Virus record (IMG/VR): IMGVR_UViG_3300024336_000005
Coordinates: 62,001-126,000 of that record
Length of the DNA: 64,000 nucleotides
Direction: 5' to 3' (one strand)
Part shown: one piece after another, positions 1-64,000 of the stretch
Position numbering within the stretch: the first letter of the stretch is position 1
Layout of the letters: each line of letters begins with the position of its first letter
Notes under the pieces: generated by a model
Database searches by the model: none
What the model was told of the DNA's origin: nothing
Seen by the model: only the letters and a program-made list of their open reading frames with translations
Translations under genes and position numbers: made by a program

Positions 1-6
1 GACGCC

Positions 7-2724
7 TTGACCGACGAGGAGTGGAAGGCGATGAAGCACGCCCGCTTCGCGGCCATCCAGGAGACGGAGGAAGAGCTGGTCACCCGGATGCGGGCGCAGG
101 AGTACGCCTTCGGGACGAGCGTGAAGATGGCCAAGATCATCTTCAACCTGGAGGTGACCGGGGTGGAGAGCTGGAAGCAGCTGATGCCCTACTACACCGA
201 CGAGAACTTCGATGCTCAAATGGTGAGCATCGACGAGGGGCTGACCAAGTGGGACGCCCTGGAGACCACGAAGAAGGCCGCCAAGAAGGCCCAGAAGGAG
301 CAGGACGTGAAGACCGACATCGAGACCCAGGTGGAGACGGCGATCAACGAGGGAAGCACCCTCACGGCGGAGGAGAAGGCGGAGGTCATGGAGAGCGAGC
401 ACGACGAGAACAATCGGCTCCAGGTGGAGCTGTTCGAGAAGGAGCAGGCCGCCGAGAAGGCGGAGGCGCGGGAGAAGCTCGCCCGCATGCTGCGGGCGGC
501 GTTGGGCCAGGGGTACATCACGAAGGAGGAGATGGCCGGGACGCTGAAGATGGCGGATGAGAAGGCGGTCGCCGAAGAGGTGGTCGAAGTCATGAAGAAG
601 GCGGTCGACCGCCTCAACGAGTTGGCCAACGAGCGCAAGGCGCTCAAGGCCACCAAGACCGACGAGGAGACCTCCATGGAGGAGCAGATGCGCTGCATCC
701 CCCGAGACCAGAAGAAGAACTTCTGGCACGCCGTGTGGACGGCGCTGCCGGAGGGCAGCGCGAAGGAGCAGGCCAAGAGGGTCCGCTCCGGGGTGAAGCG
801 GAACGGCAGCCTGGGCGTCAAGCCCACCGCTGCCACCATGGTGGAGATCCAGAAGCTGGGGGCCGATTGGGTCACCAGCACCATCAAGAACCTGGGCGTC
901 AAGACGACGCCCGTGAAGAAGGAGGCCCCCGTGGCCAAGCCCATCGAGACCGAGACCGTGACCACCCCCGTGATGGAGGAGAAGAAGATGAAGACGGCGA
1001 TCGAAAAGGCGATGGAGAAGACGGAGATGAAGGAAGAGGCCCCCACCGTGGAGGTGGCGATCAAGGAGGAGGCGGGCAGCACCGCCCGGCTGAACCAGAT
1101 GCTGGCCGAAAAGGTGGAGACGCTGGAGGAGCTCAGGGAGCTGGCCAAGGAGGCCGGACACGGCCGCATCGAGGCCAAGGCCTCGGCGGCGCTGCTGGCG
1201 GCGGAGCTCAAGATCGCCAAGGAGGCGCTCAACGAGGAGGGCACCGTGGGTGAGCCCACGGTCGAGTGCAAGGCGGGTCCCACCGTCGAGGCGGGTGAGC
1301 CCTGCCCGGTGGAGCCCAAGACCGATGAGCCCGAGATGGGCCGCATCGAGAAGGTCAGGCTGTGGTGGAAGGAGGCCGACTTCCTCGCCATGGCCAAGGA
1401 CTACAAGGAGCGGGCCATGAAGAAGGCCATGTGCCACCGGGAGCGGGTGGCGACGACCATGAAGCAGGACCGCAAGACCTACGAGGTCGCGGTGATGGGC
1501 TTCGAGCAGGCGCGCATCGCGGTTCACGCGGACAAGCACGTCCTGCTGCTGGGCCTGCTGGTCCGCAAGGGGAAGGCCGGCAAGCTGGCCCTCAAGTACA
1601 ACGAGGGCGACCTCGCCCTCAACATCACCGATGAGGAGAAGGCCGCACTGGCCAAGACCCTCTTGGGGATGACGAAGGACGACGCCAACGGCGCCTCCCA
1701 CGCCCTGCCGGGCATCAGCCTCTCCAAGGTGAACCGCGAGGAGATCGCGGCCAAGTGGGTGGAGAAGGCCATCGCGGGCTGGGAGAAGCTCGACATCGGC
1801 AAGAAGGCGTACATCCTCTGCCAGATGGAGGGGCGCACCAGCGTCTCCGTGGGGATGTTCAAGCCCGTGCGGACCGTGTACAACGCCCTGCGTGGTGGAG
1901 CGGTGTGGACCTGGGACCACTCGGGTGGTTGGGTGCTCTCCAAGGTGGACACGATCCGCCTGAAGCGGATCGTCAAGGGGCAGACCAGCCTGGCCAAGAA
2001 GATGATCGAGACGTCCGATAAGGGGGAGCTCGAGAAGATCTGGCGCGAGCTGGTCAAGGTCGGATGCAGCGCGAAGCTGCTGGCGAAGGGAATGACCGAG
2101 GAGGAGTCGGACGCCCTGTTGACCGATGAGGACGCCGAGGCGATCAACAACGCCGTGCTTCACCTGGAGGAGATCCTCGGTGAGGACCGCGTCGAGGTGA
2201 TCGGGGATGAGGTCACGGCCGCCATGGCTGACCGCATCCCGGCGTACCGCCTGGACAAGCACTTGGTCCGTGGGGCCAAGTGGAGCTACAAGCAGACCAT
2301 CGGTCGAGTGATCGGTTGGGTCAAGAAGGATGAGGCCGTGGTGGCCGAGTCCAACGAGGTGAAGGCCGATGAGGTCGCGAAGGAGGACAGCGTGAGCTGG
2401 TACCGTTTGGACAAGAAGGTCGTGGCGTGGAACGATAACCGCAAGGCCAAGAAGGCCGAGAAGGTCGCCGCGAAGGAGGCCGCGAAGGTGGAGAAGGTGG
2501 AGGCGCCGAAGGCGGCGTGGTACCGCATCGACCGCCACGTCGTGCGGGCGGCGCGGGCCGTGTGGGGTGGTGCCGTGAAGGCGAAGAACGCCGTGGTCAA
2601 GGCGTGGGGCTGGGTGACCGGCCTCTTCGGGAAGAAGGAGGAGGTCTCGACGGCCAACCCCTTCACCCCGGCCGCTGAGGCGGTCGTGACCGAGGCCACC
2701 GAGGCCACCCCCGCCACCAACTAG
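7..2724 (+). CDS. large hypothetical protein (5' end probably outside window), Lys/Glu/Ala-rich coiled-coil with C-terminal repeats
   Basis: 905-codon ORF with strong GC3 codon bias; no recognisable catalytic motif. Confidence 0.85.
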   Translation: MTDEEWKAMKHARFAAIQETEEELVTRMRAQEYAFGTSVKMAKIIFNLEVTGVESWKQLMPYYTDENFDAQMVSIDEGLTKWDALETTKKAAKKAQKEQDVKTDIETQVETAINEGSTLTAEEKAEVMESEHDENNRLQVELFEKEQAAEKAEAREKLARMLRAALGQGYITKEEMAGTLKMADEKAVAEEVVEVMKKAVDRLNELANERKALKATKTDEETSMEEQMRCIPRDQKKNFWHAVWTALPEGSAKEQAKRVRSGVKRNGSLGVKPTAATMVEIQKLGADWVTSTIKNLGVKTTPVKKEAPVAKPIETETVTTPVMEEKKMKTAIEKAMEKTEMKEEAPTVEVAIKEEAGSTARLNQMLAEKVETLEELRELAKEAGHGRIEAKASAALLAAELKIAKEALNEEGTVGEPTVECKAGPTVEAGEPCPVEPKTDEPEMGRIEKVRLWWKEADFLAMAKDYKERAMKKAMCHRERVATTMKQDRKTYEVAVMGFEQARIAVHADKHVLLLGLLVRKGKAGKLALKYNEGDLALNITDEEKAALAKTLLGMTKDDANGASHALPGISLSKVNREEIAAKWVEKAIAGWEKLDIGKKAYILCQMEGRTSVSVGMFKPVRTVYNALRGGAVWTWDHSGGWVLSKVDTIRLKRIVKGQTSLAKKMIETSDKGELEKIWRELVKVGCSAKLLAKGMTEEESDALLTDEDAEAINNAVLHLEEILGEDRVEVIGDEVTAAMADRIPAYRLDKHLVRGAKWSYKQTIGRVIGWVKKDEAVVAESNEVKADEVAKEDSVSWYRLDKKVVAWNDNRKAKKAEKVAAKEAAKVEKVEAPKAAWYRIDRHVVRAARAVWGGAVKAKNAVVKAWGWVTGLFGKKEEVSTANPFTPAAEAVVTEATEATPATN

Positions 2725-3109
2725 TTCCTATGGCGGACTGACTGCCATCCCTAGCGGGTAAAACGTCAGAGCCTGAATAGGGCAAATACTATTCAAACGG
2801 TTTCAAGCCCGTAACGAAAAGCAACTTGCCATGCCATCCCAAGCATGGAGTAAGCCCCGCCGATACTATGAATGGGAACATAGTAGCTACACCTAGCATG
2901 CACATAAGAGTGTGCTTATCCTCATGATTAGGGCTTCTCCCTCTTTCATTTGGACTTGCATATCACTCTTGCTGTTGTATTGCTAAAGGTGGGCTTGGTG
3001 TCTTTGGGCTAAACTGGATAATTGTTTTTTTTGGTTTCACGACCAGGGGGATATAGACCTCTCAGGGATGTTCTTGAGGGGTGTACGAACCCTGGTCTTT
3101 AAGGGATGA

Positions 3110-3418
3110 ATGATGAATTGGTTGCGTGAGAAGTTGAGTCAGGTGTGGAACTGGGTCAAGAAAGAGAATGATAAGTTCGTGGAGAGCATGGTGTGGCTGG
3201 GTGGCAGCGTGGCGGTTGGTGCGGGGAGTGCGGTGGTTGGCGTTCTGTCGGCCTGCGTGGTGATGAGCACCGGAGTCGGCGCGTTGATCTCGGCTGGTGC
3301 CATCTGGTACATCTGGGGTGCCGTGGATGCCCTGATCTTCCTGAGCATCGTGGTGGTTGGTTCGATGATTGAAAAGCTTACCTCCAACTGGTGGAACAAG
3401 CGCAAGGAGAACAAGTAA
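3110..3418 (+). CDS. hypothetical membrane protein, Gly/Ala/Val-rich
   Basis: hydrophobic ORF; stop abuts next start. Confidence 0.8.
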   Translation: MMNWLREKLSQVWNWVKKENDKFVESMVWLGGSVAVGAGSAVVGVLSACVVMSTGVGALISAGAIWYIWGAVDALIFLSIVVVGSMIEKLTSNWWNKRKENK

Positions 3419-4405
3419 ATGGAATGGTTGAAGACTCAGTGGGCCAGCCTTAAGGGCTGGCTTGGTGAGAAGAGCGAGAAGGTTGGAGGTCCCGCCGAGA
3501 AGCGGAACCTCCTGGGCGTGTGCATGGACATCGGTGGTGGAATCGTTTGTGCTCCTTTCAAGGTTGTGGGTGCGACTTGGCAGTTCGCCAAGCTCGTGTT
3601 CAACGACCCAACTGAGGGTATGAGGTACCTCCGCTTCCAGTGGGCTCGTGGTACCACTGCGTTCTTCGCTCTGGGCGGTGTCAAGCGCACCGTGCACGTG
3701 GACCGCGACGGTGAGTCTTACGTTCGGTGGGAAGGTCTAAACCGCGCCGTCATCTTCGGATACATCACCTTCATCATCTGGTGTTTTGTCCCGACTGCCA
3801 TCCAGTTGGGCTACGTCGGTGTGGCGAAGGGGCTCTTCTTCGGTCCGATGGGCATCTGGGCGGCGACTGGTGTCCGTGGGTGCCTCCGCGCCTGGAAGGC
3901 CTTCAAGTGGGAGACCTGGGCGACCCGCGACAAGGCGGATCAGCTGAACGCTGAGAGCGCTGGCATCCAGGACCAGGTGGAGGCCAATCAGCGTCTGAAC
4001 CAGGCCAAGCAGACTGCTGCTGCTCGCCAGGGGCAGATCGAGCAGGCTGCGCTGGAGAGCCACGCCCTGTTGGCTCAGAGCAACGAGCGCATGCTTGCAC
4101 TGGAGGCTGAGCTCCGGCGGGTGGCCGATGAGCGTGACAGCTTGAAGGCTCAGGCTGCTGAGCTGCCCGAGCTCACCTACGCCCATGATGGGAGCTTCAC
4201 CGATAACACGTTGCTGCGTGTGACCGGTGGTGCGGTGAACCCCATCTTGGGGAACGACCCTGAGCCTGAGGTGCCTGAGCCCAAGGCTCTGACGGAGGAC
4301 GAGGACGTCAGGGATACGGAGCTGATCCCCGACGAGAAGCCCCGCAAGGATGAGACCGGCGCACTCCTGTTGGGCGCGTCGTTCGGAAACCTGTTGGAGG
4401 AGTAA
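3419..4405 (+). CDS. hypothetical membrane protein with coiled coil
   Basis: ORF with hydrophobic segments followed by heptad-like QAKQ/LEAEL region. Confidence 0.85.
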   Translation: MEWLKTQWASLKGWLGEKSEKVGGPAEKRNLLGVCMDIGGGIVCAPFKVVGATWQFAKLVFNDPTEGMRYLRFQWARGTTAFFALGGVKRTVHVDRDGESYVRWEGLNRAVIFGYITFIIWCFVPTAIQLGYVGVAKGLFFGPMGIWAATGVRGCLRAWKAFKWETWATRDKADQLNAESAGIQDQVEANQRLNQAKQTAAARQGQIEQAALESHALLAQSNERMLALEAELRRVADERDSLKAQAAELPELTYAHDGSFTDNTLLRVTGGAVNPILGNDPEPEVPEPKALTEDEDVRDTELIPDEKPRKDETGALLLGASFGNLLEE

Positions 4406-4407
4406 GT

Positions 4408-4845
4408 ATGTTCGGTATGTTTGACAAGTTGGTCGGCTGGATCAAGGAGGGAGTCAAGACGACTCTCGACTGGTTCTCCAGTCTGACCGGGCGGCAGCGG
4501 CTTTACGCCGTTGCTGGGGTTGTAGTGGTGGGAGGAGCTGCCTGGGCGGGCGGCTTCTTGATGCAGGCCATGGCGGCGGCGCTGTTGATCAACGTTCTGA
4601 TGTGGATGTTGATCACCGAGAGCGGGTGGGCCATGCAGGTCCTGCGGCGTTGGGGCGGTAAGATTGATGCGATCTTGACGATCTGCAGCATCTTCTTCAG
4701 TCCGGCAACGGGCGTCCTCGCGTGGTTGGCTGGCGCCATGTTTGGTGCCATCTTCTCGATCTTCCGGAACTTGATTGTTCCGGTGGTCGAGGTTGTCAAG
4801 GATGCCACTGATGTGGCTGTTGTGGAGGTGCCCGTTGCGGCATAG
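4408..4845 (+). CDS. hypothetical multi-pass membrane protein
   Basis: several hydrophobic stretches; coupled to upstream gene. Confidence 0.8.
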   Translation: MFGMFDKLVGWIKEGVKTTLDWFSSLTGRQRLYAVAGVVVVGGAAWAGGFLMQAMAAALLINVLMWMLITESGWAMQVLRRWGGKIDAILTICSIFFSPATGVLAWLAGAMFGAIFSIFRNLIVPVVEVVKDATDVAVVEVPVAA

Positions 4846-4870
4846 TACGATTCGAGATGCGGCCAACTGG

Positions 4871-5221
4871 ATGAAGGCCGTTTATGACAAGGGGTACCAG
4901 TCCGGTGCCCCCACCCACGTTGGCAAGATGGGCATCGGCGGAGCCATCCGCTGGGGCTTCAGGCTCCTCGGTTGCGCGACCGTGGGGGCGAGCATCGCCC
5001 TCCTGGCCACCCCCTGGGCCTTGGGCTGGACGTGGATCGAGGCCATCGCGGGGTGTGGCTTCGGATTGGGCTTGGCGCGGCAGTTCTTGACCATCAACGA
5101 CACGTTGAACATGGTCGAGAGCACGTTCCATCTGTTGTGGGGCAAGCTCAAGGGCAACTCCTTTGAGACCACCTTCAACATGATGTCCGTCACCGGCGCA
5201 CCCGCCCCTCAGGCTGCCTAG
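4871..5221 (+). CDS. hypothetical membrane protein
   Basis: start moved to ATG at 4871; Gly-rich hydrophobic segments. Confidence 0.7.
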   Translation: MKAVYDKGYQSGAPTHVGKMGIGGAIRWGFRLLGCATVGASIALLATPWALGWTWIEAIAGCGFGLGLARQFLTINDTLNMVESTFHLLWGKLKGNSFETTFNMMSVTGAPAPQAA

Positions 5222-5367
5222 TCTAGGGGCTTTCTAGGCGAGTAGCTAGAATACGCTAGCCATTCGTACCGTTGAGTATTTCCAAGAAGCCCCTTGGGGG
5301 CTTGACTCTCGGGTTGATTCTTAGGATGAGCCCGGCTTGATTAAGCCTCTTAGGGCTTTTTGGACCA

Positions 5368-6021
5368 ATGAAGGAGAATGATATGTCGACTCGTAACAAG
5401 GTCATGCGTGACCTCTACAGCAACATCACCAAGATCTGCGCAGGATGGGGTGAGCCCTCCCTTGAGGGTATCACCATGCGCTCCATGAAGATGGGGAGGA
5501 TTGAGTGTGACGTGACGGCCGATGGCCGTCAGACTAACTGGAGGACCATGTGCCTCCGATGTGGGGGCACCGGTGTGCTCACGCAGCAGTGGGCCATCAA
5601 GAACCAGCACACCCATAAGGGCAACTTGGATTGCTTCTCGGGTTGCCAGCAGGGGTGGTTCCGTCTTCCCTCCCCTGGTCAGTACCAGCGGGCCATCATG
5701 GTGTGGATGGTGGACAAGATCGCTGCAGGTAAGCAGGAGGAGGTGGTGAGAGTTGCCACCAGTGAGGTGCACTTCTTGGATCACATCTGGGGAGACGCGC
5801 GGCCCGAGGGTACCTATGAGTACCAGATGTTCACGTGGTGGGACACCGTCATGGTGATCTTGGGGAACGATGGTGGGCTGGAGCGGCTCAAGGAGGGACT
5901 GCGCAAGAACAAGGCCGATGTGATGTGGTCCCGATGGAAGCGGCGCTCCAACTTGTTGGAGTGGGAGCGCTACGGGTACACCCCGGAGATGATCGCCTTC
6001 CTGCAGGACATGTGCAGCTGA
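5368..6021 (+). CDS. hypothetical protein with CxxC motif
   Basis: ORF with RBS (aaggag); CLRCGG. Confidence 0.8.
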   Translation: MKENDMSTRNKVMRDLYSNITKICAGWGEPSLEGITMRSMKMGRIECDVTADGRQTNWRTMCLRCGGTGVLTQQWAIKNQHTHKGNLDCFSGCQQGWFRLPSPGQYQRAIMVWMVDKIAAGKQEEVVRVATSEVHFLDHIWGDARPEGTYEYQMFTWWDTVMVILGNDGGLERLKEGLRKNKADVMWSRWKRRSNLLEWERYGYTPEMIAFLQDMCS

Positions 6022-6609
6022 GGGAGGAGAAAGGAGGAGGTCTAGGTGAGGACAGGGTGATAAGTGTGAGACTTCTCTGTATGACCTATGATGGCGTCCT
6101 AACGGCCGCTGTTGCTGGGGTGACAGCGGGAGGAGTCTTAGCAGCTTTGAGTGCAGACATCCTAAGGTGGGGCATAGAGGAGGAGGGAGGACAACTCTGC
6201 TCGTTTATGATTGTCTTTGCCCTCATCCAACCCTGGACAGGAGATCTAAACGAAAGAGCCACCTCTCGGGTGGCTCGGGACTCCATCTGTGCACAAAGGA
6301 GAGTAGCGTCCCTCGTTGATCAACACTCGCAGAGAATATCATACTTTGGTCTAATCTGCAAGCGTTTGGTCATATAATAGAGTATACCTCTCGTTACCTG
6401 CTTCAACTCGAAGGGCGTGACCTTCTTCGTTTCCGCTGAGGACTCACGCTATACTCTATTATAATGACTTAAGCAATCTCTAATTAGGGGTATTTGAAAT
6501 GATCTTTTCTACTGGACCACCAACATACTTCCCTCCTGGTTAATATGGGGTGAGGTAGTGATAGAAAAGGCCTCGCACGTAGGCGAGGCTAAATAGTTCC
6601 AATGTAAGG

Positions 6610-6716
6610 AACCACTAGGTACAAGGCTTTAGCCAACCAAGTGCAAGGCTTCTGGCCAGCCACTAGGTATGTACCATCAGGCCAGTATGTACATATTAGC
6701 CAACCAAGTATGTACC
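6610..6716. repeat. mosaic of short direct repeats
   Basis: CCACTAGGTA x2, TAGCCAACCAAGT x2, GTATGTAC x3, CAAGGCT x2 in an intergenic gap. Confidence 0.7.
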
Positions 6717-6733
6717 TGTAGAACAAGGGGTGA

Positions 6734-7057
6734 ATGATGATTCTGTCTTGGGATAAGATCTACTGTGGTGAGGAAGTCACTGTAGGGTGTGATGGGGAGT
6801 GTGATAAGGCATTCGGACGATGTAGTCGTCCTACTGCCTCTTGTGGTCTTCGAGAGGATGACTTGGAGTACCTCTCTGACGGGGAGCTGGGTGTTGCGGC
6901 GCGGTGCCCTGGCACCTGGGAAGGTGCCGACGGGAAGCCTCGTACTCCTTCCGAGTGTGGTAATCGCTGGTGTGTCCGCCAGTGTGAGCGTGCTGAAATG
7001 GTGGACCGAGGTCAGGAGCTGGTGCTTCCTGACTTCTCGAAGAGGAGGAAGCTGTGA
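6734..7057 (+). CDS. Cys-rich hypothetical phage protein
   Basis: ORF; CDGECDKA, NRWCVRQCER. Confidence 0.75.
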   Translation: MMILSWDKIYCGEEVTVGCDGECDKAFGRCSRPTASCGLREDDLEYLSDGELGVAARCPGTWEGADGKPRTPSECGNRWCVRQCERAEMVDRGQELVLPDFSKRRKL

Positions 7058-7467
7058 GCAGGGACCCTGGTTCTTTTGAGGTGCTTAGGTCAGACTATCG
7101 GTACAAGGGTGGCTTGAAGTGTCCGGCTTGTGGGAAGCATAGCGTTGCAATGGCCCATGGAGTTTCGGAGTCGTGTGGTTCTGTGTCGTGGGTTGCTTGG
7201 GGCAACGAGCTTGAGGTCACAAGGGCTCCTGCTCCTAGTGTGCACTCTGAGGAGCTGTTAGCTCTTAGCAAGGTGTTGCAACGGGTGGAGGCTCGGCTTG
7301 AGGCCGAGCTGGATCGACAGCGTGCTGGTGTTGTTGCTGAGGGTGATGATGTTTTCACTACTCCCAGTGAGTGTGTTGAACTTGGTTATGATTGTGCGGC
7401 GGTGGTGATGAAGGACGTGTTTCGTGTCTTTCAGAAGAGGATCATTGGCATCAAGGAGAGCATCTGA
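7054..7467 (+). CDS. hypothetical protein, Zn-ribbon
   Basis: 4-bp overlap with upstream gene; CPACG. Confidence 0.75.
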   Translation: MSRDPGSFEVLRSDYRYKGGLKCPACGKHSVAMAHGVSESCGSVSWVAWGNELEVTRAPAPSVHSEELLALSKVLQRVEARLEAELDRQRAGVVAEGDDVFTTPSECVELGYDCAAVVMKDVFRVFQKRIIGIKESI

Positions 7468-7501
7468 TGGGCATCTGCTTCTACCTTGAGACGAATGCCT
7501 G

Positions 7502-7909
7502 GTGGCCCCGATGAAGCACTACAGTGGTTGTGATGGTGGCAGGACATTCAAGTGTCCTGCCTGTGATCAGGAGGAGATGAAGGTGAAGGTTAGCGAGTGT
7601 GTTTGCGGCGCGGTGGTCCTTGGTGGACCGGACTGCTTCTGTCATGGAAGTCAGTGTGAGTGTGAGCGCTGTCTGGAGGCTGATGAGCAGCGTATGCTCG
7701 ACGAAGAGAACATCGACGAAAGTGAGGTTCCCATGAGCAAGAACGATTGCAAGCATGACTACCGAGTGGGCATCGCCTTGGGCCGTGTCGTTGAGGTGCA
7801 TGAGCGTGGTCACTGCTTGACCAACACCGGAGAGGACCTGATGAAGGTGCTGAAGTGCCGCAAGTGTGGTCACTCGGTTGGCAGGAAGTCCTGGTGGTTG
7901 AACCGATGA
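7502..7909 (+). CDS. Cys-rich hypothetical protein
   Basis: ORF in co-directional array. Confidence 0.7.
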   Translation: MAPMKHYSGCDGGRTFKCPACDQEEMKVKVSECVCGAVVLGGPDCFCHGSQCECERCLEADEQRMLDEENIDESEVPMSKNDCKHDYRVGIALGRVVEVHERGHCLTNTGEDLMKVLKCRKCGHSVGRKSWWLNR

Positions 7910-8268
7910 GGAAGATCTGTCGCAACTGTTACTCGATCTGTGGCCGCTGCGCTCGTTGTGAGCGCTTGCGGCTGATGAAGTTGACCAAGAGGAAGATCAA
8001 GAAGAACTCCGAGAAGAGCTCTCGGGTTAAGGAGTTGGGGTGTGGTTGGTCCTTCTCGTTGAAGGACCCGCTCTACTTCAAGGAGGAGGATGAACAGGGG
8101 GAGTTGATGGAGTTCAGCTTCCCCAGGGAGTTCGAGGTGAGCTGCGTCGGGCTGGAGGACGTGGATGTTTTGGCGGCGGCCCTCGATGGCTGCAACGGTG
8201 AGCTCAGCATCGCCGAGGAAGCGGCGGTCTGGGAGTACCGGATCGTCAGCTTGGATGAGGTGGCATGA
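7906..8268 (+). CDS. hypothetical protein
   Basis: ATGA overlap at 7906; start corrected from ORF track. Confidence 0.7.
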   Translation: MRKICRNCYSICGRCARCERLRLMKLTKRKIKKNSEKSSRVKELGCGWSFSLKDPLYFKEEDEQGELMEFSFPREFEVSCVGLEDVDVLAAALDGCNGELSIAEEAAVWEYRIVSLDEVA

Positions 8269-8834
8269 CTGTCTTCACTCGTCGTAGTGTCCACTGGAGT
8301 GGGAAGAGCACGCCTATCGAGGAGCTGCTTAGCTTCGAGATGGACAAGAATGATGGCCGTTTCACTGATGCTGAGAGGAGGAGGATTAAGCTTCTTCAGC
8401 GAGACAAGAAGTGCACCATCTGTGGCTTGGTTCCGACTAAGGCGCTGAATGTGCACTGGGGGCACTCCCATGGTGGCACCAGTCTGCATCTCTTTGGAGA
8501 TGTGAACGGGCGGCTGGAGTGCTTCAACGTAGATCACATCATCCCTAAGGCCTGCGGTGGCAACAACTCCTTCTTCAACTTGCAGCTCACTTGTGAGAGG
8601 TGCAACAGTGAGAAGGGGAACAACTTTGACATGGAGATGGTGCATCCTGAGCGGCTGAAGAGTGGAAGCACTCGACGGGCACACAACGTTCTGGTGCTTC
8701 GACAGAGAGATGAGTTGGCGAAGCAGGTCGCTTCGTTGACTGAGCAGTTGAAAGAGGCCCGTCGGCCTCAAACGTTCCGAGAGGTCCTGGAGAATAAGCT
8801 CCGCCGCCTCATCCCCACTGGTTACTGGAGTTAA
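8265..8834 (+). CDS. HNH endonuclease
   Basis: CTICG...VDHIIPKACGGNNSFFNLQLTCERCNSEKG HNH motif. Confidence 0.85.
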   Translation: MTVFTRRSVHWSGKSTPIEELLSFEMDKNDGRFTDAERRRIKLLQRDKKCTICGLVPTKALNVHWGHSHGGTSLHLFGDVNGRLECFNVDHIIPKACGGNNSFFNLQLTCERCNSEKGNNFDMEMVHPERLKSGSTRRAHNVLVLRQRDELAKQVASLTEQLKEARRPQTFREVLENKLRRLIPTGYWS

Positions 8835-8837
8835 GGA

Positions 8838-9668
8838 ATGCGCATTCGTACTGATCTGTTCTTCGCTTCGAAGGTTGAGTTCAATTTGTTCTGGATTGGA
8901 GACAGTGGGTTCTCCTGTGGGGGTGACACCTTGCGGAAGATCTTCGGCCTCAGCGCTACTGGTTGCGGTGAGTCCGCCCACTGGGAGATGGTCTCCTCGA
9001 AGGGAGCAATGGCACAGTTCACGCTGGGTGTCTGCAAGGGTTGCCTGAACAAGGCGGCACCTCAGGCCGAGACCCGCTACTGGGCGGCTGATATCATCAG
9101 TGCCGTGTGGCACCCCAATCATCGGGATGTGGCCTGTGAGGAGCCCGGTTGTGAGGAGACGATCTCCTACAACAGCAAGGCACATGGCAATGTGTGTGCC
9201 TTGCATGGATGCAAGTACATCCATGGGTATCTGAAGGAGATGTACATCGAGAAGGACTTCCTCGAGACGGAGAAGGAGCTGAAGTTGATCTGGGCAATGT
9301 TCCCGGAGAGTCGTCCTCAATACATCGAGGTCAAGAGCGACCGAGATGTGAGGGACTACATGCTGGTCCATGAGGGTGGCATGGAAGAGACCATCATGGT
9401 GGCTGCCAAGCGGTTGCTCAGCAACCCCGATGATCTGGCACACCACTTCCCTCCCTACCGGGAGCTCCGGGAGCTGGGTCGGACGTGCCTCTTACCGTTG
9501 CACCATCCTCGGGTGGTGTACTTGCAGCGACAGTGCGCCCCGGTCTTGGCGGCCATCCAGAGTGGTGACTTCAAGAGCTTGGCTGGGTTCATTCATGAGC
9601 CTCCCGTTGAGGTGGAGTTCTCCACCTTCGCGGCCTTCAACCCTGCTGATGTCATGGAGATGAAGTAA
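8838..9668 (+). CDS. hypothetical protein, Cys-rich
   Basis: ORF in array. Confidence 0.8.
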   Translation: MRIRTDLFFASKVEFNLFWIGDSGFSCGGDTLRKIFGLSATGCGESAHWEMVSSKGAMAQFTLGVCKGCLNKAAPQAETRYWAADIISAVWHPNHRDVACEEPGCEETISYNSKAHGNVCALHGCKYIHGYLKEMYIEKDFLETEKELKLIWAMFPESRPQYIEVKSDRDVRDYMLVHEGGMEETIMVAAKRLLSNPDDLAHHFPPYRELRELGRTCLLPLHHPRVVYLQRQCAPVLAAIQSGDFKSLAGFIHEPPVEVEFSTFAAFNPADVMEMK

Positions 9669-9669
9669 T

Positions 9670-10170
9670 ATGACCATCGAAGATATCATCCTTGAGAAGG
9701 AGTGGCTCATCAAGACGATGGGCCTGTGTCCTTCCTCAATGCTGACCCTCAAGGAGCTGCAGGCCATCCATGCAGGCCCCCTGGACGAACTCATGAACCA
9801 TGAGAAGGAGTGTGAGAAGCTCGAAGAGCAGGAGGTGGTTGCTGCGGCGGAGCCGGAATGGACGCCCAGTGGGGAGGTGAAGTCCTTCCACGCCCTGTGG
9901 GATTTCTGGGAGATGCCTGAGCACATTATTGAGGGGTGGGAGGATGCTCTCATCTGCCTCCTTCACTGGAAGGAGAGCTTCACTGAATATGGCACTCACA
10001 TGCAGTTGAGGTACGATGTGGGCCAGGATTATTGGAGCACCTCTACTGGAGTGAAGAACAAATCCTGGCGGGTTCGACTCCTTGACCCTGAGGTGGAGTG
10101 GCATTCGGCAGTGAAGGAGGTAGAGGCCGTCTTGGCTTGGTTGGCTGAGAGGGAGCTGATCTCCTTCTAG
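9670..10170 (+). CDS. hypothetical protein
   Basis: ORF in array. Confidence 0.8.
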   Translation: MTIEDIILEKEWLIKTMGLCPSSMLTLKELQAIHAGPLDELMNHEKECEKLEEQEVVAAAEPEWTPSGEVKSFHALWDFWEMPEHIIEGWEDALICLLHWKESFTEYGTHMQLRYDVGQDYWSTSTGVKNKSWRVRLLDPEVEWHSAVKEVEAVLAWLAERELISF

Positions 10171-10399
10171 GAGCTACATACTTAGGCCTCACCACGAATG
10201 TGGTGGGGTCAATAGGATGTAGGTCCGTTGTTCTGGCCCTCTTCCCTTGGAGCCGGCGGAGCCGGCTGTGTTTACTTTGGATAGTTCTGTGAATGTTAGG
10301 AGGACGTGATTGCTGATAGTTGGATGTTCCTGTTCGTTCCCCTGGAAGTGTAAACTTAGCACACCTCTTGAGGAGATGTGCTCAGGGGCTCAGGCCACT

Positions 10400-10495
10400 A
10401 TGGCCAAGCTTAGGAGGAAGAGTGAGAAAGGTAAGAAACCTCCTAAAAGAGGTCAGAAGAATAAGAAGCTGGCATCTCGAAGGAGGTCAGCTTAA
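10400..10495 (+). CDS. small basic peptide
   Basis: MAKLRRKSEKGKK... after AGGGG RBS-like motif. Confidence 0.4.
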   Translation: MAKLRRKSEKGKKPPKRGQKNKKLASRRRSA

Positions 10496-10535
10496 GAGCG
10501 GAGGATTCCACCTTCCGGAGCTCATTCTTTGGCAA

Positions 10536-10808
10536 ATGACTAAAGATGAGAATCTGGTGGTGGATGCTATGGACCTTCCCGTTGCTGCCTTGTGCGCAGC
10601 GGGGTTTTCTCAGTCGGATGCTACTGTCATAAACATGGCAGCCTATGCCCTGTTCTTAGATAAGGATTGGGTGGTGTCGATGGAGGAGTATGAGAGCTTC
10701 CCCTCAACTGTTGCAGTAGCGGAGCTGCTGTGGTTAGAGATGGTTGAAGCTGCATTTGAGGTTGATCGTCAGGTCAGCCTCGCCATGTTGGAACTAGTGA
10801 GGAAGTAA
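10536..10808 (+). CDS. hypothetical protein
   Basis: in-frame ATG at 10536; TAATG overlap with next gene. Confidence 0.6.
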   Translation: MTKDENLVVDAMDLPVAALCAAGFSQSDATVINMAAYALFLDKDWVVSMEEYESFPSTVAVAELLWLEMVEAAFEVDRQVSLAMLELVRK

Positions 10809-11116
10809 TGGGATTGAGAGTTCGTCGGTCAGTGATGGGATACTTTAGGGGAGCCTGTTGGTGCATCTCTCCCATTGTTGGGAACATTCTCGAGACTGCT
10901 GAGGAGGAGGAGCTGCAAGAGATGTATGAAGTACAGTTCTTCACAGAGAACTCGGAGCCTTCCCTCACGGAGGCGATGCGTGCCATGAGGGAAAATGTTG
11001 CTTCCCTCATTCGGTACAAGAAGGTCGCCGTTGGTCCCTTCGAGTGGTGTGCCGAAACCGGGAAGTTCGACGATTGGGGGGACTGGATCCCCCGAAAGCT
11101 GGCTGCAAAAGCGTAG
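10808..11116 (+). CDS. hypothetical protein
   Basis: ORF followed by hairpin and T-tract. Confidence 0.7.
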   Translation: MGLRVRRSVMGYFRGACWCISPIVGNILETAEEEELQEMYEVQFFTENSEPSLTEAMRAMRENVASLIRYKKVAVGPFEWCAETGKFDDWGDWIPRKLAAKA

Positions 11117-11121
11117 CCTTT

Positions 11122-11175
11122 GGAGCCGACGGAGTCGGCGGGGGAACCGGCTTCGCCGGTTGTCTTTTTGTTTGA
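11122..11175 (+). terminator. probable intrinsic terminator
   Basis: GCCGAC-GGA-GTCGGC and AACCGGC-TTC-GCCGGTT hairpins followed by T-rich tract. Confidence 0.6.
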
Positions 11176-11286
11176 CATCTTTTTAGGGTTTTAGGTTGTT
11201 TTCTTCTTTTACTTTCTCTGTGAGAGGGAGTGAGAGAGAGATTTCCCCCTAATTTGACTGAAAGCATAGCACTTTCCTAAAAGGAA

Positions 11287-11955
11287 GTGTTGCTTAGAAA
11301 AGAGGTATTTGTGAAGGGAATCAAGCTGGTTCTTCAGGACGGTCACAAGAAGATTGCGGCCATCAAGGCACTCCGCGCCGCCCTCCCGTTATGGGTGGGA
11401 CTGAAGAGGTGCAAGGAGTACGTCGAGGCGGGGTTTGTTCCCTTTACCTCGATTGAGGGAGTTGACCTCTGTGAACTCCAGAGGGTACTTTGGGGTTACA
11501 AGGTGGCGCTCTACCTTTGCGACGGAGAAAGGGCCACCCTCGGATGGCTCGTGGACCCCGATAACTTCTGGACGTCCTCATCCCTTCGGCTCACCCCCCC
11601 GGAGGGGATGGTGAGCCGGTACAAGGTGAGGGACATCCCGACCAAGCCGCTGACGGTGGAGATTCAGCTGCCTCCGCAACAGCGTCAGGATGTCCTCAAT
11701 CACGTTGATGATTGTACTGAGACCCGGCTGGCCTGGATTGACAGGCAGTTCGAAGAGATTCGATTCGCCGCGAAGTGCGGCGATTGGACCCTCACCTTGA
11801 CGGGCGACTTCCTCATCATCGGCAACGCCCATCTCGAGCCCCTACAGAGGCTGGTGGACAGCTTCTGCGTTCCGGTCGAGGAGCTCATCGGACAGATGGA
11901 GGCCACCATCAAAGACCTCCGGGAGCAGTTGAAGTCGGCAATGCCGACGGCCTAG
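11287..11955 (+). CDS. protein with N-terminal ribosomal protein bL12 C-terminal-domain-like motif
   Basis: KIAAIKALRAAL...GLKRCKEYVEAG resembles the bL12 CTD signature KVAVIKAVR...GLKEAKDLVE. Confidence 0.6.
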   Translation: MLLRKEVFVKGIKLVLQDGHKKIAAIKALRAALPLWVGLKRCKEYVEAGFVPFTSIEGVDLCELQRVLWGYKVALYLCDGERATLGWLVDPDNFWTSSSLRLTPPEGMVSRYKVRDIPTKPLTVEIQLPPQQRQDVLNHVDDCTETRLAWIDRQFEEIRFAAKCGDWTLTLTGDFLIIGNAHLEPLQRLVDSFCVPVEELIGQMEATIKDLREQLKSAMPTA

Positions 11956-11998
11956 TTGTTGTTGTTGAAAGCTTAGTGGAAATAGGAAGGAAGAAAAA

Positions 11999-12445
11999 AT
12001 GAACCAGCCGAACTTCATCGCCCTCACCTCCCGCATCTACCAGGCCAAGGGGCCCAAGGTCTCGACCATCGAGGATGTCAAGACGGGGCATGTGCGCATC
12101 ATGTCCTCGGACGTTGAGCCCGTGGACAGCCGGGATGTGTGGGCCGAGCAGTCCAAGGCCTACGAGGACTACCGCATCACCGTGAAGGCCTCCATCGAGG
12201 AGGAGGTGACCATCGAGGAGGCCAATGCGGACTCCCTCCAGGAGGCCTTGAGCACGGCCATCGCCAATGGCGACGAGGTGATGGCCGAGGGCCTCAAGAC
12301 GGCACTGGAGAACTCTGAGAAGGGCATCGTGGAGCTCAAGGTCTCCGAGGACTTGCTGGTCAAGGCGGAAGCGGAGCGCCTCGCCACCAACGCCATCAAC
12401 ATCTTCGAGCACAAGGTGGCCTGCTTCCAGGCTCTCGTCGGCTAG
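11999..12445 (+). CDS. hypothetical coiled-coil protein
   Basis: ORF with strong codon bias and RBS. Confidence 0.85.
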   Translation: MNQPNFIALTSRIYQAKGPKVSTIEDVKTGHVRIMSSDVEPVDSRDVWAEQSKAYEDYRITVKASIEEEVTIEEANADSLQEALSTAIANGDEVMAEGLKTALENSEKGIVELKVSEDLLVKAEAERLATNAINIFEHKVACFQALVG

Positions 12446-12830
12446 GGCAAGTTCACATTCACCGGAGTAGGAAGATGCTGGACTAGGCGGAGGGAAACCG
12501 CAGAACCTCTTTTACTTTACTTAGATATTAGTTCAAAATAAAGGCGCTGAGACTGTGAATCGCATCAGAGACGACCCTTAGGGGATTGGAGGGCGGCCAG
12601 AGGTCGCCACACTTTTGAATTAAAGTCTTATATGTGACTGGTTGCCGACTCGCCGGAGCAGAGTCGTGAGCTACAAGGCCTCCAATGTTGGAGGTTGGGT
12701 GCGAAGAGGTTGGACGCCTCATAACCGTAGGCCCAGGAACTGTTTCAGTTCGTGTGAACGAAGTGAACGGGGAACCGAGTAGATGGTATTCATTGTTGCC
12801 CTACCGAAGACGTGTGAGGGCACTTGAAGA
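12446..12830 (+). ncRNA. putative large structured ncRNA (copy A of a two-member family)
   Basis: hairpin-rich intergenic gap sharing ordered motifs with 19655-20110. Confidence 0.45.
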
Positions 12831-12842
12831 AAGGATAAGTCC

Positions 12843-13640
12843 ATGTTCGATTTGCAGAACGAGAAGACCGCCGTTGAGACCACCGCCCCGTTCCGGAAGG
12901 TGCTCGCCACCGGCGAGGTCCAGCCCGTGTCGTTCGCGGGATTCGTCGAGAAGACGGAGGATGGTGGCTACCAGTTGCAGGAGACGCTGGACATCGAGAC
13001 CTGCATCGGGGTGCTGGGCTTCGCCGCTGCGGTGAAGTTCAACCAGCACACCAACGACGATGGCACGACCACCATCCGGGTGTCGGCCATCCAGGAGGGT
13101 AACACGAGCAAGAAGCGGCAGCGTGGTGACAGCCAGCGCACGAGCAAGGGGGCGAGTGAGTTCGGTCTCGGGACGTGGGTCTTCGCGACTCGGCTCGAGG
13201 TGCCGGGGCTGGATGTCGGCTCCATCCACACCTGCTACGGGACCATGGGCGAGGCGACGGTCTCCACCCCCAATGGCCCGGCCTTCACCGCCTCCAAGCC
13301 CGCCTTCGCGGGTGCGTTCGAGCAGGAGGTGACCAAGGCGGTGCAGCTGATGCTCTCGTCCTTCGTGGGCGCCGCCAGTGGTGGTGAGAGCATCGTGACC
13401 AACGACGAGGGGCTCATGGACACCCTCCGTTGGTTGCAGCGTGTGGTGCCGAACAAGTTCGGTCGTCTGGTCTTCCAGGGGGCCGCCTTCGAGGGGGCAA
13501 CCAACACCAGCCGCGTGAAGGCCGTCATCAACGGCAAGGAGGTCCAGGTGGCGCAGTCCACCAAGGGCTCCAACCGCGTCAAGACCGCCTCCAAGGCCAC
13601 CGCCTCGGACCTCGACGCCCTCGCGGCGCTCGAGGCCTAA
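12843..13640 (+). CDS. hypothetical protein
   Basis: ORF with strong codon bias, RBS aaagga. Confidence 0.85.
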   Translation: MFDLQNEKTAVETTAPFRKVLATGEVQPVSFAGFVEKTEDGGYQLQETLDIETCIGVLGFAAAVKFNQHTNDDGTTTIRVSAIQEGNTSKKRQRGDSQRTSKGASEFGLGTWVFATRLEVPGLDVGSIHTCYGTMGEATVSTPNGPAFTASKPAFAGAFEQEVTKAVQLMLSSFVGAASGGESIVTNDEGLMDTLRWLQRVVPNKFGRLVFQGAAFEGATNTSRVKAVINGKEVQVAQSTKGSNRVKTASKATASDLDALAALEA

Positions 13641-13809
13641 TCCCACCTCCCTGAAGTCCGGTGAGTCGTTCCCTACGGGTTGAGCGACTCCCGGCAACCT
13701 CCCCTTGTTTATCTTTGTTGTTGATATAGGTGTGTATGAACGTAGTGTACGACTGTTGTTGTACCCTATGGGCATGCACACCTGTGTATGTTGGCAGACA
13801 GGAGTGTGT

Positions 13810-14379
13810 ATGAAGATTGCCATTATTGGCACCGCTGGTAGGAGCAAAGCTCCGCAGCATCGGATGACACGGAAATTGTATGGCAGCATGTTGGATGCTG
13901 CCTGGCAGATGATGTTGAAGAACTGTGAGGATTGGAGTGATGTGACACTTCAGTCTGGTGGAGCCGCGTGGGCTGACCATGTGGCTGTGAGCGCCTATAA
14001 GCTGGCATTGGTGTGTGGAAAGCCCTTCAAGGGGCTGAACCTGTACCTGCCGGCCCCCTTTGATGGGGACAAGTACGCCGCCACTAAGGCGGGTGGTATC
14101 TCCAACTACTATCATCGGCTTTTCACGCAGGCCGTTGGAACAGACACTCTTGTGGGGTTGGCTGATGTCATGCAGCTGCCCGGTGTGATGGTGGATGTTG
14201 GAGTGGGGTTCCATCAGCGGAACCTCGAAGTTGGGAAGGCTGACGTCCTGTTGGCCTTTACCTGGGGCGAAGGCAGCGGCCCCGCCGACGGTGGCACGAA
14301 GCACTGTTGGAAAAATTCTCATGCGCCGACGAAGGTGCACTTCAAGCTCTCTGAGCTGAACGGACAGTCCGATGAGTGA
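13810..14379 (+). CDS. SLOG/YspA-like Rossmann nucleotide-binding protein
   Basis: MKIAIIGTAGR, SGGAAWADH, RN...AFTWG...GGT motifs. Confidence 0.6.
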   Translation: MKIAIIGTAGRSKAPQHRMTRKLYGSMLDAAWQMMLKNCEDWSDVTLQSGGAAWADHVAVSAYKLALVCGKPFKGLNLYLPAPFDGDKYAATKAGGISNYYHRLFTQAVGTDTLVGLADVMQLPGVMVDVGVGFHQRNLEVGKADVLLAFTWGEGSGPADGGTKHCWKNSHAPTKVHFKLSELNGQSDE

Positions 14380-17300
14380 TACTCTTTTTGGTAAGAACGC
14401 TGACGAGAAGTCCCTCCTCGAGGAGGCAGGCGACGGTGTTGTGGACAACAGCACCGTCATCGACCACGACAAGAAGACTGACCGCATTCTCGCCGATACG
14501 GCCGTGGTTCGCGGTGCCGCCATGTTTGTCCAGACGGACGACTTGTGGCACCACGGGGTCAGTCAGCACGGGCTGGCCCGTTCGAACACCCGCTACGGGG
14601 AGACCACCCAGTTGGTCTTGGTCCCGGAGGGTTCCGATGGCTGTGAGACCATCATCATCCACAGTCTCCGTGGTGGAACTCAGGAGGTCACCGTTAAGCG
14701 CCGGGCCCTGCCGATGCAGGAGGAGGTGGTCGAGCGAGTCCTCGCCGCCACCGATGAGGCACTTGCGCCCTACATGCGGAAGTACTCCTGTCGCACGCGG
14801 GAGCAGTTGGTGGGGAGGTGGCCTGCGCAAGGCCGTGGCCCCATCTACATCGACAGTGTCGCCACGCGCTTGACGCACAACGACTGGGTCGATGACCTGG
14901 GAGACGTGCTGAGCGATGAGCTGCTGCGCTCGATGCAGCGGTACATGAAGGCCATGAGACAGGACATCCCGCCGAGTCAGGATGATGTGGAAATCATCCA
15001 CTGGGCCATGGGCGAGGCTGGCTTGAAGCCCGTTGAGCTCTACCAGATGTTGCTCATGCAGCAAGAGACCCGACAGCGGCTGCTGGTCCTTCTCGGTGAG
15101 GACGAGTTGAAGCGGGACTCCGCCCTCAACTCGTACGACCCTTCTCCGGCCATCCCGGACGGGTGGGGCTTGCCCTCCTCCTTGGAGGAGCCGATGAAGT
15201 GCAAGAAGGCGTGGAATGCCTTCCTCAAGTCCGGTGGCGAGGTGGCGCTCTCGTTGGACCACATCGTCTTCGATGACGGCGATGGCTTCGACCGGGTGAC
15301 CATTGAGGGCCTTGCGGCCATCAAGATGACCCGAGATGGAGTGAACCGTCTGGTCAAGGCTCACAGTGGCATCACGCTGCTGGAGACTACGGCCAACAAT
15401 GGTCAGTTCCCGCCGTCCCATCGGGAGTTGACCGCCGCAGTGGTGGCCGTTCACGAGAAGTGGGCGGACTCCTTCGAAGCGTGGCAGGAGCGACGTACGC
15501 CCAGTGTCCGCTGGGTGGCTCTGGGCAACCTCACGGGTGGCATCGGTGGCGGTGGGGGTGACCTCAACGGCACCGATGAGTTCGACGTCGACGCGGACAT
15601 CCGTCCGAAGCCCGGCTTCCAGGACATCGACCCGGTGGAGTTGAAGAACCCGGAGGAGGCCTGGCTCAAGAAGCAGGTCATGGGGATGTCCACTCCGGAC
15701 CCCATCACTCAGTTCTTTGGGGACACCGGGTCGTTCGCTTCGGACCTACCCATTGGCCGTCGGAAGATTGGGGAGGAAGTGTACCTCCCCGGAGGCCACC
15801 CGTTGGCTCAGGGCATCATGGACATCATGGCGGCTGCCAATGGCCAGCGGGACTACGTCTCCTTGGGTCTGACGGATGACGCCTCCTCGATGGTTCGCAT
15901 GGAGTGGCCGAAGAACCTCGTGGAGACCTCCACGATGATGATGCCGACCATGGCGGGCGACAAGGTGGAGGTGGAGGTGTTGGTCTTCCACCCCGTCTAT
16001 GAGGGGGTGGACTTGTTCAACCTCATCCTCAGCACCGATTGGGTGGACCACGCGGGCCAGGTGAAGGACTTCTTCGCCGACTACACTGTCAAGGTGAATG
16101 GCGTCAAGCAGTGGGGGCTCAACCAGCAGGTGAGCCCTGGGCAGAAGGTGATGGAGGCGTCCTATACCGACGACGAGGGCCAGTACTGGTTCAAGTCGGT
16201 GGACCTCGAGATTGAGCCCGGTGCTCGGGTGGCCTTCGACGCGGGCATGCCGGTGGGGGAGGTCATCGAGACCGTGCGGGACGGTCAGACCTTCTGCCAG
16301 GCCCTCGTTCGGGTCTGGCCGGCGAAGGTCAATGTCGGCTACCGTCATCGGTTGCACGAGATTGATGCGAATGGCGAGGCCGTTCCCATCGACGAGAACG
16401 ACCCTCTGTTGGCCATCTACGGCATCGAGCAGCAGGGAGATGTGCTCTGGCACGTGATGTTCAAGAGCCGCTTGGACTTCCTCATCACCAGCCTGGGCTG
16501 CACCAAGGTGCCGGTCCTGGCCCTGGTGGAGACGGGCGAGGAGGCCATCCCGATGGTGGTCGAGCAGTACGCGAAGGTGCACTTCCCGGCGCTGTTCAAC
16601 TGGCTCTCGCTGCTGAGCGAGAACTACCACGAGGCCGTCTCCGACATGACCGAGTGGTCGGAGGGGGACGGTGAGGACCTGCTGCGGCTGGTCACCGAGG
16701 AACTGATGACCATCCAGACGCTGGCCTTGGAGCTCATCGTCGAGGATAACATCGGTTGCGTGGCCGACTACATGGACGACGTCAACGTGGCATTGGGCGA
16801 TGCTTGCATCGGAACCTCCAGCAAGTTCCCTGACCGGAACGGCAACGAGACGAGCGCCTATGGTGCCCTCCTCGTTGGGAACACGGGGCGTCTCTACCCC
16901 CTGTTGGACAGCCTGAAGCCCGGTCCGCAGAACGTGTTCGACCTCCCGGAGGAGGCGCACACGAACATCACCAAGATGTTCAAGGCCATGGGCTACCTGT
17001 ACAACGACCGGAGGCCCTTGGGTGCCGACAGGTTGCAGCAGATGGTGGGAGAGCAGTTCTTCTTCACCCATCCCCTGCGTCGTGCTCCGCGTCGTGTGAA
17101 CGACCGCTGGCACCGGGCGGCGAAGGCCGTGACGTACACCAAGGACCCGAGCCTGTTCAGCTCGGGCATGGTCGGCAACTTGGTGAGCCAGTTGAGCGCC
17201 GCGATGTTCCCCATCAACGATGGTGGGCTGAACTTGTTCCACCCCTCGGAGGAGCACATGAAGGCGGCCAACTGGGACTATGAGAAGGCGATGCGTCTCC

Positions 17301-17761
17301 ACCTCATCGAAATCTTCCCGGAGGACCTCTGGGGTCGGACGGCGGCGAGTCGCGCTCACCGCTACCTGACGCGGTTCAACCAGGACCGTGGGTTCTTCAA
17401 GGAGGACGCCAAGGCGCTGCGTTGGCTCATCTGCAACATCTTCAACTTCGAGGACCGCACCTTGGTCCATCCCACCTTGTCGGGTGGGGAGGCCATCAAG
17501 GCCTTCGGTAGGGGTGTGTTGGTTGAGAGTTTTGTGAAGGGTTGGGTGAACGAGAGGAACGAGGACAAGAAGGCACAGCGCTTGACCGCCCTGGACCGTC
17601 GAGTCGCGCTCCTCACCCCCACGCCGCCCCTCCTCTTCCGTTTCTTGGCGCTCTTGGAGAAGAACGTCGAGTTGGAGGCCTTCAACCGGGCCTTGATGCA
17701 GGCCGCCCCGAAGTTGGGCCCCTTGGGGGTCCAGCACATCCGCAACCGTCAGAACGGTTGA
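14372..17761 (+). CDS. large hypothetical protein, possibly a highly diverged RNA polymerase beta-like subunit
   Basis: 1129 codons; only weak motif echoes (GLAR..YG..PEG..IHSL, SMQR). The ORF is certain, the function is not. Confidence 0.8.
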   Translation: MSDTLFGKNADEKSLLEEAGDGVVDNSTVIDHDKKTDRILADTAVVRGAAMFVQTDDLWHHGVSQHGLARSNTRYGETTQLVLVPEGSDGCETIIIHSLRGGTQEVTVKRRALPMQEEVVERVLAATDEALAPYMRKYSCRTREQLVGRWPAQGRGPIYIDSVATRLTHNDWVDDLGDVLSDELLRSMQRYMKAMRQDIPPSQDDVEIIHWAMGEAGLKPVELYQMLLMQQETRQRLLVLLGEDELKRDSALNSYDPSPAIPDGWGLPSSLEEPMKCKKAWNAFLKSGGEVALSLDHIVFDDGDGFDRVTIEGLAAIKMTRDGVNRLVKAHSGITLLETTANNGQFPPSHRELTAAVVAVHEKWADSFEAWQERRTPSVRWVALGNLTGGIGGGGGDLNGTDEFDVDADIRPKPGFQDIDPVELKNPEEAWLKKQVMGMSTPDPITQFFGDTGSFASDLPIGRRKIGEEVYLPGGHPLAQGIMDIMAAANGQRDYVSLGLTDDASSMVRMEWPKNLVETSTMMMPTMAGDKVEVEVLVFHPVYEGVDLFNLILSTDWVDHAGQVKDFFADYTVKVNGVKQWGLNQQVSPGQKVMEASYTDDEGQYWFKSVDLEIEPGARVAFDAGMPVGEVIETVRDGQTFCQALVRVWPAKVNVGYRHRLHEIDANGEAVPIDENDPLLAIYGIEQQGDVLWHVMFKSRLDFLITSLGCTKVPVLALVETGEEAIPMVVEQYAKVHFPALFNWLSLLSENYHEAVSDMTEWSEGDGEDLLRLVTEELMTIQTLALELIVEDNIGCVADYMDDVNVALGDACIGTSSKFPDRNGNETSAYGALLVGNTGRLYPLLDSLKPGPQNVFDLPEEAHTNITKMFKAMGYLYNDRRPLGADRLQQMVGEQFFFTHPLRRAPRRVNDRWHRAAKAVTYTKDPSLFSSGMVGNLVSQLSAAMFPINDGGLNLFHPSEEHMKAANWDYEKAMRLHLIEIFPEDLWGRTAASRAHRYLTRFNQDRGFFKEDAKALRWLICNIFNFEDRTLVHPTLSGGEAIKAFGRGVLVESFVKGWVNERNEDKKAQRLTALDRRVALLTPTPPLLFRFLALLEKNVELEAFNRALMQAAPKLGPLGVQHIRNRQNG

Positions 17762-18209
17762 GCGAGGTGGGTGGTTGATTGAGAGGTTGGTGGATTAGGT
17801 GAGATGAAGGTTCTCAGCTAGGGGCATCGGCCCCTTAGCTGGGCCTAGCCTAGTCGCCATTTCTTCCATCGTTGGAGTATCTTCAGCTTTGGGTTTTGGT
17901 TTTGAAAGGTTGGTTGTAGGTAATAAAGGTTAGAAAAAAATTCTTAAGGCAGCAGAAGCCGAACTGAGTGTGTCGGTACTGCCGTCTTTGAACCCTGGCC
18001 GGGGTTAAGGCAAAAAGGATCCCGGAACAAGCATAAGGGATCCGAAAAGTGACCGGTCCTGAGGTGGGTCGATGAGGGTTGAGCCAGGAGGGAGTAAGTT
18101 CTCTCGATAGTCTGGCTGTGTAGGGACCTTAGGTTGCTGTTGCGCTGCTAACGTAGAACCTTGGGGAATTAAAGAAACCCGTGAAGGTGCATTTCTCAAA
18201 GAGGCTGTC

Positions 18210-18977
18210 ATGCTTATTGTACTCTTCCTTATTATCGCTCCTCTTGTTATTCTCTCTCCTCTCTTCGCGGATCAGTGCTGTAAGCATTTTCAGCAGAAGA
18301 AGATTATGAGAATGTTGAAGGAGGGGGGACTGAAAGAGCCCATGACCCCACCAGAGTTCATCAAGAGGTGGGAACTGTTGTTGAAGGAAGGAGGGCTGAA
18401 AGAGCGGATCACCCCATCAGAGTTCACCAGGAGGTGGGATCTGTTGCAGGAGGAGGCAAAGCGTCTTGAGGAAAGGGAACTTGACCTTAAGGCGGAAGTG
18501 CAATGTCGGGCGGAGCTTCTTGTTGCAGAGGAGCTGGAGGAACTTCGCGCTGGCACAAGGGAGCTTCTTCAAGCCGAGGCCACCCTTGATGATAAGGTCG
18601 CAGACCAGCTGGAGGCTCGCCTGCTTGCTCTCGACGGGGAGGTCCGATCGGTAAATCACATCGGGACAGAGCAGAAGCTCTTCAAGGTGTGTGGGGACCC
18701 TGACAGACTTGAGGCGAATGTTTCATTCCTTTTGAACGAACAAGAGCGACCCTTTTCACAGGTCTCCATCGAATACCACAATGATGAGCCCTACGCCAGC
18801 GGCAGAAGGGGCATGACCTCTGGAGTCCTGATGGGATCGAGGCAAGCAATCCTGCAGCAGGTGCGCTTCATGGGGCGGCATGGCTATCGGTGGGCGGATG
18901 TGATTGTCTCTTTTGATGACGTCCTCAGCGAAGACTATCAGATCAAGATCTGTCCTTCCTGCAAGGACTCTCACTAG
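18210..18977 (+). CDS. membrane-anchored coiled-coil protein (paralog of next gene)
   Basis: N-terminal TM segment; C-terminal ADV.V.F...DY..KICPxC shared with 18998-19654. Confidence 0.8.
   Translation: MLIVLFLIIAPLVILSPLFADQCCKHFQQKKIMRMLKEGGLKEPMTPPEFIKRWELLLKEGGLKERITPSEFTRRWDLLQEEAKRLEERELDLKAEVQCRAELLVAEELEELRAGTRELLQAEATLDDKVADQLEARLLALDGEVRSVNHIGTEQKLFKVCGDPDRLEANVSFLLNEQERPFSQVSIEYHNDEPYASGRRGMTSGVLMGSRQAILQQVRFMGRHGYRWADVIVSFDDVLSEDYQIKICPSCKDSH
18313..18444 (+). repeat. 66-bp in-frame tandem duplication
   Basis: two copies of TGTTGAAGGA...GTGGGA(A/T)CTGT encoding LKEGGLKE..TP.EF..RW.L. Confidence 0.85.
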
Positions 18978-18997
18978 CTGTAGCCCCGGAGGGACTT

Positions 18998-19654
18998 GTG
19001 GAAATCATTGCTGGCATTACCATCATTGTCCTTGCGATTGTAATCGCAGTGCTATTGGTGGTGTATTCGAACAGAATTGAGGCGCTTCAGCGGAGGAACA
19101 CCAAAGAGTGGACGGCAAAGTTCTCTCAGGTTGAAGAGCTTGAAGCAAACGCGAAGGCTCACATCAAGAAAGAAGCCGAGAAACTGATCGCTGTAGACCT
19201 CAAGCGCCTGAAGGAGATGCAGAAGAGCCTTGAGCAAGCACACAAGCTGGTAGGTCAGACAGTGTCTGATACTGTTGACTCGCGTCTGAAGGCTTTTGAT
19301 GGGAAAGCAAGGCAAGCTCATCTTTCTCTGAGAGCCTACAAAGAGGAATATAACTTCACGGCCAATCCTGAAGTGATTCTGTCAATCATTGAAGACTTTC
19401 TGAAGAGTCATGATGGAGAAATCCGTAAGATTCGAGTGGGACTTCACAACGGAGAGTCTGGAGAGAAGAGAAACTGGACCAACGGCACCATGTCTGGGAA
19501 CTTGGACGTAGCCTGCAAGCAGTTGAAGTCTTTTGCTTCTTTGGAGATTCTGAAGAAGAATAACCTTCGCCACGCTGATGTCACCGTTTTCTTCAATGGT
19601 ACGCACAAAAAGGACTATGTCCTAAAGATCTGTCCCACTTGTGGGGAGAGCTAA
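18998..19654 (+). CDS. membrane-anchored coiled-coil protein
   Basis: N-terminal TM segment; KICPTCGES C-terminus. Confidence 0.8.
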   Translation: MEIIAGITIIVLAIVIAVLLVVYSNRIEALQRRNTKEWTAKFSQVEELEANAKAHIKKEAEKLIAVDLKRLKEMQKSLEQAHKLVGQTVSDTVDSRLKAFDGKARQAHLSLRAYKEEYNFTANPEVILSIIEDFLKSHDGEIRKIRVGLHNGESGEKRNWTNGTMSGNLDVACKQLKSFASLEILKKNNLRHADVTVFFNGTHKKDYVLKICPTCGES

Positions 19655-20110
19655 GATTTATGAGGGGTGACGGTTCTATTTCGGGATAATTACCCGCATG
19701 GTTCACGCCCGGCTGGTGAAAGTCCAGAACCTCTCGCGTTAGTCTGCAACCTTTGCGCGTTGTAGTGGCTTGGGGAAAGTAGGAGTAACCCTCCGCCCGC
19801 GAAGTCAACTTTCTGTAGTGGGTGGTTCCACTTTAAATAGGCACTAGTGGCTACAGACCACATAGGCCCTACCCCCTGGATGCAGGGTATACTAAGGCCG
19901 TTGAAACAAGGTGGTTGTTGACCATACCGAAGGGATGCGAGACCTGTACAAGCCTTGATGAGACTAGCGGGAGCCTTTTGAGGAGGGTCACCTGAAATGG
20001 CATATGTAACCTCCAATCCTAGTTGGAGCTATACGGCAGGAGTACTAGGGAACCCTGCAATCTACAAGATAAATGGGTGCGAAGTGGTAGGCCCATACCA
20101 GCAATTTTGT
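19655..20110 (+). ncRNA. putative large structured ncRNA (copy B)
   Basis: hairpin-rich gap; shares AGAACCTCT, CTCCAA..TTGGAG, GGGTGCGAAG, GTAGGCCC with 12446-12830. Confidence 0.45.
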
Positions 20111-20173
20111 TGGTCTAAGTAGATCCATATATGTTTAACATAGGAACCTCCGCCAGGAGGAAGGATAAAGACC

Positions 20174-20449
20174 GTGCCTGACAAGACCCCGAAGACTCCC
20201 ACCGCCATGCACAAGCTCCGCCGCGCCCATCGAAGCGCGGTGCGAGGTGGTCACACCACCTTGAGCTTGAAGCAGTGGGCCGCTGCGAACGACCAGGAGC
20301 AGGTCATCGTGGACGCCCACAAGAACGCCAACCCGAAGCCCAAGTACAAGGCCAAGACCTACAAGACCGGCGCTGGTGGCGCTCGGCCCAAGTCGAGCGG
20401 AGGCTCGAAGGTCAAGAAGGTCAAGAAGGTCACCTCTGAGGAGGAGTGA
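20174..20449 (+). CDS. small basic protein
   Basis: Lys-rich ORF with codon bias. Confidence 0.75.
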   Translation: MPDKTPKTPTAMHKLRRAHRSAVRGGHTTLSLKQWAAANDQEQVIVDAHKNANPKPKYKAKTYKTGAGGARPKSSGGSKVKKVKKVTSEEE

Positions 20450-20649
20450 TGGATGCCGTCGACATATCGCTCTCCCTCTTGATTGCTGCAGCATTTGTCT
20501 TCCTTGGTTTTGGGATGGGGGCTGCCCATGAAGGCACCGCCATCAAAGAGGGATGGTGTGAGGCAAATAGTGCAAAGATTGAGAGCAGTCTTTGTGTCCA
20601 CGACAATGGTGTCGACAAGGTTGTGATTCCCTTTCCTGATTGGATGTGA
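20446..20649 (+). CDS. small membrane/secreted protein
   Basis: overlapping start, TM segment. Confidence 0.65.
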   Translation: MMDAVDISLSLLIAAAFVFLGFGMGAAHEGTAIKEGWCEANSAKIESSLCVHDNGVDKVVIPFPDWM

Positions 20650-20650
20650 T

Positions 20651-21100
20651 ATGTCTCGTGTAATCATTCTTCGCGGACTTCCCGGCAGCGGGAAGAGTTC
20701 GCTCTGTACGAACTTTGATGTGGAGGCGGTTGTTTGTAGCGCCGATGACTTCTTCTACGATGAGGAGGACAACTACATCTTCGATGGCTCTAAGCTGGCG
20801 CTGGCCCATCAGGCTTGCCAGGAGAAGTTCTCGACTGCCCTCCTGGATGGCAGTCGACTCATTATCGTGGACAACACCAACACGCAGCACTGGGAGATGA
20901 AGCCCTACCTGGACATGGCCTATCTGGCCGATGCTCGGGTCACGGTCATCTCCGCCTTCGATGGAGGTTGCACCGATGAGGAGCTGGCCGAGCGGAACAC
21001 GCATGGCGTCCCTCAGGATTCCATCGCGGGCATGAGGGCTCGGTTCGAGCACGACTGGAAGGCCCATGACGCGCGTCCTCCATGGGAGCGGGGCAAGTGA
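20651..21100 (+). CDS. P-loop (AAA_33-type) polynucleotide kinase-like protein
   Basis: GLPGSGKS Walker A, SADDFF, IIVDNTN, RNTHGVP. Confidence 0.85.
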   Translation: MSRVIILRGLPGSGKSSLCTNFDVEAVVCSADDFFYDEEDNYIFDGSKLALAHQACQEKFSTALLDGSRLIIVDNTNTQHWEMKPYLDMAYLADARVTVISAFDGGCTDEELAERNTHGVPQDSIAGMRARFEHDWKAHDARPPWERGK

Positions 21101-21294
21101 TGGACCCCTCGAAGAAGTACCACATTTGGTACGTGGCTGACCCCACCATCCCCAGGAACTGCGAGGCTTCGGAGGACAATCAGCGGAGCAAGAGTTTTCG
21201 CTTCTGGATTGGGATGATCTGGGGGTGTCTGACCGATCCGGAGATCCGAGCCAGCCTGAAGGCTGACCGTATCAGGATGATGGTAATCAAGTAA
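21100..21294 (+). CDS. hypothetical protein
   Basis: coupled small ORF. Confidence 0.55.
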   Translation: MDPSKKYHIWYVADPTIPRNCEASEDNQRSKSFRFWIGMIWGCLTDPEIRASLKADRIRMMVIK

Positions 21295-21307
21295 ACAAGG
21301 GAGAGAT

Positions 21308-21568
21308 ATGAAGAATTTCCTTTTGGCGATGTGTATCGCCTTCGCATCGGTTGGCTGTCAGTCAGCTGGTGAGGTCAATGGCCGAGAGGTCGATTGTGTC
21401 GGGGCCTTCGAGGAGAAGAGCCCTCGTTACAAGTACAAGGTCGCAACTTGGAACATCATCGGCGGGGTGGTGTTCTCTGAGATGGCGTTCATTCCGCCTC
21501 TCTATGTGATCCTTTCAGCGACCCATTGCCCGGTCGCTGAGAAGGGCGAGGCTCCTCTTCGGAACTAG
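21308..21568 (+). CDS. putative lipoprotein
   Basis: signal peptide with lipobox-like SVGC. Confidence 0.75.
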   Translation: MKNFLLAMCIAFASVGCQSAGEVNGREVDCVGAFEEKSPRYKYKVATWNIIGGVVFSEMAFIPPLYVILSATHCPVAEKGEAPLRN

Positions 21569-21587
21569 GGTCTTTGGAGTTGTAAAA

Positions 21588-21962
21588 ATGGCAATTGAGA
21601 AAATGCTGGACGCGGCAGCTGATTGGTGGTTCGCACAGTTCCAGAACCCCACGAAGGACAACGGAGCTTCAGATTTTGCCAATTTGATGGCTCAAGGGAT
21701 GGCTCTGGAACTTGCGAACAGTACGCCGTGTCCTACCGACCCGCGTCCCTTCGGGGATGCGTTGAAGAAGGCTTACGCTGATCGTCCTTTTAACACCTTG
21801 TCAGCAGACTATGCTCCAGGCGGACCTCTCGCTGATGCGATGGATACGGCGGGTATCTCTCGGGAGAGAGCCCCTTGGAAGACGGTCATGTGGCTCGAGC
21901 TGGGCCGCGTGGTCGTGCGGGCGGGGTATGGAGCCCCGGAAGTGGTGATTTTTCGATCCTAA
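21588..21962 (+). CDS. hypothetical protein
   Basis: ORF in array. Confidence 0.8.
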   Translation: MAIEKMLDAAADWWFAQFQNPTKDNGASDFANLMAQGMALELANSTPCPTDPRPFGDALKKAYADRPFNTLSADYAPGGPLADAMDTAGISRERAPWKTVMWLELGRVVVRAGYGAPEVVIFRS

Positions 21963-21974
21963 AGGTTCACAGTC

Positions 21975-22014
21975 TAAGATACCCTTAAGTGGGCGGAGGG
22001 GTGAAAGGCCCCTA
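21975..22014 (+). repeat. 40-nt direct repeat copy 1 (copy 2 at 22183-22223)
   Basis: TAAGATACCCTTAA(G/C)TGGGCG..GGGGTG(A/G)AAGGCCCC..TA. Confidence 0.85.
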
Positions 22015-22032
22015 AGGTAAACAAGCTTTTTT

Positions 22033-22163
22033 AGAGGGATGCTCAGGGCAGGTTCATACCTGGAGGTTCGAATCCTCACGGGCTACGGCCCGGAGGGCAT
22101 TAAGTAGTCCTTCCTTTGAATCAGAGAGGAGGGAGCGCCGAAATCAACAGAGCTGATTCCTCT
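22033..22163 (+). ncRNA. circularly permuted tRNA-like RNA (YrlA-type topology)
   Basis: T-arm GAGG-TTCGAAT-CCTC, then closed stem CGGGC-TACG-GCCCG, then D-like GGGC-ATTAAGTA-GTCC; outer stem AGAGG..GCTC/GAGC..CCTCT. Confidence 0.6.
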
Positions 22164-22182
22164 ATTGATGCCTCTAAGAGTT

Positions 22183-22223
22183 TAAGATACCCTTAACTGG
22201 GCGAGGGGGTGGAAGGCCCCCTA
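22183..22223 (+). repeat. 40-nt direct repeat copy 2
   Basis: matches 21975-22014. Confidence 0.85.
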
Positions 22224-22224
22224 T

Positions 22225-22328
22225 GGACCATTAAGCTCAAGTGGTTGCAGTCGCTGTTAAGACTCAACCCAAAGGATAGAGCTTCTTCCCCAGAGGAGAG
22301 GTTGCAGGTTCGACACCTGCATGGTTCA
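22225..22328 (+). ncRNA. tRNA-like RNA with hairpin inserted in D-loop and 6-nt anticodon loop
   Basis: acceptor GGACCAT/ATGGTTC, T-arm GCAGG-TTCGACA-CCTGC, insert 22244-22268. Confidence 0.65.
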
Positions 22329-22333
22329 CTAAT

Positions 22334-22408
22334 GGGCCTCAAGCTTTAGCGGTGAAGCAGTTGACTTTTAATCTTCAGAACAGGGTTCGAGTCCCTGGGG
22401 GCCCACCA
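22334..22408 (+). tRNA. trnK: tRNA-Lys(UUU)
   Basis: cloverleaf, loop CTTTTAA, CCA end; two mismatches in anticodon stem. Confidence 0.8.
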
Positions 22409-22567
22409 TGATTCTTGCGTTTTTGTCTACTGTGATTATCTATCAGATTTGGGTGTTCATTTTTGGAGGGAGGCCATTTCTCCGCTTCTTCTTTGGATAT
22501 ATTCATTTTGGGTATGATATCTTCTTGACAATCTTCTTGATCTTTCTGGTAAAGGGAATGACTTGAG
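22409..22567 (+). CDS. small membrane protein
   Basis: hand-translated hydrophobic 52-aa ORF. Confidence 0.45.
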
Positions 22568-22763
22568 CAACCGCAAGAAGATCCTCGCTGGCATTTTGCG
22601 AGTAGAGGCTGAAAACAAACGTCGCTTAGATCCCAACGGTGAGTTTCCTTCGTGTAAGGCCATTTTGGGCACCACGCAGTGCGAGCGCTGTGGCTATGAG
22701 ACTTCTCCGGGAGTTTGCATTGCAGCTCGTTCGTATGAACGATGGACTGTTAGACCAGGCTGA
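22563..22763 (+). CDS. hypothetical protein
   Basis: small ORF. Confidence 0.5.
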   Translation: MSNRKKILAGILRVEAENKRRLDPNGEFPSCKAILGTTQCERCGYETSPGVCIAARSYERWTVRPG

Positions 22764-22880
22764 TGTAATCAAAATGAGGTGCTTATGCCTGTAGTCTTTT
22801 TATTGATGTGGCTGTTCAACTATATAAGTGGTGGAATCTTTCTGTTCTTGTTCTTGGCGTGGATAGTCTTATCAGATTGA

Positions 22881-22954
22881 TCGCGGATCGTCTAATGGCA
22901 GGACGCGGGTTTTTGGTGCCCGCTATCTAGGTTCGAATCCTAGTCCGCGAGCCA
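22881..22954 (+). tRNA. trnQ: tRNA-Gln(UUG)
   Basis: TCGCGGA/TCCGCGA acceptor, CGGGT-TTTTGGT-GCCCG, GCCA end. Confidence 0.9.
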
Positions 22955-22960
22955 AATCAT

Positions 22961-23035
22961 GGGTCTCGGACCGGCTGGTTGTCGGGGGGCGTCTTATAAG
23001 CGCCTTTAAGCAGAGTTCAATTCTCTGGGGGCCTA
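22961..23035 (+). tRNA. trnI: tRNA-Ile(UAU)
   Basis: GGCGT-CTTATAA-GCGCC anticodon arm, T-arm CAGAG-TTCAATT-CTCTG; atypical D arm. Confidence 0.75.
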
Positions 23036-23053
23036 CATAACGAAAGTAAAAAA

Positions 23054-23383
23054 ATGAATCGTGTTGCTGTTGCTTCCGTCATCGTAATCGTCCTCATGGG
23101 AGGCCTTCTGGGGTTTCAGTTGCTGAAAACGCAGGTGGAGCCTCCCCCTACGCCTCAGACCGAAGAGTACAAAGCCGAGGTTGCTTCTTGCTATCAGGAG
23201 AAGGAGTTGGCGCGATGTGAGTGTCTTGAGCGCGTGCTCATCACTTCGGCCAACGATGACTCCCTCCCCTCTGTGGTTGAGGGTTGTTACACTCGCTTTG
23301 GTCGTGGCAAGGATGGCAAGGCCAAGATGGCCGCCACAAAGGCTGCGAAGTGGGCCGCCAAGAAGTTCCTGGAAGAGAACTAG
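23054..23383 (+). CDS. secreted/membrane protein
   Basis: N-terminal TM segment, Cys pattern. Confidence 0.75.
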   Translation: MNRVAVASVIVIVLMGGLLGFQLLKTQVEPPPTPQTEEYKAEVASCYQEKELARCECLERVLITSANDDSLPSVVEGCYTRFGRGKDGKAKMAATKAAKWAAKKFLEEN

Positions 23384-23640
23384 TGGACTTCGTGCTTACG
23401 TATCTTCCCTCAGTCGCTTTCGTCGGGCTGATCTTTTCACTTTTTGTGTGGAATCATAAAGGCTGGGCTGCCCTTTTTGAGCTCGCGATGTTCATTAGCA
23501 TGATTGCCGTCCTGAGAACTGAAGGGCTTTCAATTTTCTTCGCAGTCCTTGCTGTTTTCTTTGGATTCTTTTTTGTGAAGTTTGCTAACGAGTATCTAGA
23601 GGAACGTGAGGAGAGAGTTGATGGCAAACCACAAGCTTGA
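23383..23640 (+). CDS. small membrane protein
   Basis: GTG start overlapping upstream stop; hydrophobic. Confidence 0.6.
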   Translation: MDFVLTYLPSVAFVGLIFSLFVWNHKGWAALFELAMFISMIAVLRTEGLSIFFAVLAVFFGFFFVKFANEYLEEREERVDGKPQA

Positions 23641-23860
23641 AGAACGAGAAGGGTTGGAATTCTTCTGGTTCTATCCCATCCTGTGGGGTGGTAGCACACT
23701 CTTGGCTACCTTGGTGGCTGCAGCTTTCTCTGACTTTAGAGCCATCACCCTCTTCTTTTCTCTCCTGACCAATGGTTCAATACTCTTTGTCTTTATTGTG
23801 TTCATGTGGGCGAAAGACATTCATTACGAAGTGGAGAAGATGAGAGACAAAAAGCTTTAA
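23621..23860 (+). CDS. small membrane protein
   Basis: two TM segments. Confidence 0.65.
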   Translation: MANHKLEEREGLEFFWFYPILWGGSTLLATLVAAAFSDFRAITLFFSLLTNGSILFVFIVFMWAKDIHYEVEKMRDKKL

Positions 23861-23868
23861 TAAATTTT

Positions 23869-24487
23869 GGGGGTGTCAGGTTTCGACAGGGTATAAATAG
23901 GAAGCGATAGCAGGTCCCGCTAAGAACGGCAGCGGGTTAGAAAGCAAGTTCAAATTGTAAACGGCAACGTAAACAACATGGCGGTGGCTGCCTGATAGCT
24001 TCCCTTCGGGGAATCTATTGGTAGTGCATACCCTCTAGTCTCTGAGTTAGACCTCTTTAAGTAAGGGCTAGAGTACGTGAAATTGAGGAATCGGACAAAG
24101 AAAAGTCCAATGTCGAGTGGATGGAAACTGAAGCTTCGTAGCTGCTTGCAGATACGAGATTGGGAACGTGGTAACACGTACAAGGATAAGCCAAACTAGT
24201 TGCGGAAGACCTCCTTGATGGTTAAGAGCTACCCGCTGACAGTAAACTCATCAAAGGAAATCGTATTACTCTTTTGATGAACCTATAAGTACGAACCTCC
24301 CTGGTTGTTTCTACCATGAGGGGAGTGAGAAAACAGAGCAAGGCGCAGCTTGGGGCCGACAGGAGTTAGCCTCAAGTGGAGTGGCAAGTGCAAATCCTCT
24401 CATTTGTTTTCATCTAAATGAAACTAAACCTGTAGAAGTTGTATTTCGAAAATGTTCTGGACGGGAGTTCAATTCTCCCCACCTCCA
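23869..24487 (+). ncRNA. ssrA: tmRNA (unusually long, 619 nt)
   Basis: 5' GGGGGTGTCAGGTTTCGAC, tag ORF 23957-23995 (A)VNGNVNNMAVAA*, 3' CTAAACCTGTAG...GGACGGGAGTTCAATTCTCCCCACCTCCA. Confidence 0.9.
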
Positions 24488-24808
24488 CATTTCTTCACGC
24501 TGAGTGGCCGTGCTGATTGACGGCGGCTGAAAGCAAACGCAATAAACTACTCGCGCGCTTGGGTTAACCAACCGGAATCAAACAGGATACTGTTCGCGCG
24601 AAATCGGTTAGCCAGCCCTAATAGGTAGTGAGCGTTTGTAGAAAGTGTCTTAGACGGTATGTCAGGGAAGGTACAACCTGGACTCCGGATAGGCGTGAGG
24701 TGGTTCAGGGTTGTAGGTAAGAGAACGGAAAAGGTAATCTGAAAACGCCTTTCTGAAACCCATAAACCTAACAAAGGGGAGCCCGAGTGGTGCAAGCAGC
24801 CCCCAGAG

Positions 24809-24950
24809 AGTTGAAAAGCTAGGCTCTCCAGTTTCTCATAACTTATAGCTCTAGCTTAAGTTCTAGAGCGCGCCCTCCGAAGGTTGAGATTTGGGTGTAA
24901 GAATCCCAAGAGCTATAAGTTATGAAAAATTAGAGCCTAGCTTTTCAGTT
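24809..24950 (+). ncRNA. degenerate tRNA-like core (loop CTCCGAA) inside a long inverted repeat
   Basis: TTGAAAAGCTAGGCTCT..TCATAACTTATAGCTCT pairs with AGAGCTATAAGTTATGA..AGAGCCTAGCTTTTCAG. Confidence 0.65.
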
Positions 24951-25039
24951 TCTGACATAGAGTAACCCTGGCCCGGGGAAATACAGGGCTTGAGTGATCC
25001 GATAAATGGGTCCTGACTTTAACCTCTATGTCGATTAGA

Positions 25040-25170
25040 CGTGCCAGCTAACCACTGGCTAGTGGGAGTGGCGAGAATCCCACGATGAGAAGCGGAGTCG
25101 TTTCCGTAAAAAAAGCCCCGGACCTCGGAGAGGTCGGCAATCTTCTGTCGTTAGTCCCTAAACCATGGAG
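25040..25170 (+). ncRNA. structured ncRNA, copy A (copy B at 36471-36614)
   Basis: conserved blocks with compensatory stem changes between copies. Confidence 0.7.
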
Positions 25171-26215
25171 TAGTGTGATGAGAGGCTTGCCTCAGTGATT
25201 CACAGTTATCGATGAAGTGGAGGGGATAGAGAAGCTGTGGTGTGCAGCCATAGTGGCTTGGGGTTTTAACCGCGAAGCCAAATTTCTGCCCCACCAATAG
25301 GGTAAAAATGGGATGCTTGGTGATCATCTAAAACATCCTTGAGCTATGCAGTATGCTCAAGCGCCCGCCTGGGTAATCCAGTGGGTTTAGAGAGGACATG
25401 GTGCTCCTCCTGGATACATAGCCATAAAGCCTTATTGGTTGGAGGCGGCTGTGTAATACCGACCACAATACTAGATAGTAATTTAATGTTGGAGCAACTT
25501 TCTAGTTACAGTTGCTCCCGTCTACTAGCGACGAATATAAACCGATTATGCTAGTTAAATCGGAGAATTAGGCCCTTCGGCGGTAGGAGTTCCCGCGTGG
25601 TCACTGTGCTTTTATACCCACAGACTACATATATGGATTGGGCCATTTTACCAGATGATCTGTCCCGGCAGATGCATAGGCAGCCACCTCGTTAAAAACT
25701 GGTACCGGGCACTATCTTGCAGTGGAAGCTCTTAGACCTCCGATATAAAGGGGGATTAGGTAAATCTTAGGTGCCTAAGTTAGCGAACCTGGAAGCGCCC
25801 CACGGGCAGGACTTAGCCATCCCTCATGGTGAAAGCACAAGCTGAGGGGCTTGTGTTGGTTCAATGTCTCTACACCGTTCCTGCCGGTTATGCAGGAGAG
25901 TGTTGTGAGTTCCGTGTGAGAACTCTCATGTGTGGCTGGCATTAATTGATAAGCGGGTAGAGTCGCTTATCAACAGCTCTCGACGCGGGCGAGTAAACAG
26001 AGGGGTTGCTCCTTCTGCCCGCACTCTTCTGTTCCGTCTGTAGGGTAAAAGCAGCGGGCCCGATTGGTGGGCTACGATATAATACGGACCAATTGAGGTT
26101 GGGAATCTTAAACAACAAGCTCTCGAAATTACAGAATCAGAGAGCATTCCTCTTGGCCTGGCAAGTTAAGAAGCTTAGCGGCTTCAACCAGGACCTTTTC
26201 TACAAGGAAAAAGAA

Positions 26216-26503
26216 ATGAAGTCTTTCTTGAATACTGTTCGGCACTACATCAAGATTATTCCCCTCCATCTGGCAATCTATTGGCCTCTTGGGCTGATTG
26301 CATTGGTTGCTTCGCTCTTTCTCCCTTGGTTGGGCTTGGCTCTGTGCCTTTCCTATCTTGTTACCCTTTTTGATACAATTAGCTTCCCCGCTGCACCCAG
26401 CGGGAATGGAGCAGGAGCCTGGGGCGATCTTGCGCTAATCGCTTGTTCTATCGTGGGTGCATTCTTGTTTGGAATTAGCTCTGTCATCGGTTTCTTGATC
26501 TAA
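26216..26503 (+). CDS. membrane protein
   Basis: start moved to ATG after AAGGA RBS; hydrophobic. Confidence 0.7.
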   Translation: MKSFLNTVRHYIKIIPLHLAIYWPLGLIALVASLFLPWLGLALCLSYLVTLFDTISFPAAPSGNGAGAWGDLALIACSIVGAFLFGISSVIGFLI

Positions 26504-26516
26504 CGAAGGAAGTCTA

Positions 26517-26723
26517 ATGAAGTTTGTAACTGAAATCCACCCACGAGGCATGGCTTGTCGAATGGGACCTCCCGAGTTTAAGGAGGTCCTTGAGCTTGGG
26601 CTCTCAGCTCTTCCCACCAATGGGACTGTGATTACCTTCGAGGGGCAGCGATACACTGTCATCAGGTATGAGCTGAACGTGGACCTGGGCACGGACCAAA
26701 TCGTGGTGGAAAAAGATGACTGA
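26517..26723 (+). CDS. hypothetical protein
   Basis: RBS, ORF. Confidence 0.7.
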   Translation: MKFVTEIHPRGMACRMGPPEFKEVLELGLSALPTNGTVITFEGQRYTVIRYELNVDLGTDQIVVEKDD

Positions 26724-27024
26724 AAGCAAAGAGAACGAATTTACGTGGGCGGGGCTGATTACAGTCCTGCTCTGCCTCCCCCTGATTTGGACTTTTCATG
26801 TATGGACGGGCCAGCACTTTTTGGTGCATGGCCTACCTTACTTGAATCTTGACCCTATTCATCTGCCTTTTTGGCAGATGTTCTGGGGCGGTATCGCCTT
26901 CAATCTTGCCTTTTCTCGTTCCAATATATTTACAAAGAGTGAAGATCACTCCTTGACTTATATGGGGCTGGTAGGCCTGGCAACTTCCATCCTCTCTTAT
27001 CTTGTTGTGTACGCCATCCTATAG
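26716..27024 (+). CDS. membrane protein
   Basis: overlap, TM segments. Confidence 0.7.
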   Translation: MTESKENEFTWAGLITVLLCLPLIWTFHVWTGQHFLVHGLPYLNLDPIHLPFWQMFWGGIAFNLAFSRSNIFTKSEDHSLTYMGLVGLATSILSYLVVYAIL

Positions 27025-27033
27025 GGAGAAAAA

Positions 27034-27321
27034 ATGAGTAAGAATTCTAAGGCGCGGTCAAAGCAGAAGAACAAGCTGCAGAAGGCTGCCCGTAGGGCTG
27101 CTAAGAAGGCCCTGTATGCATCCTATGCTGACTTGGCGGATAACTCCAAGCGGCGGGCCCGAAAGAAGAAGAAGGCAGGACATAAATTCTGCTTCTCTTC
27201 CCACCCAAATGGACCGTGTGGGAACCATGGGTGTAAGAGGGATAGCTGTCAAGCCTTTCAGGCTGAGTGCTGGCGAGAGACTCTGTATCGTCGAGAACTT
27301 GAGGCGCAAAAGGCGGCTTAA
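27034..27321 (+). CDS. basic hypothetical protein
   Basis: RBS, Lys/Arg-rich. Confidence 0.75.
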   Translation: MSKNSKARSKQKNKLQKAARRAAKKALYASYADLADNSKRRARKKKKAGHKFCFSSHPNGPCGNHGCKRDSCQAFQAECWRETLYRRELEAQKAA

Positions 27322-27332
27322 GAGGAGCTGCA

Positions 27333-27761
27333 ATGAAAGCCATTAAAAAGACCAAGACAGTGCATGTTCCTGCTCATGACAGAGAGGACACCCATCATCA
27401 TTGTCCCGTTTGCGATGGGATTTGTAAGCACATTGATGACACCAGGGGTGGCCCGATGTCATCTGGTTGGAGCTGGTGGGCGTGCGGCTCCTGTTTTTGG
27501 ACTGAGCTCCTTGACGAGGAAACAGTCCAAGAGATGATTATTCGTCGAGCAGTAAAGAATCAAGGCTTCAATCAGGATACTCCTCGAGATCAAGTGATTG
27601 CGATTCTGTCAGGTATTCATGGACATTTAGAGAATGCGCTAAATGGACATGTTTCTCGAACTAAGTTCTATGATGTTCGCCTGCCTGAAAGCCTCGGACA
27701 GCTTGAAAGCGTATTCAAACTTCTTCGAGGGTGGCCAGATTTGGATACCTGGAAGAAATAG
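27333..27761 (+). CDS. hypothetical protein, Zn-ribbon
   Basis: CPVCDG, CGSC. Confidence 0.75.
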   Translation: MKAIKKTKTVHVPAHDREDTHHHCPVCDGICKHIDDTRGGPMSSGWSWWACGSCFWTELLDEETVQEMIIRRAVKNQGFNQDTPRDQVIAILSGIHGHLENALNGHVSRTKFYDVRLPESLGQLESVFKLLRGWPDLDTWKK

Positions 27762-27768
27762 AGATTTC

Positions 27769-27854
27769 GCTGGTGTGGTGGAATTGGTCTTCACAGGGGA
27801 CTTAAAATCCCCCGAACTTTAATGTTCTTACGGGTTCGAGTCCCGTCTCCAGTA
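27769..27854 (+). tRNA. trnL: tRNA-Leu(UAA)
   Basis: GGGGA-CTTAAAA-TCCCC, long variable arm. Confidence 0.9.
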
Positions 27855-27867
27855 CAAAGGAAGAAGA

Positions 27868-28137
27868 ATGATTCTTGAGTCACTTGAGCAAGGGGAATAC
27901 ATTCTCTTTGTTGAGATAGACGCACAACAAGCCTTTGCAGTTGAAGGATCCTACGAAGGCCCTCAGTGAGTTCCTGTTCAGGATGGGTGGATTGCAACTA
28001 TTTATGCCCGTAAAGGGGACCTAAATATTGCCATACAAGATCATCTCGAGGCTGGAAGAAAGGCCTTCTGGGTCTCCGCCGAAGACGTGAGAGTTCCACA
28101 AATGCATGTGAAGCACACCTGGAGTGGCTTGGCATAA
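27868..28137 (+). pseudogene. small ORF interrupted by one in-frame TGA at 27967
   Basis: RBS+ATG; frame continues 55 sense codons past TGA to TAA. Confidence 0.45.
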
Positions 28138-28173
28138 TATTAAGCTGGGGGTTCGAATCCTCCCACCGGCTCC
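28121..28173 (+). other. tRNA remnant lacking anticodon arm
   Basis: GGAG/CTCC ends, GCTT..AAGC hairpin, T-arm GGGGG-TTCGAAT-CCTCC. Confidence 0.35.
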
Positions 28174-28196
28174 TTCAACAATAAGAAAGAAAAATC

Positions 28197-28724
28197 ATGA
28201 ATAAGATCCTTCCCCTTGCCTTTGTTCTCCTTGCGCCTCTTCTCTCTGGCTTCACTATGTGCAGCGAGATCCCTGACGGACCCTTGCTTTGTGGTAGCGC
28301 CGATGGAGGAGTGTGCTCTTCTCCCTTCTACATGAACCGCGCCTATGGCGAGGTCACGGATAAGAAGGGTAACGTCGTGATGAAGCTCAATGTGGTCTAC
28401 TCAGTAGATCCGGCCATCGCTTTTGTCACCGTCAATGGAGTGGCTATGGAACTGGGGTGGCACGCGCTCTCCATGACCTTCAGGGCCGACAATGATATCT
28501 GGACCTTCAAGCCGGAGAAGGCCGACCAGATTAGGCTTATCTACAGGGCGGCCCTTCCGGGTGGCGTTCGAGGGGAGGATGTTTATTACCTCTTCTCGGG
28601 AACGAATGCCCTTCAGGGCAACCAACCCTCACCGAGCGAAGAGGGCATTCTCACGGTACATGGGATCTTGGGGAATCGACTACACAAGGGCCTGGCCAGT
28701 GTGTACTGGAGCAAGAGAAAGTAA
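28197..28724 (+). CDS. secreted hypothetical protein
   Basis: signal peptide. Confidence 0.8.
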   Translation: MNKILPLAFVLLAPLLSGFTMCSEIPDGPLLCGSADGGVCSSPFYMNRAYGEVTDKKGNVVMKLNVVYSVDPAIAFVTVNGVAMELGWHALSMTFRADNDIWTFKPEKADQIRLIYRAALPGGVRGEDVYYLFSGTNALQGNQPSPSEEGILTVHGILGNRLHKGLASVYWSKRK

Positions 28725-28893
28725 GACTCCCCGGCTTAGCCTCGGCGGCTGGGGCAGCCTGGGATGCTGACCATAAAACTCACCCTGGTGGAGGCGTCGG
28801 TTACGACGCCCTAATTTGCATACACTTAGGATTAAGTTTCCGAAAGTGGTTAAAGCCTGACTGACAGACTTGGGTTGCAACGTCTGTCGACTT

Positions 28894-28985
28894 CAAGAAG
28901 TAAGCGTAAATGGTACTGCTACTGGCCTAAGGTCGAAAGACCTGAATCCGGTGTGTTGGAGGTTCGAATCCTCCCTTCTTGGCCA
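28894..28985 (+). tRNA. tRNA-like (probably Gln CUG-derived) with GAAA hairpin inserted in anticodon loop
   Basis: CAAGAAG/CTTCTTG acceptor, GCCA end, AGGTC-GAAA-GACCT in loop. Confidence 0.65.
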
Positions 28986-29003
28986 AATTCAAAAGGACAT
29001 TAC

Positions 29004-29225
29004 ATGAAAATCCCTAAGCCTGTTCGAAAGCGCCTGGCTCGATATGCCAGGTGTCATGAAGTTCCAAAGAAGTTCAAGTTTGAAGAGTGGCGCGGATTGA
29101 AGCGCCACGCCGAGGACCAGCTTCTGATGAAGGAGGTTCTTGCTTCTTGTAAGACCTCTTCTAATCCCCTTTTGAAGTTCTTGGCAAATGTCTCGACGGT
29201 GTTTGAAGGAACAGCTTGGTTCTAA
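29004..29225 (+). CDS. hypothetical protein
   Basis: ATG after AGGA. Confidence 0.65.
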   Translation: MKIPKPVRKRLARYARCHEVPKKFKFEEWRGLKRHAEDQLLMKEVLASCKTSSNPLLKFLANVSTVFEGTAWF

Positions 29226-29421
29226 TAGGAGTTGAGATCCAGTTCCCGTCGGGGTGCCTACTGGTTAAACAAAAAGGCTCGATGAGTAGACTTGTGTCTG
29301 GAGAGACTCCGCCGGTTCGAGGCAGACGGTGCTCAAAGCCTCCCTTTTCTTGGAGAGTGAGATGGTTAAACTAATAGGGCATGTCCCTGAGACAAAGAGG
29401 GGTCCCTTTAGGCGCAATACA

Positions 29422-30105
29422 ATGGAAGCTAAGGTAATGGAAACTCGACAGGAACGTCATGAGAGACATCTCAGGACGATGAGAGCGTATTTGGCAGGAG
29501 GGGAGAATTTCCTGGCCGCCAAGGCTCTCCAATTTGCAAAGAATCTAATGACAGGACTAAGGAAGGATGGGGAAACTCCAGCCTTCCACCATCCCCTGTC
29601 GGTGGCTCGCTACTTACGAGCTCACCGTCGTAGTCTTATTTATGGAGAGGAGACCATTGCGGCTGCCTTTCTTCATGATATCCTCGAAGACTTTGGTGAT
29701 ACTGTCACTAGAGAGCAACTTAGAGACCTGTTTGGGGAAAGAGTAGCGACTGCCGTATGGGCTCTCAGCAAGAAGAGCAACGGAACGTCAAAGACTCCCG
29801 ATACCTACTTCATGGGCATTGCATCTAATGAGATTGCATCTGTTGTGAAGGCTGTAGATCGATTGCACAATCTCCACACCATGGAGGGCGTGTTCTCTGT
29901 TGAGAAGCAATTGGACTACATCAAAGAAGCAAGAGATAGATTTATCCCCATGCTTATCGAAGCAGGAGATAGGTTTCCCGAACAGTTTGATGTCTATGAA
30001 AACCTCAAGATGAACTTGAGGCTTCAAACCATCCCGATGGAACGACTGTGCGAAGCTTTGATGAGGCTAAAAGATGAAGTTCGAAGCGGTGATTGTCGAG
30101 GGTGA
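29422..30105 (+). CDS. RelA/SpoT-type HD-domain hydrolase (small alarmone hydrolase-like)
   Basis: HPLSVA, AAFLHDILED, VKAVDRLHNLHTM. Confidence 0.8.
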   Translation: MEAKVMETRQERHERHLRTMRAYLAGGENFLAAKALQFAKNLMTGLRKDGETPAFHHPLSVARYLRAHRRSLIYGEETIAAAFLHDILEDFGDTVTREQLRDLFGERVATAVWALSKKSNGTSKTPDTYFMGIASNEIASVVKAVDRLHNLHTMEGVFSVEKQLDYIKEARDRFIPMLIEAGDRFPEQFDVYENLKMNLRLQTIPMERLCEALMRLKDEVRSGDCRG

Positions 30106-30234
30106 GGATTGTGGAGATCAGTGCGATAGGACCGCTGCCACGATTCTAGAAAAGATCGCAGAAGAAATTCCGAGCCTTGTGCTCACTGAAGAAGAACAAC
30201 AAAAGCTCCAGCAAATTGTAGCTGGAGTTGTGAG

Positions 30235-30474
30235 ATGGAGAAAGTAATGCAGCGCAAGCCTTGTCCTGGTGCGCAGGAGGTGATCATCGATCACCTCACC
30301 TCTAAGGGTCCTCAGACGGCACAGGCCGTTGGGCTCGCCCTCTACGGCACTGTGGTGCCGTGGGATCTTGAAGCGACGAAGCGTAAGCGCCGCATTTGGG
30401 CGCAGCATCAGCTTCAGCACATGCACGGTGATCAGGTTCGATTGACCGGCACTCTTTGGAGTCGAGGAAACTAA
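30235..30474 (+). CDS. hypothetical protein (possible wHTH)
   Basis: ORF in array. Confidence 0.6.
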   Translation: MEKVMQRKPCPGAQEVIIDHLTSKGPQTAQAVGLALYGTVVPWDLEATKRKRRIWAQHQLQHMHGDQVRLTGTLWSRGN

Positions 30475-30475
30475 G

Positions 30476-30886
30476 ATGAGTAACAATTCTTTGGAACTAA
30501 TTCGTGAGAATTTGGGACCTGATCCGGTGGGCATTGGCACTCCGGCACCCATGAACATTCCCAAGAGTGGCCCTTTGGCTTATGCCAAGGACCTGGCAGG
30601 TGGCGTTTGGGAGGGAGCTGTGAGGCTCATTCCCCATCTCTCCCTCTTTGAGTCCGAGGCTTGTCAGGGCCGCCGGATGCAGAGGAACGAATGGACCGGA
30701 AGAGGGAGCAAGGAGTTGAACTACGCCTTTGATCTTCCTCAGGGGTTCTCCGGTCTTCTCTCTCCTGCCAATGTGGCCTTCAACTTCCCGGCTGATTACA
30801 TTCAGCCTGCTCCGACTGGCTTCACCCATGGGTGGATGAAGCGGTGGTTGGCTGACATGGGCCCTGAGGGGGATTCAACGAACTAA
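30476..30886 (+). CDS. hypothetical protein
   Basis: ORF in array. Confidence 0.75.
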   Translation: MSNNSLELIRENLGPDPVGIGTPAPMNIPKSGPLAYAKDLAGGVWEGAVRLIPHLSLFESEACQGRRMQRNEWTGRGSKELNYAFDLPQGFSGLLSPANVAFNFPADYIQPAPTGFTHGWMKRWLADMGPEGDSTN

Positions 30887-30895
30887 GGAAGTAAC

Positions 30896-31639
30896 ATGGC
30901 CCGCTTTTATGAAAACTGTGAGCAACTTGACCAAGAAGGTCGGTTCCTCTCATTTATAAATAAAAAGAGGGCTGATTGGTATGTCAATCGTGGACTTGCC
31001 AAAGTTCTTTCTCATGAGCCCTATCGAATATCCCTAACCTTCCCTCCTGCTGGACAAGGCAGAAGGGAAGACCCTTTCTATCAAGTTCAAAGAGAGAATG
31101 TCTGTGTGGTTTGTGGGACTGAAGAGAGTCTCACAAGACATCACGTAGTGCCTCAGACCTTTAGAAAGCACTTCCCAGAAGAGTTCAAGGCAAATGCAAA
31201 TCATGATGTTCTTGCTGCGTGTGAAACATGCCATAGGGCCTATTGTGTATTTGAAGAAGAGCTTAAGGTAGAGCTAGCAAAGAAGCATGACCTTTCTTTG
31301 ACGGGAGCTCCCCTTGGGATTCCCGCTCACATTCAAAAGGCTGCCAGCTTGGCGCAAACAGCTTCTGCACGTTGGGACTCTATGGGAACCAAAGGCAAAG
31401 AGAGGATTGCAGCATCCTTTCTCTTTTTGTTCTCATCTGCAGGACCAACTCCTGACGAAATGAAGCAGATTGTTAGCATCCACTTGCATCAACAGACGTC
31501 TTCTTTTGGGAAAGCAATAGCTAACCTGTATGAAGATGACTTGAATAGTCTGGCTTCTTTGTGGAGAAATCATTTTGTTGAGACTATGGATCCTCAACAT
31601 CTGCCAAAGTTTTGGGATCCAAATAGGGAATTAGGATGA
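30896..31639 (+). CDS. HNH-like nuclease resembling the EXD2 C-terminal domain
   Basis: YENC...WY...ENVCVVCG...RHHVVP..FRKHFP...HDVL..CETCH. Confidence 0.75.
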   Translation: MARFYENCEQLDQEGRFLSFINKKRADWYVNRGLAKVLSHEPYRISLTFPPAGQGRREDPFYQVQRENVCVVCGTEESLTRHHVVPQTFRKHFPEEFKANANHDVLAACETCHRAYCVFEEELKVELAKKHDLSLTGAPLGIPAHIQKAASLAQTASARWDSMGTKGKERIAASFLFLFSSAGPTPDEMKQIVSIHLHQQTSSFGKAIANLYEDDLNSLASLWRNHFVETMDPQHLPKFWDPNRELG

Positions 31640-31986
31640 TTGACTTCATGGTTGGATTTTCTATTTGCTCCTCAATTCTTTATATAAGCGGATGTTTTAG
31701 CTTATTTATGGAGGGTCACTATAGAAACAGATGGAAGTCTATTCGTAAGAGAATTTTAACTCTTCCTTTGTTTCTTTTCCTTTTAGTCAGACCAATAGTC
31801 GCTCTTTATGTCTTCTTTACTCAGCCTTTGGTGCTTCTAAAAGAGTACCTCCCTACCGCTTTTAAGGAATTGAGAGAAGAACAAGTGCAAGCGCGTTGCG
31901 AACTTGCATCAGAAAAGGAAAAGAGCGTCAAGCAAGCAGGAATGCTAAGCGCTCCTCCAGATAAGTCTGGATGGCTTAGTGATTAG
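31636..31986 (+). CDS. membrane protein
   Basis: TM segments; C-terminal GMLS...GWLS tail. Confidence 0.65.
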
Positions 31987-32059
31987 CACCCGTAACTCAG
32001 CTGGATAGAGTAGTCGCCTCCTAAGCGATTTGTCGATGGTTCAAATCCATCCGGGTGCA
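31986..32059 (+). tRNA. trnR: tRNA-Arg(CCU)
   Basis: GCACCCG/CGGGTGC, GTCGC-CTCCTAA-GCGAT. Confidence 0.92.
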
Positions 32060-32076
32060 CAAATGAAAGAAGGATC

Positions 32077-32394
32077 ATGATTAGTTGGATCACTCCTGAA
32101 AAAATTGTAGAAAGCCGTCGGAGTTCTACTCCTGATTCGGTTTACCAAGCCATGAATAATTTGATAGCTGAGAACTATGCGAATTGTTCAACTGTTGTAA
32201 AAGTCGATGAGCTTAAGGTGGAAATTCTCAGGCTAATGGGAATAAATACAAAGATTTTAGACCATTGGCTTGATGTTGAACCAATATTTGCAGACCATGG
32301 GTGGGATTTGAAATTGGTCAGTCCAACAGGAAATCAATCCTTCCCTCCCTATTGGAAGTGTAAGTATCTCAAGGCTCTGGATCGGGGCCTTTAG
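32077..32394 (+). CDS. hypothetical protein
   Basis: RBS, ORF. Confidence 0.75.
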
Positions 32395-32457
32395 CTCAGT
32401 GGTTAGAGCCGTCGCCTCATAAGCGATTGGTCCAGGGTTCAAATCCCTGAGGGCCCA
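32385..32457 (+). tRNA. tRNA with CAU anticodon, Ile2-like acceptor
   Basis: GGGCCTT/AGGGCCC, GTCGC-CTCATAA-GCGAT. Confidence 0.88.
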
Positions 32458-32473
32458 CAAAGGATTTTGAATA

Positions 32474-32788
32474 ATGAATATGCAATCTATGGGCGAAGTG
32501 AAACGCCTTCATCTCAAGCGTGTGAAGGCGGTCCAGTTTGCTGAAGTACTTAAGTCGCGCTTCTCCGCCGGCGAATACCCAAATCTCTGCTTGACTTCTT
32601 CGGATGCAGTAGAGCTGGGGATTGAAATTACCAAGACTCTTGTTCCTGTGATTCTTGAAACCACCTGGAAGCGAATCCGAGAGTGGGAGCAAGAAATGTG
32701 CAATCTGGGGATGGAGTGCTCTCCCGCTCTGAAGTTTTACAATGAGAATACGGTAGTGACCTTAGACGGTTCGTATGAATCTATCTAG
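32474..32788 (+). CDS. hypothetical protein
   Basis: ORF. Confidence 0.7.
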   Translation: MNMQSMGEVKRLHLKRVKAVQFAEVLKSRFSAGEYPNLCLTSSDAVELGIEITKTLVPVILETTWKRIREWEQEMCNLGMECSPALKFYNENTVVTLDGSYESI

Positions 32789-32836
32789 CTCAAGGGAGAA
32801 TGGCTCTACGAGGACGTAAGGGCCCACAAGGAAAGC

Positions 32837-33616
32837 ATGAAACCCACTTATATTGTTGGAGACGTTCATGGATGTCTCCGAGAGCTTCAGACACTTCTTT
32901 CTCTTATCTTTCAAAAGATTGGTGCCAATCCAGGGACTATTGTCTTTGTTGGTGATCTGATTGACAAGGGGCCTGATAGCCTCGGATGCCTTCGTCAGGT
33001 CAAAGACCTACAGAAGTATCCGATGGGGATTGAAGTCGTCTTCGTCATCGGCAACCATGAGGATAAGTTGATCCGTTGGTTGCAGCACGAGCAGAAGATT
33101 GATCTGGGTCTTGCTGTAACTAATCCCATTAAGGCATTGCCTGAGTGGGATGCAGCCATGAGGACATGGGGGCTCAAGCAAGGTGGCCTTAGGTGGCTAC
33201 GTTCCTGTCCTATGTCTTGGTCTTCCGGTAATGGTAAGTACCATGTAGTCCATGCTGGGATTGAGCCCAAAAGGAAAGCAATTCCAGTTTGCCCCTGGCT
33301 TGAGGCCAAGGGCAAAGACAAGACTGTCTTCTTTACTCGGTATGTGAACCCTGAGAAGGGTAAGATGGTAGCACTTGGTCAGGAGGTTTTTCCTCGTGAC
33401 AAGTGGTGGGGTGAGCTTTATGATGGCCGTTTTGGTACTGTCATCTATGGACATCAGCCCTTTGATGAAGTTCGACGAGATGCCCATGCAGTAGGCATTG
33501 ATACCTCTTGTGTTTATGGAGGCTGCCTGACTGCATATGATCCAACTACTGGAGAGACTCTTGAGGTGAAGGCCTTTGATGTCTATTCAGAGAGAATGAA
33601 AGACTACCCTTCATGA
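32837..33616 (+). CDS. calcineurin-like metallophosphoesterase (ApaH/PrpE/Pnkp type)
   Basis: GDVHG, GDLIDKG, GNHE, VHAG, YGH, IDTSCVYGG. Confidence 0.9.
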   Translation: MKPTYIVGDVHGCLRELQTLLSLIFQKIGANPGTIVFVGDLIDKGPDSLGCLRQVKDLQKYPMGIEVVFVIGNHEDKLIRWLQHEQKIDLGLAVTNPIKALPEWDAAMRTWGLKQGGLRWLRSCPMSWSSGNGKYHVVHAGIEPKRKAIPVCPWLEAKGKDKTVFFTRYVNPEKGKMVALGQEVFPRDKWWGELYDGRFGTVIYGHQPFDEVRRDAHAVGIDTSCVYGGCLTAYDPTTGETLEVKAFDVYSERMKDYPS

Positions 33617-33652
33617 TTAAGTCTTTCTTAATATAATTCTGCAAGGAACAAG

Positions 33653-34711
33653 ATGAGTGATTATCCAGATGGAACCATTATTGTAGGTCTCCAGGATGGA
33701 GACGAAAGCAAGGGAAAGGTGGCGGCGGCTCTTTGTTCGCTACCGCAAGTGACCCATTGTGTTCGCTATAGTGGTGGACAGAATGCAGGCCATGTTTTCT
33801 ACAAGGATGGCCTACAGGTTGTCACTCATATCATTCCCTCTGGGATTGTATATGGGAAGGTCTCGGTGATTGGTCCTGGCTGCGCCTTCTCTGAGAAGGG
33901 CTTCTGGGCTGAGCTAGAAGACATTTGTGATGCACTGGGGGAGACCATGTTGAATCTCTCTCGCTTGATCAAGATCTCCCCTGCTGCTCATATCGTCCAG
34001 GACAAGCACATCGTTTTGGATGAGGCGACAGACAAGATTGGATCTACCAAGAGAGGGATCGCCCCAGTCTATGCCGATAAGGCTATGAGGACGGGCATCC
34101 GAGCCGAGAGCATTCCAAGCCTAAAGCCTTTCTTGTGGGATACGACTAAGCTCAATGACCCAAAGAATGTCATCGTATTTGAAGGGGCTCAAGGCTTTGG
34201 CCTTGATCCTGATGTAGGAGATTATCCCTATATCACCAGCTCCTCCTCTCTCCCTGGTGCGATCAACAATGTTGGTGTGCCCATCTGGGCAATCAATAAG
34301 ATTGTTGGAGTTGCAAAGCTCTATGCGACCTATGTTGGGACCAAGGAATTCGAGCCAGATCTAGAGATTTTCTCAAAGCTTCGTGAGCTCGGAGGGGAGT
34401 ATGGCTCGACCACAGGCCGTCCTCGACAGTGCAACTGGTTGAATCTTGATACTCTCATCACTGCTATTCGAACCTGTGGTTGTACTACGGTCGTCTTCAG
34501 CAAGTGCGACATCATTGAACAGCTTGGCGTTTTCAAGTTGATTGATGGTGGTACAGTTCGAGAGTTCGGGAATATGGCTGGCATGATTGCTCACATTAAG
34601 CGAGAGCTTAAGGAGGAGGCACCAAGTACAAGTCTAATCTTTAGTGGCAGTCAATACACAGTTGAAGATGACTATGGCCATCTTGCTGAAGAGCCGATGG
34701 GAGAGATTTGA
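33653..34711 (+). CDS. purA: adenylosuccinate synthetase (short form)
   Basis: GDESKGK, GGQNAGH, GSTKRGI, FEGAQG, YPYITSS, EYGSTTGRPR. Confidence 0.9.
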   Translation: MSDYPDGTIIVGLQDGDESKGKVAAALCSLPQVTHCVRYSGGQNAGHVFYKDGLQVVTHIIPSGIVYGKVSVIGPGCAFSEKGFWAELEDICDALGETMLNLSRLIKISPAAHIVQDKHIVLDEATDKIGSTKRGIAPVYADKAMRTGIRAESIPSLKPFLWDTTKLNDPKNVIVFEGAQGFGLDPDVGDYPYITSSSSLPGAINNVGVPIWAINKIVGVAKLYATYVGTKEFEPDLEIFSKLRELGGEYGSTTGRPRQCNWLNLDTLITAIRTCGCTTVVFSKCDIIEQLGVFKLIDGGTVREFGNMAGMIAHIKRELKEEAPSTSLIFSGSQYTVEDDYGHLAEEPMGEI

Positions 34712-34784
34712 TGTCCTCGATTACAGAGGGTATTCTTGCTAGGCTGATGGAGAAGCCTGGCAAATTTGAAGGAGAATTCTGAAT

Positions 34785-36146
34785 ATGTACCAAGCAATTG
34801 TTGCCAACATTCACACCCGTCCACATCCGGGAGCTGATCGAATTCAGCTAGGAACTGTATGTGGCCATCAGGTTGTATGCGGGCTTGACATTGCTGATGG
34901 TACTCTCGGTGTGTTCTTTCCTTGCGATGGCCAGCTAAGTCATGACTTCTGTGTGGCCAATGATGAGTACCCTCGGCTTGATGAACAGGGGAAGAAGGTC
35001 GGTGGCGGATTCATCAATCCTAAGAACCGTCGCGTAAAGGCACAAAGCTTTCGTGGTGAAAAGTCGGATGGCTACTGGGTTCCAATGGATAAGCTCATTA
35101 AGTGGGCAAATCATGTTTGGCGCGAGGATGACAAGGGAGACCATGTCCTCTTGTCCAACCGTGTGCAGAGCCTTGTAGAAGGTGACACCTTTGATTCCGT
35201 TGGCGATGTGCCTTTGTGTAACAAGTATGTAACTGAGAAGACCCTTAAGGCTCTTCAGAATCAGGCCAAGCAGGCTCGCAAGACTCATACTCAGTTCGCT
35301 CAGCATATTGATACCAAGCAGTTCCGATACAACATTGGAAACATCCCGGAGGGTTCCATTGTATGGATATCTGAAAAGCTTCACGGTACTAGCGGTCGCT
35401 ATGGGTACGTTCAAGCTCTTCGTGAGCTCGGTGGCCGTTTTAATGCTTTTGTTCGCAGGGCTTTTGATTGGTGCGCTGATAAGCTTGGTCTTGATGTAAG
35501 CCCTAAGTATGAACATGTTATGGGCTCACGAAGGGTTGAGCTCTCTGCTCAGTCAGAAGGGTTTTACGGCTCGATAGATTTCCGTGCAAATGTAGCAAAC
35601 AAGTTGAAGGGAAATCTCCTCAAGGGTGAGTGCATTTATGGAGAGCTAGTGGGTTGGACTGGTCCTGATTCTTTGATCATGGGCCGCCACTCAACCAAGA
35701 AGCTCGGCAAGGAGCTTCGCAAGCAGTACGGAGAAGAGGTCACCTATACTTATGGACAGCCAAACGGTTGTTCTGAGTTCTTCGTTTATCGAATCACTCG
35801 TGTTGGCCCAGATGGTCAGACGATTGAGCTCGGTGAGCGTGAGATGCGGGCAAGGGCGAGGGTCCTCGGCTTCAAGACTCCAGAGCTCTTTGCGGGGCCG
35901 ATGGTAGTTCACGACTATGCTGATGATAAGTGGGTCGATGGTGGCAAGACGCTCATGCAGGTCGTGGAAGCCTACCTAAATGGACCATCGATTGAAGACT
36001 CACGACATCCTCGAGAGGGCGTCGTGATTAGGGTTGACAGGCCTGACGGGACTACCATCTGGCTCAAGGACAAGAACCATCCGTTCAAGGTAATGGAGGG
36101 TATCGCTAAGGATTCCGGCGAAGCAGACATGGAAGAAAGCTCATGA
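34785..36146 (+). CDS. ATP-dependent RNA ligase, Rnl2/DRB0094-like with N-terminal OB fold
   Basis: HPGADRI, EKLHGTS (motif I), YGELVG, FFVYRI, REGVVIR, LKDKN. Confidence 0.85.
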   Translation: MYQAIVANIHTRPHPGADRIQLGTVCGHQVVCGLDIADGTLGVFFPCDGQLSHDFCVANDEYPRLDEQGKKVGGGFINPKNRRVKAQSFRGEKSDGYWVPMDKLIKWANHVWREDDKGDHVLLSNRVQSLVEGDTFDSVGDVPLCNKYVTEKTLKALQNQAKQARKTHTQFAQHIDTKQFRYNIGNIPEGSIVWISEKLHGTSGRYGYVQALRELGGRFNAFVRRAFDWCADKLGLDVSPKYEHVMGSRRVELSAQSEGFYGSIDFRANVANKLKGNLLKGECIYGELVGWTGPDSLIMGRHSTKKLGKELRKQYGEEVTYTYGQPNGCSEFFVYRITRVGPDGQTIELGEREMRARARVLGFKTPELFAGPMVVHDYADDKWVDGGKTLMQVVEAYLNGPSIEDSRHPREGVVIRVDRPDGTTIWLKDKNHPFKVMEGIAKDSGEADMEESS

Positions 36147-36466
36147 AAGCATTCTTATTTGTAATGATAGTGCTTTTGTTTGGCTGTGGTTCCACCTCGA
36201 CGCTAAGTCCGTTTGATAGTTCTATCAACAATCTGTTTAAGACTGTTGAAGATTCTAAGACGACGCTCAAACTTGAGACCATTCAGTGCCAACATAAGGA
36301 GACCCAAAGGAATACAACTTGTATTGTAAGGGCCTTCCTTTCGGACGGCACTCCCTTTCAACTGTCCTTAGAGTGTCCAACTGTACCCGGTGAGCTATGT
36401 GCGGTTACTGCACAGGCTCCAACTACTTCAGTTCAATCCAACCCAAGGGGCGGCTTGAGCCTATAG
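36143..36466 (+). CDS. putative lipoprotein
   Basis: lipobox LFGC. Confidence 0.7.
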   Translation: MKAFLFVMIVLLFGCGSTSTLSPFDSSINNLFKTVEDSKTTLKLETIQCQHKETQRNTTCIVRAFLSDGTPFQLSLECPTVPGELCAVTAQAPTTSVQSNPRGGLSL

Positions 36467-36470
36467 GATG

Positions 36471-36614
36471 CGTGCCGATTAACTACCGGCTAGTGGGGGT
36501 GGCGACAAGCCCCATGATTGAAGCAGGCTAGTTCCTGTCCATTAGCTTACGCTATAGACGCCCCGAACCTCGGAGAGGTCGGATTTGCTGTTATCGTTAG
36601 ACGTTACCATGGAG
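36471..36614 (+). ncRNA. structured ncRNA, copy B of 25040-25170
   Basis: CGTGCC..GGCTAGTGGG.GTGGCGA.AA.CCCA.GA..CCCCG.ACCTCGGAGAGGTCGG..TCGTTAG..ACCATGGAG shared. Confidence 0.7.
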
Positions 36615-36650
36615 GTTGTTCCTTTGAAGTGTGTACGTCAAACAGCGCCT

Positions 36651-36739
36651 GGAAGGGTGGCAGAGTGGTCTAATGCTACGGTCTTGAAAACCGTCGGGGC
36701 TAATTACCCCCGTGGGTTCGAATCCCACCCCTTCTTCCA
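36651..36739 (+). tRNA. trnS: tRNA-Ser(UGA)
   Basis: ACGGT-CTTGAAA-ACCGT, long variable arm, CCA. Confidence 0.93.
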
Positions 36740-36759
36740 TAGTTTAGACAAAGGATAAA

Positions 36760-37035
36760 ATGATGATTGATATTAGCGGAATTGATAAGGCAGAGCTTCT
36801 TGCTGCGCTCTATAATGCTTCTAAGCCTCAAGGGATGGGATTCCTACATTTCACCCCTGAGCCTCTTCCCATTGAGGAAGCCCGGGAGTTGCTCAAGGGA
36901 GGTTCCTCTTTTGACTATCTCAAGGGAAGGGTCATGAAGGTCGGGCTTGAGGGAAATGCATTGGATCCTCGATTGTATGATCGAGACCTTGGTGAGGGAG
37001 CTGCAGCAAGAGCTGTACAGTCCTTGAGGCGATGA
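36760..37035 (+). CDS. hypothetical phage protein
   Basis: RBS, ORF. Confidence 0.8.
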   Translation: MMIDISGIDKAELLAALYNASKPQGMGFLHFTPEPLPIEEARELLKGGSSFDYLKGRVMKVGLEGNALDPRLYDRDLGEGAAARAVQSLRR

Positions 37036-37241
37036 TGTGGGACCTAGTTAGCCTGTTGCTCTTATTGAGCATCCCCTTGGCAGTTCCTACCTTTCTTCTC
37101 CTTGAGCTTCTTGATTATCTTTGGGAAGCCTTAGAGGCTTTCACCCAAAAGGTAAGGTTCATGAAAGATTACGCTTCATATCTCTTTCTTGGAATCGGAG
37201 CTTTCTGGGGTCTTGGCGCCTACGCAGAGCTTTATAGTTAG
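37032..37241 (+). CDS. small membrane protein
   Basis: overlap, hydrophobic. Confidence 0.6.
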   Translation: MMWDLVSLLLLLSIPLAVPTFLLLELLDYLWEALEAFTQKVRFMKDYASYLFLGIGAFWGLGAYAELYS

Positions 37242-37249
37242 GAGCAGCC

Positions 37250-37807
37250 ATGTGGCTCTCAATGAGAGGCAGGGTAAAGTCCGGAGCCTCTCTTGGGGTC
37301 TTCGATAGAAACAGGCCCTTTTGGCTCATTCTTCAATGTCCTAAGGACATCATGTGGTTCTACATCAACCAGATCAACCAGGCCGTTGTAGACGGTCTGG
37401 AGAAGAAGGTTGTAGGTCCACCCCTGGCTGACTGTCACGTCTCTATTGTAAGGGACGAGAAGGCTCGTAGCGACCCCTGGAAGGCTGCTCAGGGCTATCC
37501 TCTGAGGTTTGAATACCAGCCATGCCTCCAGACCAATGGCAAGCACTGGTGGCTTCCTGTGCGTTCCAGAGAGGTGGAGAACCTTAGAGAGCGCATAGGG
37601 TTACGCCCTCGTGGTTATGTCCCCCTTCACCTTACTGTTGCCTGCACTTCTGTTCTTGAAGAGAAGACTCAAAGACGTGCTACCAAAGAGGTTATTGTTC
37701 GCAAAGCTCAGTTGGAGCTTATGCGAGAGAAGATGCCTAATGAGCTGTGGCCTTCATGTCCTGAAGCTCAAGAGTTGAAGACTCTGGAGGAGAGGTTTTA
37801 TGTATGA
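37250..37807 (+). CDS. 2H phosphoesterase superfamily protein
   Basis: two HxS/T motifs: CHVSIV and LHLTV. Confidence 0.7.
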   Translation: MWLSMRGRVKSGASLGVFDRNRPFWLILQCPKDIMWFYINQINQAVVDGLEKKVVGPPLADCHVSIVRDEKARSDPWKAAQGYPLRFEYQPCLQTNGKHWWLPVRSREVENLRERIGLRPRGYVPLHLTVACTSVLEEKTQRRATKEVIVRKAQLELMREKMPNELWPSCPEAQELKTLEERFYV

Positions 37808-38006
37808 TTCAGGTGTCCGTCAAGCCGAAAAGGCTAACTTCTTTGAGAATCTGAAGGAGCTTCTAAAGGAGCATCTTGAGATCCGCATTGATACTGAGAG
37901 TGAGCCTCACTTTTACAAAGATGGTGGCTATACTGAGGTCAAGGTGAAGGTCGTCTTTGCGGGAGAGGTGATTGATTCCGATAGCTTCTCCTTTGAGACA
38001 GACTGA
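37800..38006 (+). CDS. hypothetical protein
   Basis: overlapping small ORF. Confidence 0.65.
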   Translation: MYDSGVRQAEKANFFENLKELLKEHLEIRIDTESEPHFYKDGGYTEVKVKVVFAGEVIDSDSFSFETD

Positions 38007-38215
38007 TGTTACTCAAGGAACTTGAGTGGGAAGAAGTCCTTATCGGGATGAAGCTTTGTTCTCTTGCTGACCCAAATGTGATTGGCACCATTGTCAAAAA
38101 GAACTATGCTCCAGAAGAAGACCGTGAAAATTCGATTAACATTGAATGGTCAAATGGGAATACTTCGGCTAGGGTTTGGCATTGGTGGCAACATAATGAG
38201 ATTGTGGAGGACTAA
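38006..38215 (+). CDS. hypothetical protein
   Basis: TGATG coupling. Confidence 0.7.
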   Translation: MLLKELEWEEVLIGMKLCSLADPNVIGTIVKKNYAPEEDRENSINIEWSNGNTSARVWHWWQHNEIVED

Positions 38216-38436
38216 TGAAGGTTTATAAGATTCTAGAATTGGACTGGAGTGAAGCCTTTCTTGACAGGGATGGAGTTGAGGATGAGCTTTGGAGGAATGA
38301 AGTTCCTGTCCATTGCACTCAAGGAGTGGCGCGCTTGAACGCCGAAAACTTCCCTCTCTTGTATCCTCTTTTGCTCGAGAAGTTTTCCTCAGAAGAGCTA
38401 AACGAGTTCAAATACTTTACAGTAATCCCAGGCTGA
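38215..38436 (+). CDS. hypothetical protein
   Basis: TAATG coupling. Confidence 0.7.
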   Translation: MKVYKILELDWSEAFLDRDGVEDELWRNEVPVHCTQGVARLNAENFPLLYPLLLEKFSSEELNEFKYFTVIPG

Positions 38437-38455
38437 ATCAGGAGAGGAAGGGTTA

Positions 38456-38722
38456 ATGATTAAGGCATCTGAAGCCCGAAGGCTTTCTGATCTGCACAAG
38501 GTGAAGTTCTTAGATTTTTTGAATATCGTCAATAAGGATATTCGACATCAAGCTGAGAGCTTTGGAGGTAATGAAATAGTTTATCCTTTCTGTGCACATC
38601 CTGAAGATCTTATTCATAGAGTTATGTGTAGGCTTCAAGAATTTGGCTATGTGACCAGAGTTATCAAGGCGGATGTAGGCGTTTTTAACGTTACGATCTC
38701 TTGGCATGAAGAGGCAAACTAA
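38456..38722 (+). CDS. hypothetical protein
   Basis: RBS, ORF. Confidence 0.7.
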   Translation: MIKASEARRLSDLHKVKFLDFLNIVNKDIRHQAESFGGNEIVYPFCAHPEDLIHRVMCRLQEFGYVTRVIKADVGVFNVTISWHEEAN

Positions 38723-39030
38723 TGGCTAAGATTTATCAAATGTGGCGAGTGTTCCATACTGATGGTGGCGGCATGGGGTTTGACCAAGGGACCTTAGGCA
38801 TCTTCAAGGAGCAGGCCACTGCCGTAGCGATCAACAAAAGGAATCCTTATACTGACTTTTCACAAGTTTGGGTAGTGGAGACAGGTGGTTATGTCTATCA
38901 ACTGAAAGACAAGAAGCCAATTAAACCTGAAGTTAATCGTGTTGAACACGAGAAGAAAGTTAAGGAGATTGCTCTTGCAAAGCTCACTGATGAAGAGAAG
39001 AGCATTCTAGGCTTGCTTGAGGATGATTGA
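38722..39030 (+). CDS. hypothetical protein
   Basis: TAATG coupling. Confidence 0.75.
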   Translation: MAKIYQMWRVFHTDGGGMGFDQGTLGIFKEQATAVAINKRNPYTDFSQVWVVETGGYVYQLKDKKPIKPEVNRVEHEKKVKEIALAKLTDEEKSILGLLEDD

Positions 39031-39035
39031 AATCA

Positions 39036-39126
39036 GGAGAGGTGGCGGAGTGGTTTAACGCACTTGGTTGCTAACTAAGCGTGTCTCAAAAGGGCACCGA
39101 GGGTTCGAATCCCTCCCTCTCTTCCA
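39036..39126 (+). tRNA. trnS: tRNA-Ser(GCU)
   Basis: CTTGG-TTGCTAA-CTAAG, long variable arm, CCA. Confidence 0.92.
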
Positions 39127-39143
39127 CAATAGAAAGGTTGAGT

Positions 39144-39596
39144 ATGTCTGAAGAAGCTGTGGCAGAAAGACTTAGCCGGAATGAGTTGAACCTCATTGCT
39201 AAGACAATATCTGAGCCTCTACAAGAGGGAACGTTTACGTTAGCTCTTGTAGGTAATATAAGAAGTGAAGACCGAGGTGGTATTCAAGAAGGTGCTGAGA
39301 TTTTGATGAAGATGGATGGGATTGAGACGGTTGTGGTTTGCGCGATTGCGAACTCAGCTAAGCTCATAGGCTATCTTGTCACAAAATCAGCAACAGTTGA
39401 ACCTAAGCAGTGGATCGAAGAGCTGTTTTCTACTGATTCTGAGATTGTTTTTACACTTGAAAATAATGCAGAAGTTGTTTTTGAGATTCCACTTGGGTTT
39501 TTCGCTTCATGTAAAGATAGAGCCGCCCTTTGGGCTCTGACAAAGAACTTGTTGACTGATAGGTTCTTAAGTAAGATCGGAAAGGTTGTTGAATGA
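39144..39596 (+). CDS. hypothetical protein, weakly like the C-terminal part of DHH phosphoesterases
   Basis: start corrected (ORF track began inside tRNA); AEILMKMDGIETVVV. Confidence 0.65.
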   Translation: MSEEAVAERLSRNELNLIAKTISEPLQEGTFTLALVGNIRSEDRGGIQEGAEILMKMDGIETVVVCAIANSAKLIGYLVTKSATVEPKQWIEELFSTDSEIVFTLENNAEVVFEIPLGFFASCKDRAALWALTKNLLTDRFLSKIGKVVE

Positions 39597-39859
39597 TATT
39601 CCTTCTCATCTTTTTTGCTCTCTTTTTGGGAGCTTCTACTTGGTATGGGTGGACTAGGACCTTCCCGGAGGCCACAAAGTTAGCACGAGATTATCAGTAT
39701 GATTTGGTCGCGTCAGAAGACATTGCCGATTTTGCTTTTACAGAACTTCTTATTCCTTATTCTCTGATTGTCTTTGCTTCAATGTTTTGGCCCATCACCC
39801 TTTTTGGTTTGTTTGTTTACTTACTCTGGAAGTGGATTTACCCTACAGAGGAACTTTAA
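39593..39859 (+). CDS. membrane protein
   Basis: two TM segments. Confidence 0.7.
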   Translation: MIFLLIFFALFLGASTWYGWTRTFPEATKLARDYQYDLVASEDIADFAFTELLIPYSLIVFASMFWPITLFGLFVYLLWKWIYPTEEL

Positions 39860-40213
39860 TTGAAAGATAAGAAAATGCAGTATGAAATTCCTAGTTGGGC
39901 TCGTGTTGATGCAGTCCCAGCTCTACAAGAGATTAGTTTTGTTCACTTCCACCGAGAGGTGGAAGGTCACCGTAAGCTCGCTGCGACCATGGCTTGGACC
40001 CTAGATCCCAGGACGCAAGCTCCTGTTAGCACCTATGCTTTCGTGAGCAGGGAGGATCAGGGGGAGAAGTCGGTTGGTCGTCAGCTTGCTGGAGATCGTC
40101 TCGCACGATTCCTGAGCTTCGGACGCTCTGATGGAAAGGTCTCTGAGTTTTCCTCAGAAAAGGCCCTCTGGAATACCGTAGCGGCGCAGAAGGTTTCGTT
40201 TCTGACCTCTTGA
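39860..40213 (+). CDS. hypothetical protein
   Basis: ORF. Confidence 0.7.
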   Translation: MKDKKMQYEIPSWARVDAVPALQEISFVHFHREVEGHRKLAATMAWTLDPRTQAPVSTYAFVSREDQGEKSVGRQLAGDRLARFLSFGRSDGKVSEFSSEKALWNTVAAQKVSFLTS

Positions 40214-40232
40214 GAGGTCAAGGAGATAGATT

Positions 40233-40757
40233 ATGAGTCAAATTTTAGATAGCATTGAGGCGAGGTGGGAAGCATTGCTCACTGCCGCCAAAGACGCCCA
40301 AGCTGTTAAGATTAGCACTTATAATCTATACACTGGAATGACTTCTTACGGGACTATGGTGTCCTCTGGGAAGACCTTAAGTTCTCGCTTATTCATGAAT
40401 TTGGTGGCGCCTAAGGCAAGGTTCCTTGTTGGCATCCCTCCTTTTATTGAATGTGTTGAGAATTGTGAGCACTGTCAAGAGCAACGGAAGAGGTCGATGG
40501 CTAAGTTCGCCTTTCATAAGGAGACCTGGCCGTCGATTGACTTCCGCTTTGCGAAAGAACATCACCTTAAGCTTTACTTGTTTAAGATTGATGGTAAGTG
40601 GACTGGATTTACCGGTGGGGTGAATCTATCAAATTCCCAGTGGGATGATCTTTTAATTAGACTTAGTCCAGAAGATGCTGAGAAGTGTAACGTCCTTTTT
40701 GAGAGCCTTTGGGCCCCAGCTACTAACCCCCTTGAAACTTTTTCCTCTTGGAAATGA
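40233..40757 (+). CDS. phospholipase D-family (HKD) nuclease-like protein
   Basis: HHLKLYLFKID...TGGVNLS. Confidence 0.65.
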   Translation: MSQILDSIEARWEALLTAAKDAQAVKISTYNLYTGMTSYGTMVSSGKTLSSRLFMNLVAPKARFLVGIPPFIECVENCEHCQEQRKRSMAKFAFHKETWPSIDFRFAKEHHLKLYLFKIDGKWTGFTGGVNLSNSQWDDLLIRLSPEDAEKCNVLFESLWAPATNPLETFSSWK

Positions 40758-40772
40758 ACTGAAAGAATTAAA

Positions 40773-42416
40773 ATGAACTACGGTAAGACTGTTAGCAACG
40801 CTATCAACAATGGTCCAGTTTCTCAGCCTATCATCGGTAGGCCCGAGATGGTAAAGAACAGCACTGAGGGCTTTGTCTTCAACACCACTTCTGAGGCAGC
40901 GCTTGAGCGCTTCCTCATTCTTGGCACTGAAGGCGGCACTTACTATGCCAGCGAGAGCCGAGCTACAGTTGATGCGGCAAAGAATGTCATCGAGATGGCT
41001 GTTGCTGGCAACGTAGATGTAGTCAGTACCATCATCAAGGTCGCTACTGCTCGTCCCTCTCGTGCGCCAAAGATGGAGCCTTCCTTGTTTGCTCTTGCAG
41101 TTTGTACCGCAAAGGGCACCCCCGAGGTAAAAGCTAAGGCGCTCAGCGCGCTGAGCGCGGTTTGCCGTATCCCCACTCATCTGTTTACCTTTCTTCAGGC
41201 CCACAAGGATCTGGGAGGCAAGACCGGTGGGCGCAGCTTCCAGCGAGCCCTACAGAATTGGTATCTTGAGAAGGATCCCTCTAAGCTGGCTTATCAGGTT
41301 GTGAAGTATCAGGGGAGGAATGGCTGGACTCACCGTGATGTTCTTCGGCTTGCCCGCCCTAAGGCTCAGACCCCTGAGCAGAACTCTATTTTGAGTTGGG
41401 CTGTGAATGGTTCGCTGCCTCTGGCAGTAAGTTCTGAAGCGGGTGCTTATCTTGTGGCGGCGAATGAGCTGCTGCGAGGGGAGCCGACGAAGCAGCGTGC
41501 AATCAACTTGATTGAGTCTCATGGGTTCACCCATGAGATGGTTCCGACTAAGCTTCAGAAGGACCCTGATATCTGGGCAGCTTTGCTTCCCCGCATGCCT
41601 ATCAATGCAATGGTTCGCAACCTTGGTCGGATGACTGCCAATGGTCTGATTGTTCCATTCAGTGCCACAACTCAGAGCGTGGTGGAGAAGCTTGAGAATG
41701 TGGATGCCCTTCGCAAGAGCCGCATCCATCCGCTCAACGTTTACGTGGCCTTGCGTACCTATCAGCAGGGCAAGGGCACTCGAGGTTCGTTGACTTGGCG
41801 TCCTGATGCTCAGATCTTGAGCGCACTAGAAGGAGCATTCTACAATGCTTTCGGGAATGTAGAACCGACTGGTAAGCGCTTCATGGTGGGCCTGGATGTA
41901 AGCGGCAGCATGGGTGGATTCTATGGCTACGGCTATAACAGTACTGTGAACCAGACTGGCCTTATGGGGATTCCTGGGTTTACGCCTTATGAGGCAGAAA
42001 CCCTTATGTCCCTTTTGGTTGCAAAGACTGAGAAGCAGACCTTCTTTGGTGGGTTTTCAGACAACTTCACTCCCCTTGCTATCAACTCCCGTGATAACAT
42101 GAGCTCGGCTCTTCAGAAGATCCGATCACTCCGCATGGGTTCCACTAGGATTGCTGCTCCGATGGAGTATGCCACCAAGAACAGGATTCCGGTGGATTGC
42201 TTCCAGATCTACACCGACAATGAAGTGAACATGGGCGGACATCCTTGTCAGACCCTTGAGAAGTATCGTCAGGCTACTGGCATCAATGCGGCCATGGTCG
42301 TATGCGCTATGACCTCTACGAATTTCACTGTGGCCGACCCGAAGGATCCGAAGCAGCTTGATGTTGTTGGATTTGACACGGCAGTGCCAGCTTTGATTCG
42401 ACAGCTTTTGGTGTAA
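40773..42416 (+). CDS. rsr: Ro60/Rsr TROVE-domain RNA-binding protein
   Basis: LERFLILGTEGGTYY, KYQGRNGWTHRDVLRLARP, VRNLGRMT, IHP, vWA MIDAS DVSGSM, YTDNE, DVVGFD. Confidence 0.97.
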   Translation: MNYGKTVSNAINNGPVSQPIIGRPEMVKNSTEGFVFNTTSEAALERFLILGTEGGTYYASESRATVDAAKNVIEMAVAGNVDVVSTIIKVATARPSRAPKMEPSLFALAVCTAKGTPEVKAKALSALSAVCRIPTHLFTFLQAHKDLGGKTGGRSFQRALQNWYLEKDPSKLAYQVVKYQGRNGWTHRDVLRLARPKAQTPEQNSILSWAVNGSLPLAVSSEAGAYLVAANELLRGEPTKQRAINLIESHGFTHEMVPTKLQKDPDIWAALLPRMPINAMVRNLGRMTANGLIVPFSATTQSVVEKLENVDALRKSRIHPLNVYVALRTYQQGKGTRGSLTWRPDAQILSALEGAFYNAFGNVEPTGKRFMVGLDVSGSMGGFYGYGYNSTVNQTGLMGIPGFTPYEAETLMSLLVAKTEKQTFFGGFSDNFTPLAINSRDNMSSALQKIRSLRMGSTRIAAPMEYATKNRIPVDCFQIYTDNEVNMGGHPCQTLEKYRQATGINAAMVVCAMTSTNFTVADPKDPKQLDVVGFDTAVPALIRQLLV

Positions 42417-42432
42417 GAGAAAGGAGACTTTA

Positions 42433-42876
42433 GTGGACATTCGCACTCGCAAAGACATCCCCTCTAATTGGGGTGGCCCATATAAGGCCATCAAAATTAC
42501 CTCTGTTACAGCAACCGTATATAATGGCAAGGCCTCAGACTGCGCAATCACCGCCTCCTGGTTTAGTGATTTTAGCAGTCTGCAGTCTGACCCTTATTTG
42601 CTAATTAACCTAGGGACCGAAGACTGCTATCCATGTCGCATGGATGCCTTCTTCGATGCTTATTCTCCTAATGGCGATGGCAGCTTTTCCAAGCGAGACA
42701 GTGCCCCTGGTAAGGAAGAACGATTTTTAATTCCAGAGGGAATCAGTGTAAATGTTCATACACTTGAAGGAATTAGCGCCATAGTCGGTCCTAGCTATTT
42801 GGTTGTTGGCACTCAAGGTGAGGTGTATCACAATAGTATAGATTGGGCCAATGAGAATCTTCACTTTGTAAGTTAA
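42433..42876 (+). CDS. hypothetical phage protein
   Basis: ORF directly after rsr. Confidence 0.7.
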   Translation: MDIRTRKDIPSNWGGPYKAIKITSVTATVYNGKASDCAITASWFSDFSSLQSDPYLLINLGTEDCYPCRMDAFFDAYSPNGDGSFSKRDSAPGKEERFLIPEGISVNVHTLEGISAIVGPSYLVVGTQGEVYHNSIDWANENLHFVS

Positions 42877-42886
42877 TCATTTTCTG

Positions 42887-43080
42887 AAGAACTGATGTAA
42901 GAAGATTATCACAACTATAACGGCCCTAAGGTAGCGAGAGTCGGGCGACCGATGTTCCGCAATATAGACTCCTAATTCTCCAGTAGAATAAGAGTACGTG
43001 CTCAATGCCGTATCCCACTTTGTGGAGCGGTAATAGCGGCAGGGGTTCAACCCCTATTTCTTCTTCAACTCTTTGTTCTT
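42887..43080 (+). ncRNA. putative Y RNA 1
   Basis: 5' AAGAACTGA pairs with 3' TTGTTCTT; AAGAAGA/TCTTCTT upper stem. Confidence 0.7.
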
Positions 43081-43090
43081 GAGATTCAAA

Positions 43091-43816
43091 ATGAAAATAC
43101 AATATGTAAGTGATGTTCACACTGAATTTCACAAAGATTTGGGAATTCAGTGGGCTAAAACGATTCCTGTTGAAGGGGATGTTTTAGTTCTTGCTGGTGA
43201 TATTGTTATTTTCGAGAACCTCATTCAGGTCTTGACAATCATTTGTAATCGCTTTTCGAAGGTGGTATTTGTTAGCGGCAATCATGAGTATTACCGTTCA
43301 GATCGTAAAACGATTCATAACAAACTGCAAAAGATTGCAAATAAGTTTGACAATTTCCATCATTTAAATAATAATGTAGTTGTCATTGAGGATATACGCT
43401 TCGTCGGTACGACACTTTGGTGGAGCGCCCCTCCTTATGCTTGGCTAGCCATCATGAATGGCTTGAACGACTTTAGTCAGATACTTGGGTATCGCAAATG
43501 GGTCAGCCAGGCAAACATAAAAGCCAAACAGTTTCTACAAGAGAATGTGCGAGAAGGTGATATTGTTATCACCCATCATGCACCAACTTGGGAGGCGCAC
43601 CGACGGCGACAGTTGGGTAATGGAGTAATGCATTTTGCTTATTACAACAACTTAGATGATTTGATCCTTGATAACAAACCAAAATATTGGATTTATGGAC
43701 ACACGCACCATGAAGATCAATTTTCTATAGGGGATACACTTTTAGTGAATTCCCCGCATGATTATTGTCCTTATGAGGGCGGTTGGCCGAAGAAATTCGG
43801 CCTTTTAGATGTCTAG
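43091..43816 (+). CDS. metallophosphoesterase
   Basis: SDVH, LAGDI, GNHE, THHAP, YGHTH; AT-rich. Confidence 0.88.
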   Translation: MKIQYVSDVHTEFHKDLGIQWAKTIPVEGDVLVLAGDIVIFENLIQVLTIICNRFSKVVFVSGNHEYYRSDRKTIHNKLQKIANKFDNFHHLNNNVVVIEDIRFVGTTLWWSAPPYAWLAIMNGLNDFSQILGYRKWVSQANIKAKQFLQENVREGDIVITHHAPTWEAHRRRQLGNGVMHFAYYNNLDDLILDNKPKYWIYGHTHHEDQFSIGDTLLVNSPHDYCPYEGGWPKKFGLLDV

Positions 43817-43923
43817 AAGGGTAGGCTGTTTTAAGCCGAGGGCAGACCCGTTAAGGGTCTCGCGAGCTAAGGAGGCGGAAGGGCCTTAGCTGATAGAGGT
43901 GAATCATTAGAACGACCTCTTAT

Positions 43924-44012
43924 GCCAGATGATGACCTAATTGGATAGGCGACACACTGTGAATGTGTTTGGCGAAAGCCTTTAGCGGGTTCGAATCCCG
44001 TCATTTGGCCCA
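43924..44012 (+). tRNA. trnH: tRNA-His(GUG) with long variable arm
   Basis: G-1:C73, ACACA-CTGTGAA-TGTGT, GGC-GAAA-GCC extra arm, CCA. Confidence 0.88.
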
Positions 44013-44013
44013 T

Positions 44014-44100
44014 ATGAACTGAAGTGATTTCTTTATTACAAACCATTTAAGTTGGGTAACGGCGTTGTGGCACCCATTAGAAGTTACACTATTTGTTCAT
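44014..44100 (+). ncRNA. putative Y RNA 2
   Basis: ATGAACTGA / TTGTTCAT; starts right after tRNA CCA. Confidence 0.7.
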
Positions 44101-44103
44101 TTT

Positions 44104-44174
44104 GCTATTGTTTCTAGGTGAGAGGCCTGTGTGGTATACAGGTCAACAGGGTTCGATTCCCTGCAGTAGCACCA
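44104..44174 (+). tRNA. trnT: tRNA-Thr(GGU), short D arm
   Basis: GCTATTG/CAGTAGC, CCTGT-GTGGTAT-ACAGG, ACCA. Confidence 0.7.
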
Positions 44175-44250
44175 TAAGGGCGTGCACCGGGACTCATACT
44201 CCCCTTTAAAACCCTTAAGGTTAGTGAGATCTGATCACCTCGCTGGCTCT

Positions 44251-44324
44251 GAGACCCTAGTCTAATGGTAGGGCAGCGGATTGCAACCCCGCTAATTCCG
44301 GTTCAAGTCCGGAGGGTTTCTCCA
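44251..44324 (+). tRNA. trnC: tRNA-Cys(GCA)
   Basis: GCGGA-TTGCAAC-CCCGC, U73, CCA. Confidence 0.9.
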
Positions 44325-44379
44325 GATGTTACTAGCATCACCTGAGTCTCGACATGGCGTCAACTAGTCGAGGCTCTAC

Positions 44380-44455
44380 GGCCTTATAGGATAATGGCTA
44401 ATCCACCCGATTCTCATTCGGGATATGGCGGGTTCGACTCCCCCTAAGGTCACCA
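44380..44455 (+). tRNA. trnE: tRNA-Glu(CUC)
   Basis: CCCGA-TTCTCAT-TCGGG, ACCA. Confidence 0.88.
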
Positions 44456-44456
44456 T

Positions 44457-44523
44457 ACGAACTGAAGATATTACGTTACCAAACTGTTAATTTGCTCATG
44501 CGTAATTTCAACCATTTGTTCGT
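44457..44523 (+). ncRNA. putative Y RNA 3 (minimal, carries an Asn-type anticodon loop)
   Basis: ACGAACTGA / TTGTTCGT; CAAA-CTGTTAA-TTTG. Confidence 0.7.
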
Positions 44524-44528
44524 TTTAA

Positions 44529-44602
44529 GGCAGTACACCACGGGCTGGTAGGTGCGGTTCATATTCGTCATCGCAAGGGTTCGAGTCCCTTTGCTGCTAC
44601 CA
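44529..44602 (+). tRNA. degenerate tRNA, probable CAU anticodon
   Basis: GGCAGTA/TGCTGCT acceptor, T-arm, ACCA; weak D and anticodon stems. Confidence 0.5.
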
Positions 44603-44641
44603 CTGACTAGGGTGAGGTCATCAATTTGAAAGACAGGACGA

Positions 44642-44908
44642 ATGCATCCTTTTAGAAAACATCTAGAGATAGAAACTACAAAATCAGGTTCTCTGATTTC
44701 TGTCTATGGACAACCTTCTTGGGTGCAACTTTTCTTTCTTTACATAGATGCTATGGATAAGATGGGACATTCTTTTTACAGAGACTCATCCTTCTACAAA
44801 GAGAGGCTAGAGCTTCTAATCAGAACGGGAAGGTCCAATCGAATTCGTATATGTTGCAGGACGCTTAATAAGCGTTCTAAAAAGCTTCTAAAAGAGATAG
44901 TTGATTAG
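44642..44908 (+). CDS. hypothetical protein
   Basis: ORF. Confidence 0.6.
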   Translation: MHPFRKHLEIETTKSGSLISVYGQPSWVQLFFLYIDAMDKMGHSFYRDSSFYKERLELLIRTGRSNRIRICCRTLNKRSKKLLKEIVD

Positions 44909-44916
44909 AGGAACAA

Positions 44917-45204
44917 ATGGCTTGCAAGATTTGTGGATACAGAAAGAATGTGGCCTTTGGATGCTACGGTCACGAAGAAGAGGCTAAAGTAGAAGAGCCA
45001 AAGGCTGCCGCTTCTTTTGAAATGATGGTTGTAAGCTATCAGTTGGATCGTGGATATGGCCAAGGCTGGGAGAAGCTTTTCACTTGTGCTGACAACAAGA
45101 ATCTTGCTGGTGATTGGCGTGTAACGCCTAATGAATATGGGCATTGGCCGGCTTCGCAGATGCAGAAGCATATGAGAAATGAGGGCCTTCCCCTCTCCGA
45201 TTGA
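44917..45204 (+). CDS. hypothetical protein
   Basis: RBS, ORF. Confidence 0.75.
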   Translation: MACKICGYRKNVAFGCYGHEEEAKVEEPKAAASFEMMVVSYQLDRGYGQGWEKLFTCADNKNLAGDWRVTPNEYGHWPASQMQKHMRNEGLPLSD

Positions 45205-45306
45205 AGATCATAACTGAAGATTCAGTCTTTGTTTGTAAGGCTCCCTACACCGAATGGGAAGACACTGGCAAGATTCCTTTCTGAAGTCTTATGAGAGAGA
45301 GTTAAA

Positions 45307-45693
45307 ATGACTATTGGTTATGTTATCGCCTGGGCTTTATTTTATGTAATGTGTTCAACTCCTTTCCTCTTTGCTGTGGTTTCATCTAGTGGAAAGCAAA
45401 TTGATGCCTTCATTGAGACAAAAGCACATTGGCCAACATGGCTATATGCGTCTTTTTGCTTTTTCATCTGGAGTGGAGTCTTTTTGCTTTCCCCTCTGAT
45501 CGCACTTGTTTTGGGGATTTTCTATTCGACAAAAGGACTAAAGATCTCCTATCGAGAAAGAGAAGTCGAACGGCAGTACATTCTTAAGAAAAGGGAGAGG
45601 ATGACAAAGCTTCAAAAGCGTTCTGGTGGCAGTCTCTCCCTCTCTAAAAACCGACAGCAGGGCATGCTTTCTAAAATTCCTATAGAAAAGTGA
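45307..45693 (+). CDS. membrane protein
   Basis: TM segments. Confidence 0.7.
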   Translation: MTIGYVIAWALFYVMCSTPFLFAVVSSSGKQIDAFIETKAHWPTWLYASFCFFIWSGVFLLSPLIALVLGIFYSTKGLKISYREREVERQYILKKRERMTKLQKRSGGSLSLSKNRQQGMLSKIPIEK

Positions 45694-45810
45694 AAAAGTG
45701 CCCAAAAATATTGTTGGGTTTTAGAAAAAGGATTTTTCAAAAATGACGCTATGGTTCCTTGGGTTTATTACCGGCGCCGGCGCCGGCCTTCTCGGCCATT
45801 CGATTTTAAC

Positions 45811-46122
45811 ATGGAAAAAGTAGCAGACCTTTGGAGGTTGATCCTCCACATTTGGGACTGGCTGAGAGTGAGCCTTAGGGCTCACGCAGAGAAGTTGATC
45901 CTAATTGTTATGTTTGTTCTTCTTGGTCTCATTGCTTGGGACTATTGGAACGATGAGATTGTAGTGAAACACACAGTTGATCTGTGTGCTCAAGAGGGGA
46001 ATCTTGGTTATCCCGACGAATGTGAATGCATCATCATGCAAGCACTTCTGCAAGAGGATGATCATGCAATGAAGAGACTCTTGGGCAAAGCAGGAGAGTG
46101 TAGGACTCTTCTGGGCGAGTAA
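45811..46122 (+). CDS. membrane-anchored protein
   Basis: start corrected to ATG 45811. Confidence 0.6.
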   Translation: MEKVADLWRLILHIWDWLRVSLRAHAEKLILIVMFVLLGLIAWDYWNDEIVVKHTVDLCAQEGNLGYPDECECIIMQALLQEDDHAMKRLLGKAGECRTLLGE

Positions 46123-46125
46123 AAT

Positions 46126-46165
46126 ACGGCAGTGGTGTAATGGTAGCACGAGGGATTCCAAACCT
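46126..46165 (+). pseudogene. 5' half of split tRNA-Trp(CCA)
   Basis: ACGGCAG..AGGGA-TTCCAAA-CC; pairs 7/7 with CTGCCGT at 46849-46855. Confidence 0.85.
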
Positions 46166-46172
46166 GTTGCAT

Positions 46173-46244
46173 ACGCCCTTAGCCAAATGGTAAGGCAGCG
46201 GATTCCAAACCCGTGATTTGTAGGTTCGATCCCTACAGGGCGTG
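46173..46244 (+). tRNA. trnW: tRNA-Trp(CCA), intact copy inside the split gene
   Basis: ACGCCCT/AGGGCGT, GCGGA-TTCCAAA-CCCGT, G73. Confidence 0.93.
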
Positions 46245-46246
46245 CA

Positions 46247-46795
46247 TTATTTAAAGGGGCCATCTTGATTTAGATAGTGATCAACTTGATGACAGGTAGG
46301 ACAAAGAATTTCTAAGTTCTCAATAGAACTATCAAGCTTATCTCTATTTTTATGATGAACCTGTAATACATTTGGATACTCACTCCATCCACATTGTGCA
46401 CAAACAAGTTTAAGTTGCTCAAAAGCAATGGCCCTGTATCCACCTTTTATATATCTACCATTTTTGTAGTTGCTTCCTTTGGAGCCTGATCTAAAAAAGG
46501 TGTTAGCACAGCTTCTGCTACAAACAGTCTTTTCTTTTGGATGTCCTTTAAGAGTCTCAAATTCCTTTAGGCATTGTGGGCATTCTTTTAATACTGTCTG
46601 ATACTTCCTTCTAGGATTTTTCCAATGAGAAATATCTAAAGCCTCTTTTGAAATTCTTGAACGCAGAGCCTGATAAGGCGCATTGTCTATTCCAAGAATT
46701 TCAAATAATTCCTTTCCGCAGGAAGCTGTTTCTACTGCTGCAGCGAAAGATTTAGTCGAATATAACCAGATTCTTGATTTCTTTTTGTGGTTCAT
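46247..46795 (-). CDS. HNH homing endonuclease (antisense, AT-rich)
   Basis: CPQC..CSRSC Zn finger; CAQCG..LQVHHKNRDK..NLEILCPTCH. Confidence 0.9.
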   Translation of the reverse strand: MNHKKKSRIWLYSTKSFAAAVETASCGKELFEILGIDNAPYQALRSRISKEALDISHWKNPRRKYQTVLKECPQCLKEFETLKGHPKEKTVCSRSCANTFFRSGSKGSNYKNGRYIKGGYRAIAFEQLKLVCAQCGWSEYPNVLQVHHKNRDKLDSSIENLEILCPTCHQVDHYLNQDGPFK

Positions 46796-46827
46796 GCATA
46801 CCTCCTAAGGACACAATAACAAAGATT

Positions 46828-46856
46828 CGGTCAGGGTTCAAGTCCTTGCTGCCGTG
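46828..46856 (+). pseudogene. 3' half of split tRNA-Trp
   Basis: CAGGG-TTCAAGT-CCTTG T-arm, CTGCCGT-G acceptor strand. Confidence 0.85.
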
Positions 46857-46878
46857 CAAAATGAAAGAAGAAAACAAC

Positions 46879-47130
46879 ATGCAAGCACATCACTATTTGA
46901 GAGATCACTTCATTCGCAACAATGCCCTCTCTCGTTCTGAAACTCCCTATGGACCTTATAGGGGCTATGTTACTGGTACGTCAGTCTATGATAAGGCTAG
47001 CGGCAATGTGACAGTAGAAGATATTAAGATCCTGAATGGGATTTCCTTTGGGCAAGCAACAGCTGTTAGAATCTGCAAGGAGAATCCTAACCGTATTCTC
47101 ATCAAGTACACTTGTGATTCGACAGACTGA
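46879..47130 (+). CDS. hypothetical protein
   Basis: start corrected. Confidence 0.65.
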   Translation: MQAHHYLRDHFIRNNALSRSETPYGPYRGYVTGTSVYDKASGNVTVEDIKILNGISFGQATAVRICKENPNRILIKYTCDSTD

Positions 47131-47312
47131 TGAATGTTAACGATGTAGTTACAGTAAAGGCAGGTCCTAATAAGACCCCTTATGAATGTCTTGTAAGGTA
47201 TATTTATCCTAATGAAGATGTCCTCTTGGAGCTTCCTAATTTTCTGGGGAACAACCTTAGGTATCAACGTTGGAATAAGTCCTTAAAGAAGTATCGGTCC
47301 GCAAGGACCTAA
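47130..47312 (+). CDS. hypothetical protein
   Basis: TGATG coupling. Confidence 0.65.
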   Translation: MNVNDVVTVKAGPNKTPYECLVRYIYPNEDVLLELPNFLGNNLRYQRWNKSLKKYRSART

Positions 47313-47318
47313 AGATTT

Positions 47319-47493
47319 ATTGAACTGAAGAGATCTAGGTTATCACTATAAAGGCTCGGCCCTCTTAACAGAGGTTTGCAGGTTCGAATCCTGTCGATCC
47401 GAAAGGATCGTGGCGAAATGGTAAACGCACCGAATATAAGTACCGGGGACCTTGAAAGAGGAATCCAATCTCCTAACTCGTCCCTTGTTCAAT
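47319..47493 (+). ncRNA. putative Y RNA 4, YrlA-type with permuted tRNA domain
   Basis: ATTGAACTGA/TTGTTCAAT; T-arm GCAGG-TTCGAAT-CCTGT, CGATCC-GAAA-GGATCG, D-arm GCG-AAATGGTAAA-CGC. Confidence 0.85.
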
Positions 47494-47498
47494 GATTT

Positions 47499-47583
47499 GG
47501 CTCTCAGGTTCCACGGTGGGACAACCGGCTGTAAACCGGTCGCGTTAAATCGCTACTAGGTTCGATTCCTAGGGGAGCCACCA
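47499..47583 (+). tRNA. trnY: tRNA-Tyr(GUA)
   Basis: ACCGG-CTGTAAA-CCGGT, variable arm, ACCA; extended D stem. Confidence 0.88.
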
Positions 47584-47584
47584 C

Positions 47585-47737
47585 GAAAGTCTGGTAGCAG
47601 TTCAGGATGTTTCCCTTAAGGCTCCTGGAGTGGGTGCAACTCCTATACTTTCATTAGAGGAGCTTATAGCCTGCAGGCTTGTAAGAGCGACAGTGTGGCC
47701 ACACTGTGATAGGGTTTGAGTCCCTGTGCCTCTGCCA
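47585..47737 (+). other. two degenerate tRNA-like elements (about 47585-47651 and 47656-47737)
   Basis: acceptor-like ends and T-like arms (GTGGG-TGCAACT-CCTAT; TAGGG-TTTGAGT-CCCTG, GCCA) but no canonical anticodon arm. Confidence 0.4.
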
Positions 47738-47740
47738 CAA

Positions 47741-47774
47741 TCGGAAGTAGTCTAATTGGCAAAACAGGGGCCTC
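47741..47774 (+). pseudogene. 5' half of a split tRNA (identity uncertain, possibly Gln)
   Basis: TCGGAAG-TA-GTCTAATTGGC; pairs 7/7 with CTTCCGA at 48652-48658. Confidence 0.8.
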
Positions 47775-47777
47775 GTG

Positions 47778-48488
47778 CTACTTGAGCCATTTGCGAATAG
47801 CATTATCAGTAACTCCGTAATGTCTTCCTGTTTTAGAATATCCCCATAGCTTTATTTGATCCAATAGAACTTCCTTGGAGGGTCTATTCAAAACCTTACG
47901 TCTTGAGTGGTCTGCCTGCCTTGCACAAGATCTACACCTAGCGGCTGTTGCTGAAATTTTTTCTTGACAGTCTTGACAATGATTTTGCTTCTTTTTGTGC
48001 GAAACATTTCGTCCAGCAAAGGTGGCCGTCTGGCTATTGCAATTAGGACAAAGAAAGCGCAAATTCTCTAATCTATGATCATTATTAATTCCATTGATGT
48101 GATCAAGAATTAATACAAGTAATTCTTCATTCCAAATATTGTTTTGCTTGCACAAGAGGCATTCATAAGGAATTACGCCCTCTTTTAGGATGCGTTGCTT
48201 AAGAGTGCCACGGCTGTAGGATGAATTCTTAATCATGTATTCCTCAAGGGGCTTGCCTCTTGAGGATGAAACCAGCCTTCTTGCTTCATTGTTTGTAAGA
48301 TCAATCCTAATTAATTCTTCTTGTAGGCAATATTTAATTGCTAATTCCTTTAGGATTCTGTATGTAGACCCACAGCGATTGGCAATGTTTAGGATCTCTA
48401 AAGCCTGGGCTCTCGATTCTGCTTGTTGTATTGCAGAAATAAATTCTATTTTGGGGACTTTATACAGGGGATGACTTTTCTTTCTCAT
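47778..48488 (-). CDS. HNH homing endonuclease (antisense, AT-rich)
   Basis: LILDHINGINNDHRLENLRFLCPNCNSQ; start set at MRKKSH with AGGAG RBS. Confidence 0.9.
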   Translation of the reverse strand: MRKKSHPLYKVPKIEFISAIQQAESRAQALEILNIANRCGSTYRILKELAIKYCLQEELIRIDLTNNEARRLVSSSRGKPLEEYMIKNSSYSRGTLKQRILKEGVIPYECLLCKQNNIWNEELLVLILDHINGINNDHRLENLRFLCPNCNSQTATFAGRNVSHKKKQNHCQDCQEKISATAARCRSCARQADHSRRKVLNRPSKEVLLDQIKLWGYSKTGRHYGVTDNAIRKWLK

Positions 48489-48500
48489 GATACTCCTTGA

Positions 48501-48583
48501 TCGGGGGTGATGAAACTGGCATATATGCTCGACTCTGAATCGAGTGCTTCGGCGTGAGGGTTCGAATCCCTCCTCCCGATCCA
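48501..48583 (+). tRNA. tRNA with CUG (Gln) anticodon on a class II (Leu/Ser-like) body
   Basis: CTCGA-CTCTGAA-TCGAG, variable arm TGCTTCGGCGT, U73, CCA. Confidence 0.85.
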
Positions 48584-48596
48584 ATGCATATTTGTT

Positions 48597-48625
48597 ATTA
48601 TATGGCAAAGTACAAATAATAGCAA
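48597..48625 (-). promoter_or_regulatory. sigma70-type promoter for antisense HNH
   Basis: TTGCTA-17bp-TATAAT on minus strand. Confidence 0.7.
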
Positions 48626-48630
48626 TATAT

Positions 48631-48662
48631 GTTTGCAGGTTCAAGTCCTGCCTTCCGAACCA
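48631..48662 (+). pseudogene. 3' half of split tRNA
   Basis: GCAGG-TTCAAGT-CCTGC, CTTCCGA-A-CCA. Confidence 0.8.
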
Positions 48663-48675
48663 TTAAGGAGATAAG

Positions 48676-48906
48676 ATGGATGCCTTAAGGGCGATCAAAG
48701 AGCATCAGTGGACGATTGAGCGCAAAGATAGTGACGTTCTGATAAGCATCCAAGGTAATCTGTCGTCAGATCACTTTGGTGATCTTAAGGACATGATTGA
48801 TGAGTTTTTGAGAGAGAAGTGTGAATGTGAGTCTTGTCAGGCTCCTGTTTATCTTTCAATGGAACTCTGTTCCCGATGCCATGTCTCTGAATATGGGCCA
48901 GCATAG
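48676..48906 (+). CDS. hypothetical protein
   Basis: AAGGAG RBS. Confidence 0.7.
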   Translation: MDALRAIKEHQWTIERKDSDVLISIQGNLSSDHFGDLKDMIDEFLREKCECESCQAPVYLSMELCSRCHVSEYGPA

Positions 48907-49055
48907 GCCCACAAAGATGGAGCTTCATCTAACCAATAGAGCCTGAACAATGATTACACTCGCATAGAGTGTTCACAGGCATGTGGCAACAAGGTAAATA
49001 CAGTATCCTGAATGAAACCTGTAGCAAATGATGAATACGCTACAAAACTGTATAT

Positions 49056-49131
49056 GGGAAGCTAACTCAATTGGCAGAGTAACGGGCTCTTACCCCGTAG
49101 GTTCTCGGTTCGAATCCGAGGCTTCCCACCA
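49056..49131 (+). tRNA. trnK: tRNA-Lys(CUU)
   Basis: ACGGG-CTCTTAC-CCCGT, ACCA. Confidence 0.93.
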
Positions 49132-49132
49132 T

Positions 49133-49250
49133 TTGAACTGAAGGATATTGGTTATCTTTTCTGAACAAAAACGTGCTGGGTTCGATTCCCAGGGGTTCCA
49201 TAAGGGGCCCGCAGGCGCCTAGTAAACTTCCGATTCCACCCCTTGTTCAA
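49133..49250 (+). ncRNA. putative Y RNA 5, YrlA-type
   Basis: TTGAACTGA/TTGTTCAA; T-arm CTGGG-TTCGATT-CCCAG then closed stem GGGTTCC-ATAA-GGGGCCC. Confidence 0.8.
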
Positions 49251-49451
49251 TTCATTCTAAAAGTTCCTATACAAATCTCAAAAAAGTCAGAAAAATATTT
49301 TGGGCTTTTGAAAAGATCTTTTCACCGTTCGAAAGGTGAAAAGGAACGCCTTAATCTAGCTACAACGAGTGGTTGTTTCAGTTCATCCCATCTCAATAGT
49401 TAGTTGCTGTCTCTAAATCAACTGAATAAAAGCAGCAAAGATTAAGGTCAT

Positions 49452-49525
49452 CGAGGTGCGCGCGCCTGGGCTGTGCGAGAGGATTGTCTATCCTCTGTGG
49501 GCGGGTTCGATTCCCGTCACCTCGG
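49452..49525 (+). tRNA. trnD: tRNA-Asp(GUC), atypical D arm
   Basis: CGAGGTG/CACCTCG, GAGGA-TTGTCTA-TCCTC, G73. Confidence 0.8.
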
Positions 49526-49686
49526 CACCCTTACTCCCAGATGGGAGGAGGAATAGTACGAGTTCACGTGGTATTTACACTACGATTATAACCTCTCCGT
49601 TTAAAATACTCCCTGAACTCGTAGTGACAAGTGTGAGTGGGACGCCACGCCTGAATGTATTCGACGGTTTACATTCAGCAACTTGT

Positions 49687-49763
49687 GGGGGAATCGTCAA
49701 GTGGTTTAAGACACCTGCTTTACACGCAGGCATGCGCAGGTTCGACTCCTGCTTCCCCTACCA
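49687..49763 (+). tRNA. trnV: tRNA-Val(UAC)
   Basis: CCTGC-TTTACAC-GCAGG, ACCA. Confidence 0.92.
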
Positions 49764-49985
49764 ATACTTTACGTTAAGTAGATCCCATACTGCATGATCC
49801 AGTGTGGCTCAAGCTGTACACTTGAGATAGGTGGTATTGCACCATCAAGCCTGAATACAAGGCAGGTCATAACTATATCTTCCCTGCCGTTGGCGGTCAG
49901 TCATCAACCTCTAAGAATGCCAGGAGGTCGGAAGAAAGTGGAACTGAACGGTGTGATGTTCCAGCTATTTCTTTAAGGAGGAAGA

Positions 49986-50189
49986 ATGAGTGGTAAGATA
50001 ACTAAGAGTGCATATGTTCAGCTAATAAAAGAAAATATTGCATGGTTAAAGACCATGCCTAGGACCCTAGAGCGAAACCATATTATGCTTATAGTTGAAA
50101 AGTCTATTGACTTTTACTACCCCACTTCCCATCCCCATTTTGAAAGTGTTCAACCTCATGGCAAGTTGGGCACAGGATCTTTAGATTAG
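49986..50189 (+). CDS. small hypothetical protein (3' end overlaps HNH tail)
   Basis: AGGAGG RBS. Confidence 0.7.
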   Translation: MSGKITKSAYVQLIKENIAWLKTMPRTLERNHIMLIVEKSIDFYYPTSHPHFESVQPHGKLGTGSLD

Positions 50190-50628
50190 ATAAAGAACTA
50201 TTTGCTCTGTCACGATCTTTATGGTGGACATGAAGAACCTCTGGCACTTGGTTGAAGCCACATTCAGAGCACTGATGGGGCAAATGCTTGAAAGCTAACT
50301 TGCGATACTCTACTCCTCCCTTCCAAGAGCCATGATTTTCATTGCTTCGGAAATGGGTATTAGAACATCCGTAAGAGCAGGTTGTTGTTTCTTTTGGGTG
50401 TCCCTTTAGTGTTTCAAATTCTTTTGAGCATACAGGGCATTCCTTAGTTACCTTAAGATATTTTCTTCTATCTCTAGAGCTTTTGTACCTATCGAAATGA
50501 GAGGTGTCAAAAGGCTCGCAATCTTTTTTAGCCTTTCTTGTTCCAGATCCATTTAATGGATATCCGATATATCTACAAATATCTGAATAAGAATTGAAGG
50601 TACTGATAAGGTTTTGTGTAAGTTTCAT
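50104..50628 (-). CDS. HNH homing endonuclease, paralog of 46247-46795
   Basis: shared KEFETLKGHPKE..CS and HH.(N/D)RD...NL.ILCPTCH. Confidence 0.9.
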   Translation of the reverse strand: MKLTQNLISTFNSYSDICRYIGYPLNGSGTRKAKKDCEPFDTSHFDRYKSSRDRRKYLKVTKECPVCSKEFETLKGHPKETTTCSYGCSNTHFRSNENHGSWKGGVEYRKLAFKHLPHQCSECGFNQVPEVLHVHHKDRDRANSSLSNLKILCPTCHEVEHFQNGDGKWGSKSQ

Positions 50629-50640
50629 TTTTTCTCCTAT

Positions 50641-50719
50641 CTGCGCGTAGCTCAGTCTGGTTTAGAGTAACCGCCTTGGAAGCGGTAAGTCGTTGGTTCA
50701 AATCCAACCGTGCAGACCA
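50641..50719 (+). tRNA. trnP: tRNA-Pro(UGG)
   Basis: ACCGC-CTTGGAA-GCGGT, ACCA. Confidence 0.93.
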
Positions 50720-50737
50720 AAATATTCAATATTCCTT

Positions 50738-50765
50738 ATTATAACACAGACTTTTGTCTTGTCAA
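50738..50765 (-). promoter_or_regulatory. consensus sigma70 promoter for antisense HNH
   Basis: TTGACA-16bp-TATAAT with TG extended -10 on minus strand. Confidence 0.8.
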
Positions 50766-50780
50766 TAAGATTTGAATTAA

Positions 50781-50868
50781 CTAGCGAGCGGGCGGTGGAC
50801 GCCCAACCGTGCTGTACAGCGGTGGTGCTTTGATGCACAACTGGGTTCGATTCCTAGGCGCTAGACCA
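50781..50868 (+). tRNA. Tyr-like class II tRNA with 8-nt anticodon loop
   Basis: ACCGT-GCTGTACA-GCGGT, GTGC..GCAC arm, 5-bp D stem, ACCA. Confidence 0.65.
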
Positions 50869-50975
50869 CTGAAGAAGGAATCAAGAATGGATTGGGTCCC
50901 GTCTGAAATAGAAAATTACGTCCTAAAGGCAATGTATGGCCAAGAATTCTTCTATTGGCATCAAGAGGCAAAGAA

Positions 50976-51272
50976 ATGAAGCAAACCCTTATTGAATCCT
51001 TCCCTACAATTAAAGAGATGGAAGAAAAAGAGAAGAAGCGACAGATGGAGGCAAGCCAAGCAGTAGCGAACTATTGCACAAGGATTGGGAATCTCTTAAG
51101 AGATAAAGATGGATTTCCCCCCTACAGGATTGCTGAGCCAGCATTCCGAATCTCACCCGCTGTCCCCGTGAATCTTGCTCTTGTGTGGTTGAATGCCAAT
51201 ACGGAGTGGACGGTAACATTTGAAGCCGGAGATCGCGGGCGTGGGCACTATGTGTTCACTTTTCAGGAATAG
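50976..51272 (+). CDS. hypothetical protein
   Basis: ORF. Confidence 0.7.
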   Translation: MKQTLIESFPTIKEMEEKEKKRQMEASQAVANYCTRIGNLLRDKDGFPPYRIAEPAFRISPAVPVNLALVWLNANTEWTVTFEAGDRGRGHYVFTFQE

Positions 51273-51275
51273 AGA

Positions 51276-51461
51276 ATGATTATTCTACTTCTTGTCATCC
51301 TAATTGTAGTGTGTATACTCTCTATTATTGGGTTTCTTTCCTTGGAGGAAAGGGTAAGCAAGGGGGAGAGTGAGCGTGCGGCGATGAGGGTTCTCCTCTT
51401 TAATGAGGAGAAGGATCCTGTGATAGATGTATCTTATACAGAAAGAGGCCGGTATGGATGA
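51276..51461 (+). CDS. small membrane protein
   Basis: TM segment. Confidence 0.65.
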   Translation: MIILLLVILIVVCILSIIGFLSLEERVSKGESERAAMRVLLFNEEKDPVIDVSYTERGRYG

Positions 51462-51729
51462 TGTGATTGTTTCTGCAGCTGAGATGAGAGATAAGATGGT
51501 GGATGTAACTAATGAAGCCAACCGGGGCTTCTTGATTAAGTTGATGACTGACATCTCAATTGCTGCCGCTGCCGGTAAGGGATGTCTTTACTCGTATGAG
51601 ACTCAAGCAATCAAGAGAGTCGCTCTCCACTTAGAGCAAGCAGGATACACTCTTAAGTATGACAACTATCAGGATGAAAGAGATCCTGGTTCCAGAGCTA
51701 GCTATTGTATCACTTGGGGAAAGAGTTAG
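51454..51729 (+). CDS. hypothetical protein
   Basis: overlap; start corrected. Confidence 0.7.
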   Translation: MDDVIVSAAEMRDKMVDVTNEANRGFLIKLMTDISIAAAAGKGCLYSYETQAIKRVALHLEQAGYTLKYDNYQDERDPGSRASYCITWGKS

Positions 51730-51736
51730 GAACATA

Positions 51737-52033
51737 ATGGATTTGCAAATTGGGAACATCTTTGAGTCTGAAAAGCTGTGCAAGAAGCATGGCCTCTACG
51801 GAGCAAAGTTCCTTTGTGTAGGCGTCGAACACATTAGCGCTCGCGATGGCATGGGCGGCATGGATCAAGGCTCTCCTGCTAGCACTATACTCCGGTATCG
51901 TCTGGCCATCAATGGTAGCCTTAGCGGACAAACTCATATGCTAGAATGGAGTGGCTGGCATCCTAAGGACAAGCAATTTGAACCAGATGCAATCGTTGGT
52001 CAAGCCGAGTGGAAGCTTCCAGAATTGACCTAA
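51737..52033 (+). CDS. hypothetical protein
   Basis: start corrected. Confidence 0.7.
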   Translation: MDLQIGNIFESEKLCKKHGLYGAKFLCVGVEHISARDGMGGMDQGSPASTILRYRLAINGSLSGQTHMLEWSGWHPKDKQFEPDAIVGQAEWKLPELT

Positions 52034-52038
52034 GACAT

Positions 52039-52121
52039 GTGCCCTTTGGCGGAATGGTAGACGCACGTAATGGTCCCCTCCGGCTTAGAGGGGTGCAGGT
52101 TCGACTCCTGTAAGGGTGCCA
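52039..52121 (+). ncRNA. tRNA-like RNA lacking a normal anticodon arm
   Basis: acceptor, Leu-type D arm and T arm present; only CGTAATGGT then CCCCTC-CGGCTTA-GAGGGG. Confidence 0.6.
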
Positions 52122-52129
52122 TAAAATAA

Positions 52130-52215
52130 GGCTTGGTGGTGAAACTGGTAGACGCACCAGGCTCAAACCCTGGCGGGGTGAAAGCTCCGTGTCGGTTCGA
52201 TTCCGACCCAAGTCA
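52130..52215 (+). tRNA. trnL: tRNA-Leu(CAA)
   Basis: CCAGG-CTCAAAC-CCTGG, variable arm. Confidence 0.92.
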
Positions 52216-52218
52216 CAC

Positions 52219-52638
52219 ATGAAAGAAATTGAAATGCATATTGATAAGCAATTCTTAGTAAAGCGTAAGGCCTGCCAGCCACAAGTAGATTTATTTGTTG
52301 AGGCTTTTGGGGAGAAGGCTTCCGTTGAGGTGACTACAGAGAACCTCAAGAAAGCCTTCGCTGTTGGACTTGATGTTAGATGGCTGACTGGTCAGTTTAC
52401 TGAGCTCAAGCCCCTGCTAACAGGAAAGTTTGAGTCTTCTGAGATTGTAATCTACTTCCAAGATGGCTTGTTTCATCGTGAAGATGGTCCTGCCATCCAA
52501 TGGAAGGATGGCAATGGAAAGTTTTGGTATCGTCATGGAAAGTCCCACAGGACAGATGGTCCTGCAAGGATGACCCCATGGGGGGACAGCTGGTGGGTTG
52601 ATGGGGTTAAGCAACCCGCTCCCACTGATAAGACTTAA
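52219..52638 (+). CDS. hypothetical protein with HRxDGPA repeats
   Basis: FHREDGPAI, SHRTDGPAR; start corrected. Confidence 0.8.
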   Translation: MKEIEMHIDKQFLVKRKACQPQVDLFVEAFGEKASVEVTTENLKKAFAVGLDVRWLTGQFTELKPLLTGKFESSEIVIYFQDGLFHREDGPAIQWKDGNGKFWYRHGKSHRTDGPARMTPWGDSWWVDGVKQPAPTDKT

Positions 52639-52705
52639 AGCTGAGAGGAAAGCCCCATATTCTAGGAAGCCTTGACAGTTCGGAGAGACGAACGCTTTAT
52701 CTTAT

Positions 52706-53039
52706 CCAGGAGGTGGGCTTAGAAGCAGCCATCCTTTAAAGAGTGGGCATAGATGAAGCTTAACCGATTGATCTTATCTAATCATGACACGGATAGGAGA
52801 AGCTTAAGTTAGCACCTCTCAATAAATTCGAATTGGACCCAGGTTGGCTTCCTGGTTGGCCTTTACGAGAGAGTCTTGTAAGAAAGCGGGAAGAGACTTA
52901 GTCAGTCTTATAAAGAGAGCGAAACCGAACGCAACTCTTTGTTCTATTTTAGAACTGGTGTGAATCCTATGACGGGATGTATTTGGTTAACAAACGAGAG
53001 AATTGACTCTGCCCTCCTTTTAGCGTAATAGCACACTGG
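52706..53039 (+). ncRNA. 23S rRNA H43-H44 (uL11-binding GTPase centre) mimic with 278-nt insertion
   Basis: CCAGGAGGTGGGCTTAGAAGCAGCCATCCTTTAAAGAGT [insert 52745-53022] GCGTAATAGCACACTGG; no other rRNA sequence nearby. Confidence 0.85.
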
Positions 53040-53051
53040 ATAGATAACTTT

Positions 53052-53137
53052 GGCCGGGTGGTGGAACGGTATTCACACTGCGCTTAGAACGCAGCGCCCT
53101 TACGGGATTGAGAGTTCGAATCTCTCCTCGGCTACCA
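53052..53137 (+). tRNA. trnL: tRNA-Leu(UAG)
   Basis: CTGCG-CTTAGAA-CGCAG, ACCA. Confidence 0.93.
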
Positions 53138-53152
53138 TTAGAAAGAGATAAA

Positions 53153-53344
53153 ATGTTTCCAATAGTAAGACTCCTTGACGGAAGAGTTGCGCGTTTTGTT
53201 ATAGAGATGCGTGCCTATCCATCCCACATTGATAGATTCCAAACTCTTGGCAAGAACTCTCAGCAATTAGACCTCCCAGTTGAAGGGTGGACACTGGATG
53301 GTATTGAAAACCATCCAGAAAACCTCCAGTACAAAGAAAGATAA
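53153..53344 (+). CDS. hypothetical protein
   Basis: start corrected. Confidence 0.55.
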   Translation: MFPIVRLLDGRVARFVIEMRAYPSHIDRFQTLGKNSQQLDLPVEGWTLDGIENHPENLQYKER

Positions 53345-53347
53345 ACG

Positions 53348-53641
53348 ATGAGATATGTTTTGATGTGCCTTCTCTTCATGGGATGCACTACAGTGACCTT
53401 CCAGTTGGTGCCCACTCCTGCTCCTACTCTTCCTCCCTCGGCTCAGATGTTGATGGAGGATTGCGATGGCGTTACAGCAGATGATATTTATACACTCATT
53501 GAAGTCGAGCCCTGCAAAGGGCTCGTTCAGATGAGAGAACAAAGACTGTTAGATGCAGAGAGAATTTGTGAAGAATACTGCACTGAAAAAGATTGGTGCC
53601 ATGATCCAGATGAACGATTCGATTACGAAAGGGTAGAATAA
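53348..53641 (+). CDS. putative lipoprotein
   Basis: lipobox FMGC. Confidence 0.7.
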   Translation: MRYVLMCLLFMGCTTVTFQLVPTPAPTLPPSAQMLMEDCDGVTADDIYTLIEVEPCKGLVQMREQRLLDAERICEEYCTEKDWCHDPDERFDYERVE

Positions 53642-54369
53642 TGAAGTTGAACCAAGCTCTAGCCATTGAGACTGGCACGAAGACTAACACCAAGAGGAAG
53701 ATGACTGATCTTTACAAGCTGATTCAGAAGGCTTCTGCCTTTAATGGATTCGTAAAGACCTACGAGCCTCGAGCTGAAGATGGGATTGAGTTCCCGTCTG
53801 AGTCACAGGTTGTGCAGACGACCGCAGAGGAGGCTCTGCGGGGCGTCCTTGAGGCATCAGAGGAGCTGGTAAACATCACTGCTACGATTGCTTTCTCTAA
53901 CCTTTCTGCTCTTGCGGATGTGGTTGTTGACGGTGAGGTTGTGGCTAAGGATGTTCCTGCCACTCATCTGATCTACTTGGAGAAGCACCTGGCTGAGCTA
54001 GCGACTGTGGTCGCTGCTCTTCCGACGTTGGATCCAAGCAAGCAGTGGACCAAGAATGAAGCCACTGGATACTACGAGACGAAGCCGACAACGACTACTC
54101 GTACTCAGAAGATCCAGGAGGCTCTCGTTCTGTACCCTGCAACTCCTGAGCATCCAGCTCAGACTCAGCTCATCAGCAAGGATGTAGTGATCGGTGACTG
54201 GACTGTGATTTCACAGTCAGGTGCTATCCCTGCTCCTGAGAAGAAGAGGCTACAGAAGAGGGTTCAGTCCCTCCTAGAGGCCACGAAGATTGCTCGCGCC
54301 AAGGCGAACCTGGCTAACGCACCGCGTCAGGACCTGGGCACTGCGGTAAGCAACTTCCTTCTTGCATAA
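53641..54369 (+). CDS. conserved hypothetical protein (KLNQ..A.E.G family)
   Basis: MKLNQALAIETG, TYEPRAEDG, LEKHL, ATPEHPAQ; I recall similar proteins in actinobacteria and phages, function unknown. Confidence 0.85.
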   Translation: MKLNQALAIETGTKTNTKRKMTDLYKLIQKASAFNGFVKTYEPRAEDGIEFPSESQVVQTTAEEALRGVLEASEELVNITATIAFSNLSALADVVVDGEVVAKDVPATHLIYLEKHLAELATVVAALPTLDPSKQWTKNEATGYYETKPTTTTRTQKIQEALVLYPATPEHPAQTQLISKDVVIGDWTVISQSGAIPAPEKKRLQKRVQSLLEATKIARAKANLANAPRQDLGTAVSNFLLA

Positions 54370-54378
54370 GAATTCCGA

Positions 54379-54598
54379 GAGGACAATCTAAGATTTAATC
54401 TTAGACTAAACGTCACTGACATCTAGGTTCGAATCCTAGGCCCGCAACCATGTGCCTGCGCGATGCATCATAAGCAGCTCTTCAATGGGGGAGTGGTGGG
54501 TGAAAGTCCCATGGCACAACATAATGCGGGTTGGCGAAACTGGTATACGCGGGGACTTGTCCCTGTCAGACATGACACTTAAGCTTAAGCTATTCCTC
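54379..54598 (+). ncRNA. circularly permuted tRNA-like RNA on a long stem
   Basis: T-arm + GCCCGCA-ACCA precede TGCGGGT + D-arm; closed by CTGACA/TGTCAG and GAGGA/TCCTC. Confidence 0.8.
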
Positions 54599-54658
54599 TA
54601 CGCTTAGCTTGCTGAATCAATATCTAAATCAACGGATACAATCAAACTATAGGAAGAC

Positions 54659-54686
54659 GAAGGTTGGATTCCTTCCGGGGTGACCA
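54659..54686 (+). other. orphan tRNA 3' fragment
   Basis: GAAGG-TTGGATT-CCTTC, CGGGGTG-A-CCA; no matching 5' half seen nearby. Confidence 0.45.
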
Positions 54687-54687
54687 T

Positions 54688-54746
54688 AGATGAACTGTTT
54701 GAGAGGGGTTGATCATGACTTTTCGCTATGCACAGATGGTTCATCT
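54688..54746 (+). ncRNA. hairpin RNA, possible variant Y RNA
   Basis: AGATGAACTG / GGTTCATCT; lacks the exact UUGUUC strand. Confidence 0.4.
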
Positions 54747-54838
54747 TTAACACCTTGTCGTACAGCTGCAAGTACATCCTTTATAAAGCTCAGAGTGTAT
54801 CGATGCCGTTAGATAATGAGACAGGATAAAATAAAATT

Positions 54839-54873
54839 GGTCTAGCAGACAGGTTAGTTCTGCTGGACCACCA
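54839..54873 (+). ncRNA. 11-bp minihelix ending in ACCA
   Basis: GGTCTAGCAGA/TCTGCTGGACC + ACCA. Confidence 0.5.
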
Positions 54874-54874
54874 A

Positions 54875-54948
54875 GGGCCTTTAGCTCATTTGGGCAGAGC
54901 GCTGCACTTGCAATGCGGAGGTGATCGGTTCAATCCCGATAAGGTCCA
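54875..54948 (+). tRNA. trnA: tRNA-Ala(UGC)
   Basis: CTGCA-CTTGCAA-TGCGG, G3:U70. Confidence 0.93.
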
Positions 54949-54978
54949 GTTAGTTAGAATCATTGAAGGAAGAAGAAG

Positions 54979-55359
54979 ATGTTTAAAGATTGTATTCTTA
55001 TAGTTTGGGCTCCTGATGCAGCTAAACTTGAGAGCCTACCTTCAGGCTCAGTTGCTGCACTGATGGAGACAATGTGGTTTGCTCCTCCTGATCCTTATGA
55101 ATCCTTTCAATACTTGAAAGAGAAATTCAACATAAAGGACAGAGCTTTGCGTCTGGCTGGAAGGTCTTACGATCTTGATATCGTAAGCCTTAACCTATCT
55201 TCAGCTCAGATGAAAGAGTGGGCAAAGGATGCACACATTCCCTATCTTAGGTTTAATGAGACATCGTGGAAGGATCGGAACTTGGATGTTGGCGATTTAG
55301 CAGCTGTTACGATGTGTCTGTTGGGTTCATCAGACACTAGGTATATTGATACACTATAG
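54979..55359 (+). CDS. hypothetical protein, weakly Pth2-like
   Basis: ORF; C-terminal AHIPYLRFNE..G..AAVT pattern. Confidence 0.7.
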   Translation: MFKDCILIVWAPDAAKLESLPSGSVAALMETMWFAPPDPYESFQYLKEKFNIKDRALRLAGRSYDLDIVSLNLSSAQMKEWAKDAHIPYLRFNETSWKDRNLDVGDLAAVTMCLLGSSDTRYIDTL

Positions 55360-55372
55360 AAAGGGATTCGAA

Positions 55373-55636
55373 ATGAAGATTAATCGCGAGACAGAGAGTA
55401 CTTTTATTGCCGAGCTTAATGAGCTCGAGCTTAAGATTTTTGTGGGTCTGTTGGCCTTCGTTAGGATGGAAGAGACTGGTGCGGGTGAAGCTGTATATGA
55501 CATGCTTGAGGCATGTGAAGGCGCACTTGAGCTAAACGATGATGAGCTAGACGATCAGATCTTTAGCAAGGTCTTCTCCTATGAGGTTGATGGTGGCCAT
55601 CATGGACTTGATGTAAGTGGCTTTGATGTCCAGTAG
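55373..55636 (+). CDS. acidic hypothetical protein
   Basis: ORF. Confidence 0.7.
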   Translation: MKINRETESTFIAELNELELKIFVGLLAFVRMEETGAGEAVYDMLEACEGALELNDDELDDQIFSKVFSYEVDGGHHGLDVSGFDVQ

Positions 55637-56045
55637 TGGGGTCCATGATCTCATAAAGGAGAGGTTTAATCAGGGGGATGTGCGCGCCGGGTGCAGTTGT
55701 CCTGATGGATGGGTCCCCTTGGTTGAGAAGCTTGTGAATCATATCCACTGGGTCTTAACTCATGGGATCACATGGGACCAACAGCACGGTGGCTTTCCTG
55801 ATAGAAGTCTTGCCTTTGAGGTGACTCAAGTTAAGAGTAAGTTTGGCGGCCTTAGATTTTACTATGATATGCGAGGGGATACAGACTGTTCTCTCGCGTA
55901 TAAGATAAGAGGGGCGATGGCTTTTGCTGAGTCCCTCTCGTACACAATCTGTATGGATTGTGGTGCGACAGATGATGTTTGCATAAGGAAGCCGGGGTGG
56001 TTAGCTACCCTCTGTCCTTCTTGTGCTGCTAAAGGGGTGGCTTAG
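55626..56045 (+). CDS. conserved phage hypothetical protein
   Basis: GWVPLV..QVKSKFGGLRFYY..CMDCG. Confidence 0.8.
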   Translation: MSSSGVHDLIKERFNQGDVRAGCSCPDGWVPLVEKLVNHIHWVLTHGITWDQQHGGFPDRSLAFEVTQVKSKFGGLRFYYDMRGDTDCSLAYKIRGAMAFAESLSYTICMDCGATDDVCIRKPGWLATLCPSCAAKGVA

Positions 56046-56058
56046 CGGCCACCTTATT

Positions 56059-56195
56059 AAAGAACTGACGATTTTAGATTATCATTATACCAAACCAATA
56101 AAGAGAGGGTTCGACTCCCCAGGGATGGTGAAGTGGTTTCACACATAGGCTCAAATCCTATGGAATTCCTTATTCTAAATCAATTTTTGTTCTTT
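56059..56195 (+). ncRNA. putative Y RNA 6 with T-arm, D-like arm and anticodon stem-loop
   Basis: AAAGAACTGA/TTGTTCTTT; GAGGG-TTCGACT-CCCC; ATAGG-CTCAAAT-CCTAT. Confidence 0.75.
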
Positions 56196-56197
56196 AT

Positions 56198-56274
56198 GCC
56201 CATGTCGACTAGTGGCCTAAGTCGCTTGTTTTTCACACAAGTCATCGTCGGTTCGAATCCGTCCATGGGTACCA
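56198..56274 (+). tRNA. trnE: tRNA-Glu(UUC)
   Basis: CTTGT-TTTTCAC-ACAAG, ACCA. Confidence 0.9.
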
Positions 56275-56294
56275 ATTAAGAAGAAAGGAAGAGA

Positions 56295-57542
56295 ATGAGC
56301 AGCTTGAAGCAAGATCATATAAATGCAGAAGCGCTTACGAAGACTAAGCTCCGCAAGCGTCTGCGCCACCACAATAAGACGCAAGATGTGCGCTATGAGC
56401 TCTATCAGAGAGAAGAGGATGAGTATACTTTTTGCCTTGTTATCTCAGCGTGTGATTATTACATTCATTTGTATCTTGATCCTAATGGATCTGGCACCTT
56501 CATTAGGAAGGGATACCACAGCTCCAGAGCTCCTGAGTTAACTAAAGCTCTTGAGAGGCTTAACCGCAAAAGTTGTCTTGACGATCTTAATGCTGGCCAG
56601 GTTTTTTCTCATCTTGTAGATGATCCTGACCTCTCTTTTACCGTCCTCCAGCTTGCTTCCCAGGCGGAAGAGGACGTCGAAGAGAGGTCACCTGATAAGA
56701 CTTGTGTGACTGTCAATGGGCTTAGATTTAAAGTAGAGGCTGGAGATGAACATGCTTTCATCCATCTCTTGGGCACGCCTCTTTGTTTGATTTTTGAGTG
56801 GGGGCCCAACTGGTGGAGCCCGGTCGATGTAGAGTTCTTGGAAGATGACTTCGAAGGCTTTGATCTGTGGAATACAACAGATTTTCCTAACTTGCATGCC
56901 TTACACAAGGCGTTCTTCCAGGACTACGTAGAGCGTAGCCTTGGTTTTACTAAGCCTGAGATCCTTTTAAGGAAATTTACAAATAACTATTACTCTCTTA
57001 TTCATTCTGTAGTTCAAGAATTTAAGCAGGACTCAAACCATTTTAACTCTAGTCCTGTCGTTGAAAAGGAAAAGGAAGAAAAAATGAGCACTACTCCCAC
57101 CGATACCTTCACCAACTTGCTGAAGCTCTCTGGTAAGACCGCTGCTTCTACTACTGTTGCAGATAAGATCCGAGGCATTCTGTCTAGGCGATTGGAGGGG
57201 ACTCCCTTCTCGCCGATGGTAAATGCTCTGCCTGATGAGGTGATGAACTTCCTTATGGCAAGCGCCGTGTTCTATGCTGCCAACTATGCGCCTGATGGCG
57301 TTCCAGGCAGGCATAAGGCTGCACTCATCAGTGAGTATGCAGTGCAGGGCTCCAGTCATGAGGCTTTCCGAATGATGTTTGGCCTATTGACCGAGGTCTT
57401 CGGTGAAGTTTTGGACATCGCTAAGGACATCGCCATCCCTGCTAAGGATGACGATGATGCCATAGTAGCTCCTGCTCCTGCCAAGAAGGCTCCTCGCAAG
57501 CGTGCAGCAGTAAAGAAGTCACCTGCTGTCACAGACCTATAG
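56295..57542 (+). CDS. hypothetical protein
   Basis: 415-codon ORF with RBS. Confidence 0.85.
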   Translation: MSSLKQDHINAEALTKTKLRKRLRHHNKTQDVRYELYQREEDEYTFCLVISACDYYIHLYLDPNGSGTFIRKGYHSSRAPELTKALERLNRKSCLDDLNAGQVFSHLVDDPDLSFTVLQLASQAEEDVEERSPDKTCVTVNGLRFKVEAGDEHAFIHLLGTPLCLIFEWGPNWWSPVDVEFLEDDFEGFDLWNTTDFPNLHALHKAFFQDYVERSLGFTKPEILLRKFTNNYYSLIHSVVQEFKQDSNHFNSSPVVEKEKEEKMSTTPTDTFTNLLKLSGKTAASTTVADKIRGILSRRLEGTPFSPMVNALPDEVMNFLMASAVFYAANYAPDGVPGRHKAALISEYAVQGSSHEAFRMMFGLLTEVFGEVLDIAKDIAIPAKDDDDAIVAPAPAKKAPRKRAAVKKSPAVTDL

Positions 57543-57550
57543 GATGTATC

Positions 57551-57799
57551 ATGTGGAATAAGTTTTGGAACCATCCCTTATGGGATTGGTCCCCTCTTCT
57601 CTTTGTGGCAGCCCTTCTGCTTTCCGGAGGTTTGTCTATCTTGACTGTCGTTGGCGCACCTGAACAGTGTCAGTACTGTCCAGTAGATGCAGCTGTCGAG
57701 AAGACTCTACCCCCTGTTACTGTCACCCCAGGAGAGATTCAATTTGAAGTTGAAGATGCTGGGGTTGTTGCTCCTGCTGTATGCCCTGCTGGGTTCTAG
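57551..57799 (+). CDS. membrane-anchored protein
   Basis: TM segment. Confidence 0.65.
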   Translation: MWNKFWNHPLWDWSPLLFVAALLLSGGLSILTVVGAPEQCQYCPVDAAVEKTLPPVTVTPGEIQFEVEDAGVVAPAVCPAGF

Positions 57800-57959
57800 C
57801 TGTCAAGAGGAGGTAAGGATCTATGATGCAGACGATATGGAAGAAAGTGAAACATATATCTGCCATCACCTTGGCTCCCCTCTTCACGGAGCTGAATGTA
57901 CAGATGAGTGTTTTGTTCCTGGAGATGCTACTAAGTACTGTTGGTTAAAAGATGAGTAG
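57756..57959 (+). CDS. putative lipoprotein, Cys-rich
   Basis: signal-like LLGSSC; start corrected. Confidence 0.55.
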   Translation: MLGLLLLLYALLGSSCQEEVRIYDADDMEESETYICHHLGSPLHGAECTDECFVPGDATKYCWLKDE

Positions 57960-58158
57960 ACCTACTTTAGTTCTAACTTGTAGCGACCCTCTCTGCTCTC
58001 ACAGAGAGCCTCGTATCTTTAATACACCAAAGGCTCTTGCAGAATACAAGAGCCGCATCCTTAAGAATCATCCATGGAGATGCCCCAAGCATTGGGCTTG
58101 TCCTTGTGTGTGCGTTCTATGCAAGAGGTTCAATGCTGCTACGTTGGAAGAGAAGTGA
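57952..58158 (+). CDS. Cys-rich small protein
   Basis: overlap. Confidence 0.6.
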   Translation: MSRPTLVLTCSDPLCSHREPRIFNTPKALAEYKSRILKNHPWRCPKHWACPCVCVLCKRFNAATLEEK

Positions 58159-58432
58159 GCTCATAGAGTGTAGGCCTCTTAGCGAGGAGCTCGATCCTGA
58201 TTGGATCATCACTCATCAGATTAAAGTTGTGCCGACGTGGTTGGGCAAACTCTTTGGAGTTATGCCTGAACAGAAGGAGGTCAGCTATGTTGGTCGATGG
58301 ATGTGGCGCAATGCTGAAACAGGAGAGGTTGTCGGGCGAGATGTAGAAGGGGAGCTGTGTGATATCCGCTATCAGTACCAATGGTCTGCTGCTCTCTTTA
58401 GAGACTTAGAGGAAACGCTGGAGGACAAATGA
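58133..58432 (+). CDS. hypothetical protein
   Basis: start uncertain. Confidence 0.65.
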   Translation: MLLRWKRSELIECRPLSEELDPDWIITHQIKVVPTWLGKLFGVMPEQKEVSYVGRWMWRNAETGEVVGRDVEGELCDIRYQYQWSAALFRDLEETLEDK

Positions 58433-58647
58433 AAGACGGAAGAGATAGGACAGAACGTACTGATGGGTCTGGAGACTCTTGGCTTATCGATAGTGAGGGT
58501 AAGTATGTGCGCGACCATAACGGGAGGAAGATTCCTGGCGCACCACAAGAGCTAACAACAGACGGGGGCTTCACCCACTATGACTCTTCAAGGGGGCACT
58601 GTGGTCTCTGTGGCAGTCTGATGTGCCATGGTAGTTGCTTCAAATGA
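58429..58647 (+). CDS. hypothetical protein
   Basis: overlap; C-terminal CGLCGSLMC. Confidence 0.7.
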   Translation: MKDGRDRTERTDGSGDSWLIDSEGKYVRDHNGRKIPGAPQELTTDGGFTHYDSSRGHCGLCGSLMCHGSCFK

Positions 58648-58853
58648 AGGACGTAGTATTTGAACTTGTATCTACACATGAGACTGCGGAGAAGGGCACG
58701 ACCTTCTCGATCCTCTACCATAAGGACCTCAAGGTCGGAGATCATATGGTCTTTGATGGCGTGAAGTTTCTTGTCGTAGGAGAGGAGTTCTATACACATC
58801 TTAACTGTCGCAGACCCGGTAGCCTTCTTGTTAAGAAGGTAGAAGATTTATAG
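58644..58853 (+). CDS. hypothetical protein
   Basis: ATGA overlap. Confidence 0.65.
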   Translation: MKDVVFELVSTHETAEKGTTFSILYHKDLKVGDHMVFDGVKFLVVGEEFYTHLNCRRPGSLLVKKVEDL

Positions 58854-58915
58854 GAGTAAAGCATGCGATGTTCTATGAGAACAGACGTACGTAGCGGAAA
58901 ATGGGAAATAATTAA

Positions 58916-59164
58916 ATGATAATCCTTCAGGTTGATGAGTACACTAATCGGTATGACATTCCTGGAAGGGGAACTATTTTTGTAGTTCCGGCCCAACACC
59001 GCCTGGCAGTCGGTCAACTTGTTTGTATTAATGATTGGATATATGAAGTCACAGGGATGGAGTCTTTTGGTTGTCTTTGTGGGGGTTGCCACTCTGAGAC
59101 TGTTGGTCTTCTAGTAAAGAAAATTCGTTCAAGGGAAGAGGACATGCGTCTTCATCCCTTTTGA
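58916..59164 (+). CDS. hypothetical protein
   Basis: ORF. Confidence 0.7.
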   Translation: MIILQVDEYTNRYDIPGRGTIFVVPAQHRLAVGQLVCINDWIYEVTGMESFGCLCGGCHSETVGLLVKKIRSREEDMRLHPF

Positions 59165-59297
59165 TCTGGTGTCGCTTAATGGTAGAGCAGGCGGCTGTGG
59201 TTTATTGCAAGGGCATTACAAGGGTCTTAACCTTGGTAGGCCTCATAACCGCCCGGGGGAAACTCCATTGTAGGTTCGACTCCTACCACCAGAGCCA
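59165..59297 (+). tRNA. interrupted tRNA (Asn-like) with 47-nt insert in anticodon loop and long variable arm
   Basis: TCTGGTG/CACCAGA, G73, CCA; GGCGG-CTGT[59199-59245]TAA-CCGCC. Confidence 0.75.
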
Positions 59298-59328
59298 TAG
59301 AAATTAATGCTCGAAAGGCTAGAAGAAA

Positions 59329-59907
59329 ATGAATAAACTGTTTGCAGCATGTACTCTCATTTTGCTATCGGTTGCACTATCTGGTGCTACTGGTGATTGT
59401 ATCAGCCTTGTCCCTGATGGCGGTGGTGATGGGGGAGTGCCTTACGCTCCCAAGATCATTCACAGAGGTCAGGGACCAGTTTGTGATTGGGCTCAGAACT
59501 GTAACTATCAGCTGACTGCTACAATTTTCCACAACCGTCTTGACGGCAATTATGATGCTGCTGTAATCGTCTTTGAAGATACGATTACGCACACATCTAC
59601 CAGTTGGAAGTGTCGTTATGCTCCTCATGCAGTGGGGAATACAGTGATCCTACGACAGTGGCTTTGCACCGATGGTGCTAGCATCAAGCAAAGCTTTGGG
59701 TCAAATGAAATGACCGTCCACATTCCAACGAGTGGTGGTCGACATGTTGATGTTCTCTATAGACTTGATGACAAGTGGTATGGGGATTGTCCTGACCCTA
59801 GCGGTCCATGTGTTGTAGAGCATTGCACTACTCGTACCTATGGTCCCCGTGATGTTAAGCACGGTGGGTGGATGGATGCGGAATGCAGCTGGGTTCCGGG
59901 TGCATAG
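59329..59907 (+). CDS. secreted Cys-rich protein
   Basis: signal peptide. Confidence 0.8.
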   Translation: MNKLFAACTLILLSVALSGATGDCISLVPDGGGDGGVPYAPKIIHRGQGPVCDWAQNCNYQLTATIFHNRLDGNYDAAVIVFEDTITHTSTSWKCRYAPHAVGNTVILRQWLCTDGASIKQSFGSNEMTVHIPTSGGRHVDVLYRLDDKWYGDCPDPSGPCVVEHCTTRTYGPRDVKHGGWMDAECSWVPGA

Positions 59908-59937
59908 AATGTCAATTCCAGCTGCTGGAGTCTTCTC

Positions 59938-60234
59938 ATGAAGGATGCTCTCACACCTCAAGAGAAACTTCTGTTCAGACTCCTCGCTTTGGATGCTGAG
60001 TGGTGGAGCGAAGACTGTCCTGGTGCTATGATGAGAAGCGGATGGTTCATGGAGTTGGGCGAAGGTCCAATGGTTGAACTCTCTACCAAATTCGTCGCCG
60101 CTGGTTGGGATGAGATGACCTCCTATGTAAGAGAGAAGGTGAATTCCGAGCCACTGGCCGTGGAAATTCTCACATGGCTTCGTCGAATGAAAAGGCATAT
60201 TAATGCTTGGCTCCATGAAAATCCTCTCCAATAG
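59938..60234 (+). CDS. hypothetical protein
   Basis: ORF. Confidence 0.7.
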   Translation: MKDALTPQEKLLFRLLALDAEWWSEDCPGAMMRSGWFMELGEGPMVELSTKFVAAGWDEMTSYVREKVNSEPLAVEILTWLRRMKRHINAWLHENPLQ

Positions 60235-60251
60235 AAGAAGGATGGTGTGGA

Positions 60252-60455
60252 ATGAGAATTGTTATAAAAAGCGATCCATTGTTTAAGGTCTTTCATGAAG
60301 ACGGTGAGGATGATGGTGACGAAGTTTTTCGCAGTAAGGATAAGTACACTTGTTGGAAGTGGATCCAACAGCACCGTAAAACATATGCACACCCCCTTAT
60401 CCTTCATGATATGACTTGTACTGAATACTCTGATGGTGCAGTTTCCTTTGGGTGA
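60252..60455 (+). CDS. hypothetical protein
   Basis: ORF. Confidence 0.6.
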   Translation: MRIVIKSDPLFKVFHEDGEDDGDEVFRSKDKYTCWKWIQQHRKTYAHPLILHDMTCTEYSDGAVSFG

Positions 60456-60491
60456 GCCCAAAAAGTCTGAAAAATAAAATTAGGAATTAGA

Positions 60492-62045
60492 ATGGGATCA
60501 TCTAACGTTACGTGTGGTATTACTCATGCTTCAATTGGTGGAGGAGATGAGTGTGTATTAATTCCTCTTCATGCTTCGAAGAAGCCTGAAGATCCTTTTA
60601 ATTATACTCCTTATGCAGCACTCCCTGTTGTTATCCGAGGTAGGTATGATGACTACGGAAGGATTGAGGACATCGTAGAGACTGCAGGCACTAAGGTTCT
60701 TGAAAAAGAATTTGGGATGCCTATTAAGAGGTTTGCAGACCTCCTCGTTGAGGGGAGAGATGATTACATTGGTGAGTTTGGTACACTGATGAGCCCAGAT
60801 CTTGTGGACCTATTGAAAGACTATAGTCCCTTTGATCAGGAGCATCTCAAAGCTTGCGGCTTTGAGCCTTATGAGCTAGACCGAGAGGCTTACCTTTCGC
60901 CTGAGCTGGTAGACCAGGAGAGCTGGTGGAGTCATCCCCGATTGGAAAAGATTCTTGTACGCCTTAGGTCTTGGGTCTCCGGAGGGGAAACGCTGCCAGA
61001 AAAACTATGGAACAGTTACCAGATTTCCTCACCCTGGCGCAACCATGAAGACGAACGTCCCTGCTTGACCAGTCTAACGATTGCTTGGGAGAGTGGTCAT
61101 AAGGTGATGGGACTTCTTAACAACTTGTATCAAAATACAGGCATCCATCTGGCCTATAAGGAGAAGAACTCTGGTGTTTTTCATAGGCTGAATGAGATGG
61201 ACTACGTTTGGGTACATGCAACAGCCTTTGATGGACTTTCTAAGCCCCTCCCACATGAGGGGCAGGGGGGCTCCTGGTGGGGCGAAGACAGTTGGATCAG
61301 TGGAATTAAGCCTGACAGCTTAGAGATGCTCGGCTTTGTTTATGACAAAGAAGCCTCTGAAAAGAGAAGGGCTGTCAAGCCCAAGGGGCCGACGGAAAAG
61401 CATCGTTGGTGGATGATCTATCGTCATCCTGAATGTACAACGCATGTTGCTGTAAGCGATGGCAGATGGAGTCACATCATTGAAGAGGGTGATAACACCT
61501 ATCATGGCACGATGAACCTATTCAGCCTTAGGCTTACTCAATTTGTTCAGGCATGGAAGAAGGCTACAAAGAAACGCCTTGTTGTTCCTAAGGAAGAATA
61601 TTCTCTCTGTTCTTATAGAAAGAACTTCCGTCACGCTCGCGCTGCCGTCTTAGCCTTTGAAAAGGACCAGGCAGAGGAGCTTGAATTTTACGAAAGCTCT
61701 GGCCTTGATGAACAAGCCATCGCTCTTAAGAGAATGAGGGCGGAGTATAACAGCATCTGGAGACGCGATAACATTCGAGAGTATCCTTCAATTTCCTTCG
61801 AGCCAGAGTGGCCACGTTGGTCATTCATGAAGGACTTGTTTGCTGGTGTGATTAAGGATGGCACCCTCGAAGATGAGTGTGTGCAACTACAGTGGCTGCG
61901 AGCGAACCTTGGGATGCTCGCACATCCTCTTAGGCCGATGCCCTATAATGGACCTCAGTGTGGTGACTACCACATGCTTAAGGCCTTTGGTGATATCATT
62001 GTAGAGATTGCAGAAGACAAGCTAAAAGAAAGAGATGACTGGTAA
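60492..62045 (+). CDS. hypothetical protein
   Basis: 517-codon ORF. Confidence 0.85.
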   Translation: MGSSNVTCGITHASIGGGDECVLIPLHASKKPEDPFNYTPYAALPVVIRGRYDDYGRIEDIVETAGTKVLEKEFGMPIKRFADLLVEGRDDYIGEFGTLMSPDLVDLLKDYSPFDQEHLKACGFEPYELDREAYLSPELVDQESWWSHPRLEKILVRLRSWVSGGETLPEKLWNSYQISSPWRNHEDERPCLTSLTIAWESGHKVMGLLNNLYQNTGIHLAYKEKNSGVFHRLNEMDYVWVHATAFDGLSKPLPHEGQGGSWWGEDSWISGIKPDSLEMLGFVYDKEASEKRRAVKPKGPTEKHRWWMIYRHPECTTHVAVSDGRWSHIIEEGDNTYHGTMNLFSLRLTQFVQAWKKATKKRLVVPKEEYSLCSYRKNFRHARAAVLAFEKDQAEELEFYESSGLDEQAIALKRMRAEYNSIWRRDNIREYPSISFEPEWPRWSFMKDLFAGVIKDGTLEDECVQLQWLRANLGMLAHPLRPMPYNGPQCGDYHMLKAFGDIIVEIAEDKLKERDDW

Positions 62046-62535
62046 TAAGATGTCTATAAAAAGCTTCCACTATGTGTTGGACAATCTTGAGGATGGCAGT
62101 GCAGGCATTACCTTCTACTCAAGTGAAGAGCTGGCTGACTTTGCTAGCGAATATGATTTGAATAAGGGCGGCTCCTCCTTTAGCAATAATACAGGATGCA
62201 TTAGTGTGTATTATGAAGGCGATGTCGTGCCACATCTTGGGTGTCATCTTCTTACCCCCTTAGGCTTCTTGCTGAAAGCTGCTTATGATTGGAATCCTAG
62301 GCATGATAAGGGCGGATGGAGTGAAGGTTGGGTGGTTCTAAAAAGAATGAACTTTGTTGAGAAGCTCATGGACAACCTAGCATTGCGCGCAGAAGAGATT
62401 GGTGAGCCCCACACGCCTCGATATATAAATATTGTATCTGATCATGGTGAGGTTGTTCAGTACTTTACGTGCAAGAGTGCCGAGGATACGTTAACTCACA
62501 TCTTGGAATTCTATCTAAAGTGCAGCCCATCATGA
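62035..62535 (+). CDS. hypothetical protein
   Basis: overlap. Confidence 0.75.
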   Translation: MTGNKMSIKSFHYVLDNLEDGSAGITFYSSEELADFASEYDLNKGGSSFSNNTGCISVYYEGDVVPHLGCHLLTPLGFLLKAAYDWNPRHDKGGWSEGWVVLKRMNFVEKLMDNLALRAEEIGEPHTPRYINIVSDHGEVVQYFTCKSAEDTLTHILEFYLKCSPS

Positions 62536-62954
62536 AGCTTGTAGTCTTTGTGGGGGATCCCAAGTCAGAGCAAATTAAGGTTCTGACGGAGCCCCATGGG
62601 AGTGCCTTTAAGCATAACATTGATATCTTGCGACCTTGCAATCAGATCGAACAATTAGATTCTTTGTTTCATAACTTTCAGAACAGCAGCAGACTTCTCA
62701 GTGGCAATCTTCTTCTCGTCACTGAATCTGAAATCATATTCAATCAGATTAGAATCAATGTAATGAATGGTGTAGTAAGCCATGAAGATGTTGAGATCTA
62801 TTTTGAAGATGAATCAGGGGAGATTTGGAAGTTGGGGTTGGATGCCGATGGCAGGATGGAAGTCTGGCCAAAGGGATTCTTCGACACAATAGGCAACCAG
62901 CTGCAAGAAATAATGAACTGCTACTTTAATAAAGTGACACTTAAGGAGGATTGA
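62532..62954 (+). CDS. DUF3696-like domain protein
   Basis: TESEIIFNQIR..LDADGRMEVWPKGFFD. Confidence 0.65.
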   Translation: MKLVVFVGDPKSEQIKVLTEPHGSAFKHNIDILRPCNQIEQLDSLFHNFQNSSRLLSGNLLLVTESEIIFNQIRINVMNGVVSHEDVEIYFEDESGEIWKLGLDADGRMEVWPKGFFDTIGNQLQEIMNCYFNKVTLKED

Positions 62955-63149
62955 ATGGGACTGTTTGATATTTTTACATCTGTTGTAGACACAGCGGGCA
63001 GTGTTGTTAAGACTGTCGTTGATGTGGCTGTCATTCCCGTGAGGGTTGTCGAGGATCTTGTTGATCCCGACACTGACTTCATAGAGTTAGAGCACACAAG
63101 AGATCAACTTGATAAGGTCGTAGATGATCTTGAGGATGCAATCAATTAA
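62955..63149 (+). CDS. small hypothetical protein
   Basis: RBS, coupling. Confidence 0.65.
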   Translation: MGLFDIFTSVVDTAGSVVKTVVDVAVIPVRVVEDLVDPDTDFIELEHTRDQLDKVVDDLEDAIN

Positions 63150-63634
63150 TGAAGTTTACAATAGGTCATATCCTATCTGTTGTTTGTGACAGAATGTTTG
63201 TGTCAGAGAAGGAGCTTAAGAAGTTCCTTGATTATGTGTGCGGCCAGAAGTTGAGCACGGTGCACCTCGCCGCCGCATCAGACTACGCTAAGATCCCACT
63301 GTTCGAACAGTTCCCTTGGGTCGATAAGATCAACACAAGAAGCCTTGATAGTACGATAGCTAGGATCCATTCTGAGGCCCCTCGGGCTGACTTGGAACTC
63401 GACACTGCACCGAAGGCTTACAACCCCTCAGTGGCCGCTCAGATCGTAGCAAACGCTACTGCTAGCAGCAATAGAGAAGCGCTTTGCGCTGCTCGAGACA
63501 AGTGGCTTGCTGGTGTGGCTAAGAAGGTGCGTGGTAATACTTTTGAAGTAAAGACTGCCACTGAGATGGGCTACCGTAAGTTTGATAAGGGATACTTCAC
63601 CAGATGGTGGATGAAGCAGAGAGCTAAGCCCTGA
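63149..63634 (+). CDS. hypothetical protein
   Basis: TAATG coupling. Confidence 0.8.
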   Translation: MKFTIGHILSVVCDRMFVSEKELKKFLDYVCGQKLSTVHLAAASDYAKIPLFEQFPWVDKINTRSLDSTIARIHSEAPRADLELDTAPKAYNPSVAAQIVANATASSNREALCAARDKWLAGVAKKVRGNTFEVKTATEMGYRKFDKGYFTRWWMKQRAKP

Positions 63635-63648
63635 GGGCTGCTCTCCAT

Positions 63649-63725
63649 GCCAGGTTAGCTCAGTGGATTAGAGCAGGGAGTTTCTACCTCCAAGGTCATA
63701 GGTTCGATCCCTATACCTGGTACCA
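63649..63725 (+). tRNA. trnR: tRNA-Arg(UCU)
   Basis: GCCAGGT/ACCTGGT, loop TTTCTAC, ACCA. Confidence 0.9.
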
Positions 63726-63741
63726 ATGAAAAGGGAAGAGT

Positions 63742-64000
63742 ATGAAGAAGTTTAATGTGTGGTTGTGTGTGCTGTTGTTCTCATTTGCTTGTTCAAATCA
63801 GGTGGGATTGGAATATGCATCAGTTAAGGTTCCCACTCCAGCTGAAATTGGAGTGGACTTCAACATAATTGAGACCCAGCTTCCTCCGGTGGAGATAGCA
63901 GTCACTCGAGCAGTTGGATATCTTACGCATACAGAATGGGGGGCCCTGACCATTAGAGATGGAAAGAATGTTTATCTAAGCTTTCTTATGGATGACCAGA
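63742..64000 (+). CDS. putative lipoprotein (truncated by window end)
   Basis: hand-translated open frame, lipobox FAC. Confidence 0.6.
   Translation, partial: MKKFNVWLCVLLFSFACSNQVGLEYASVKVPTPAEIGVDFNIIETQLPPVEIAVTRAVGYLTHTEWGALTIRDGKNVYLSFLMDDQ

What the first reader, a model, noticed from the sequence alone, without database searches (positions are those of the whole stretch)
40773..56195. Phage Ro60 with a family of six Y-RNA-like genes sharing a covarying U-bulged helix
Seen: six intergenic RNAs (42887, 44014, 44457, 47319, 49133, 56059) begin xxGAACTGA and end TTGTTCxx. The outer pairs covary: AA/TT, AT/AT, AC/GT, ATT/AAT, TT/AA, AAA/TTT. Each has a pyrimidine-rich 3' internal loop. 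Three start 1 nt after a tRNA CCA. Established: Ro60 binds a Y-RNA helix GUC-[C bulge]-GA/UU-GAC, and Y RNAs tether Ro60 to effectors through their distal domain. Here the helix is AAC-[U bulge]-GA/UU-GUU. Inference: one Ro60 scaffold with a modular set of interchangeable RNA adaptors (67-194 nt). I know of no described locus with this many paralogs.
Basis: partly seen in the sequence, partly recalled or inferred. Interest (0 to 1): 0.93.

Follow-up and report, generated by a model that had tools for sequence, protein, structure and literature searches.

The report
Phage Ro60 with six Y RNAs
An uncultivated marine jumbo phage encodes the RNA-chaperone ring Ro60 plus six bacterial-type Y RNAs scattered through its tRNA gene array; the kind is known, but the copy number, the tRNA-flush layout and a ribosomal-RNA-like module in one copy are new details.

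Summary
The window, from a 204-kb IMG/VR contig, encodes an intact Ro60 (40773-42416). Six + strand intergenic RNAs of 67-194 nt close with nnGAAC-U-GA...UU-GUUCnn. Shuffles give 0.06 such pairs.

They are Y RNAs of the YrlA/YrlB kind.
- A model of the closing module finds 98 copies in 76 Ro60-carrying viral loci. All lie on the Ro60 strand, 84 within 1 kb of the gene, with strong covariation.
- The closest relative phage keeps the helix as GAGC-C-GA/UU-GCUC and has at least seven copies, two of them clear orthologues.
- Three copies (R4-R6) have a tRNA-like distal part. R1 has only a T-arm-like hairpin. Two are short hairpins.
- Five abut tRNA genes by 1-6 nt, so release by tRNA-processing enzymes is likely. 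This is inferred.

New here: R1 carries a 25-nt block, 24/25 identical to 23S rRNA (H69 loop to H70), then an H71-like hairpin. Two other Ro60-linked Y RNAs share it.

Arrays of 3-5 Y RNAs beside phage Ro60 are common, and the U bulge is a minority variant (9 of 98). Ro60 binding and separate effectors remain untested.

Verdict: an enlarged, tRNA-embedded variant of a known system, of moderate interest.

The parts
40773..42416 (+). Ro60 (TROVE + vWA/MIDAS) gene, 547 aa
   Evidence: Pfam PF05731 and PF25045. PDB matches to human Ro60 9nen at 2.7e-108, Xenopus 1yvp at 1e-104 and Deinococcus Rsr 2nvo at 5e-96. The MIDAS motif DVSGS sits at residues 375-379. K178 and R182 align with Xenopus K170 and R174.
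42887..43080 (+). Y RNA R1, 194 nt. It has the Ro-type closing module, the UUAUC motif, a 23S-like block and a T-arm-like hairpin (GGGGUUCAACCCC) near the 3' side.
   Evidence: 45.8 bits with model R2. It lies 471 nt after the Ro60 stop codon and before the metallophosphoesterase gene.
42913..42937 (+). Block inside R1 that is 24/25 identical to 23S rRNA (H69 loop, its 3' strand and the junction to H70). It is followed by an H71-like hairpin GUCGG-GCGA-CCGAU.
   Evidence: blastn against Salmonella 23S NR_076079 positions 1953-1977, E 4e-5. The same GGUCCUAAGGUAGC block sits at the same relative place in the Ro60-linked Y RNAs L084 6199-6369 and L358 8074-8254.
44014..44100 (+). Y RNA R2, 87 nt, short form without a T arm. 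It lies between tRNA-His (ends 44012) and tRNA-Thr (starts 44104).
   Evidence: 38.1 bits.
44457..44523 (+). Y RNA R3, 67 nt, minimal YrlB-like form. It lies between tRNA-Glu (ends 44455) and tRNA-Met (starts 44529).
   Evidence: 45.3 bits with short-form model R1, E 2e-9.
47320..47492 (+). Y RNA R4, 173 nt, YrlA-like. A T arm (GCAGG-UUCGAAU-CCUGU), an AS hairpin and a D-like arm follow in that order. tRNA-Tyr starts at 47499.
   Evidence: 61.1 bits. Rfam YrlA RF02553 scores 21.1 bits, E 0.22, over 47376-47428. It is the orthologue of L002 14842-14994 at 77% identity.
49133..49250 (+). Y RNA R5, 118 nt, with a T arm and an AS hairpin. It starts 1 nt after the CCA of tRNA-Lys.
   Evidence: 71.4 bits. 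It is the orthologue of L002 13757-13876 at 85% identity, with compensatory changes in helix 1, helix 2, the T stem and the AS stem.
56060..56194 (+). Y RNA R6, 135 nt, with a T-like arm and two further hairpins. It ends 3 nt before tRNA-Glu (56198).
   Evidence: 64.5 bits. It lies 13.6 kb from Ro60.
43925..44602 (+). tRNA block His-[R2]-Thr-Cys-Glu-[R3]-Met, in which Y RNAs take the place of spacers.
   Evidence: ARAGORN and Rfam. The spacers between tRNA and Y RNA are 1-5 nt.
43091..43816 (+). Metallophosphoesterase gene. It is a conserved neighbour of Ro60 in L002, L006 and probably L003.
   Evidence: Pfam Metallophos, PHROG 1649 and synteny.
47296..47309 (+). GC-rich hairpin GGUCC-GCAA-GGACC, 10 nt upstream of R4. 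It may mark a transcript end or a processing site (inferred).
   Evidence: Read from the sequence and listed. A similar hairpin at 56036-56053 precedes R6.

Best explanation
The locus is a phage Ro60 ribonucleoprotein system with an enlarged set of six bacterial-type Y RNAs (the YrlA/YrlB class).

Each RNA closes with the same module. This is a 6-bp terminal helix, one bulged pyrimidine, a G-U and an A-U pair, an asymmetric internal loop, a second 7-9-bp helix and a UUAUC (YUAY) motif. In animal and bacterial Y RNAs the equivalent region is what Ro60 binds on its outer surface.

The distal parts differ.
- Three copies (R4, R5, R6) carry a tRNA-like part with a T arm, and in R4 and R5 an acceptor-like hairpin.
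- R1 has only a T-arm-like hairpin near its 3' side, and it also carries a 23S-rRNA-like block.
- R2 and R3 are bare hairpins.

The genes sit inside the phage tRNA array, flush with tRNA ends. The most likely route is co-transcription with the tRNAs. RNase P cutting at the 5' end of the next tRNA would then free the Y RNA 3' end. The endonuclease that frees the tRNA 3' end would free the Y RNA 5' end.

Once bound, the Y RNAs would gate Ro60's cavity. They would also tether Ro60 to partners such as host PNPase or tRNA- and rRNA-handling enzymes. This would serve RNA quality control or repair during infection, next to the phage RNA ligase and phosphoesterases.

Shown here: the family, its structure, its linkage to Ro60 and its layout. 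Inferred: transcription, processing, Ro60 binding and partners.
For: 1. The six-fold occurrence is far above chance (6 against 0.063).
2. The module is tied to Ro60. Model R1 gives 98 hits in 1.5 Mb of viral DNA. All are on the Ro60 strand, 84 within 1 kb and 97 within 4 kb of the gene. Model R2 gives 76 further hits, again all on that strand.
3. Covariation is strong. 94.1% of cells are paired against 66% in shuffles, 445 cells have changes on both sides against 141, and 0 of 500 shuffles reach the observed values. Slid controls give 38-45% paired.
4. Between the window and its nearest relative L002, the helix changes from GAAC/GUUC to GAGC/GCUC and the outer pairs swap. Helix 2, the T stem and the AS stem carry compensatory changes in the orthologue pairs R5/L002c and R4/L002e.
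5. The G-U pair next to the bulge is G-U in 85 of 95 sequences. It works only in the + strand RNA, which argues against a DNA-level repeat.
6. L002 copies match the published YrlA motif GNCGAAG exactly. The UUAUC equals the published YUAY. The order T arm, AS hairpin, D arm equals YrlA (PMC4201824). Rfam YrlA scores L002g at 40.7 bits, higher than the mycobacteriophage Catera locus, whose family of phages the 2014 paper listed (36.1 bits). It scores R4 at 21.1 bits.
7. Ro60 is intact, with its MIDAS motif and the K170/R174 equivalents.
8. A phage Ro60 has been shown to bind two phage Y-like RNAs and host PNPase (Thermus phage phiLo, PMC12135203).
Against: - There is no direct evidence of expression. 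Contigs from a seawater metatranscriptome cover the region only patchily at depth 1-9. They show no enrichment over the RNAs, and R2 is not covered at all.
- No Rfam family reaches its gathering score.
- The published 5' motif is not met literally in the window. It reads ACUGAAG, ACUGAUG or ACUGACG instead of GNCGAAG.
- R4-R6 lie 4.9-13.6 kb from Ro60, beyond the 4 kb at which the family is normally found.
- No PNPase or other known partner is encoded in the window.
- The position aligned to Xenopus H187, in the central cavity, is Arg here.
Confidence: 0.8

Rival explanations
1. The elements are punctuation of the tRNA array. On this reading they are structured spacers that guide RNase P, RNase E or RNase Z cutting, or protect tRNA precursors, and have no role with Ro60.
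For: Five of the six touch tRNA genes with spacers of 1-6 nt. The L002 copies do the same.
Against: In 76 other viral loci the same module sits next to Ro60, mostly with no tRNA nearby. Most tRNA junctions in this window have no such element. R1 touches no tRNA.
Confidence: 0.05
2. They are Y RNA-derived tRNA and rRNA mimics that act mainly on their own. On this reading they serve as decoys or sponges for host tRNA- or rRNA-directed defence nucleases or modification enzymes, and Ro60 only stabilises them.
For: They carry T-arm modules, and R1 carries a 23S-like block. YrlA is known to be a substrate of TruB, DusA and RNase P (PMC4201824). An RNA ligase and two phosphoesterases lie in the same island. 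The 23S-like block also occurs in phage elements with no Ro60 in the fetched flank.
Against: The Ro-type module is the most conserved part and covaries in every copy. That would not be needed for a free decoy. The short forms R2 and R3 have no mimic module at all.
Confidence: 0.1
3. They are DNA-level repeats such as miniature inverted-repeat elements, homing sites or recombination sites. On this reading the 23S-like block in R1 is a homing-endonuclease target. It is nearly identical to the I-CeuI site as I recall it.
For: The ends are inverted repeats. The copies have different flanking tRNAs in the window and in L002, as if they moved. The block matches a classic rDNA homing site. An HNH endonuclease gene lies at 8265-8834.
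Against: All 174 hits of the two models in the fetched loci share the Ro60 strand. The G-U pairs are valid on one strand only. Compensatory changes keep the pairing rather than the sequence. No target-site duplications are seen, and no endonuclease gene lies beside the copies.
Confidence: 0.03

Closest known systems
YrlA and YrlB of Salmonella Typhimurium and Mycobacterium smegmatis, and the YrlA-like RNAs of mycobacteriophages and other phages (Chen et al. 2014, PMC4201824; Rfam RF02553)
   Same: They are encoded on the Ro60 strand. They share the 5' motif of the GNCGAAG type paired with a 3' UUG segment, the YUAY motif, and a distal T arm, acceptor-like hairpin and D arm. A short partner without the full tRNA-like part (YrlB) accompanies them. 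M. smegmatis YrlA and YrlB are cut from one precursor, and YrlA is an RNase P substrate.
   Different: There are six copies instead of one to a few. They are spread over 13.6 kb, not within 4 kb. They are inserted between tRNA genes with 1-6-nt spacers. The motif reads ACUGAAG, so the bulge is U. One copy (R1) carries a 23S-like block. All score below Rfam's gathering value.
Thermus phage phiLo Ro60 with Yrl1 and Yrl2 (PMC12135203, 2025)
   Same: It is a phage-encoded Ro60 with phage-encoded Y-like RNAs. Binding has been shown, and a ternary complex with host PNPase forms in vitro.
   Different: PhiLo has two RNAs just upstream of the gene. They were identified by a CGAA motif in an internal bulge. 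No link to a tRNA array and no rRNA-like module were reported.
Deinococcus radiodurans Rsr with Yrn1 and Yrn2, and the RYPER complex with PNPase
   Same: A Y RNA tethers Ro60 to an exoribonuclease. Yrn1 has a T-arm-like element.
   Different: The Deinococcus RNAs are not detectably similar in sequence to this family, and their domain order differs.
Metazoan Y RNAs (Rfam RF00019)
   Same: The closing helix has the same architecture: three or four pairs, a bulged pyrimidine, then GA paired with UU. A pyrimidine-rich internal loop is also present.
   Different: There was no model match. Metazoan Y RNAs are Pol III transcripts with an oligo-U tail and La binding. They have no tRNA-like domain.

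Membership tests
Bacterial/phage Y RNA, YrlA type (Chen et al. 2014; Rfam RF02553) | Encoded on the same strand as a Ro60 orthologue and within about 4 kb of it | tested here: inconclusive
   All six are on the Ro60 strand. R1-R3 lie 0.5-2.0 kb away, but R4-R6 lie 4.9, 6.7 and 13.6 kb away.
Bacterial/phage Y RNA, YrlA type (Chen et al. 2014; Rfam RF02553) | GNCGAAN0-1G motif near the 5' end | tested here: not met
   The window copies read ACUGAAG (R2-R5), ACUGAUG (R1) and ACUGACG (R6). The first G is A, with a compensating U on the 3' strand, and the C is U. The L002 orthologues read GCCGAAG, an exact match. This is a derived variant rather than an absence.
Bacterial/phage Y RNA, YrlA type (Chen et al. 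2014; Rfam RF02553) | Conserved YUAY that opens the distal (V) region | tested here: met
   UUAU(C) follows helix 2 in R1, R2, R4, R5 and R6, and UUAC follows it in R3. Alignment columns 27-30 are T, T, A and T/C in 75-98 of 98 family members.
Bacterial/phage Y RNA, YrlA type (Chen et al. 2014; Rfam RF02553) | tRNA-like domain with a T arm, an acceptor-like hairpin and a D arm in that order | tested here: inconclusive
   R4 has all three. R5 has the T arm and the AS hairpin, with an unclear D arm. R6 has a T-like arm and two hairpins. R1 has only a T-like hairpin. R2 and R3 have none.
Bacterial/phage Y RNA, YrlA type (Chen et al. 2014; Rfam RF02553) | Reaches the Rfam gathering score of 69 bits | tested here: not met
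   R4 scores 21.1 bits, L002g 40.7, L002e 23.7 and the others give no hit. The YrlA region of mycobacteriophage Catera also reaches only 36.1 bits, so the threshold excludes known phage members too.
Bacterial/phage Y RNA, YrlA type (Chen et al. 2014; Rfam RF02553) | Bound by the cognate Ro60 | not testable with these tools
   This needs EMSA or RIP. The indirect support is the genomic linkage of the module to Ro60.
YrlB-like short Y RNA | Ro-type closing module with only a small distal hairpin, encoded beside a YrlA-type RNA and Ro60 | tested here: met
   R3 scores 45.3 bits and R2 16.8 bits with the short-form model. Ninety-eight such RNAs occur in 76 loci.
Metazoan Y RNA (RF00019) | Match to the family model, and a Pol III or oligo-U 3' end | tested here: not met
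   There was no hit at E up to 10. The RNAs end in a helix followed by a tRNA gene, not in a U run.

The most novel reading that the evidence does not exclude
One phage Ro60 is served by a set of adaptor RNAs whose distal modules mimic different cellular RNAs. These are tRNA in R4-R6 and the H69-H71 region of 23S rRNA in R1.

The adaptors are produced stoichiometrically with the phage tRNAs by the tRNA-processing machinery. The ring would then be directed to, or would decoy, distinct host tRNA- and rRNA-handling enzymes or defence nucleases.

The rRNA-mimic Y RNA subclass (R1, L084 and L358) would be a new kind of Y RNA effector module.
Probability: 0.25. Interest if true: 0.8.

Novelty: new variant of a known kind. 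Interest (0 to 1): 0.55.

Why it matters
What the variable half of a Y RNA does is still the central open question for Ro60. Only PNPase tethering is established in bacteria.

A phage that keeps six paralogues with one invariant Ro-type module and clearly different distal modules is a natural set of swaps. At least two of the paralogues have been conserved as orthologues, at 77-85% nucleotide identity. Meanwhile Ro60 itself has drifted to 53% amino-acid identity. The set can be tested directly by pulling down each RNA and asking what comes with it.

The flush tRNA junctions suggest a biogenesis route, via RNase P and tRNA 3' processing. For Y RNAs this route has so far only been hinted at for M. 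smegmatis YrlA.

The 23S-like block in R1 points to ribosomal RNA or its enzymes as a possible target. That fits older genetics linking bacterial Ro60 to rRNA maturation and decay.

The survey also shows that searches limited to 4 kb around Ro60, or to Rfam thresholds, miss most phage Y RNAs.

Tried and rejected
- DNA similarity of the locus to 50,697 deposited phage genomes gave no match. The phage has no cultured relative.
- The Rfam gathering and E-value scans gave no Y RNA family at threshold.
- Three home-made scans were either too noisy or too rigid, and added no credible seventh copy. They were a relaxed helix descriptor, an ungapped two-block profile and a relaxed 5'-motif-plus-partner scan.
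- An IMG/VR scan for GAACTGAAG...GGTTATC returned 85 stretches. Only the window's own contig passed the 3'-partner check, so the rest were chance matches.
- The promoter and terminator consensus scan showed no enrichment and gave no help with transcription units.
- Laying metatranscriptome contigs gave patchy, low-depth coverage. One contig ends at 47498, one base before tRNA-Tyr. Assembly graphs break at tRNA sequences anyway, so I do not count this as a processing site.
- Ten-nucleotide matches of other Y RNAs to 16S or 23S rRNA were at noise level. The 11-nt 23S match in L061 is just the family's own 3' module.
- ORF 42433-42876, which together with the long R1 is absent from the relatives, is not a recognisable homing endonuclease. 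It has no Pfam or PHROG hit even at E up to 1.
- I tested whether the adenylosuccinate-synthetase-like gene is PurZ. The tblastn result was ambiguous and I dropped it.


Full report
**What the window is.** The window comes from IMG/VR contig UViG_3300024336_000005, 204 kb long. Its GC content is 50.6%. It carries 26 tRNA genes and a tmRNA, all on the + strand. Most reading frames are small, lie on the same strand and have no known family. The exceptions include an HNH endonuclease, an RNA ligase, two metallophosphoesterases, an HD protein and an adenylosuccinate-synthetase-like protein. No deposited phage genome is similar at the DNA level. Near-identical sequence occurs in seawater metatranscriptome runs. 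A large uncultivated marine phage is the reasonable reading, although no structural gene lies in the window.

**Ro60.** ORF 40773-42416 encodes 547 aa. It has the TROVE and Ro60-vWA domains. It aligns end to end with human, Xenopus and Deinococcus Ro60. The MIDAS motif DxSxS is invariant in an alignment of 20 relatives. K178 and R182 align with Xenopus K170 and R174. From memory, those are the residues whose mutation abolishes Y RNA binding (Sim et al. 2009). The position aligned with cavity residue H187 is Arg here.

**The six RNAs.**
- Each starts with two or three free-varying bases followed by GAACUGA.
- Each ends with UUGUUC plus the complement of the first bases.
- The strict pattern occurs six times against 0.063 in shuffles.
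- All six are on the + strand and in gaps between genes.
- Inside the GA/UU pairs each has a second helix of its own sequence, 7-9 bp with one irregularity. A UUAUC-type motif follows.
- R2, R3 and R5 begin one base after an encoded CCA. R2, R3, R4 and R6 end 2-6 bases before the next tRNA.
- R4 and R6, which follow protein genes, are each preceded by a GC-rich hairpin.

**Is it a real RNA family, and whose?** Three independent lines agree.

1. *The closest relatives.*
- Ro60 proteins at 57, 53 and 51% identity were traced to contigs L003, L002 and L006.
- L002 is a 152-kb contig with the same order, Ro60 then metallophosphoesterase then tRNA array.
- It holds at least seven members within 5.2 kb.
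- In them the helix is GAGC-C-GA/UU-GCUC. An A-U pair has become G-C and the bulge is C.
- R4 and R5 have clear orthologues there, at 77 and 85% identity. Compensatory changes occur in helix 1, helix 2, the T stem and the acceptor-like stem.
- The flanking tRNAs differ between the two phages, so the Y RNA genes behave as cassettes within the array.

2. *A wider survey.*
- I fetched eighty further Ro60-carrying viral loci.
- A covariance model built from 15 short members found 98 matches in 1.5 Mb. Every one lies on the Ro60 strand.
- Of these, 84 lie within 1 kb of the gene and 97 within 4 kb.
- A second model that tolerates long inserts found 76 more-or-less overlapping matches, again all on that strand.
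- On the 95 distinct sequences, 94% of cells pair against 66% after shuffling and 38-45% when partners are slid. There are 445 double changes.
- The alignment was fitted to the model, which inflates these figures somewhat. The relatedness caveat of the shuffle control also applies. Even so, 14 of 16 pairs show double changes, and the window-to-L002 comparison is independent of the model.

3. *The G-U pair next to the bulge.* It is conserved as G-U in 85 of 95 sequences. It would be an A-C mismatch on the other strand, so the constraint acts on + strand RNA.

**Comparison with what is known.** Chen et al. 2014 (PMC4201824) defined bacterial and phage YrlA RNAs by these features:
- proximity to Ro60 on the same strand;
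- a 5' GNCGAAN0-1G motif thought to be the Ro60 site;
- a YUAY that opens the distal region;
- a tRNA-like domain made of a T arm, an acceptor-like hairpin and a D arm.

A shorter YrlB accompanies YrlA. In M. smegmatis both are cut from one precursor, and YrlA is an RNase P substrate.

The viral family found here has the consensus nnGGGC-C-GAAG, helix 2, GGUUAUC ... A-n-Y-n-AC-UU-GCCCnn. This contains that motif literally. The long members have T, AS and D arms in the published order. Rfam's YrlA model scores L002g at 40.7 bits, L002e at 23.7 and window R4 at 21.1. A mycobacteriophage (Catera) locus, of the kind the paper reported, scores 36.1. All are below the gathering score of 69.

The window RNAs are therefore members of this class in a derived state. 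The first G of the motif is A, compensated on the 3' strand. The bulge is U. The U bulge is a minority state, 9 of 98, seen in at least five other loci.

**How unusual is six?** Counting short-form matches only, 23 loci have one copy, 15 have two, 8 have three, 4 have four and 1 has five. Merging both models by hand gives five copies in L025, L066, L076 and L084. It gives four in L011, L013, L015, L029, L044 and L070. The window has six and L002 at least seven, so they top the sample but continue a trend.

What sets this clade apart is the layout. Elsewhere the RNAs form a tight tandem array just upstream of Ro60. Here they are dispersed up to 13.6 kb away, between tRNA genes. Only occasional tRNA adjacency is seen elsewhere, for example L084 9365-9423 before tRNA-Tyr.

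**The distal modules.**
- R4 has a T arm, an AS hairpin and a D-like arm.
- R5 has a T arm and an AS hairpin.
- R6 has a T-like arm and two hairpins, one with a T-loop-like CUCAAAU loop.
- R2 and R3 have only a small hairpin.
- R1 is different. Directly after UUAUCAC comes a 25-nt block, 42913-42937. It is 24/25 identical to 23S rRNA, covering the loop and 3' strand of H69 and the junction to H70. blastn gives E 4e-5. A GUCGG-GCGA-CCGAU hairpin follows, where 23S has H71.

The 14-nt core GGUCCUAAGGUAGC occurs at the same relative position in two other Ro60-linked Y RNAs from distant lineages. These are L084 6199-6369 and L358 8074-8254. The latter is followed by a canonical YrlA and then Ro60.

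The same block with a GNRA-capped hairpin after it also occurs in about twenty other viral elements, without a Ro60 in the fetched flank. The generic YrlA distal region (CUUAUAACGG) already resembles the H69 loop over 9-10 nt.

I cannot say what this means. Possible readings are:
- a substrate or partner mimic, for example for H69-modifying enzymes or the 30S subunit;
- a decoy;
- a DNA-level homing site, since the block is nearly the I-CeuI site as I recall it.

The constant position inside three independent Y RNAs favours an RNA-level role.

**Mechanism.** The most likely reading has four steps.
1. The Y RNAs are transcribed with the tRNAs.
2. RNase P cutting at the next tRNA leaves the Y RNA with a 2-6-nt 3' tail, and the cut that frees the preceding tRNA's CCA end frees the Y RNA 5' end.
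3. The closed helix then binds Ro60.
4. The distal modules recruit or occupy partners.

Phage phiLo Ro60 binds two phage Y-like RNAs and forms a complex with host PNPase in vitro (PMC12135203). Jumbo-phage Ro60 has been placed among RNA-repair functions (PMC7824862). The RNA ligase and phosphoesterases in this island fit that picture. None of these steps is shown for this phage.

**Expression.** Contigs of one seawater metatranscriptome cover 41% of the sampled words of 42400-47600 at depth 1-9. They include all of R4 and part of R1, but there is no enrichment, and R2 is uncovered. This shows that the phage is present in RNA libraries, nothing more.

**Verdict.** It is a member of a described class, not a new kind. 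The new points are:
- the six to seven paralogues conserved across two diverged phages;
- their insertion flush between tRNA genes;
- the 23S-like module of R1.

The claim of exceptional copy number is softened by the survey.

Noticed in passing
window 52694-53045 (+), between ORF 52189-52638 and tRNA-Leu 53052: This is an RNA-like element of about 350 nt. Its 5' end (52706-52742) is 34/37 identical to 23S rRNA H43, the L11 and thiostrepton GTPase-associated centre. Its 3' end (53022-53039) is 17/18 identical to H44. About 280 nt are inserted between the two halves.

In 108 of 120 cases an H44-like GCGUAAnAGCACAC lies 57-379 nt downstream. The stem flanks covary, and the element often sits right after a tRNA gene.

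Unannotated copies are present in cultured phages (Pseudomonas pf16, Cronobacter GAP32, Pectobacterium CBB, Xanthomonas XacN1 and Aeromonas 4_4572). Rfam has no family for it, and my paper search found nothing. It looks like a widespread, undescribed phage RNA that mimics the L11-binding domain, and it deserves its own study.
   Followed up: partly
L292-L382 (IMG/VR), e.g. L298, L309, L336, L346, L365, L372, L379: About twenty viral elements share the layout AAC-GGUCCUAAGGUAGC-GAn, then a hairpin with a GNRA loop, then UAGCGA. This is a 23S H69-H71-like module. Most have no Ro60 gene in the fetched flank. Some are preceded by a CCGAAUG motif and a hairpin.
   Followed up: partly
window 23869-24490 (+): The tmRNA gene is 622 nt against a 374-position model, with an insertion of about 340 nt in the pseudoknot region. 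ARAGORN did not call it.
   Followed up: no
window 50781-50868, 59165-59294, 28894-28982 and 52040-52119: These are odd tRNA-like genes. One has an 8-nt anticodon loop (anticodon read as tgta). One is 130 nt long with a long insertion, possibly an intron. Two are borderline tRNA matches at about 29 bits.
   Followed up: no
window 29329-36146: An RNA- and nucleotide-metabolism cluster lies upstream of Ro60. It comprises an HD-domain protein (29329-30105), a metallophosphoesterase (32837-33616), an adenylosuccinate-synthetase-like protein annotated in PHROGs as PurZ-type (33653-34711) and an RNA ligase (34785-36146). Whether the synthetase is PurA or PurZ (2-aminoadenine genomes) was not resolved.
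   Followed up: partly
L002 15814-15887 and 14076-14146: The closest relative phage carries a tRNA with anticodon CUA, of amber-suppressor type. It also carries an unusual tRNA-like sequence with two T-arm-like hairpins directly after Y RNA L002d.
   Followed up: no
L015 9607-9676, L029 9468-9542: ARAGORN calls 'tRNA-Phe' and 'tRNA-Thr' inside Y RNAs that the family models place at L015 9592-9693 and L029 9476-9596. The tRNA-like domain of YrlA-type RNAs is therefore being annotated as tRNA in viral contigs.
   Followed up: no
L086 (Mycobacterium phage Catera) 2562-2903: The 485-nt gap upstream of the Catera Ro gene holds three family members. These are two short forms (2562-2630 and 2838-2903) around the YrlA-type RNA (about 2660-2775). 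None is annotated in the record.
   Followed up: partly
window 42433-42876 (+): A 147-aa ORF with no family sits between Ro60 and R1. It is absent from L002, L003 and L006, where only a short Y RNA of about 55 nt occupies that position. The ORF and the enlarged R1 may have arrived together.
   Followed up: partly

What the first reader, a model, noticed from the sequence alone, without database searches (positions are those of the whole stretch)
44457..56195. Y RNAs that display anticodon stem-loops
Seen: Y3 carries CAAA-CUGUUAA-UUUG (Asn loop), Y6 carries AUAGG-CUCAAAU-CCUAU (CAA loop), and Y4 contains CUCUUAA (Lys CUU loop) before its T arm. Established: many defence toxins cut specific anticodon loops (PrrC Lys, colicin E5-type QUN, VapC). 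Inference: Ro60-stabilised decoys that absorb or sense anticodon nucleases.
Basis: inference. Interest (0 to 1): 0.7.

Follow-up and report, generated by a model that had tools for sequence, protein, structure and literature searches.

The report
Phage Y RNAs inside tRNA array
A 204-kb marine phage that carries its own Ro60 gene also carries six small Y-RNA genes scattered among its tRNA genes; two of them do have anticodon-like hairpins, but these occur no more often than chance and are not kept in a related phage, so nothing found here supports the idea that they act as decoys for tRNA-cutting defence enzymes.

Summary
The window lies in a 204,008-bp phage record. It encodes a Ro60 ortholog at 40773-42416. 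Six paralogous elements lie in the 13.3 kb downstream (Y1-Y6, 42889-56192, + strand). Each starts GAACUGA(A/U/C)G, ends (C/U)UUGUUC, and most have (G/A)UUAUC at nt 17-24. Related Ro60 phages have the same family with compensatory changes in the terminal helix (GAAC/GUUC, GAGC/GCUC, GGGC/GCCC, GAUC/GAUC). They often carry the published Ro60 motif GNCGAAG. These are therefore real, unannotated Y RNAs. Rfam Y_RNA finds nothing and YrlA reaches only 21 bits.

- **Y3:** CAAA-CUGUUAA-UUUG is real and is in the minimum-energy fold.
- **Y6:** CAUAGG-CUCAAAU-CCUAUG is real and is in the minimum-energy fold.
- **Y4:** CUCUUAA is not a loop. It is half of a variable-arm-like hairpin, CCUCU-UAAC-AGAGG.

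Anticodon-like 7-nt loops occur at the background rate (about 1.8 expected, 2 seen). The L007 orthologs keep the hairpins but not the loops.

Best reading: these are Ro60 adaptor RNAs cut out of tRNA-Y precursors, working with the phage's RNA-repair and tRNA-supply module. The decoy idea is unsupported but not excluded.

The parts
40773..42416 (+). Ro60 ortholog (547 aa, P0001)
   Evidence: Pfam TROVE 2.1e-39 and vWA_Ro60 9.3e-47; TROVE match in the phage's own genome.
42889..43078 (+). Y1, 190 nt. It lies 12 nt after the small ORF that follows Ro60 and ends 12 nt before the Metallophos gene. It has a T-like hairpin at 43042-43055 and the box CUAUAACGGCCCUAAGGUA at 42915-42933, which is shared with L039_a.
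   Evidence: Starts GAACUGAUG, ends CUUUGUUC, GAUUAUC at nt 16-22; the MFE fold pairs the two ends.
43091..43816 (+). Calcineurin-like phosphoesterase (Metallophos) gene next to Ro60
   Evidence: Pfam PF00149 and PF12850. The same neighbour is found in L007 and L012.
44016..44098 (+). Y2, 83 nt. It starts 3 nt after the CCA of tRNA-His and ends 5 nt before tRNA-Thr.
   Evidence: the fold pairs the ends and forms a 9-bp upper stem.
44459..44521 (+). Y3, 63 nt. It starts 3 nt after the CCA of tRNA-Glu(CUC) and ends 7 nt before the odd tRNA(CAU)-like element at 44529-44602.
   Evidence: The ortholog L007 13986-14050 is followed by the same tRNA-like element.
44480..44494 (+). Y3 apical hairpin CAAA-CUGUUAA-UUUG (an Asn-type GUU loop by sequence)
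   Evidence: Unique in the window; in the MFE and centroid folds. Not conserved in L007_c, where the hairpin is GUGUGGGC-UGAGAG-GCCCAUAC.
47322..47490 (+). Y4, 169 nt. It ends 8 nt before tRNA-Tyr. It holds a YrlA-type permuted tRNA-like domain made of: closing stem UCGG/CCGA; variable-arm-like hairpin 47361-47374; T arm 47378-47394; GAAA-capped acceptor-like hairpin 47395-47410; D arm 47413-47428.
   Evidence: MFE cloverleaf. Best YrlA (RF02553) match in the genome, 47376-47428, 21 bits. Ortholog L007 14844-14992, with 9 compensatory pairs predicted by RNAalifold. A metatranscriptome contig covers 47154-47498.
49135..49248 (+). Y5, 114 nt. It starts 3 nt after the CCA of tRNA-Lys(CUU). It has a T arm at 49176-49192, a 7-bp acceptor-like hairpin at 49192-49210, and a weak A/U hairpin UUUU-CUGAACA-AAAA at 49157-49171.
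   Evidence: In the ortholog L007 13759-13874 the upper stem shows 3 double compensatory changes.
56062..56192 (+). Y6, 131 nt. It ends 5 nt before tRNA-Glu(UUC). It has a T-like hairpin at about 56108-56120 and a D-like hairpin GUGAA-GUGGU-UUCAC at 56128-56142.
   Evidence: Consensus fold with the ortholog L007 16516-16650.
56144..56162 (+). Y6 hairpin CAUAGG-CUCAAAU-CCUAUG, 1 nt after the D-like hairpin (a CAA, Leu-type loop by sequence)
   Evidence: Unique in the window; in the MFE and centroid folds. The stem is conserved in L007_e with 2 double compensations. The L007_e loop differs and can close down to 3 nt.

Best explanation
**What it is.** The interval holds four (Y3-Y6) of six paralogous Y-RNA genes of a marine jumbo phage that encodes its own Ro60. 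Y1 and Y2 lie just upstream of it.

**How the RNAs are made (inferred).** They are transcribed together with the phage tRNAs and cut out by the enzymes that trim tRNA ends. RNase P at the next tRNA would set the Y 3' end. The 3' trimming of the preceding tRNA would set the Y 5' end.

**How they bind Ro60 (inferred).**
- The paired 5' and 3' ends form a lower stem: a 4-bp helix, a bulged pyrimidine, and GA(A)G. This is a variant of the published Ro60-contact motif GGUCCGA / GNCGAAG.
- Above it come an internal loop, an upper stem and a UUAUC box.
- This scaffold is what the phage Ro60 ring binds and what stabilises the RNA.

**What the variable upper part does (inferred).**
- It is a permuted tRNA-like domain in Y4, Y5, Y6 and probably Y1, and a plain hairpin in Y2 and Y3.
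- It is the adaptor end. It brings Ro60 to proteins or RNAs that recognise the tRNA shape.
- The job is quality control or repair of the very large tRNA pool during infection.
- It works alongside the neighbouring RNA ligase and phosphoesterases, and possibly with a host exonuclease such as PNPase.

**The anticodon-like loops.** The loops of Y3 and Y6 are lineage-specific loop sequences on apical hairpins. In Y6 the hairpin stands where a tRNA has its anticodon arm. They are not conserved displays of particular anticodons.
For: **Shown by tool results**
- *Ro60 gene:* a Ro60 ortholog lies immediately upstream.
- *Six copies, all next to Ro60:* the combined pattern GAAC[UC]GA...UUGUUC occurs exactly six times in the 204-kb genome. 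All six are on the + strand within 13.3 kb after Ro60.
- *Same family in relatives:* related Ro60 phages carry it (L007 x6, L039 x2, L086 x2, L085 x2, L012, L008, L087).
  - In L085 the two copies sit just upstream of Ro60, in a locus with almost no tRNAs.
  - In L007, L008 and L012 a 50-53-nt copy sits between Ro60 and the phosphoesterase gene.
- *Terminal helix:* 44 of 44 cells are paired, 2 of 4 pairs covary, and 0 of 500 shuffles reach this.
- *Upper stem:* 3 double compensations between Y5 and L007_b. The T arm, the acceptor-like hairpin and the D arm of Y4 also compensate.
- *Ro60 motif:* L007 copies read GCCGAAG, which fits the GNCGAAN0-1G motif. Chen et al. 2014 relate that motif to the GGUCCGA contacted by Xenopus Ro60 (PMC4201824).
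- *UUAUC box:* UUAUC or UUA(A/C)C starts at nt 17-19 in 18 of 21 elements. UUAUC is the conserved loop motif of vertebrate Y RNAs and nematode sbRNAs (PMC4726728).
- *Spacing to tRNAs:* Y2, Y3 and Y5 begin 3 nt after a tRNA CCA. Y2, Y3, Y4 and Y6 end 5-8 nt before the next tRNA or tRNA-like gene.
- *RNA evidence:* a metatranscriptome contig ends at 47498, one base before tRNA-Tyr.
- *Neighbouring genes:* Ro60 sits among RNA-repair genes in every relative fetched except L085:
  - RNA ligase PF09414 and Metallophos in the window phage, L039 and L040;
  - RlaP in L039 and L086;
  - RtcB, RNase T and RNA ligase in L087.

**From the literature**
- Ro60 with a tRNA-like RNA partner is seen as an RNA-repair platform in jumbo phages (PMC7824862).
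- Phage phiLo Ro60 binds two phage Y-like RNAs and host PNPase in vitro (PMC12135203).
Against: - No Rfam Y_RNA match, even at E <= 10. YrlA reaches only 21 bits against a gathering score of 69.
- In the window phage the motif is UGAAG, not CGAAG.
- Single-sequence folding energies are not better than shuffled controls (z -0.4 to -1.9).
- Binding to Ro60, the processing sites and the partner enzymes are all inferred.
- The RNA evidence is one low-depth contig from a library that may contain DNA.
- No close relatives exist for a deep covariation test. Other contigs of the same phage are identical, and the metagenome scan found only the same phage.
Confidence: 0.6

Rival explanations
1. The Y RNAs are Ro60-protected baits whose anticodon-like hairpins (Asn GUU in Y3, Leu CAA in Y6) soak up host anticodon nucleases, competitively inhibit them, or report their activity.
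For: - Both hairpins exist and are in the minimum-energy folds.
- The Y6 hairpin stands 1 nt after a D-like hairpin, as an anticodon arm does, and its stem is conserved in L007.
- It shares the three loop-proximal pairs and 6 of 7 loop letters with the phage tRNA-Leu(CAA).
- The phage has tRNA-His, tRNA-Tyr and tRNA-Asp but no convincing tRNA-Asn(GUU). The GUU loop of Y3 is therefore the only GUU stem-loop found in the tRNA region.
- The genes around Ro60 are RNA-repair genes of the kind that answer anticodon nucleases (PMC7824862).
- A similar idea was floated for YrlA (PMC7790460).
Against: - The loops are not conserved in the L007 orthologs of Y3 and Y6.
- Only 2 of the 17 family members screened have such a loop in their MFE fold.
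- Their number equals the background rate.
- 12/17 identity to a tRNA stem-loop is also reached with a non-cognate tRNA.
- The Y4 example is wrong.
- The Y3 stem has only 4 A-U/G-U-type pairs and no tRNA body.
- Salmonella YrlA was not cleaved by the anticodon nuclease tested (PMC7790460).
- The host and its nucleases are unknown.
Confidence: 0.1
2. The elements are only processing punctuation of the tRNA array (spacers that guide RNase E, RNase III or RNase P). They have no relation to Ro60.
For: They are tightly spaced from the neighbouring tRNAs: 3 nt after a CCA and 5-8 nt before the next tRNA.
Against: - Members sit next to Ro60 without any tRNA array in L085. A mini copy sits between Ro60 and the phosphoesterase gene in L007, L008 and L012.
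- Y1 and Y5 are not followed by a tRNA.
- Most tRNA junctions in the window lack the element.
- The 5' strand matches the Ro60 motif.
Confidence: 0.05
3. They are decaying tRNA pseudogenes, and any stem-loops are leftovers.
For: - T arms in Y4, Y5 and Y6 match phage tRNA T arms significantly.
- The D arm and variable-arm hairpin of Y4 resemble the tRNA-Leu-like gene at 52040.
Against: - The non-tRNA ends, the upper stem and the UUAUC box are conserved with compensatory changes across phages whose Ro60 proteins are only 43-57% identical.
- The tRNA parts are in permuted order (T arm, capped acceptor hairpin, D arm), as in YrlA. Simple decay would not produce that order.
Confidence: 0.03

Closest known systems
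YrlA (Rfam RF02553), the tRNA-like Y RNA of Salmonella, Mycobacterium smegmatis and several phages (Chen et al. 2014, PMC4201824)
   Same: - Encoded next to Ro60.
- A 5' motif of the GNCGAAG type (exact in the L007 copies).
- A permuted tRNA-like domain in the order T arm, capped acceptor-like hairpin, D arm (Y4, L007_d, L086_b).
- A helix in the anticodon-stem position that leads towards the Ro60-binding end.
   Different: - Scores far below the family threshold (21 bits against 69).
- Both strands of the lower stem are conserved, and there is an upper stem plus a UUAUC box. In YrlA only the 5' strand is recognisable.
- There are six paralogs.
- They are embedded in a tRNA array.
- There is an extra variable-arm-like hairpin (Y4), or a hairpin in the anticodon-arm position (Y6).
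- Short members (Y2, Y3) have no tRNA-like domain at all.
Deinococcus radiodurans Yrn1
   Same: - Both strands of the Ro60-binding helix are kept.
- It can be drawn with a potential 'anticodon arm': a 5-bp stem and a 6-nt loop between D-like and T-like arms (PMC4201824). This is the closest precedent for Y6.
   Different: - The order of the arms relative to the ends differs.
- No sequence similarity was found.
- Yrn1 is bacterial, not embedded in a tRNA array, and known to tether Ro60 to PNPase.
Vertebrate Y RNAs and nematode sbRNAs
   Same: - A lower stem with a bulged pyrimidine, an internal loop and an upper stem.
- A UUAUC motif at the start of the loop (PMC4726728).
   Different: - No match to Rfam Y_RNA.
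- The lower-stem sequence is GAAC(U/C)GAAG rather than GGUCCGA.
- The ends would be made by tRNA-type processing rather than as RNA polymerase III transcripts with a U tail.
- The loop holds tRNA-like modules.
Thermus phage phiLo Ro60 with Yrl1 and Yrl2 (PMC12135203)
   Same: - A phage-encoded Ro60 with more than one Y-like RNA gene beside it.
- A stem-bulge-stem build with a CGAA-type motif.
   Different: - phiLo has two RNAs upstream of Ro60. Here there are six, downstream, among tRNAs.
- tRNA-like modules are present here.
- No experiments exist for this phage.
Phage answers to anticodon nucleases: the T4 Pnkp/Rnl1 repair pathway against PrrC, and phage tRNA sets that replace cleaved host tRNAs
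   Same: The same genomic theme: at least 32 tRNAs, a tmRNA, an RNA ligase and phosphoesterases around Ro60.
   Different: Those systems repair or replace tRNAs. No RNA decoy is known in them, and none is shown here.

Membership tests
Y RNA (Ro60-associated ncRNA, broad sense) | Encoded next to a Ro60/TROVE gene | tested here: met
   Ro60 lies at 40773-42416. Y1 starts 473 nt after it, and all six lie within 13.8 kb. The same linkage is seen in L007, L008, L012, L039, L085, L086 and L087.
Y RNA (Ro60-associated ncRNA, broad sense) | The 5' and 3' ends pair into a conserved lower stem with a bulge, followed by an internal loop and an upper stem | tested here: met
   Terminal helix: 44/44 cells paired, 2 covarying pairs, 0/500 shuffles reach this. 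The upper stem shows 3 double compensations.
Y RNA (Ro60-associated ncRNA, broad sense) | The 5' strand carries the Ro60-contact motif (GGUCCGA / GNCGAAN0-1G) | tested here: inconclusive
   The L007 copies fit exactly (GCCGAAG). L039_a, L086_a and L086_b have CCGAAG. All six window copies read ACUGA(A/U/C)G, a C-to-U variant.
Y RNA (Ro60-associated ncRNA, broad sense) | Bound and stabilised by Ro60 | not testable with these tools
   Needs a gel-shift or immunoprecipitation experiment.
Y_RNA, Rfam RF00019 (metazoan model) | Score at or above the 38-bit gathering threshold | tested here: not met
   No match at E <= 10 in the genome.
YrlA, Rfam RF02553 | Score at or above the 69-bit gathering threshold | tested here: not met
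   The best match is 21.1 bits, E 0.005, over the T arm, acceptor-like hairpin and D arm of Y4, 47376-47428.
YrlA, Rfam RF02553 | A permuted tRNA-like domain: T arm, then a capped acceptor-like hairpin, then a D arm | tested here: met
   Met for Y4, with compensatory changes in L007_d. Partly met for Y5, which has a T arm and a 7-bp capped hairpin but a poor D arm. Absent in Y2 and Y3.
tRNA (RF00005), taken as the test of 'anticodon stem-loop' | A 5-bp stem and a 7-nt loop with U33 and a purine at 37, placed between the D arm and the variable region of a cloverleaf | tested here: inconclusive
   - The Y6 hairpin has 6 bp and the loop CUCAAAU, with U33 and A37, 1 nt after a D-like hairpin.
- The Y3 hairpin has 4 bp and the loop CUGUUAA, with no tRNA body.
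- The Y4 string is not a loop.
- No Y is called a tRNA by Rfam or by default ARAGORN.
- The loops are not conserved in the orthologs.
Anticodon-nuclease decoy (no established family) | The stem-loop matches the nuclease's tRNA target and is bound or cut by the nuclease | not testable with these tools
   The host and its nucleases are unknown. Only the phage's own tRNAs could be compared (12/17 identity, not above chance).

The most novel reading that the evidence does not exclude
Some members of this phage Y-RNA family keep or have evolved a true anticodon-arm mimic. Examples are the D arm plus anticodon-type arm of Y6, and the GUU loop of Y3 in a phage that lacks tRNA-Asn. Held on Ro60, these mimics would act as competitive inhibitors, baits or cleavage sensors for host anticodon nucleases. 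The loop sequence would change from phage to phage to follow the host's nuclease repertoire.
Probability: 0.1. Interest if true: 0.8.

Novelty: new variant of a known kind. Interest (0 to 1): 0.5.

Why it matters
- Phage Ro60 and Y RNAs are known but barely studied, and what the tRNA-like end of bacterial Y RNAs is for remains open.
- This clade of marine jumbo phages offers six paralogs per genome with a common Ro60-binding end and different adaptor ends.
- The RNAs appear to be produced by the tRNA-processing machinery and sit in a conserved RNA-repair neighbourhood (RNA ligase, RlaP, RtcB, phosphoesterases).
- That makes the proposed link between Ro60-Y RNPs and tRNA damage directly testable.
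- The family also shares the UUAUC loop motif and the two-stranded lower stem with animal Y RNAs. This bears on how old the Y-RNA design is.
- Current models (Rfam Y_RNA, YrlA) miss the family, so such RNAs are probably under-annotated in phage genomes.

Tried and rejected
- **Rfam.** The gathering-threshold and E <= 10 scans gave no Y_RNA or YrlA hit in the interval. Direct searches with RF00019 and RF02553 in the genome gave nothing and 21 bits respectively.
- **Phage GenBank megablast** with 5 kb of the region: no match.
- **IMG/VR.**
  - The search with the Ro60 protein found no relative.
  - The search with the DUF7873 protein found two distant loci without Y elements.
  - The pattern GAACTGAAG...GGTTCGANTCC gave 24 chance hits next to ordinary tRNAs.
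  - The conserved 20-mer from Y4 gave none.
- **JGI metagenome scan** with the Y4 box: 35 hits, of which only one was real, and that one was the same phage from a sister sample.
- **Other contigs carrying the identical Ro60:** no differences over the up to 21.6 kb held for each, so no microdiversity to use.
- **Y6 as a chimera of tRNA-Leu(CAA).** Local alignment of each Y against all phage tRNAs is significant only for the T arms. The D/anticodon-arm resemblance is not above shuffled controls.
- **Y5 as a tRNA-Phe-like cloverleaf** (ARAGORN at 85% thresholds). Rejected because the L007 ortholog cannot form that acceptor stem, while the distal upper stem shows three compensations.
- **A tRNA-Asn(GUU) at 59071-59147** (ARAGORN at low threshold). 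It has a poor T arm and is judged spurious.
- **Expression.** The two seawater metatranscriptome runs give only patchy, low-depth contigs. Y2, Y3 and Y5 are not covered, and Y6 was outside the stretch laid.

Full report
**Setting**

The window is bases 62001-126000 of a 204,008-bp virus record. From about 22 kb onward it is a long array of + strand tRNA genes. ARAGORN finds 26 tRNA genes in the window and 32 in the genome, and Rfam also finds a 622-nt tmRNA. Small ORFs lie between the tRNAs.

At 40773-42416 there is a 547-aa ORF with TROVE (2.1e-39) and Ro60-vWA (9.3e-47) domains, a Ro60 ortholog. Gene calls on identical contigs place other RNA-repair-type genes nearby:
- an RNA ligase (PF09414), about 4.6 kb upstream of Ro60;
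- two calcineurin-like phosphoesterases;
- an adenylosuccinate-synthetase-like gene.

**The observation**

- Both form the stated hairpins in the minimum-energy and centroid folds. The Y6 stem extends to 6 bp.
- The third item does not hold. CTCTTAA at 47362 is a 7-mer of ordinary frequency. Its flanks cannot pair. It is half of the hairpin CCUCU-UAAC-AGAGG (47361-47374), which lies 3 nt before the T arm.

**What the 'Y RNAs' are**

Reading the flanks showed a shared frame. Each element starts GAACUGA(A/U/C)G and ends (C/U)UUGUUC.
- The combined pattern occurs exactly six times in the whole genome. All six are on the + strand between 42889 and 56192, directly downstream of Ro60.
- The elements are Y1 42889-43078, Y2 44016-44098, Y3 44459-44521, Y4 47322-47490, Y5 49135-49248 and Y6 56062-56192.
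- Y2, Y3 and Y5 begin 3 nt after the encoded CCA of tRNA-His, tRNA-Glu(CUC) and tRNA-Lys(CUU).
- Y2, Y3, Y4 and Y6 end 5-8 nt before tRNA-Thr, a tRNA(CAU)-like element, tRNA-Tyr and tRNA-Glu(UUC).

**Relatives**

The Ro60 protein has no close relative in IMG/VR. The large protein collection gave homologs at 43-57% identity, and their contigs could be fetched. These are phages that share conserved neighbour genes:
- phosphoesterase and RNA ligase near Ro60 in L039, L040 and L087;
- RlaP next to Ro60 in L039 and L086;
- RtcB and RNase T in L087.

They carry the same RNA family:
- **L007:** six copies with GAGCCGAAG ... CUUGCUC.
- **L039:** GAACCGAAG ... CUUGUUC and GAGCCGAAA ... UUUGCUC.
- **L085:** two copies with GGGCCG ... 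UUGCCC just upstream of Ro60, in a locus with almost no tRNAs.
- **L086:** GAACCGAAG ... CUUGUUC and GAUCCGAAG ... UUUGAUC.
- **L007, L008, L012:** a 50-53-nt copy between Ro60 and the phosphoesterase gene.

**Covariation**

- *Terminal helix:* on 11 short members, 44 of 44 cells are paired, two of four pairs covary, and none of 500 shuffles reaches this.
- *Upper stem:* RNAalifold on orthologous pairs adds an upper stem with three double compensations (Y5 with L007_b).
- *tRNA-like arms:* it also shows compensated T, acceptor-like and D arms (Y4 with L007_d).

**Motifs**

- The L007 5' strand, GCCGAAG, fits the motif GNCGAAN0-1G. Chen et al. 2014 found that motif in YrlA and YrlB and relate it to the GGUCCGA contacted by Xenopus Ro60 (PMC4201824). 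The window phage has a U in place of that C in all six copies.
- Eighteen of 21 elements have UUAUC or UUA(A/C)C starting at nt 17-19, right after the 5' strand of the upper stem.
- UUAUC is the conserved loop motif of vertebrate Y RNAs and nematode sbRNAs (PMC4726728).

Together these results make the Y-RNA assignment strong, although the Rfam models do not see the family.

**Anatomy of the variable parts**

- **Y4.** It folds on its own into a cloverleaf. The parts are: a closing stem UCGG/CCGA, a hairpin CCUCU-UAAC-AGAGG, UUU, a T arm, a GAAA-capped 6-bp hairpin, UG, and a D arm. This is the YrlA layout (T arm, capped acceptor-like hairpin, D arm), and it is where the YrlA model gives its best, sub-threshold hit. 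The extra hairpin and the T arm align significantly with the tRNA-Leu-like gene at 52040 (score 35, none of 200 shuffles as high). The D arm is close to that gene's D arm. The hairpin is therefore best read as a class-II variable arm.
- **Y5.** It has a T arm and a 7-bp capped hairpin.
- **Y6.**
- **Y2 and Y3.** They are short, with only an apical hairpin.

**Are anticodon stem-loops displayed?**

For Y6 the arm is real as a structure. In the L007 ortholog the hairpin is at the same place, with two double compensations and no broken pair. But its loop letters are GCUACGU, and it folds as a 9-bp stem with a 3-nt loop.

For Y3 the ortholog is L007 13986-14050. It is followed by the same odd tRNA(CAU)-like element. 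It has an 8-bp apical hairpin with the loop UGAGAG.

Other counts point the same way:
- Among 17 members screened from five phages, only Y3 and Y6 have a Y-U-NNN-R-N loop on a stem of at least 4 bp in the MFE fold. The four members found later were not screened this way.
- In the window such hairpins occur at 2.4 per kb outside tRNAs and Y elements. About 1.8 are therefore expected in 750 nt, and two are seen.
- The Y6 stem-loop is 12/17 identical to the phage's tRNA-Leu(CAA). The Y3 stem-loop is also 12/17 identical to a non-cognate tRNA-His.

The specific anticodon identities are therefore not supported as a selected feature.

**Points that keep the decoy reading alive**

- The position of the Y6 arm relative to the D-like hairpin.
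- The lack of a convincing tRNA-Asn(GUU) in a phage that has tRNA-His, tRNA-Tyr and tRNA-Asp.
- The recurrence of CUGUUAA in Y elements of three phages (a post hoc observation).
- The RNA-repair neighbourhood.
- A similar suggestion already made for YrlA by Hughes et al. 2020 (PMC7790460).

**Expression**

Two seawater metatranscriptome runs hold parts of the region. One contig covers 47154-47498, that is, all of Y4. It ends one base before tRNA-Tyr, as RNase P processing would give. Depth is low, DNA carry-over cannot be excluded, and the other Y elements are not covered.

**Mechanism proposed**

*Shown:*
- a conserved, covarying Y-RNA scaffold tied to Ro60;
- tRNA-like modules;
- tight spacing to the neighbouring tRNAs;
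- a conserved RNA-repair neighbourhood.

*Inferred:*
- The RNAs are released from tRNA-Y precursors by tRNA end-processing.
- The lower stem binds the phage Ro60.
- The variable ends act as adaptors that bring Ro60 to tRNA-recognising enzymes or to damaged or misfolded tRNAs. This would serve quality control or repair of the tRNA pool under host attack, possibly with host PNPase, as shown in vitro for phage phiLo (PMC12135203).

**Verdict**

This is a real and previously unannotated family of phage Y RNAs, a new variant of a known kind. The decoy function is unsupported by conservation or statistics but cannot be excluded without experiments.

Noticed in passing
window 42889-56192; L007, L039, L085, L086 elements: UUAUC (or UUAAC/UUACC) starts at nt 17-19 of 18 of 21 phage Y elements, right after the 5' strand of the upper stem. 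UUAUC is the conserved loop motif of vertebrate Y RNAs and nematode sbRNAs (PMC4726728). I know of no report of it in bacterial or phage Y RNAs (my own knowledge, not checked exhaustively).
   Followed up: partly
window 44484-44490 (Y3 loop) and 47365-47371 (Y4 hairpin); L007 14956-14962; L087 14999-15005: The Y3 loop CUGUUAA is the exact complement of UUAACAG in the variable-arm-like hairpin of Y4. UUAACAG occurs only 5 times on the + strand of the 204-kb genome. CUGUUAA also occurs in Y elements of L007 and L087, against about 0.1 expected in 2.1 kb. This could be a loop-loop contact or a sequence-specific site, but it is a post hoc observation.
   Followed up: partly
window 44529-44602; L007 about 14060-14152: ARAGORN calls this a tRNA-Met(CAU), but Rfam's tRNA model does not score it at all. 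It has an encoded ACCA, a good T arm, a covarying acceptor stem and a conserved GGUUCAUAUUC in the anticodon region, but a poor D arm and anticodon stem. It follows the Y3-type element in both phages.
   Followed up: partly
window 52040-52119: A tRNA-Leu-like gene (Rfam tRNA 28.6 bits, just under the threshold) directly before tRNA-Leu(CAA). After its D arm only about 10 nt stand where the 17-nt anticodon arm should be. A 6-bp hairpin, CCCCUC-CGGCUUA-GAGGGG, then lies before the T arm. It is paralogous to the tRNA-like domain of Y4.
   Followed up: partly
window 59165-59294 and 28894-28982: Two tRNA-like genes (Rfam tRNA 42.2 and 29.5 bits) have long insertions in the anticodon-loop region. 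ARAGORN with the intron option reads the first as carrying a 47-nt insert. Default ARAGORN misses both.
   Followed up: no
window 21962-22334: A non-coding stretch before tRNA-Lys holds two copies of an approximately 50-nt repeat (AAGAUACCCUUAA.UGGGCG.AGGGGUG.AAGGCCCCUA.GG), each followed by a T-arm-like hairpin (22066, 22300). The second-best YrlA-model hit in the genome lies at 22061-22110 (16 bits). The GGCCCUAAGGUA box also occurs in Y1 and in L039_a. This may be further tRNA-like or Y-like RNAs.
   Followed up: no
window, all tRNAs: Many phage tRNAs have unusual anticodon loops, for example Thr(GGU) GUGGUAU, Gln(UUG) UUUUGGU, Glu(CUC) UUCUCAU and Asp(GUC) UUGUCUA. No convincing tRNA-Asn or tRNA-Gly gene was found in the genome.
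   Followed up: partly
window 23869-24490: A phage-encoded tmRNA, 622 nt long with a large internal insertion (Rfam 83.5 bits). ARAGORN did not call it.
   Followed up: no
window 1-20000 versus 24000-64000: G+C falls from 55-62% in the first 20 kb to 43-49% in the tRNA/Ro60 region.
   Followed up: no
L040 about 13803-13887; L007 12974-13048: In two relatives, conserved tRNA-like genes carry a CUUAUAA (Ile UAU-type) loop and a long extra arm. ARAGORN does not call them. In L040 a possible 38-nt mini Y (13894-13931) follows.
   Followed up: no
window 44634-44785, 46206, 48369-48383: Every difference between the metatranscriptome contigs and the window is C>T (nine sites). This could be strain variation or a library artefact.
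   Followed up: no

Follow-up and report, generated by a model that had tools for sequence, protein, structure and literature searches.

An HNH endonuclease gene and an intact tRNA-Trp gene nested within a broken tRNA-Trp gene of a marine phage

Endonuclease genes that insert into protein-coding genes of phages and split them are exemplified by T4 mobA with gene 60 and by mobE, which splits nrdA in Aeromonas phage Aeh1. In these cases, the function of the split gene is rescued by subunit reassembly or by translational bypass. Free-standing endonuclease genes are also found in the tRNA clusters of phages. [quoted passage not shown] HNH genes have further been loosely implicated in the diversity of phage tRNA repertoires (PMC5966550, PMC6409571, PMC7589089).

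Here, we analyzed a 64,000-nucleotide stretch (the window, to which all positions refer) of IMGVR_UViG_3300024336_000005, a 204-kb uncultivated viral contig derived from a marine phage, with no fewer than 26 tRNA genes that are all encoded on the plus strand. At the locus under study, hereafter the Trp locus, two pieces of one tRNA-Trp(CCA) gene (the outer gene) enclose an intact and different tRNA-Trp(CCA) gene (the cargo) and an antisense gene for an HNH endonuclease, HNH1. The features of this locus and of related loci in the window are compiled in Table 1. No description of such a nested layout of tRNA genes and HNH cassette was found in the literature searched, and what is new is a concrete footprint, namely a broken target tRNA gene with an endonuclease gene inside it and, supplied by the same insert, a substitute tRNA of identical isotype.

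The Trp locus resembles T4 SegB in combining a free-standing nuclease gene in a phage tRNA cluster with hitch-hiking tRNAs (PMC2330249). SegB, however, belongs to the GIY-YIG family and lies between genes, its recipient tRNAs are replaced by co-conversion, and neither a broken target around the element nor a dedicated cargo of the same isotype is present. The F-Tfl enzymes are likewise HNH enzymes of a tRNA cluster and share sequence homology with HNH2, a second endonuclease encoded in the window, whereas HNH1 is only distantly related to them; in the literature searched, where the study of these enzymes enters as cited by others, we found no account of tRNA interruption or of a carried replacement. 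Both systems bear out the earlier statement, made in the initial annotation of the window from its letters alone, that free-standing homing endonucleases occur in phage tRNA clusters (PMC2330249). With mobA and mobE the Trp locus has in common that a free-standing endonuclease gene resides inside its target gene and that function is rescued in another way, but here an RNA gene is left dead and the rescue would come from a carried paralogue.

Table 1. Features of the Trp locus, of the Gln locus and of HNH3, in window positions
Feature	Position	Strand	Evidence or content
Outer tRNA-Trp(CCA), 5′ piece	46126–46169 (end about 46167–46169)	+	Sequence, joined cloverleaf
Cargo tRNA-Trp(CCA), intact	46173–46245	+	ARAGORN; Rfam tRNA, 59.8 bits
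HNH1, free-standing HNH endonuclease, 182 aa	46247–46795	-	Pfam, PHROG, alignment, AF2, Foldseek
Shine-Dalgarno sequence (AGGAGG) located 6 nt upstream of the start codon of HNH1	46802–46807	-	Read from sequence
Promoter-like TTGAAC-17-TATTGT	46813–46841	-	First hexamer antisense to remnant T loop; weak
Outer tRNA-Trp, 3′ piece	46830–46856 (start approximate)	+	Sequence, joined cloverleaf
Outer Gln-like tRNA, 5′ piece, to about nt 34 (anticodon loop)	47741–47777 (end approximate)	+	Sequence
HNH2, 239 aa	47778–48497	-	PHROG 10822, E 9e-36; tblastn, GenBank annotation
Cargo tRNA-Gln(CTG), intact	48501–48583	+	tRNA call; Rfam, 43.4 bits
Outer Gln-like tRNA, 3′ piece	48635–48662	+	T arm, acceptor strand, ACCA
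HNH3, paralogue of HNH1 (52% identity)	50104–50628	-	HNH family matches

The 5′ piece of the outer gene comprises the acceptor strand (ACGGCAG, followed by TG), the D arm (GTGT/AATGGTA/GCAC, followed by G), the anticodon arm (AGGGA/TTCCAAA/CCTGT) and the first 1–2 nt of the variable loop. The end of this loop (GT), the T arm (CAGGG/TTCAAGT/CCTTG), the acceptor strand CTGCCGT and the discriminator G make up the 3′ piece. When both pieces are joined (46169|46830), they yield a cloverleaf of 71–72 nt that ARAGORN calls as tRNA-Trp(CCA). Pairing is complete in its acceptor (7/7), D (4/4) and T (5/5) stems, while the anticodon stem pairs at 3/5 positions only. Intact tRNA-Trp genes of phages in IMG/VR, whose variable loop reads TTGT, possess exactly the same D arm and T arm, and we thus assign the break to the variable loop. 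As a control for chance, every 44-nt segment that the window offers as a 5′ partner (127,912 in total) was placed in front of the 3′ piece, and ARAGORN was run on each product. A tRNA starting at the segment start was obtained for 49 of them, clustered in a few dozen places; most of the places among the 40 matches listed are genuine tRNA 5′ halves, and among these listed matches Trp(CCA) appears solely at 46125/46126. The outer pieces are hence confirmed as two parts of a former tRNA-Trp(CCA) gene. This is what the initial annotation had claimed on the basis of the 7/7 pairing of ACGGCAG with CTGCCGT, and the cloverleaf call and the chance control substantiate it. The positions that it gave for the elements of the locus are confirmed as well, including the start of the 5′ half at 46126; the end of this half, 46165 in the initial annotation, is read here a few nucleotides further downstream (Table 1).

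Since hardly anything is missing from the outer pieces and their acceptor strands pair 7/7, one may ask whether they function as a split tRNA that is held together by the acceptor stem and joined at the RNA level, for instance by the phage RNA ligase (34785–36146); besides this ligase, a Ro60 protein is encoded in the window. Split tRNAs are known from Nanoarchaeum equitans, where the two half-transcripts have complementary flanks, and the archaeal splicing endonuclease and a ligase join them. The Trp locus shares with this organism the separated tRNA half genes and the complementary acceptor strands (see also PMC4090602), but shows none of the features required for joining. Neither a complementary leader and trailer nor a bulge-helix-bulge motif lies beside the pieces, and no complementarity was detected between 46168–46172 and 46796–46829. 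The anticodon stem of the outer tRNA is defective, no group I intron is present, and the analogous Gln and Pro remnants described below are bound to be non-functional, as essential nucleotides are missing from them. Two seawater metatranscriptome assemblies contain the locus in colinear form and no RNA joint, which weighs little because their contigs are of low depth and do not resolve rare species or the strand. Taken together, a functional split tRNA is very improbable, and trans-splicing of the halves, which the initial annotation had named as the observation that would speak against its reading, finds no counterpart in the flanks or in the RNA contigs.

Searches for Intron_gpI or another ribozyme gave no match at E ≤ 1 in 43500–51000 and none at E ≤ 0.1 in L062, in agreement with the proposal of an intron-less element. 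We rejected a group I intron as an explanation for the Trp locus on three grounds: the missing Intron_gpI match, the location of the break, which falls within the variable loop, and the nature of the insert, which consists of a whole tRNA gene and an antisense ORF.

The cargo tRNA-Trp begins about 5 nt beyond the outer 5′ piece and is the sole intact tRNA-Trp gene within the window. It shares A1-U72 and G73 with the outer tRNA, and a gapped global alignment of both (71–72 nt for the outer gene) contains 52 matches. Together with the ARAGORN and Rfam matches and the CCA anticodon, this alignment upholds the description of the inner gene as intact, divergent and of the same anticodon. The two genes also have an unusual anticodon arm in common (GGATTCCAAACC.GT, with T32 and an A31.C39 mismatch), which is identical at 15 of 17 positions and which other phage tRNA-Trp genes do not possess. 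This resemblance means that the outer and the cargo genes cannot count as fully independent; gene conversion involving the two, or a constraint acting on both, may lie behind it.

HNH1 is an HNH (His-Me finger) endonuclease with an intact gene. Its sequence matches the Pfam family HNH (PF01844) with 23.6 bits at a cut-off of 21.4, as well as 12 PHROG HNH families, and its layout comprises a helical N-terminal region, a Cys-rich middle and a C-terminal beta-beta-alpha-metal core. The columns that are invariant in alignment A1 are present in HNH1 (H148, N160, H169, H173 and four Cys pairs). In the AF2 model, residues 120–180, which form the C-terminal nuclease domain, reach a pLDDT above 90, and Foldseek retrieved as the best HNH match the Gme HNH nicking endonuclease (4h9d, probability 0.97, E 0.2). 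When solved structures were searched by sequence, the HNH1 profile weakly matched HNH domains in IscB and McrA, and the single sequence matched none. There was no signal of stop-codon recoding in this phage. The gene resides neither in an intron nor in an intein, as the ORF runs antisense to the tRNA pieces and no ribozyme was matched, and its stop codon lies 2 nt past the Rfam end of the cargo tRNA-Trp, exactly as initially annotated. A promoter that borrows its -35 hexamer from the T loop of the remnant had been proposed for this gene as well. The string itself is present (46841 to 46813), but as a promoter it holds up less well: it scores 8/12 against the consensus, which is below the threshold of the scan. 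Promoter-like sites are not enriched in the region either, with 4 found versus 5.6 expected from shuffles.

We then compared HNH1 to related proteins. An alignment of its clade was used to scan IMG/VR and returned 80 loci with 58 distinct ORFs. At 62 of the 80 loci tRNA genes are found within 1.5 kb, and of the 58 distinct ORFs, 35 are no more than 30 nt away from a tRNA gene, most often tRNA-Ala(TGC) or tRNA-Leu(TAA). Several loci that seemed to be devoid of tRNAs turned out to be tRNA-Leu(UAA) genes with a group I intron after U34 that carries the HNH ORF (L121, L122, L124, L127 and L140); for L127, a partial match to Rfam Intron_gpI (33 bits) was obtained and the exon junctions are canonical. 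Clade members that reside in tRNA-Leu introns by definition target tRNA genes, and the HNH1 clade as a whole is tied to tRNA genes. The tRNA-Leu(UAA) introns are similar to the Trp locus in that an endonuclease of the same broad HNH clade interrupts a tRNA gene and has the uninterrupted allele as its (at the Trp locus, presumed) target. They differ in that the intron splices and restores the tRNA, whereas the Trp locus has no ribozyme, is broken in the variable loop, encodes its HNH protein in antisense and would be rescued by a second gene.

The arrangement of the Trp locus recurs. A second nested locus, for Gln, is located within the window at 47741–48662, 900 bp downstream of the Trp locus. 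Its 5′ piece consists of the acceptor strand TCGGAAG, the D arm and the 5′ strand of the anticodon stem, while the 3′ piece contains the T arm (GCAGG TTCAAGT CCTGC) and the acceptor strand CTTCCGA, which pairs 7/7 with TCGGAAG and is followed by ACCA. Both the remnant and the cargo at this locus possess U1-A72, which we take to be the mark of a Gln-type tRNA. The endonuclease HNH2 is 27% identical to HNH1 and is a homologue of T5-type tRNA-region endonucleases annotated as hegA/F-TflIV in GenBank. Antisense to the T loop of the Gln remnant we also observed a site of the same design as the promoter-like site at the Trp locus, but stronger (TTGAAC-17-TATTAT with an extended -10, 48644–48616). 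The third endonuclease gene, HNH3, starts 12 nt from a tRNA-Pro(TGG) gene (50641–50719), and around this pair no outer tRNA remnants were seen.

Outside the window, a protein search with HNH1 identified few relatives, the best of which (43% identity) is encoded on an unrelated metagenome contig of 1.4 kb (L009). On this contig, the 5′ part of a tRNA-Pro(TGG) gene is followed by the HNH gene, an intact and different tRNA-Pro(TGG) gene and a 3′ remnant, with 7/7 pairing of the acceptor strands. An automatic search of the 80 clade loci for orphan tRNA halves further revealed two IMG/VR loci (L079 and L080) with the order 5′ part of tRNA-Thr(TGT), intact different tRNA-Thr(TGT), HNH gene and 3′ part. 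Here, the HNH gene, whose product is 39% identical to HNH1, lies on the same strand as the tRNA pieces; the Thr gene, too, is broken in its variable loop, and its joined halves are called as a tRNA by ARAGORN. A broken tRNA gene that encloses an HNH gene and an intact tRNA gene of the same isotype is thus observed at four independent loci (Trp, Gln, Pro and Thr).

An explanation that dispenses with homing is a one-off illegitimate recombination, in which a fragment with a tRNA-Trp and an HNH gene was caught in a break. In that case, tRNA-Trp would not be a specific target of the HNH protein, and the clustering of isoacceptors would account for the matching isotype. Such a capture would be compatible with the junctions of the Trp locus, which are without homology beyond a single notable direct repeat of 15 nt with 80% identity (46168–46182/46795–46809) that is not found at both junctions. 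At the Gln and Pro junctions 4–14 nt are lost, and these small deletions fit precise homing no better than an imprecise one-off insertion or a later erosion. The isotype match has to be judged against the arrays themselves, in which neighbours of the same isotype already make up 16% (25/155 elsewhere in the arrays versus 6/30 for the tRNAs flanking clade HNH genes, a difference that is not significant at a permutation P of 0.065). Against this background, four matching isotypes at four independent loci are unlikely to arise by chance (about 0.16^4), and this speaks against a one-off event, as do the related HNH proteins found at each locus and the tight association of the clade, including its intron-encoded members, with tRNA genes.

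Direct evidence that endonucleases related to HNH2 insert into tRNA genes comes from Enterococcus phages. The closest cultured relative of HNH2 is HegA of Enterococcus phage vB_OCPT_Bop, with 40% identity over the full length, and its gene is flanked by an orphan tRNA 5′ piece just before and an orphan T arm just after. In more than 20 Schiekvirus phages that are approximately 99% identical to Bop on both sides, hegA is absent and an intact tRNA-Gln(TTG) gene occupies the site. According to the alignment, Bop has approximately 765 bp with a promoter and hegA in place of some 14 nt of this tRNA-Gln's anticodon stem-loop. Enterococcus phage 113 carries the same hegA insertion in tRNA-Gln, and a second HNH gene replaces most of the neighbouring tRNA-Ser gene in this phage. 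The HNH2 clade is thus polymorphic for presence and absence at one site (Bop and 113 versus the more than 20 Schiekvirus phages), and in this Gln-associated branch the part of the tRNA that is hit in the Enterococcus phages corresponds to the part hit in the window. The nearly identical empty and filled alleles look like a recent and repeatable insertion, which again disfavors a one-off capture. However, the Enterococcus insertion comes without a cargo tRNA, as a mere capture would allow; a cargo tRNA is therefore not obligatory and compensation is not needed for the persistence of such an insertion.

For the Trp locus itself, the initial annotation had suggested looking for related phages with the uninterrupted tRNA, and none turned up in the collections searched. 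Exact and gapped patterns of an uninterrupted outer tRNA-Trp had no match in viral, metagenome and genome collections, and no close relatives were obtained by megablast or blastn against phages or through both flanking small ORFs; these searches returned only the source contig or unrelated phage tRNAs. Empty alleles of the Thr and Pro loci were not found either. The 24 contigs read that carry the locus all have the same arrangement, and the five HNH1-carrying contigs that were compared are identical over the interval 43247–49795, so that no polymorphism was seen in the population. The absence of any relative of the window phage, together with the small deletions at the Gln and Pro junctions, keeps a one-off capture alive, and weighing both sides we regard such a capture as unlikely, albeit clearly ahead of the other alternatives.

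The partial tRNA on each side of the insert is also reminiscent of the footprint of a site-specific integrase, as tRNA genes are classic integration sites and part of the tRNA is duplicated at the ends of an integrated island. However, neither the 660-bp insert nor its surroundings encode an integrase, the flanks are complementary halves of one gene and not direct repeats of one segment, and the inner tRNA and the pieces do not have the same sequence. An integrase island, which lacks its integrase and any att-like or meaningful target duplication here, was hence rejected, and we consider this origin the least credible of all.

We consider it probable that the Trp locus is a free-standing HNH homing cassette that carries the tRNA-Trp of a previous genome and was copied into the variable loop of a resident tRNA-Trp gene. 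According to this model, a cassette of approximately 660 bp would have acquired the HNH gene and the tRNA-Trp from its former genome and moved as one unit, and the insertion into the variable loop would have turned the resident gene into two dead pieces. As the split of the resident gene would abolish the presumed recognition site, the locus could not be cut again. The cargo tRNA-Trp would be processed from the plus-strand transcript of the tRNA cluster and supply the tRNA-Trp function, whereas HNH1 would be read from the opposite strand, using a weak promoter and a Shine-Dalgarno sequence of its own. Upon co-infection with a phage that possesses an uninterrupted tRNA-Trp, HNH1 would be expected to cut this gene, and the cassette would be copied in during repair, for which both tRNA pieces and the DNA around them would provide the homology. 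The initial interpretation, an intron-less homing element that destroys its target tRNA and may stay neutral through a cleavage-resistant cargo, is supported in part. HNH1 may cut uninterrupted tRNA-Trp genes of the outer type, and the cargo may escape it through its differences in sequence, especially in the variable loop and the T arm; we likewise infer the homing step, in which the tRNA pieces would act as homology arms.

In a wider perspective, cassettes composed of an HNH gene and a tRNA of the same isotype might constitute a distinct and widespread class of selfish elements that kill their target tRNA, substitute it with a copy immune to cleavage and are a main driver of tRNA turnover and diversification in phages, akin to an 'intron without splicing'; we put this forward tentatively and hold it to be somewhat short of an even chance. 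For homing into a tRNA gene, the Schiekvirus phages of Enterococcus, some of which have hegA in their tRNA-Gln while others do not, offer a tractable laboratory system. The same layout at four tRNA genes suggests that the tRNA sets of phages can be overwritten by a repeatable route. If the process is general, it would explain how these sets are overwritten without loss of function and why orphan tRNA halves litter such clusters, and it would suggest that an endonuclease can invade an insertion-intolerant RNA gene without a ribozyme.

At the tRNA-Trp locus of the window, where two pieces of a broken tRNA enclose an intact cargo tRNA-Trp and the antisense endonuclease gene HNH#1, we observed a direct repeat of 15 nt whose two copies are identical at 12 of 15 positions. 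The first copy (TGCATACGCCCTTAG, 46168-46182) covers the left junction together with the beginning of the cargo tRNA, and the second (TGCATACCTCCTAAG, 46795-46809) spans the start codon and the ribosome-binding site of HNH#1. In the seawater metatranscriptome run X1, a single contig (depth 4.4 of 9) carries T for C at position 46206, which changes the cargo tRNA anticodon from CCA to CTA at its central base. As read from this one low-depth contig, CTA would be an amber-suppressor anticodon.

The window contains a second nested locus, built around the hegA/F-TflIV homologue HNH#2 and a tRNA-Gln (see table). The acceptor strands of its outer 5′ and 3′ pieces match at 7/7 positions, and the anticodon arm of the outer tRNA is short of ~10-14 nt. 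Insertion of hegA into a tRNA-Gln is also found in two cultured Enterococcus phages, Bop and 113, whereas more than 20 near-identical phages have the uninterrupted tRNA-Gln at that place. Phage 113 furthermore has a second HNH gene in place of most of its tRNA-Ser(GCT). The broken tRNAs of these Schiekvirus phages are unannotated in their GenBank records.

Features of the window and of the Enterococcus phage loci
Feature	Genome	Position	Remarks
Second nested locus	window	47741-48662	order: Gln-like tRNA 5′ piece, antisense HNH#2, intact tRNA-Gln(CTG), 3′ piece
HNH#3 and tRNA-Pro(TGG)	window	50104-50719	HNH antisense; third such HNH gene of the window
Ro60/TROVE protein gene	window	40773-42416	
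RNA ligase gene	window	34785-36146	
hegA (F-TflIV-like) within tRNA-Gln(TTG)	Enterococcus phage vB_OCPT_Bop, ON125307 (L143)	1395-2220	cultured Schiekvirus
hegA within tRNA-Gln(TTG)	phage 113, MZ147816 (L146)		cultured Schiekvirus
Intact tRNA-Gln, comparison locus	UTI-EfS3, OL870611 (L145)	696-769	

HNH#3 shares 52% identity with HNH#1 and starts 12 nt from tRNA-Pro(TGG), around which we saw no outer tRNA remnants. Among metagenomic sequences, the nearest relative of HNH#1 is on contig L009 and sits inside a tRNA-Pro. In five IMG/VR loci (L121, L122, L124, L127 and L140), phage tRNA-Leu(UAA) genes are split after U34 by group I introns of ~775-1000 nt, which encode HNH proteins belonging to the same broad clade.

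Several further tRNA-related genes of the window are unusual. A tRNA-like element not called by ARAGORN occurs in two copies (~47318-47497 and ~49133-49270), both with a terminal stem TTGAAC...GTTCAA around a T arm, a D-arm-like segment and a closed acceptor-like hairpin (CGATCC GAAA GGATCG). Both copies resemble YrlA-type bacterial Y RNAs; neither matched Rfam. The window also encodes a Ro60/TROVE protein and an RNA ligase (see table). Also missed by ARAGORN were a phage-encoded tmRNA (23869-24490, Rfam 83.5 bits), which at 622 nt is far longer than the 374-position model and may contain an insertion, and a tRNA at 59165-59294 (Rfam 42.2 bits) that folds into an extended cloverleaf with a long variable arm and a 53-nt insertion where the normal anticodon loop is expected. 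The tRNA-like gene at 28894-28982 (29.5 bits, at the Rfam threshold) possesses a 22-nt anticodon loop holding a small hairpin (AGGTC GAAA GACCT), the tRNA at 50781-50868 an 8-nt loop read by ARAGORN as 'tgta', and two tRNA-like genes (52040-52118 and 22225-22327) have aberrant middle parts.

Orphan tRNA pieces occur elsewhere in the window. One at 54423-54449 comprises a T arm, GCCCGCA and ACCA without a 5′ partner. Within 27769-28170, the 5′ acceptor strand GCTGGTG of tRNA-Leu(TAA) pairs at only 6/7 positions with its own annotated 3′ end, compared with 7/7 for an orphan T arm plus acceptor piece at 28147-28170, 290 nt further downstream. The stretch that separates the strand from this piece contains no nuclease gene, and the arrangement may represent an older replacement of a tRNA 3′ half.
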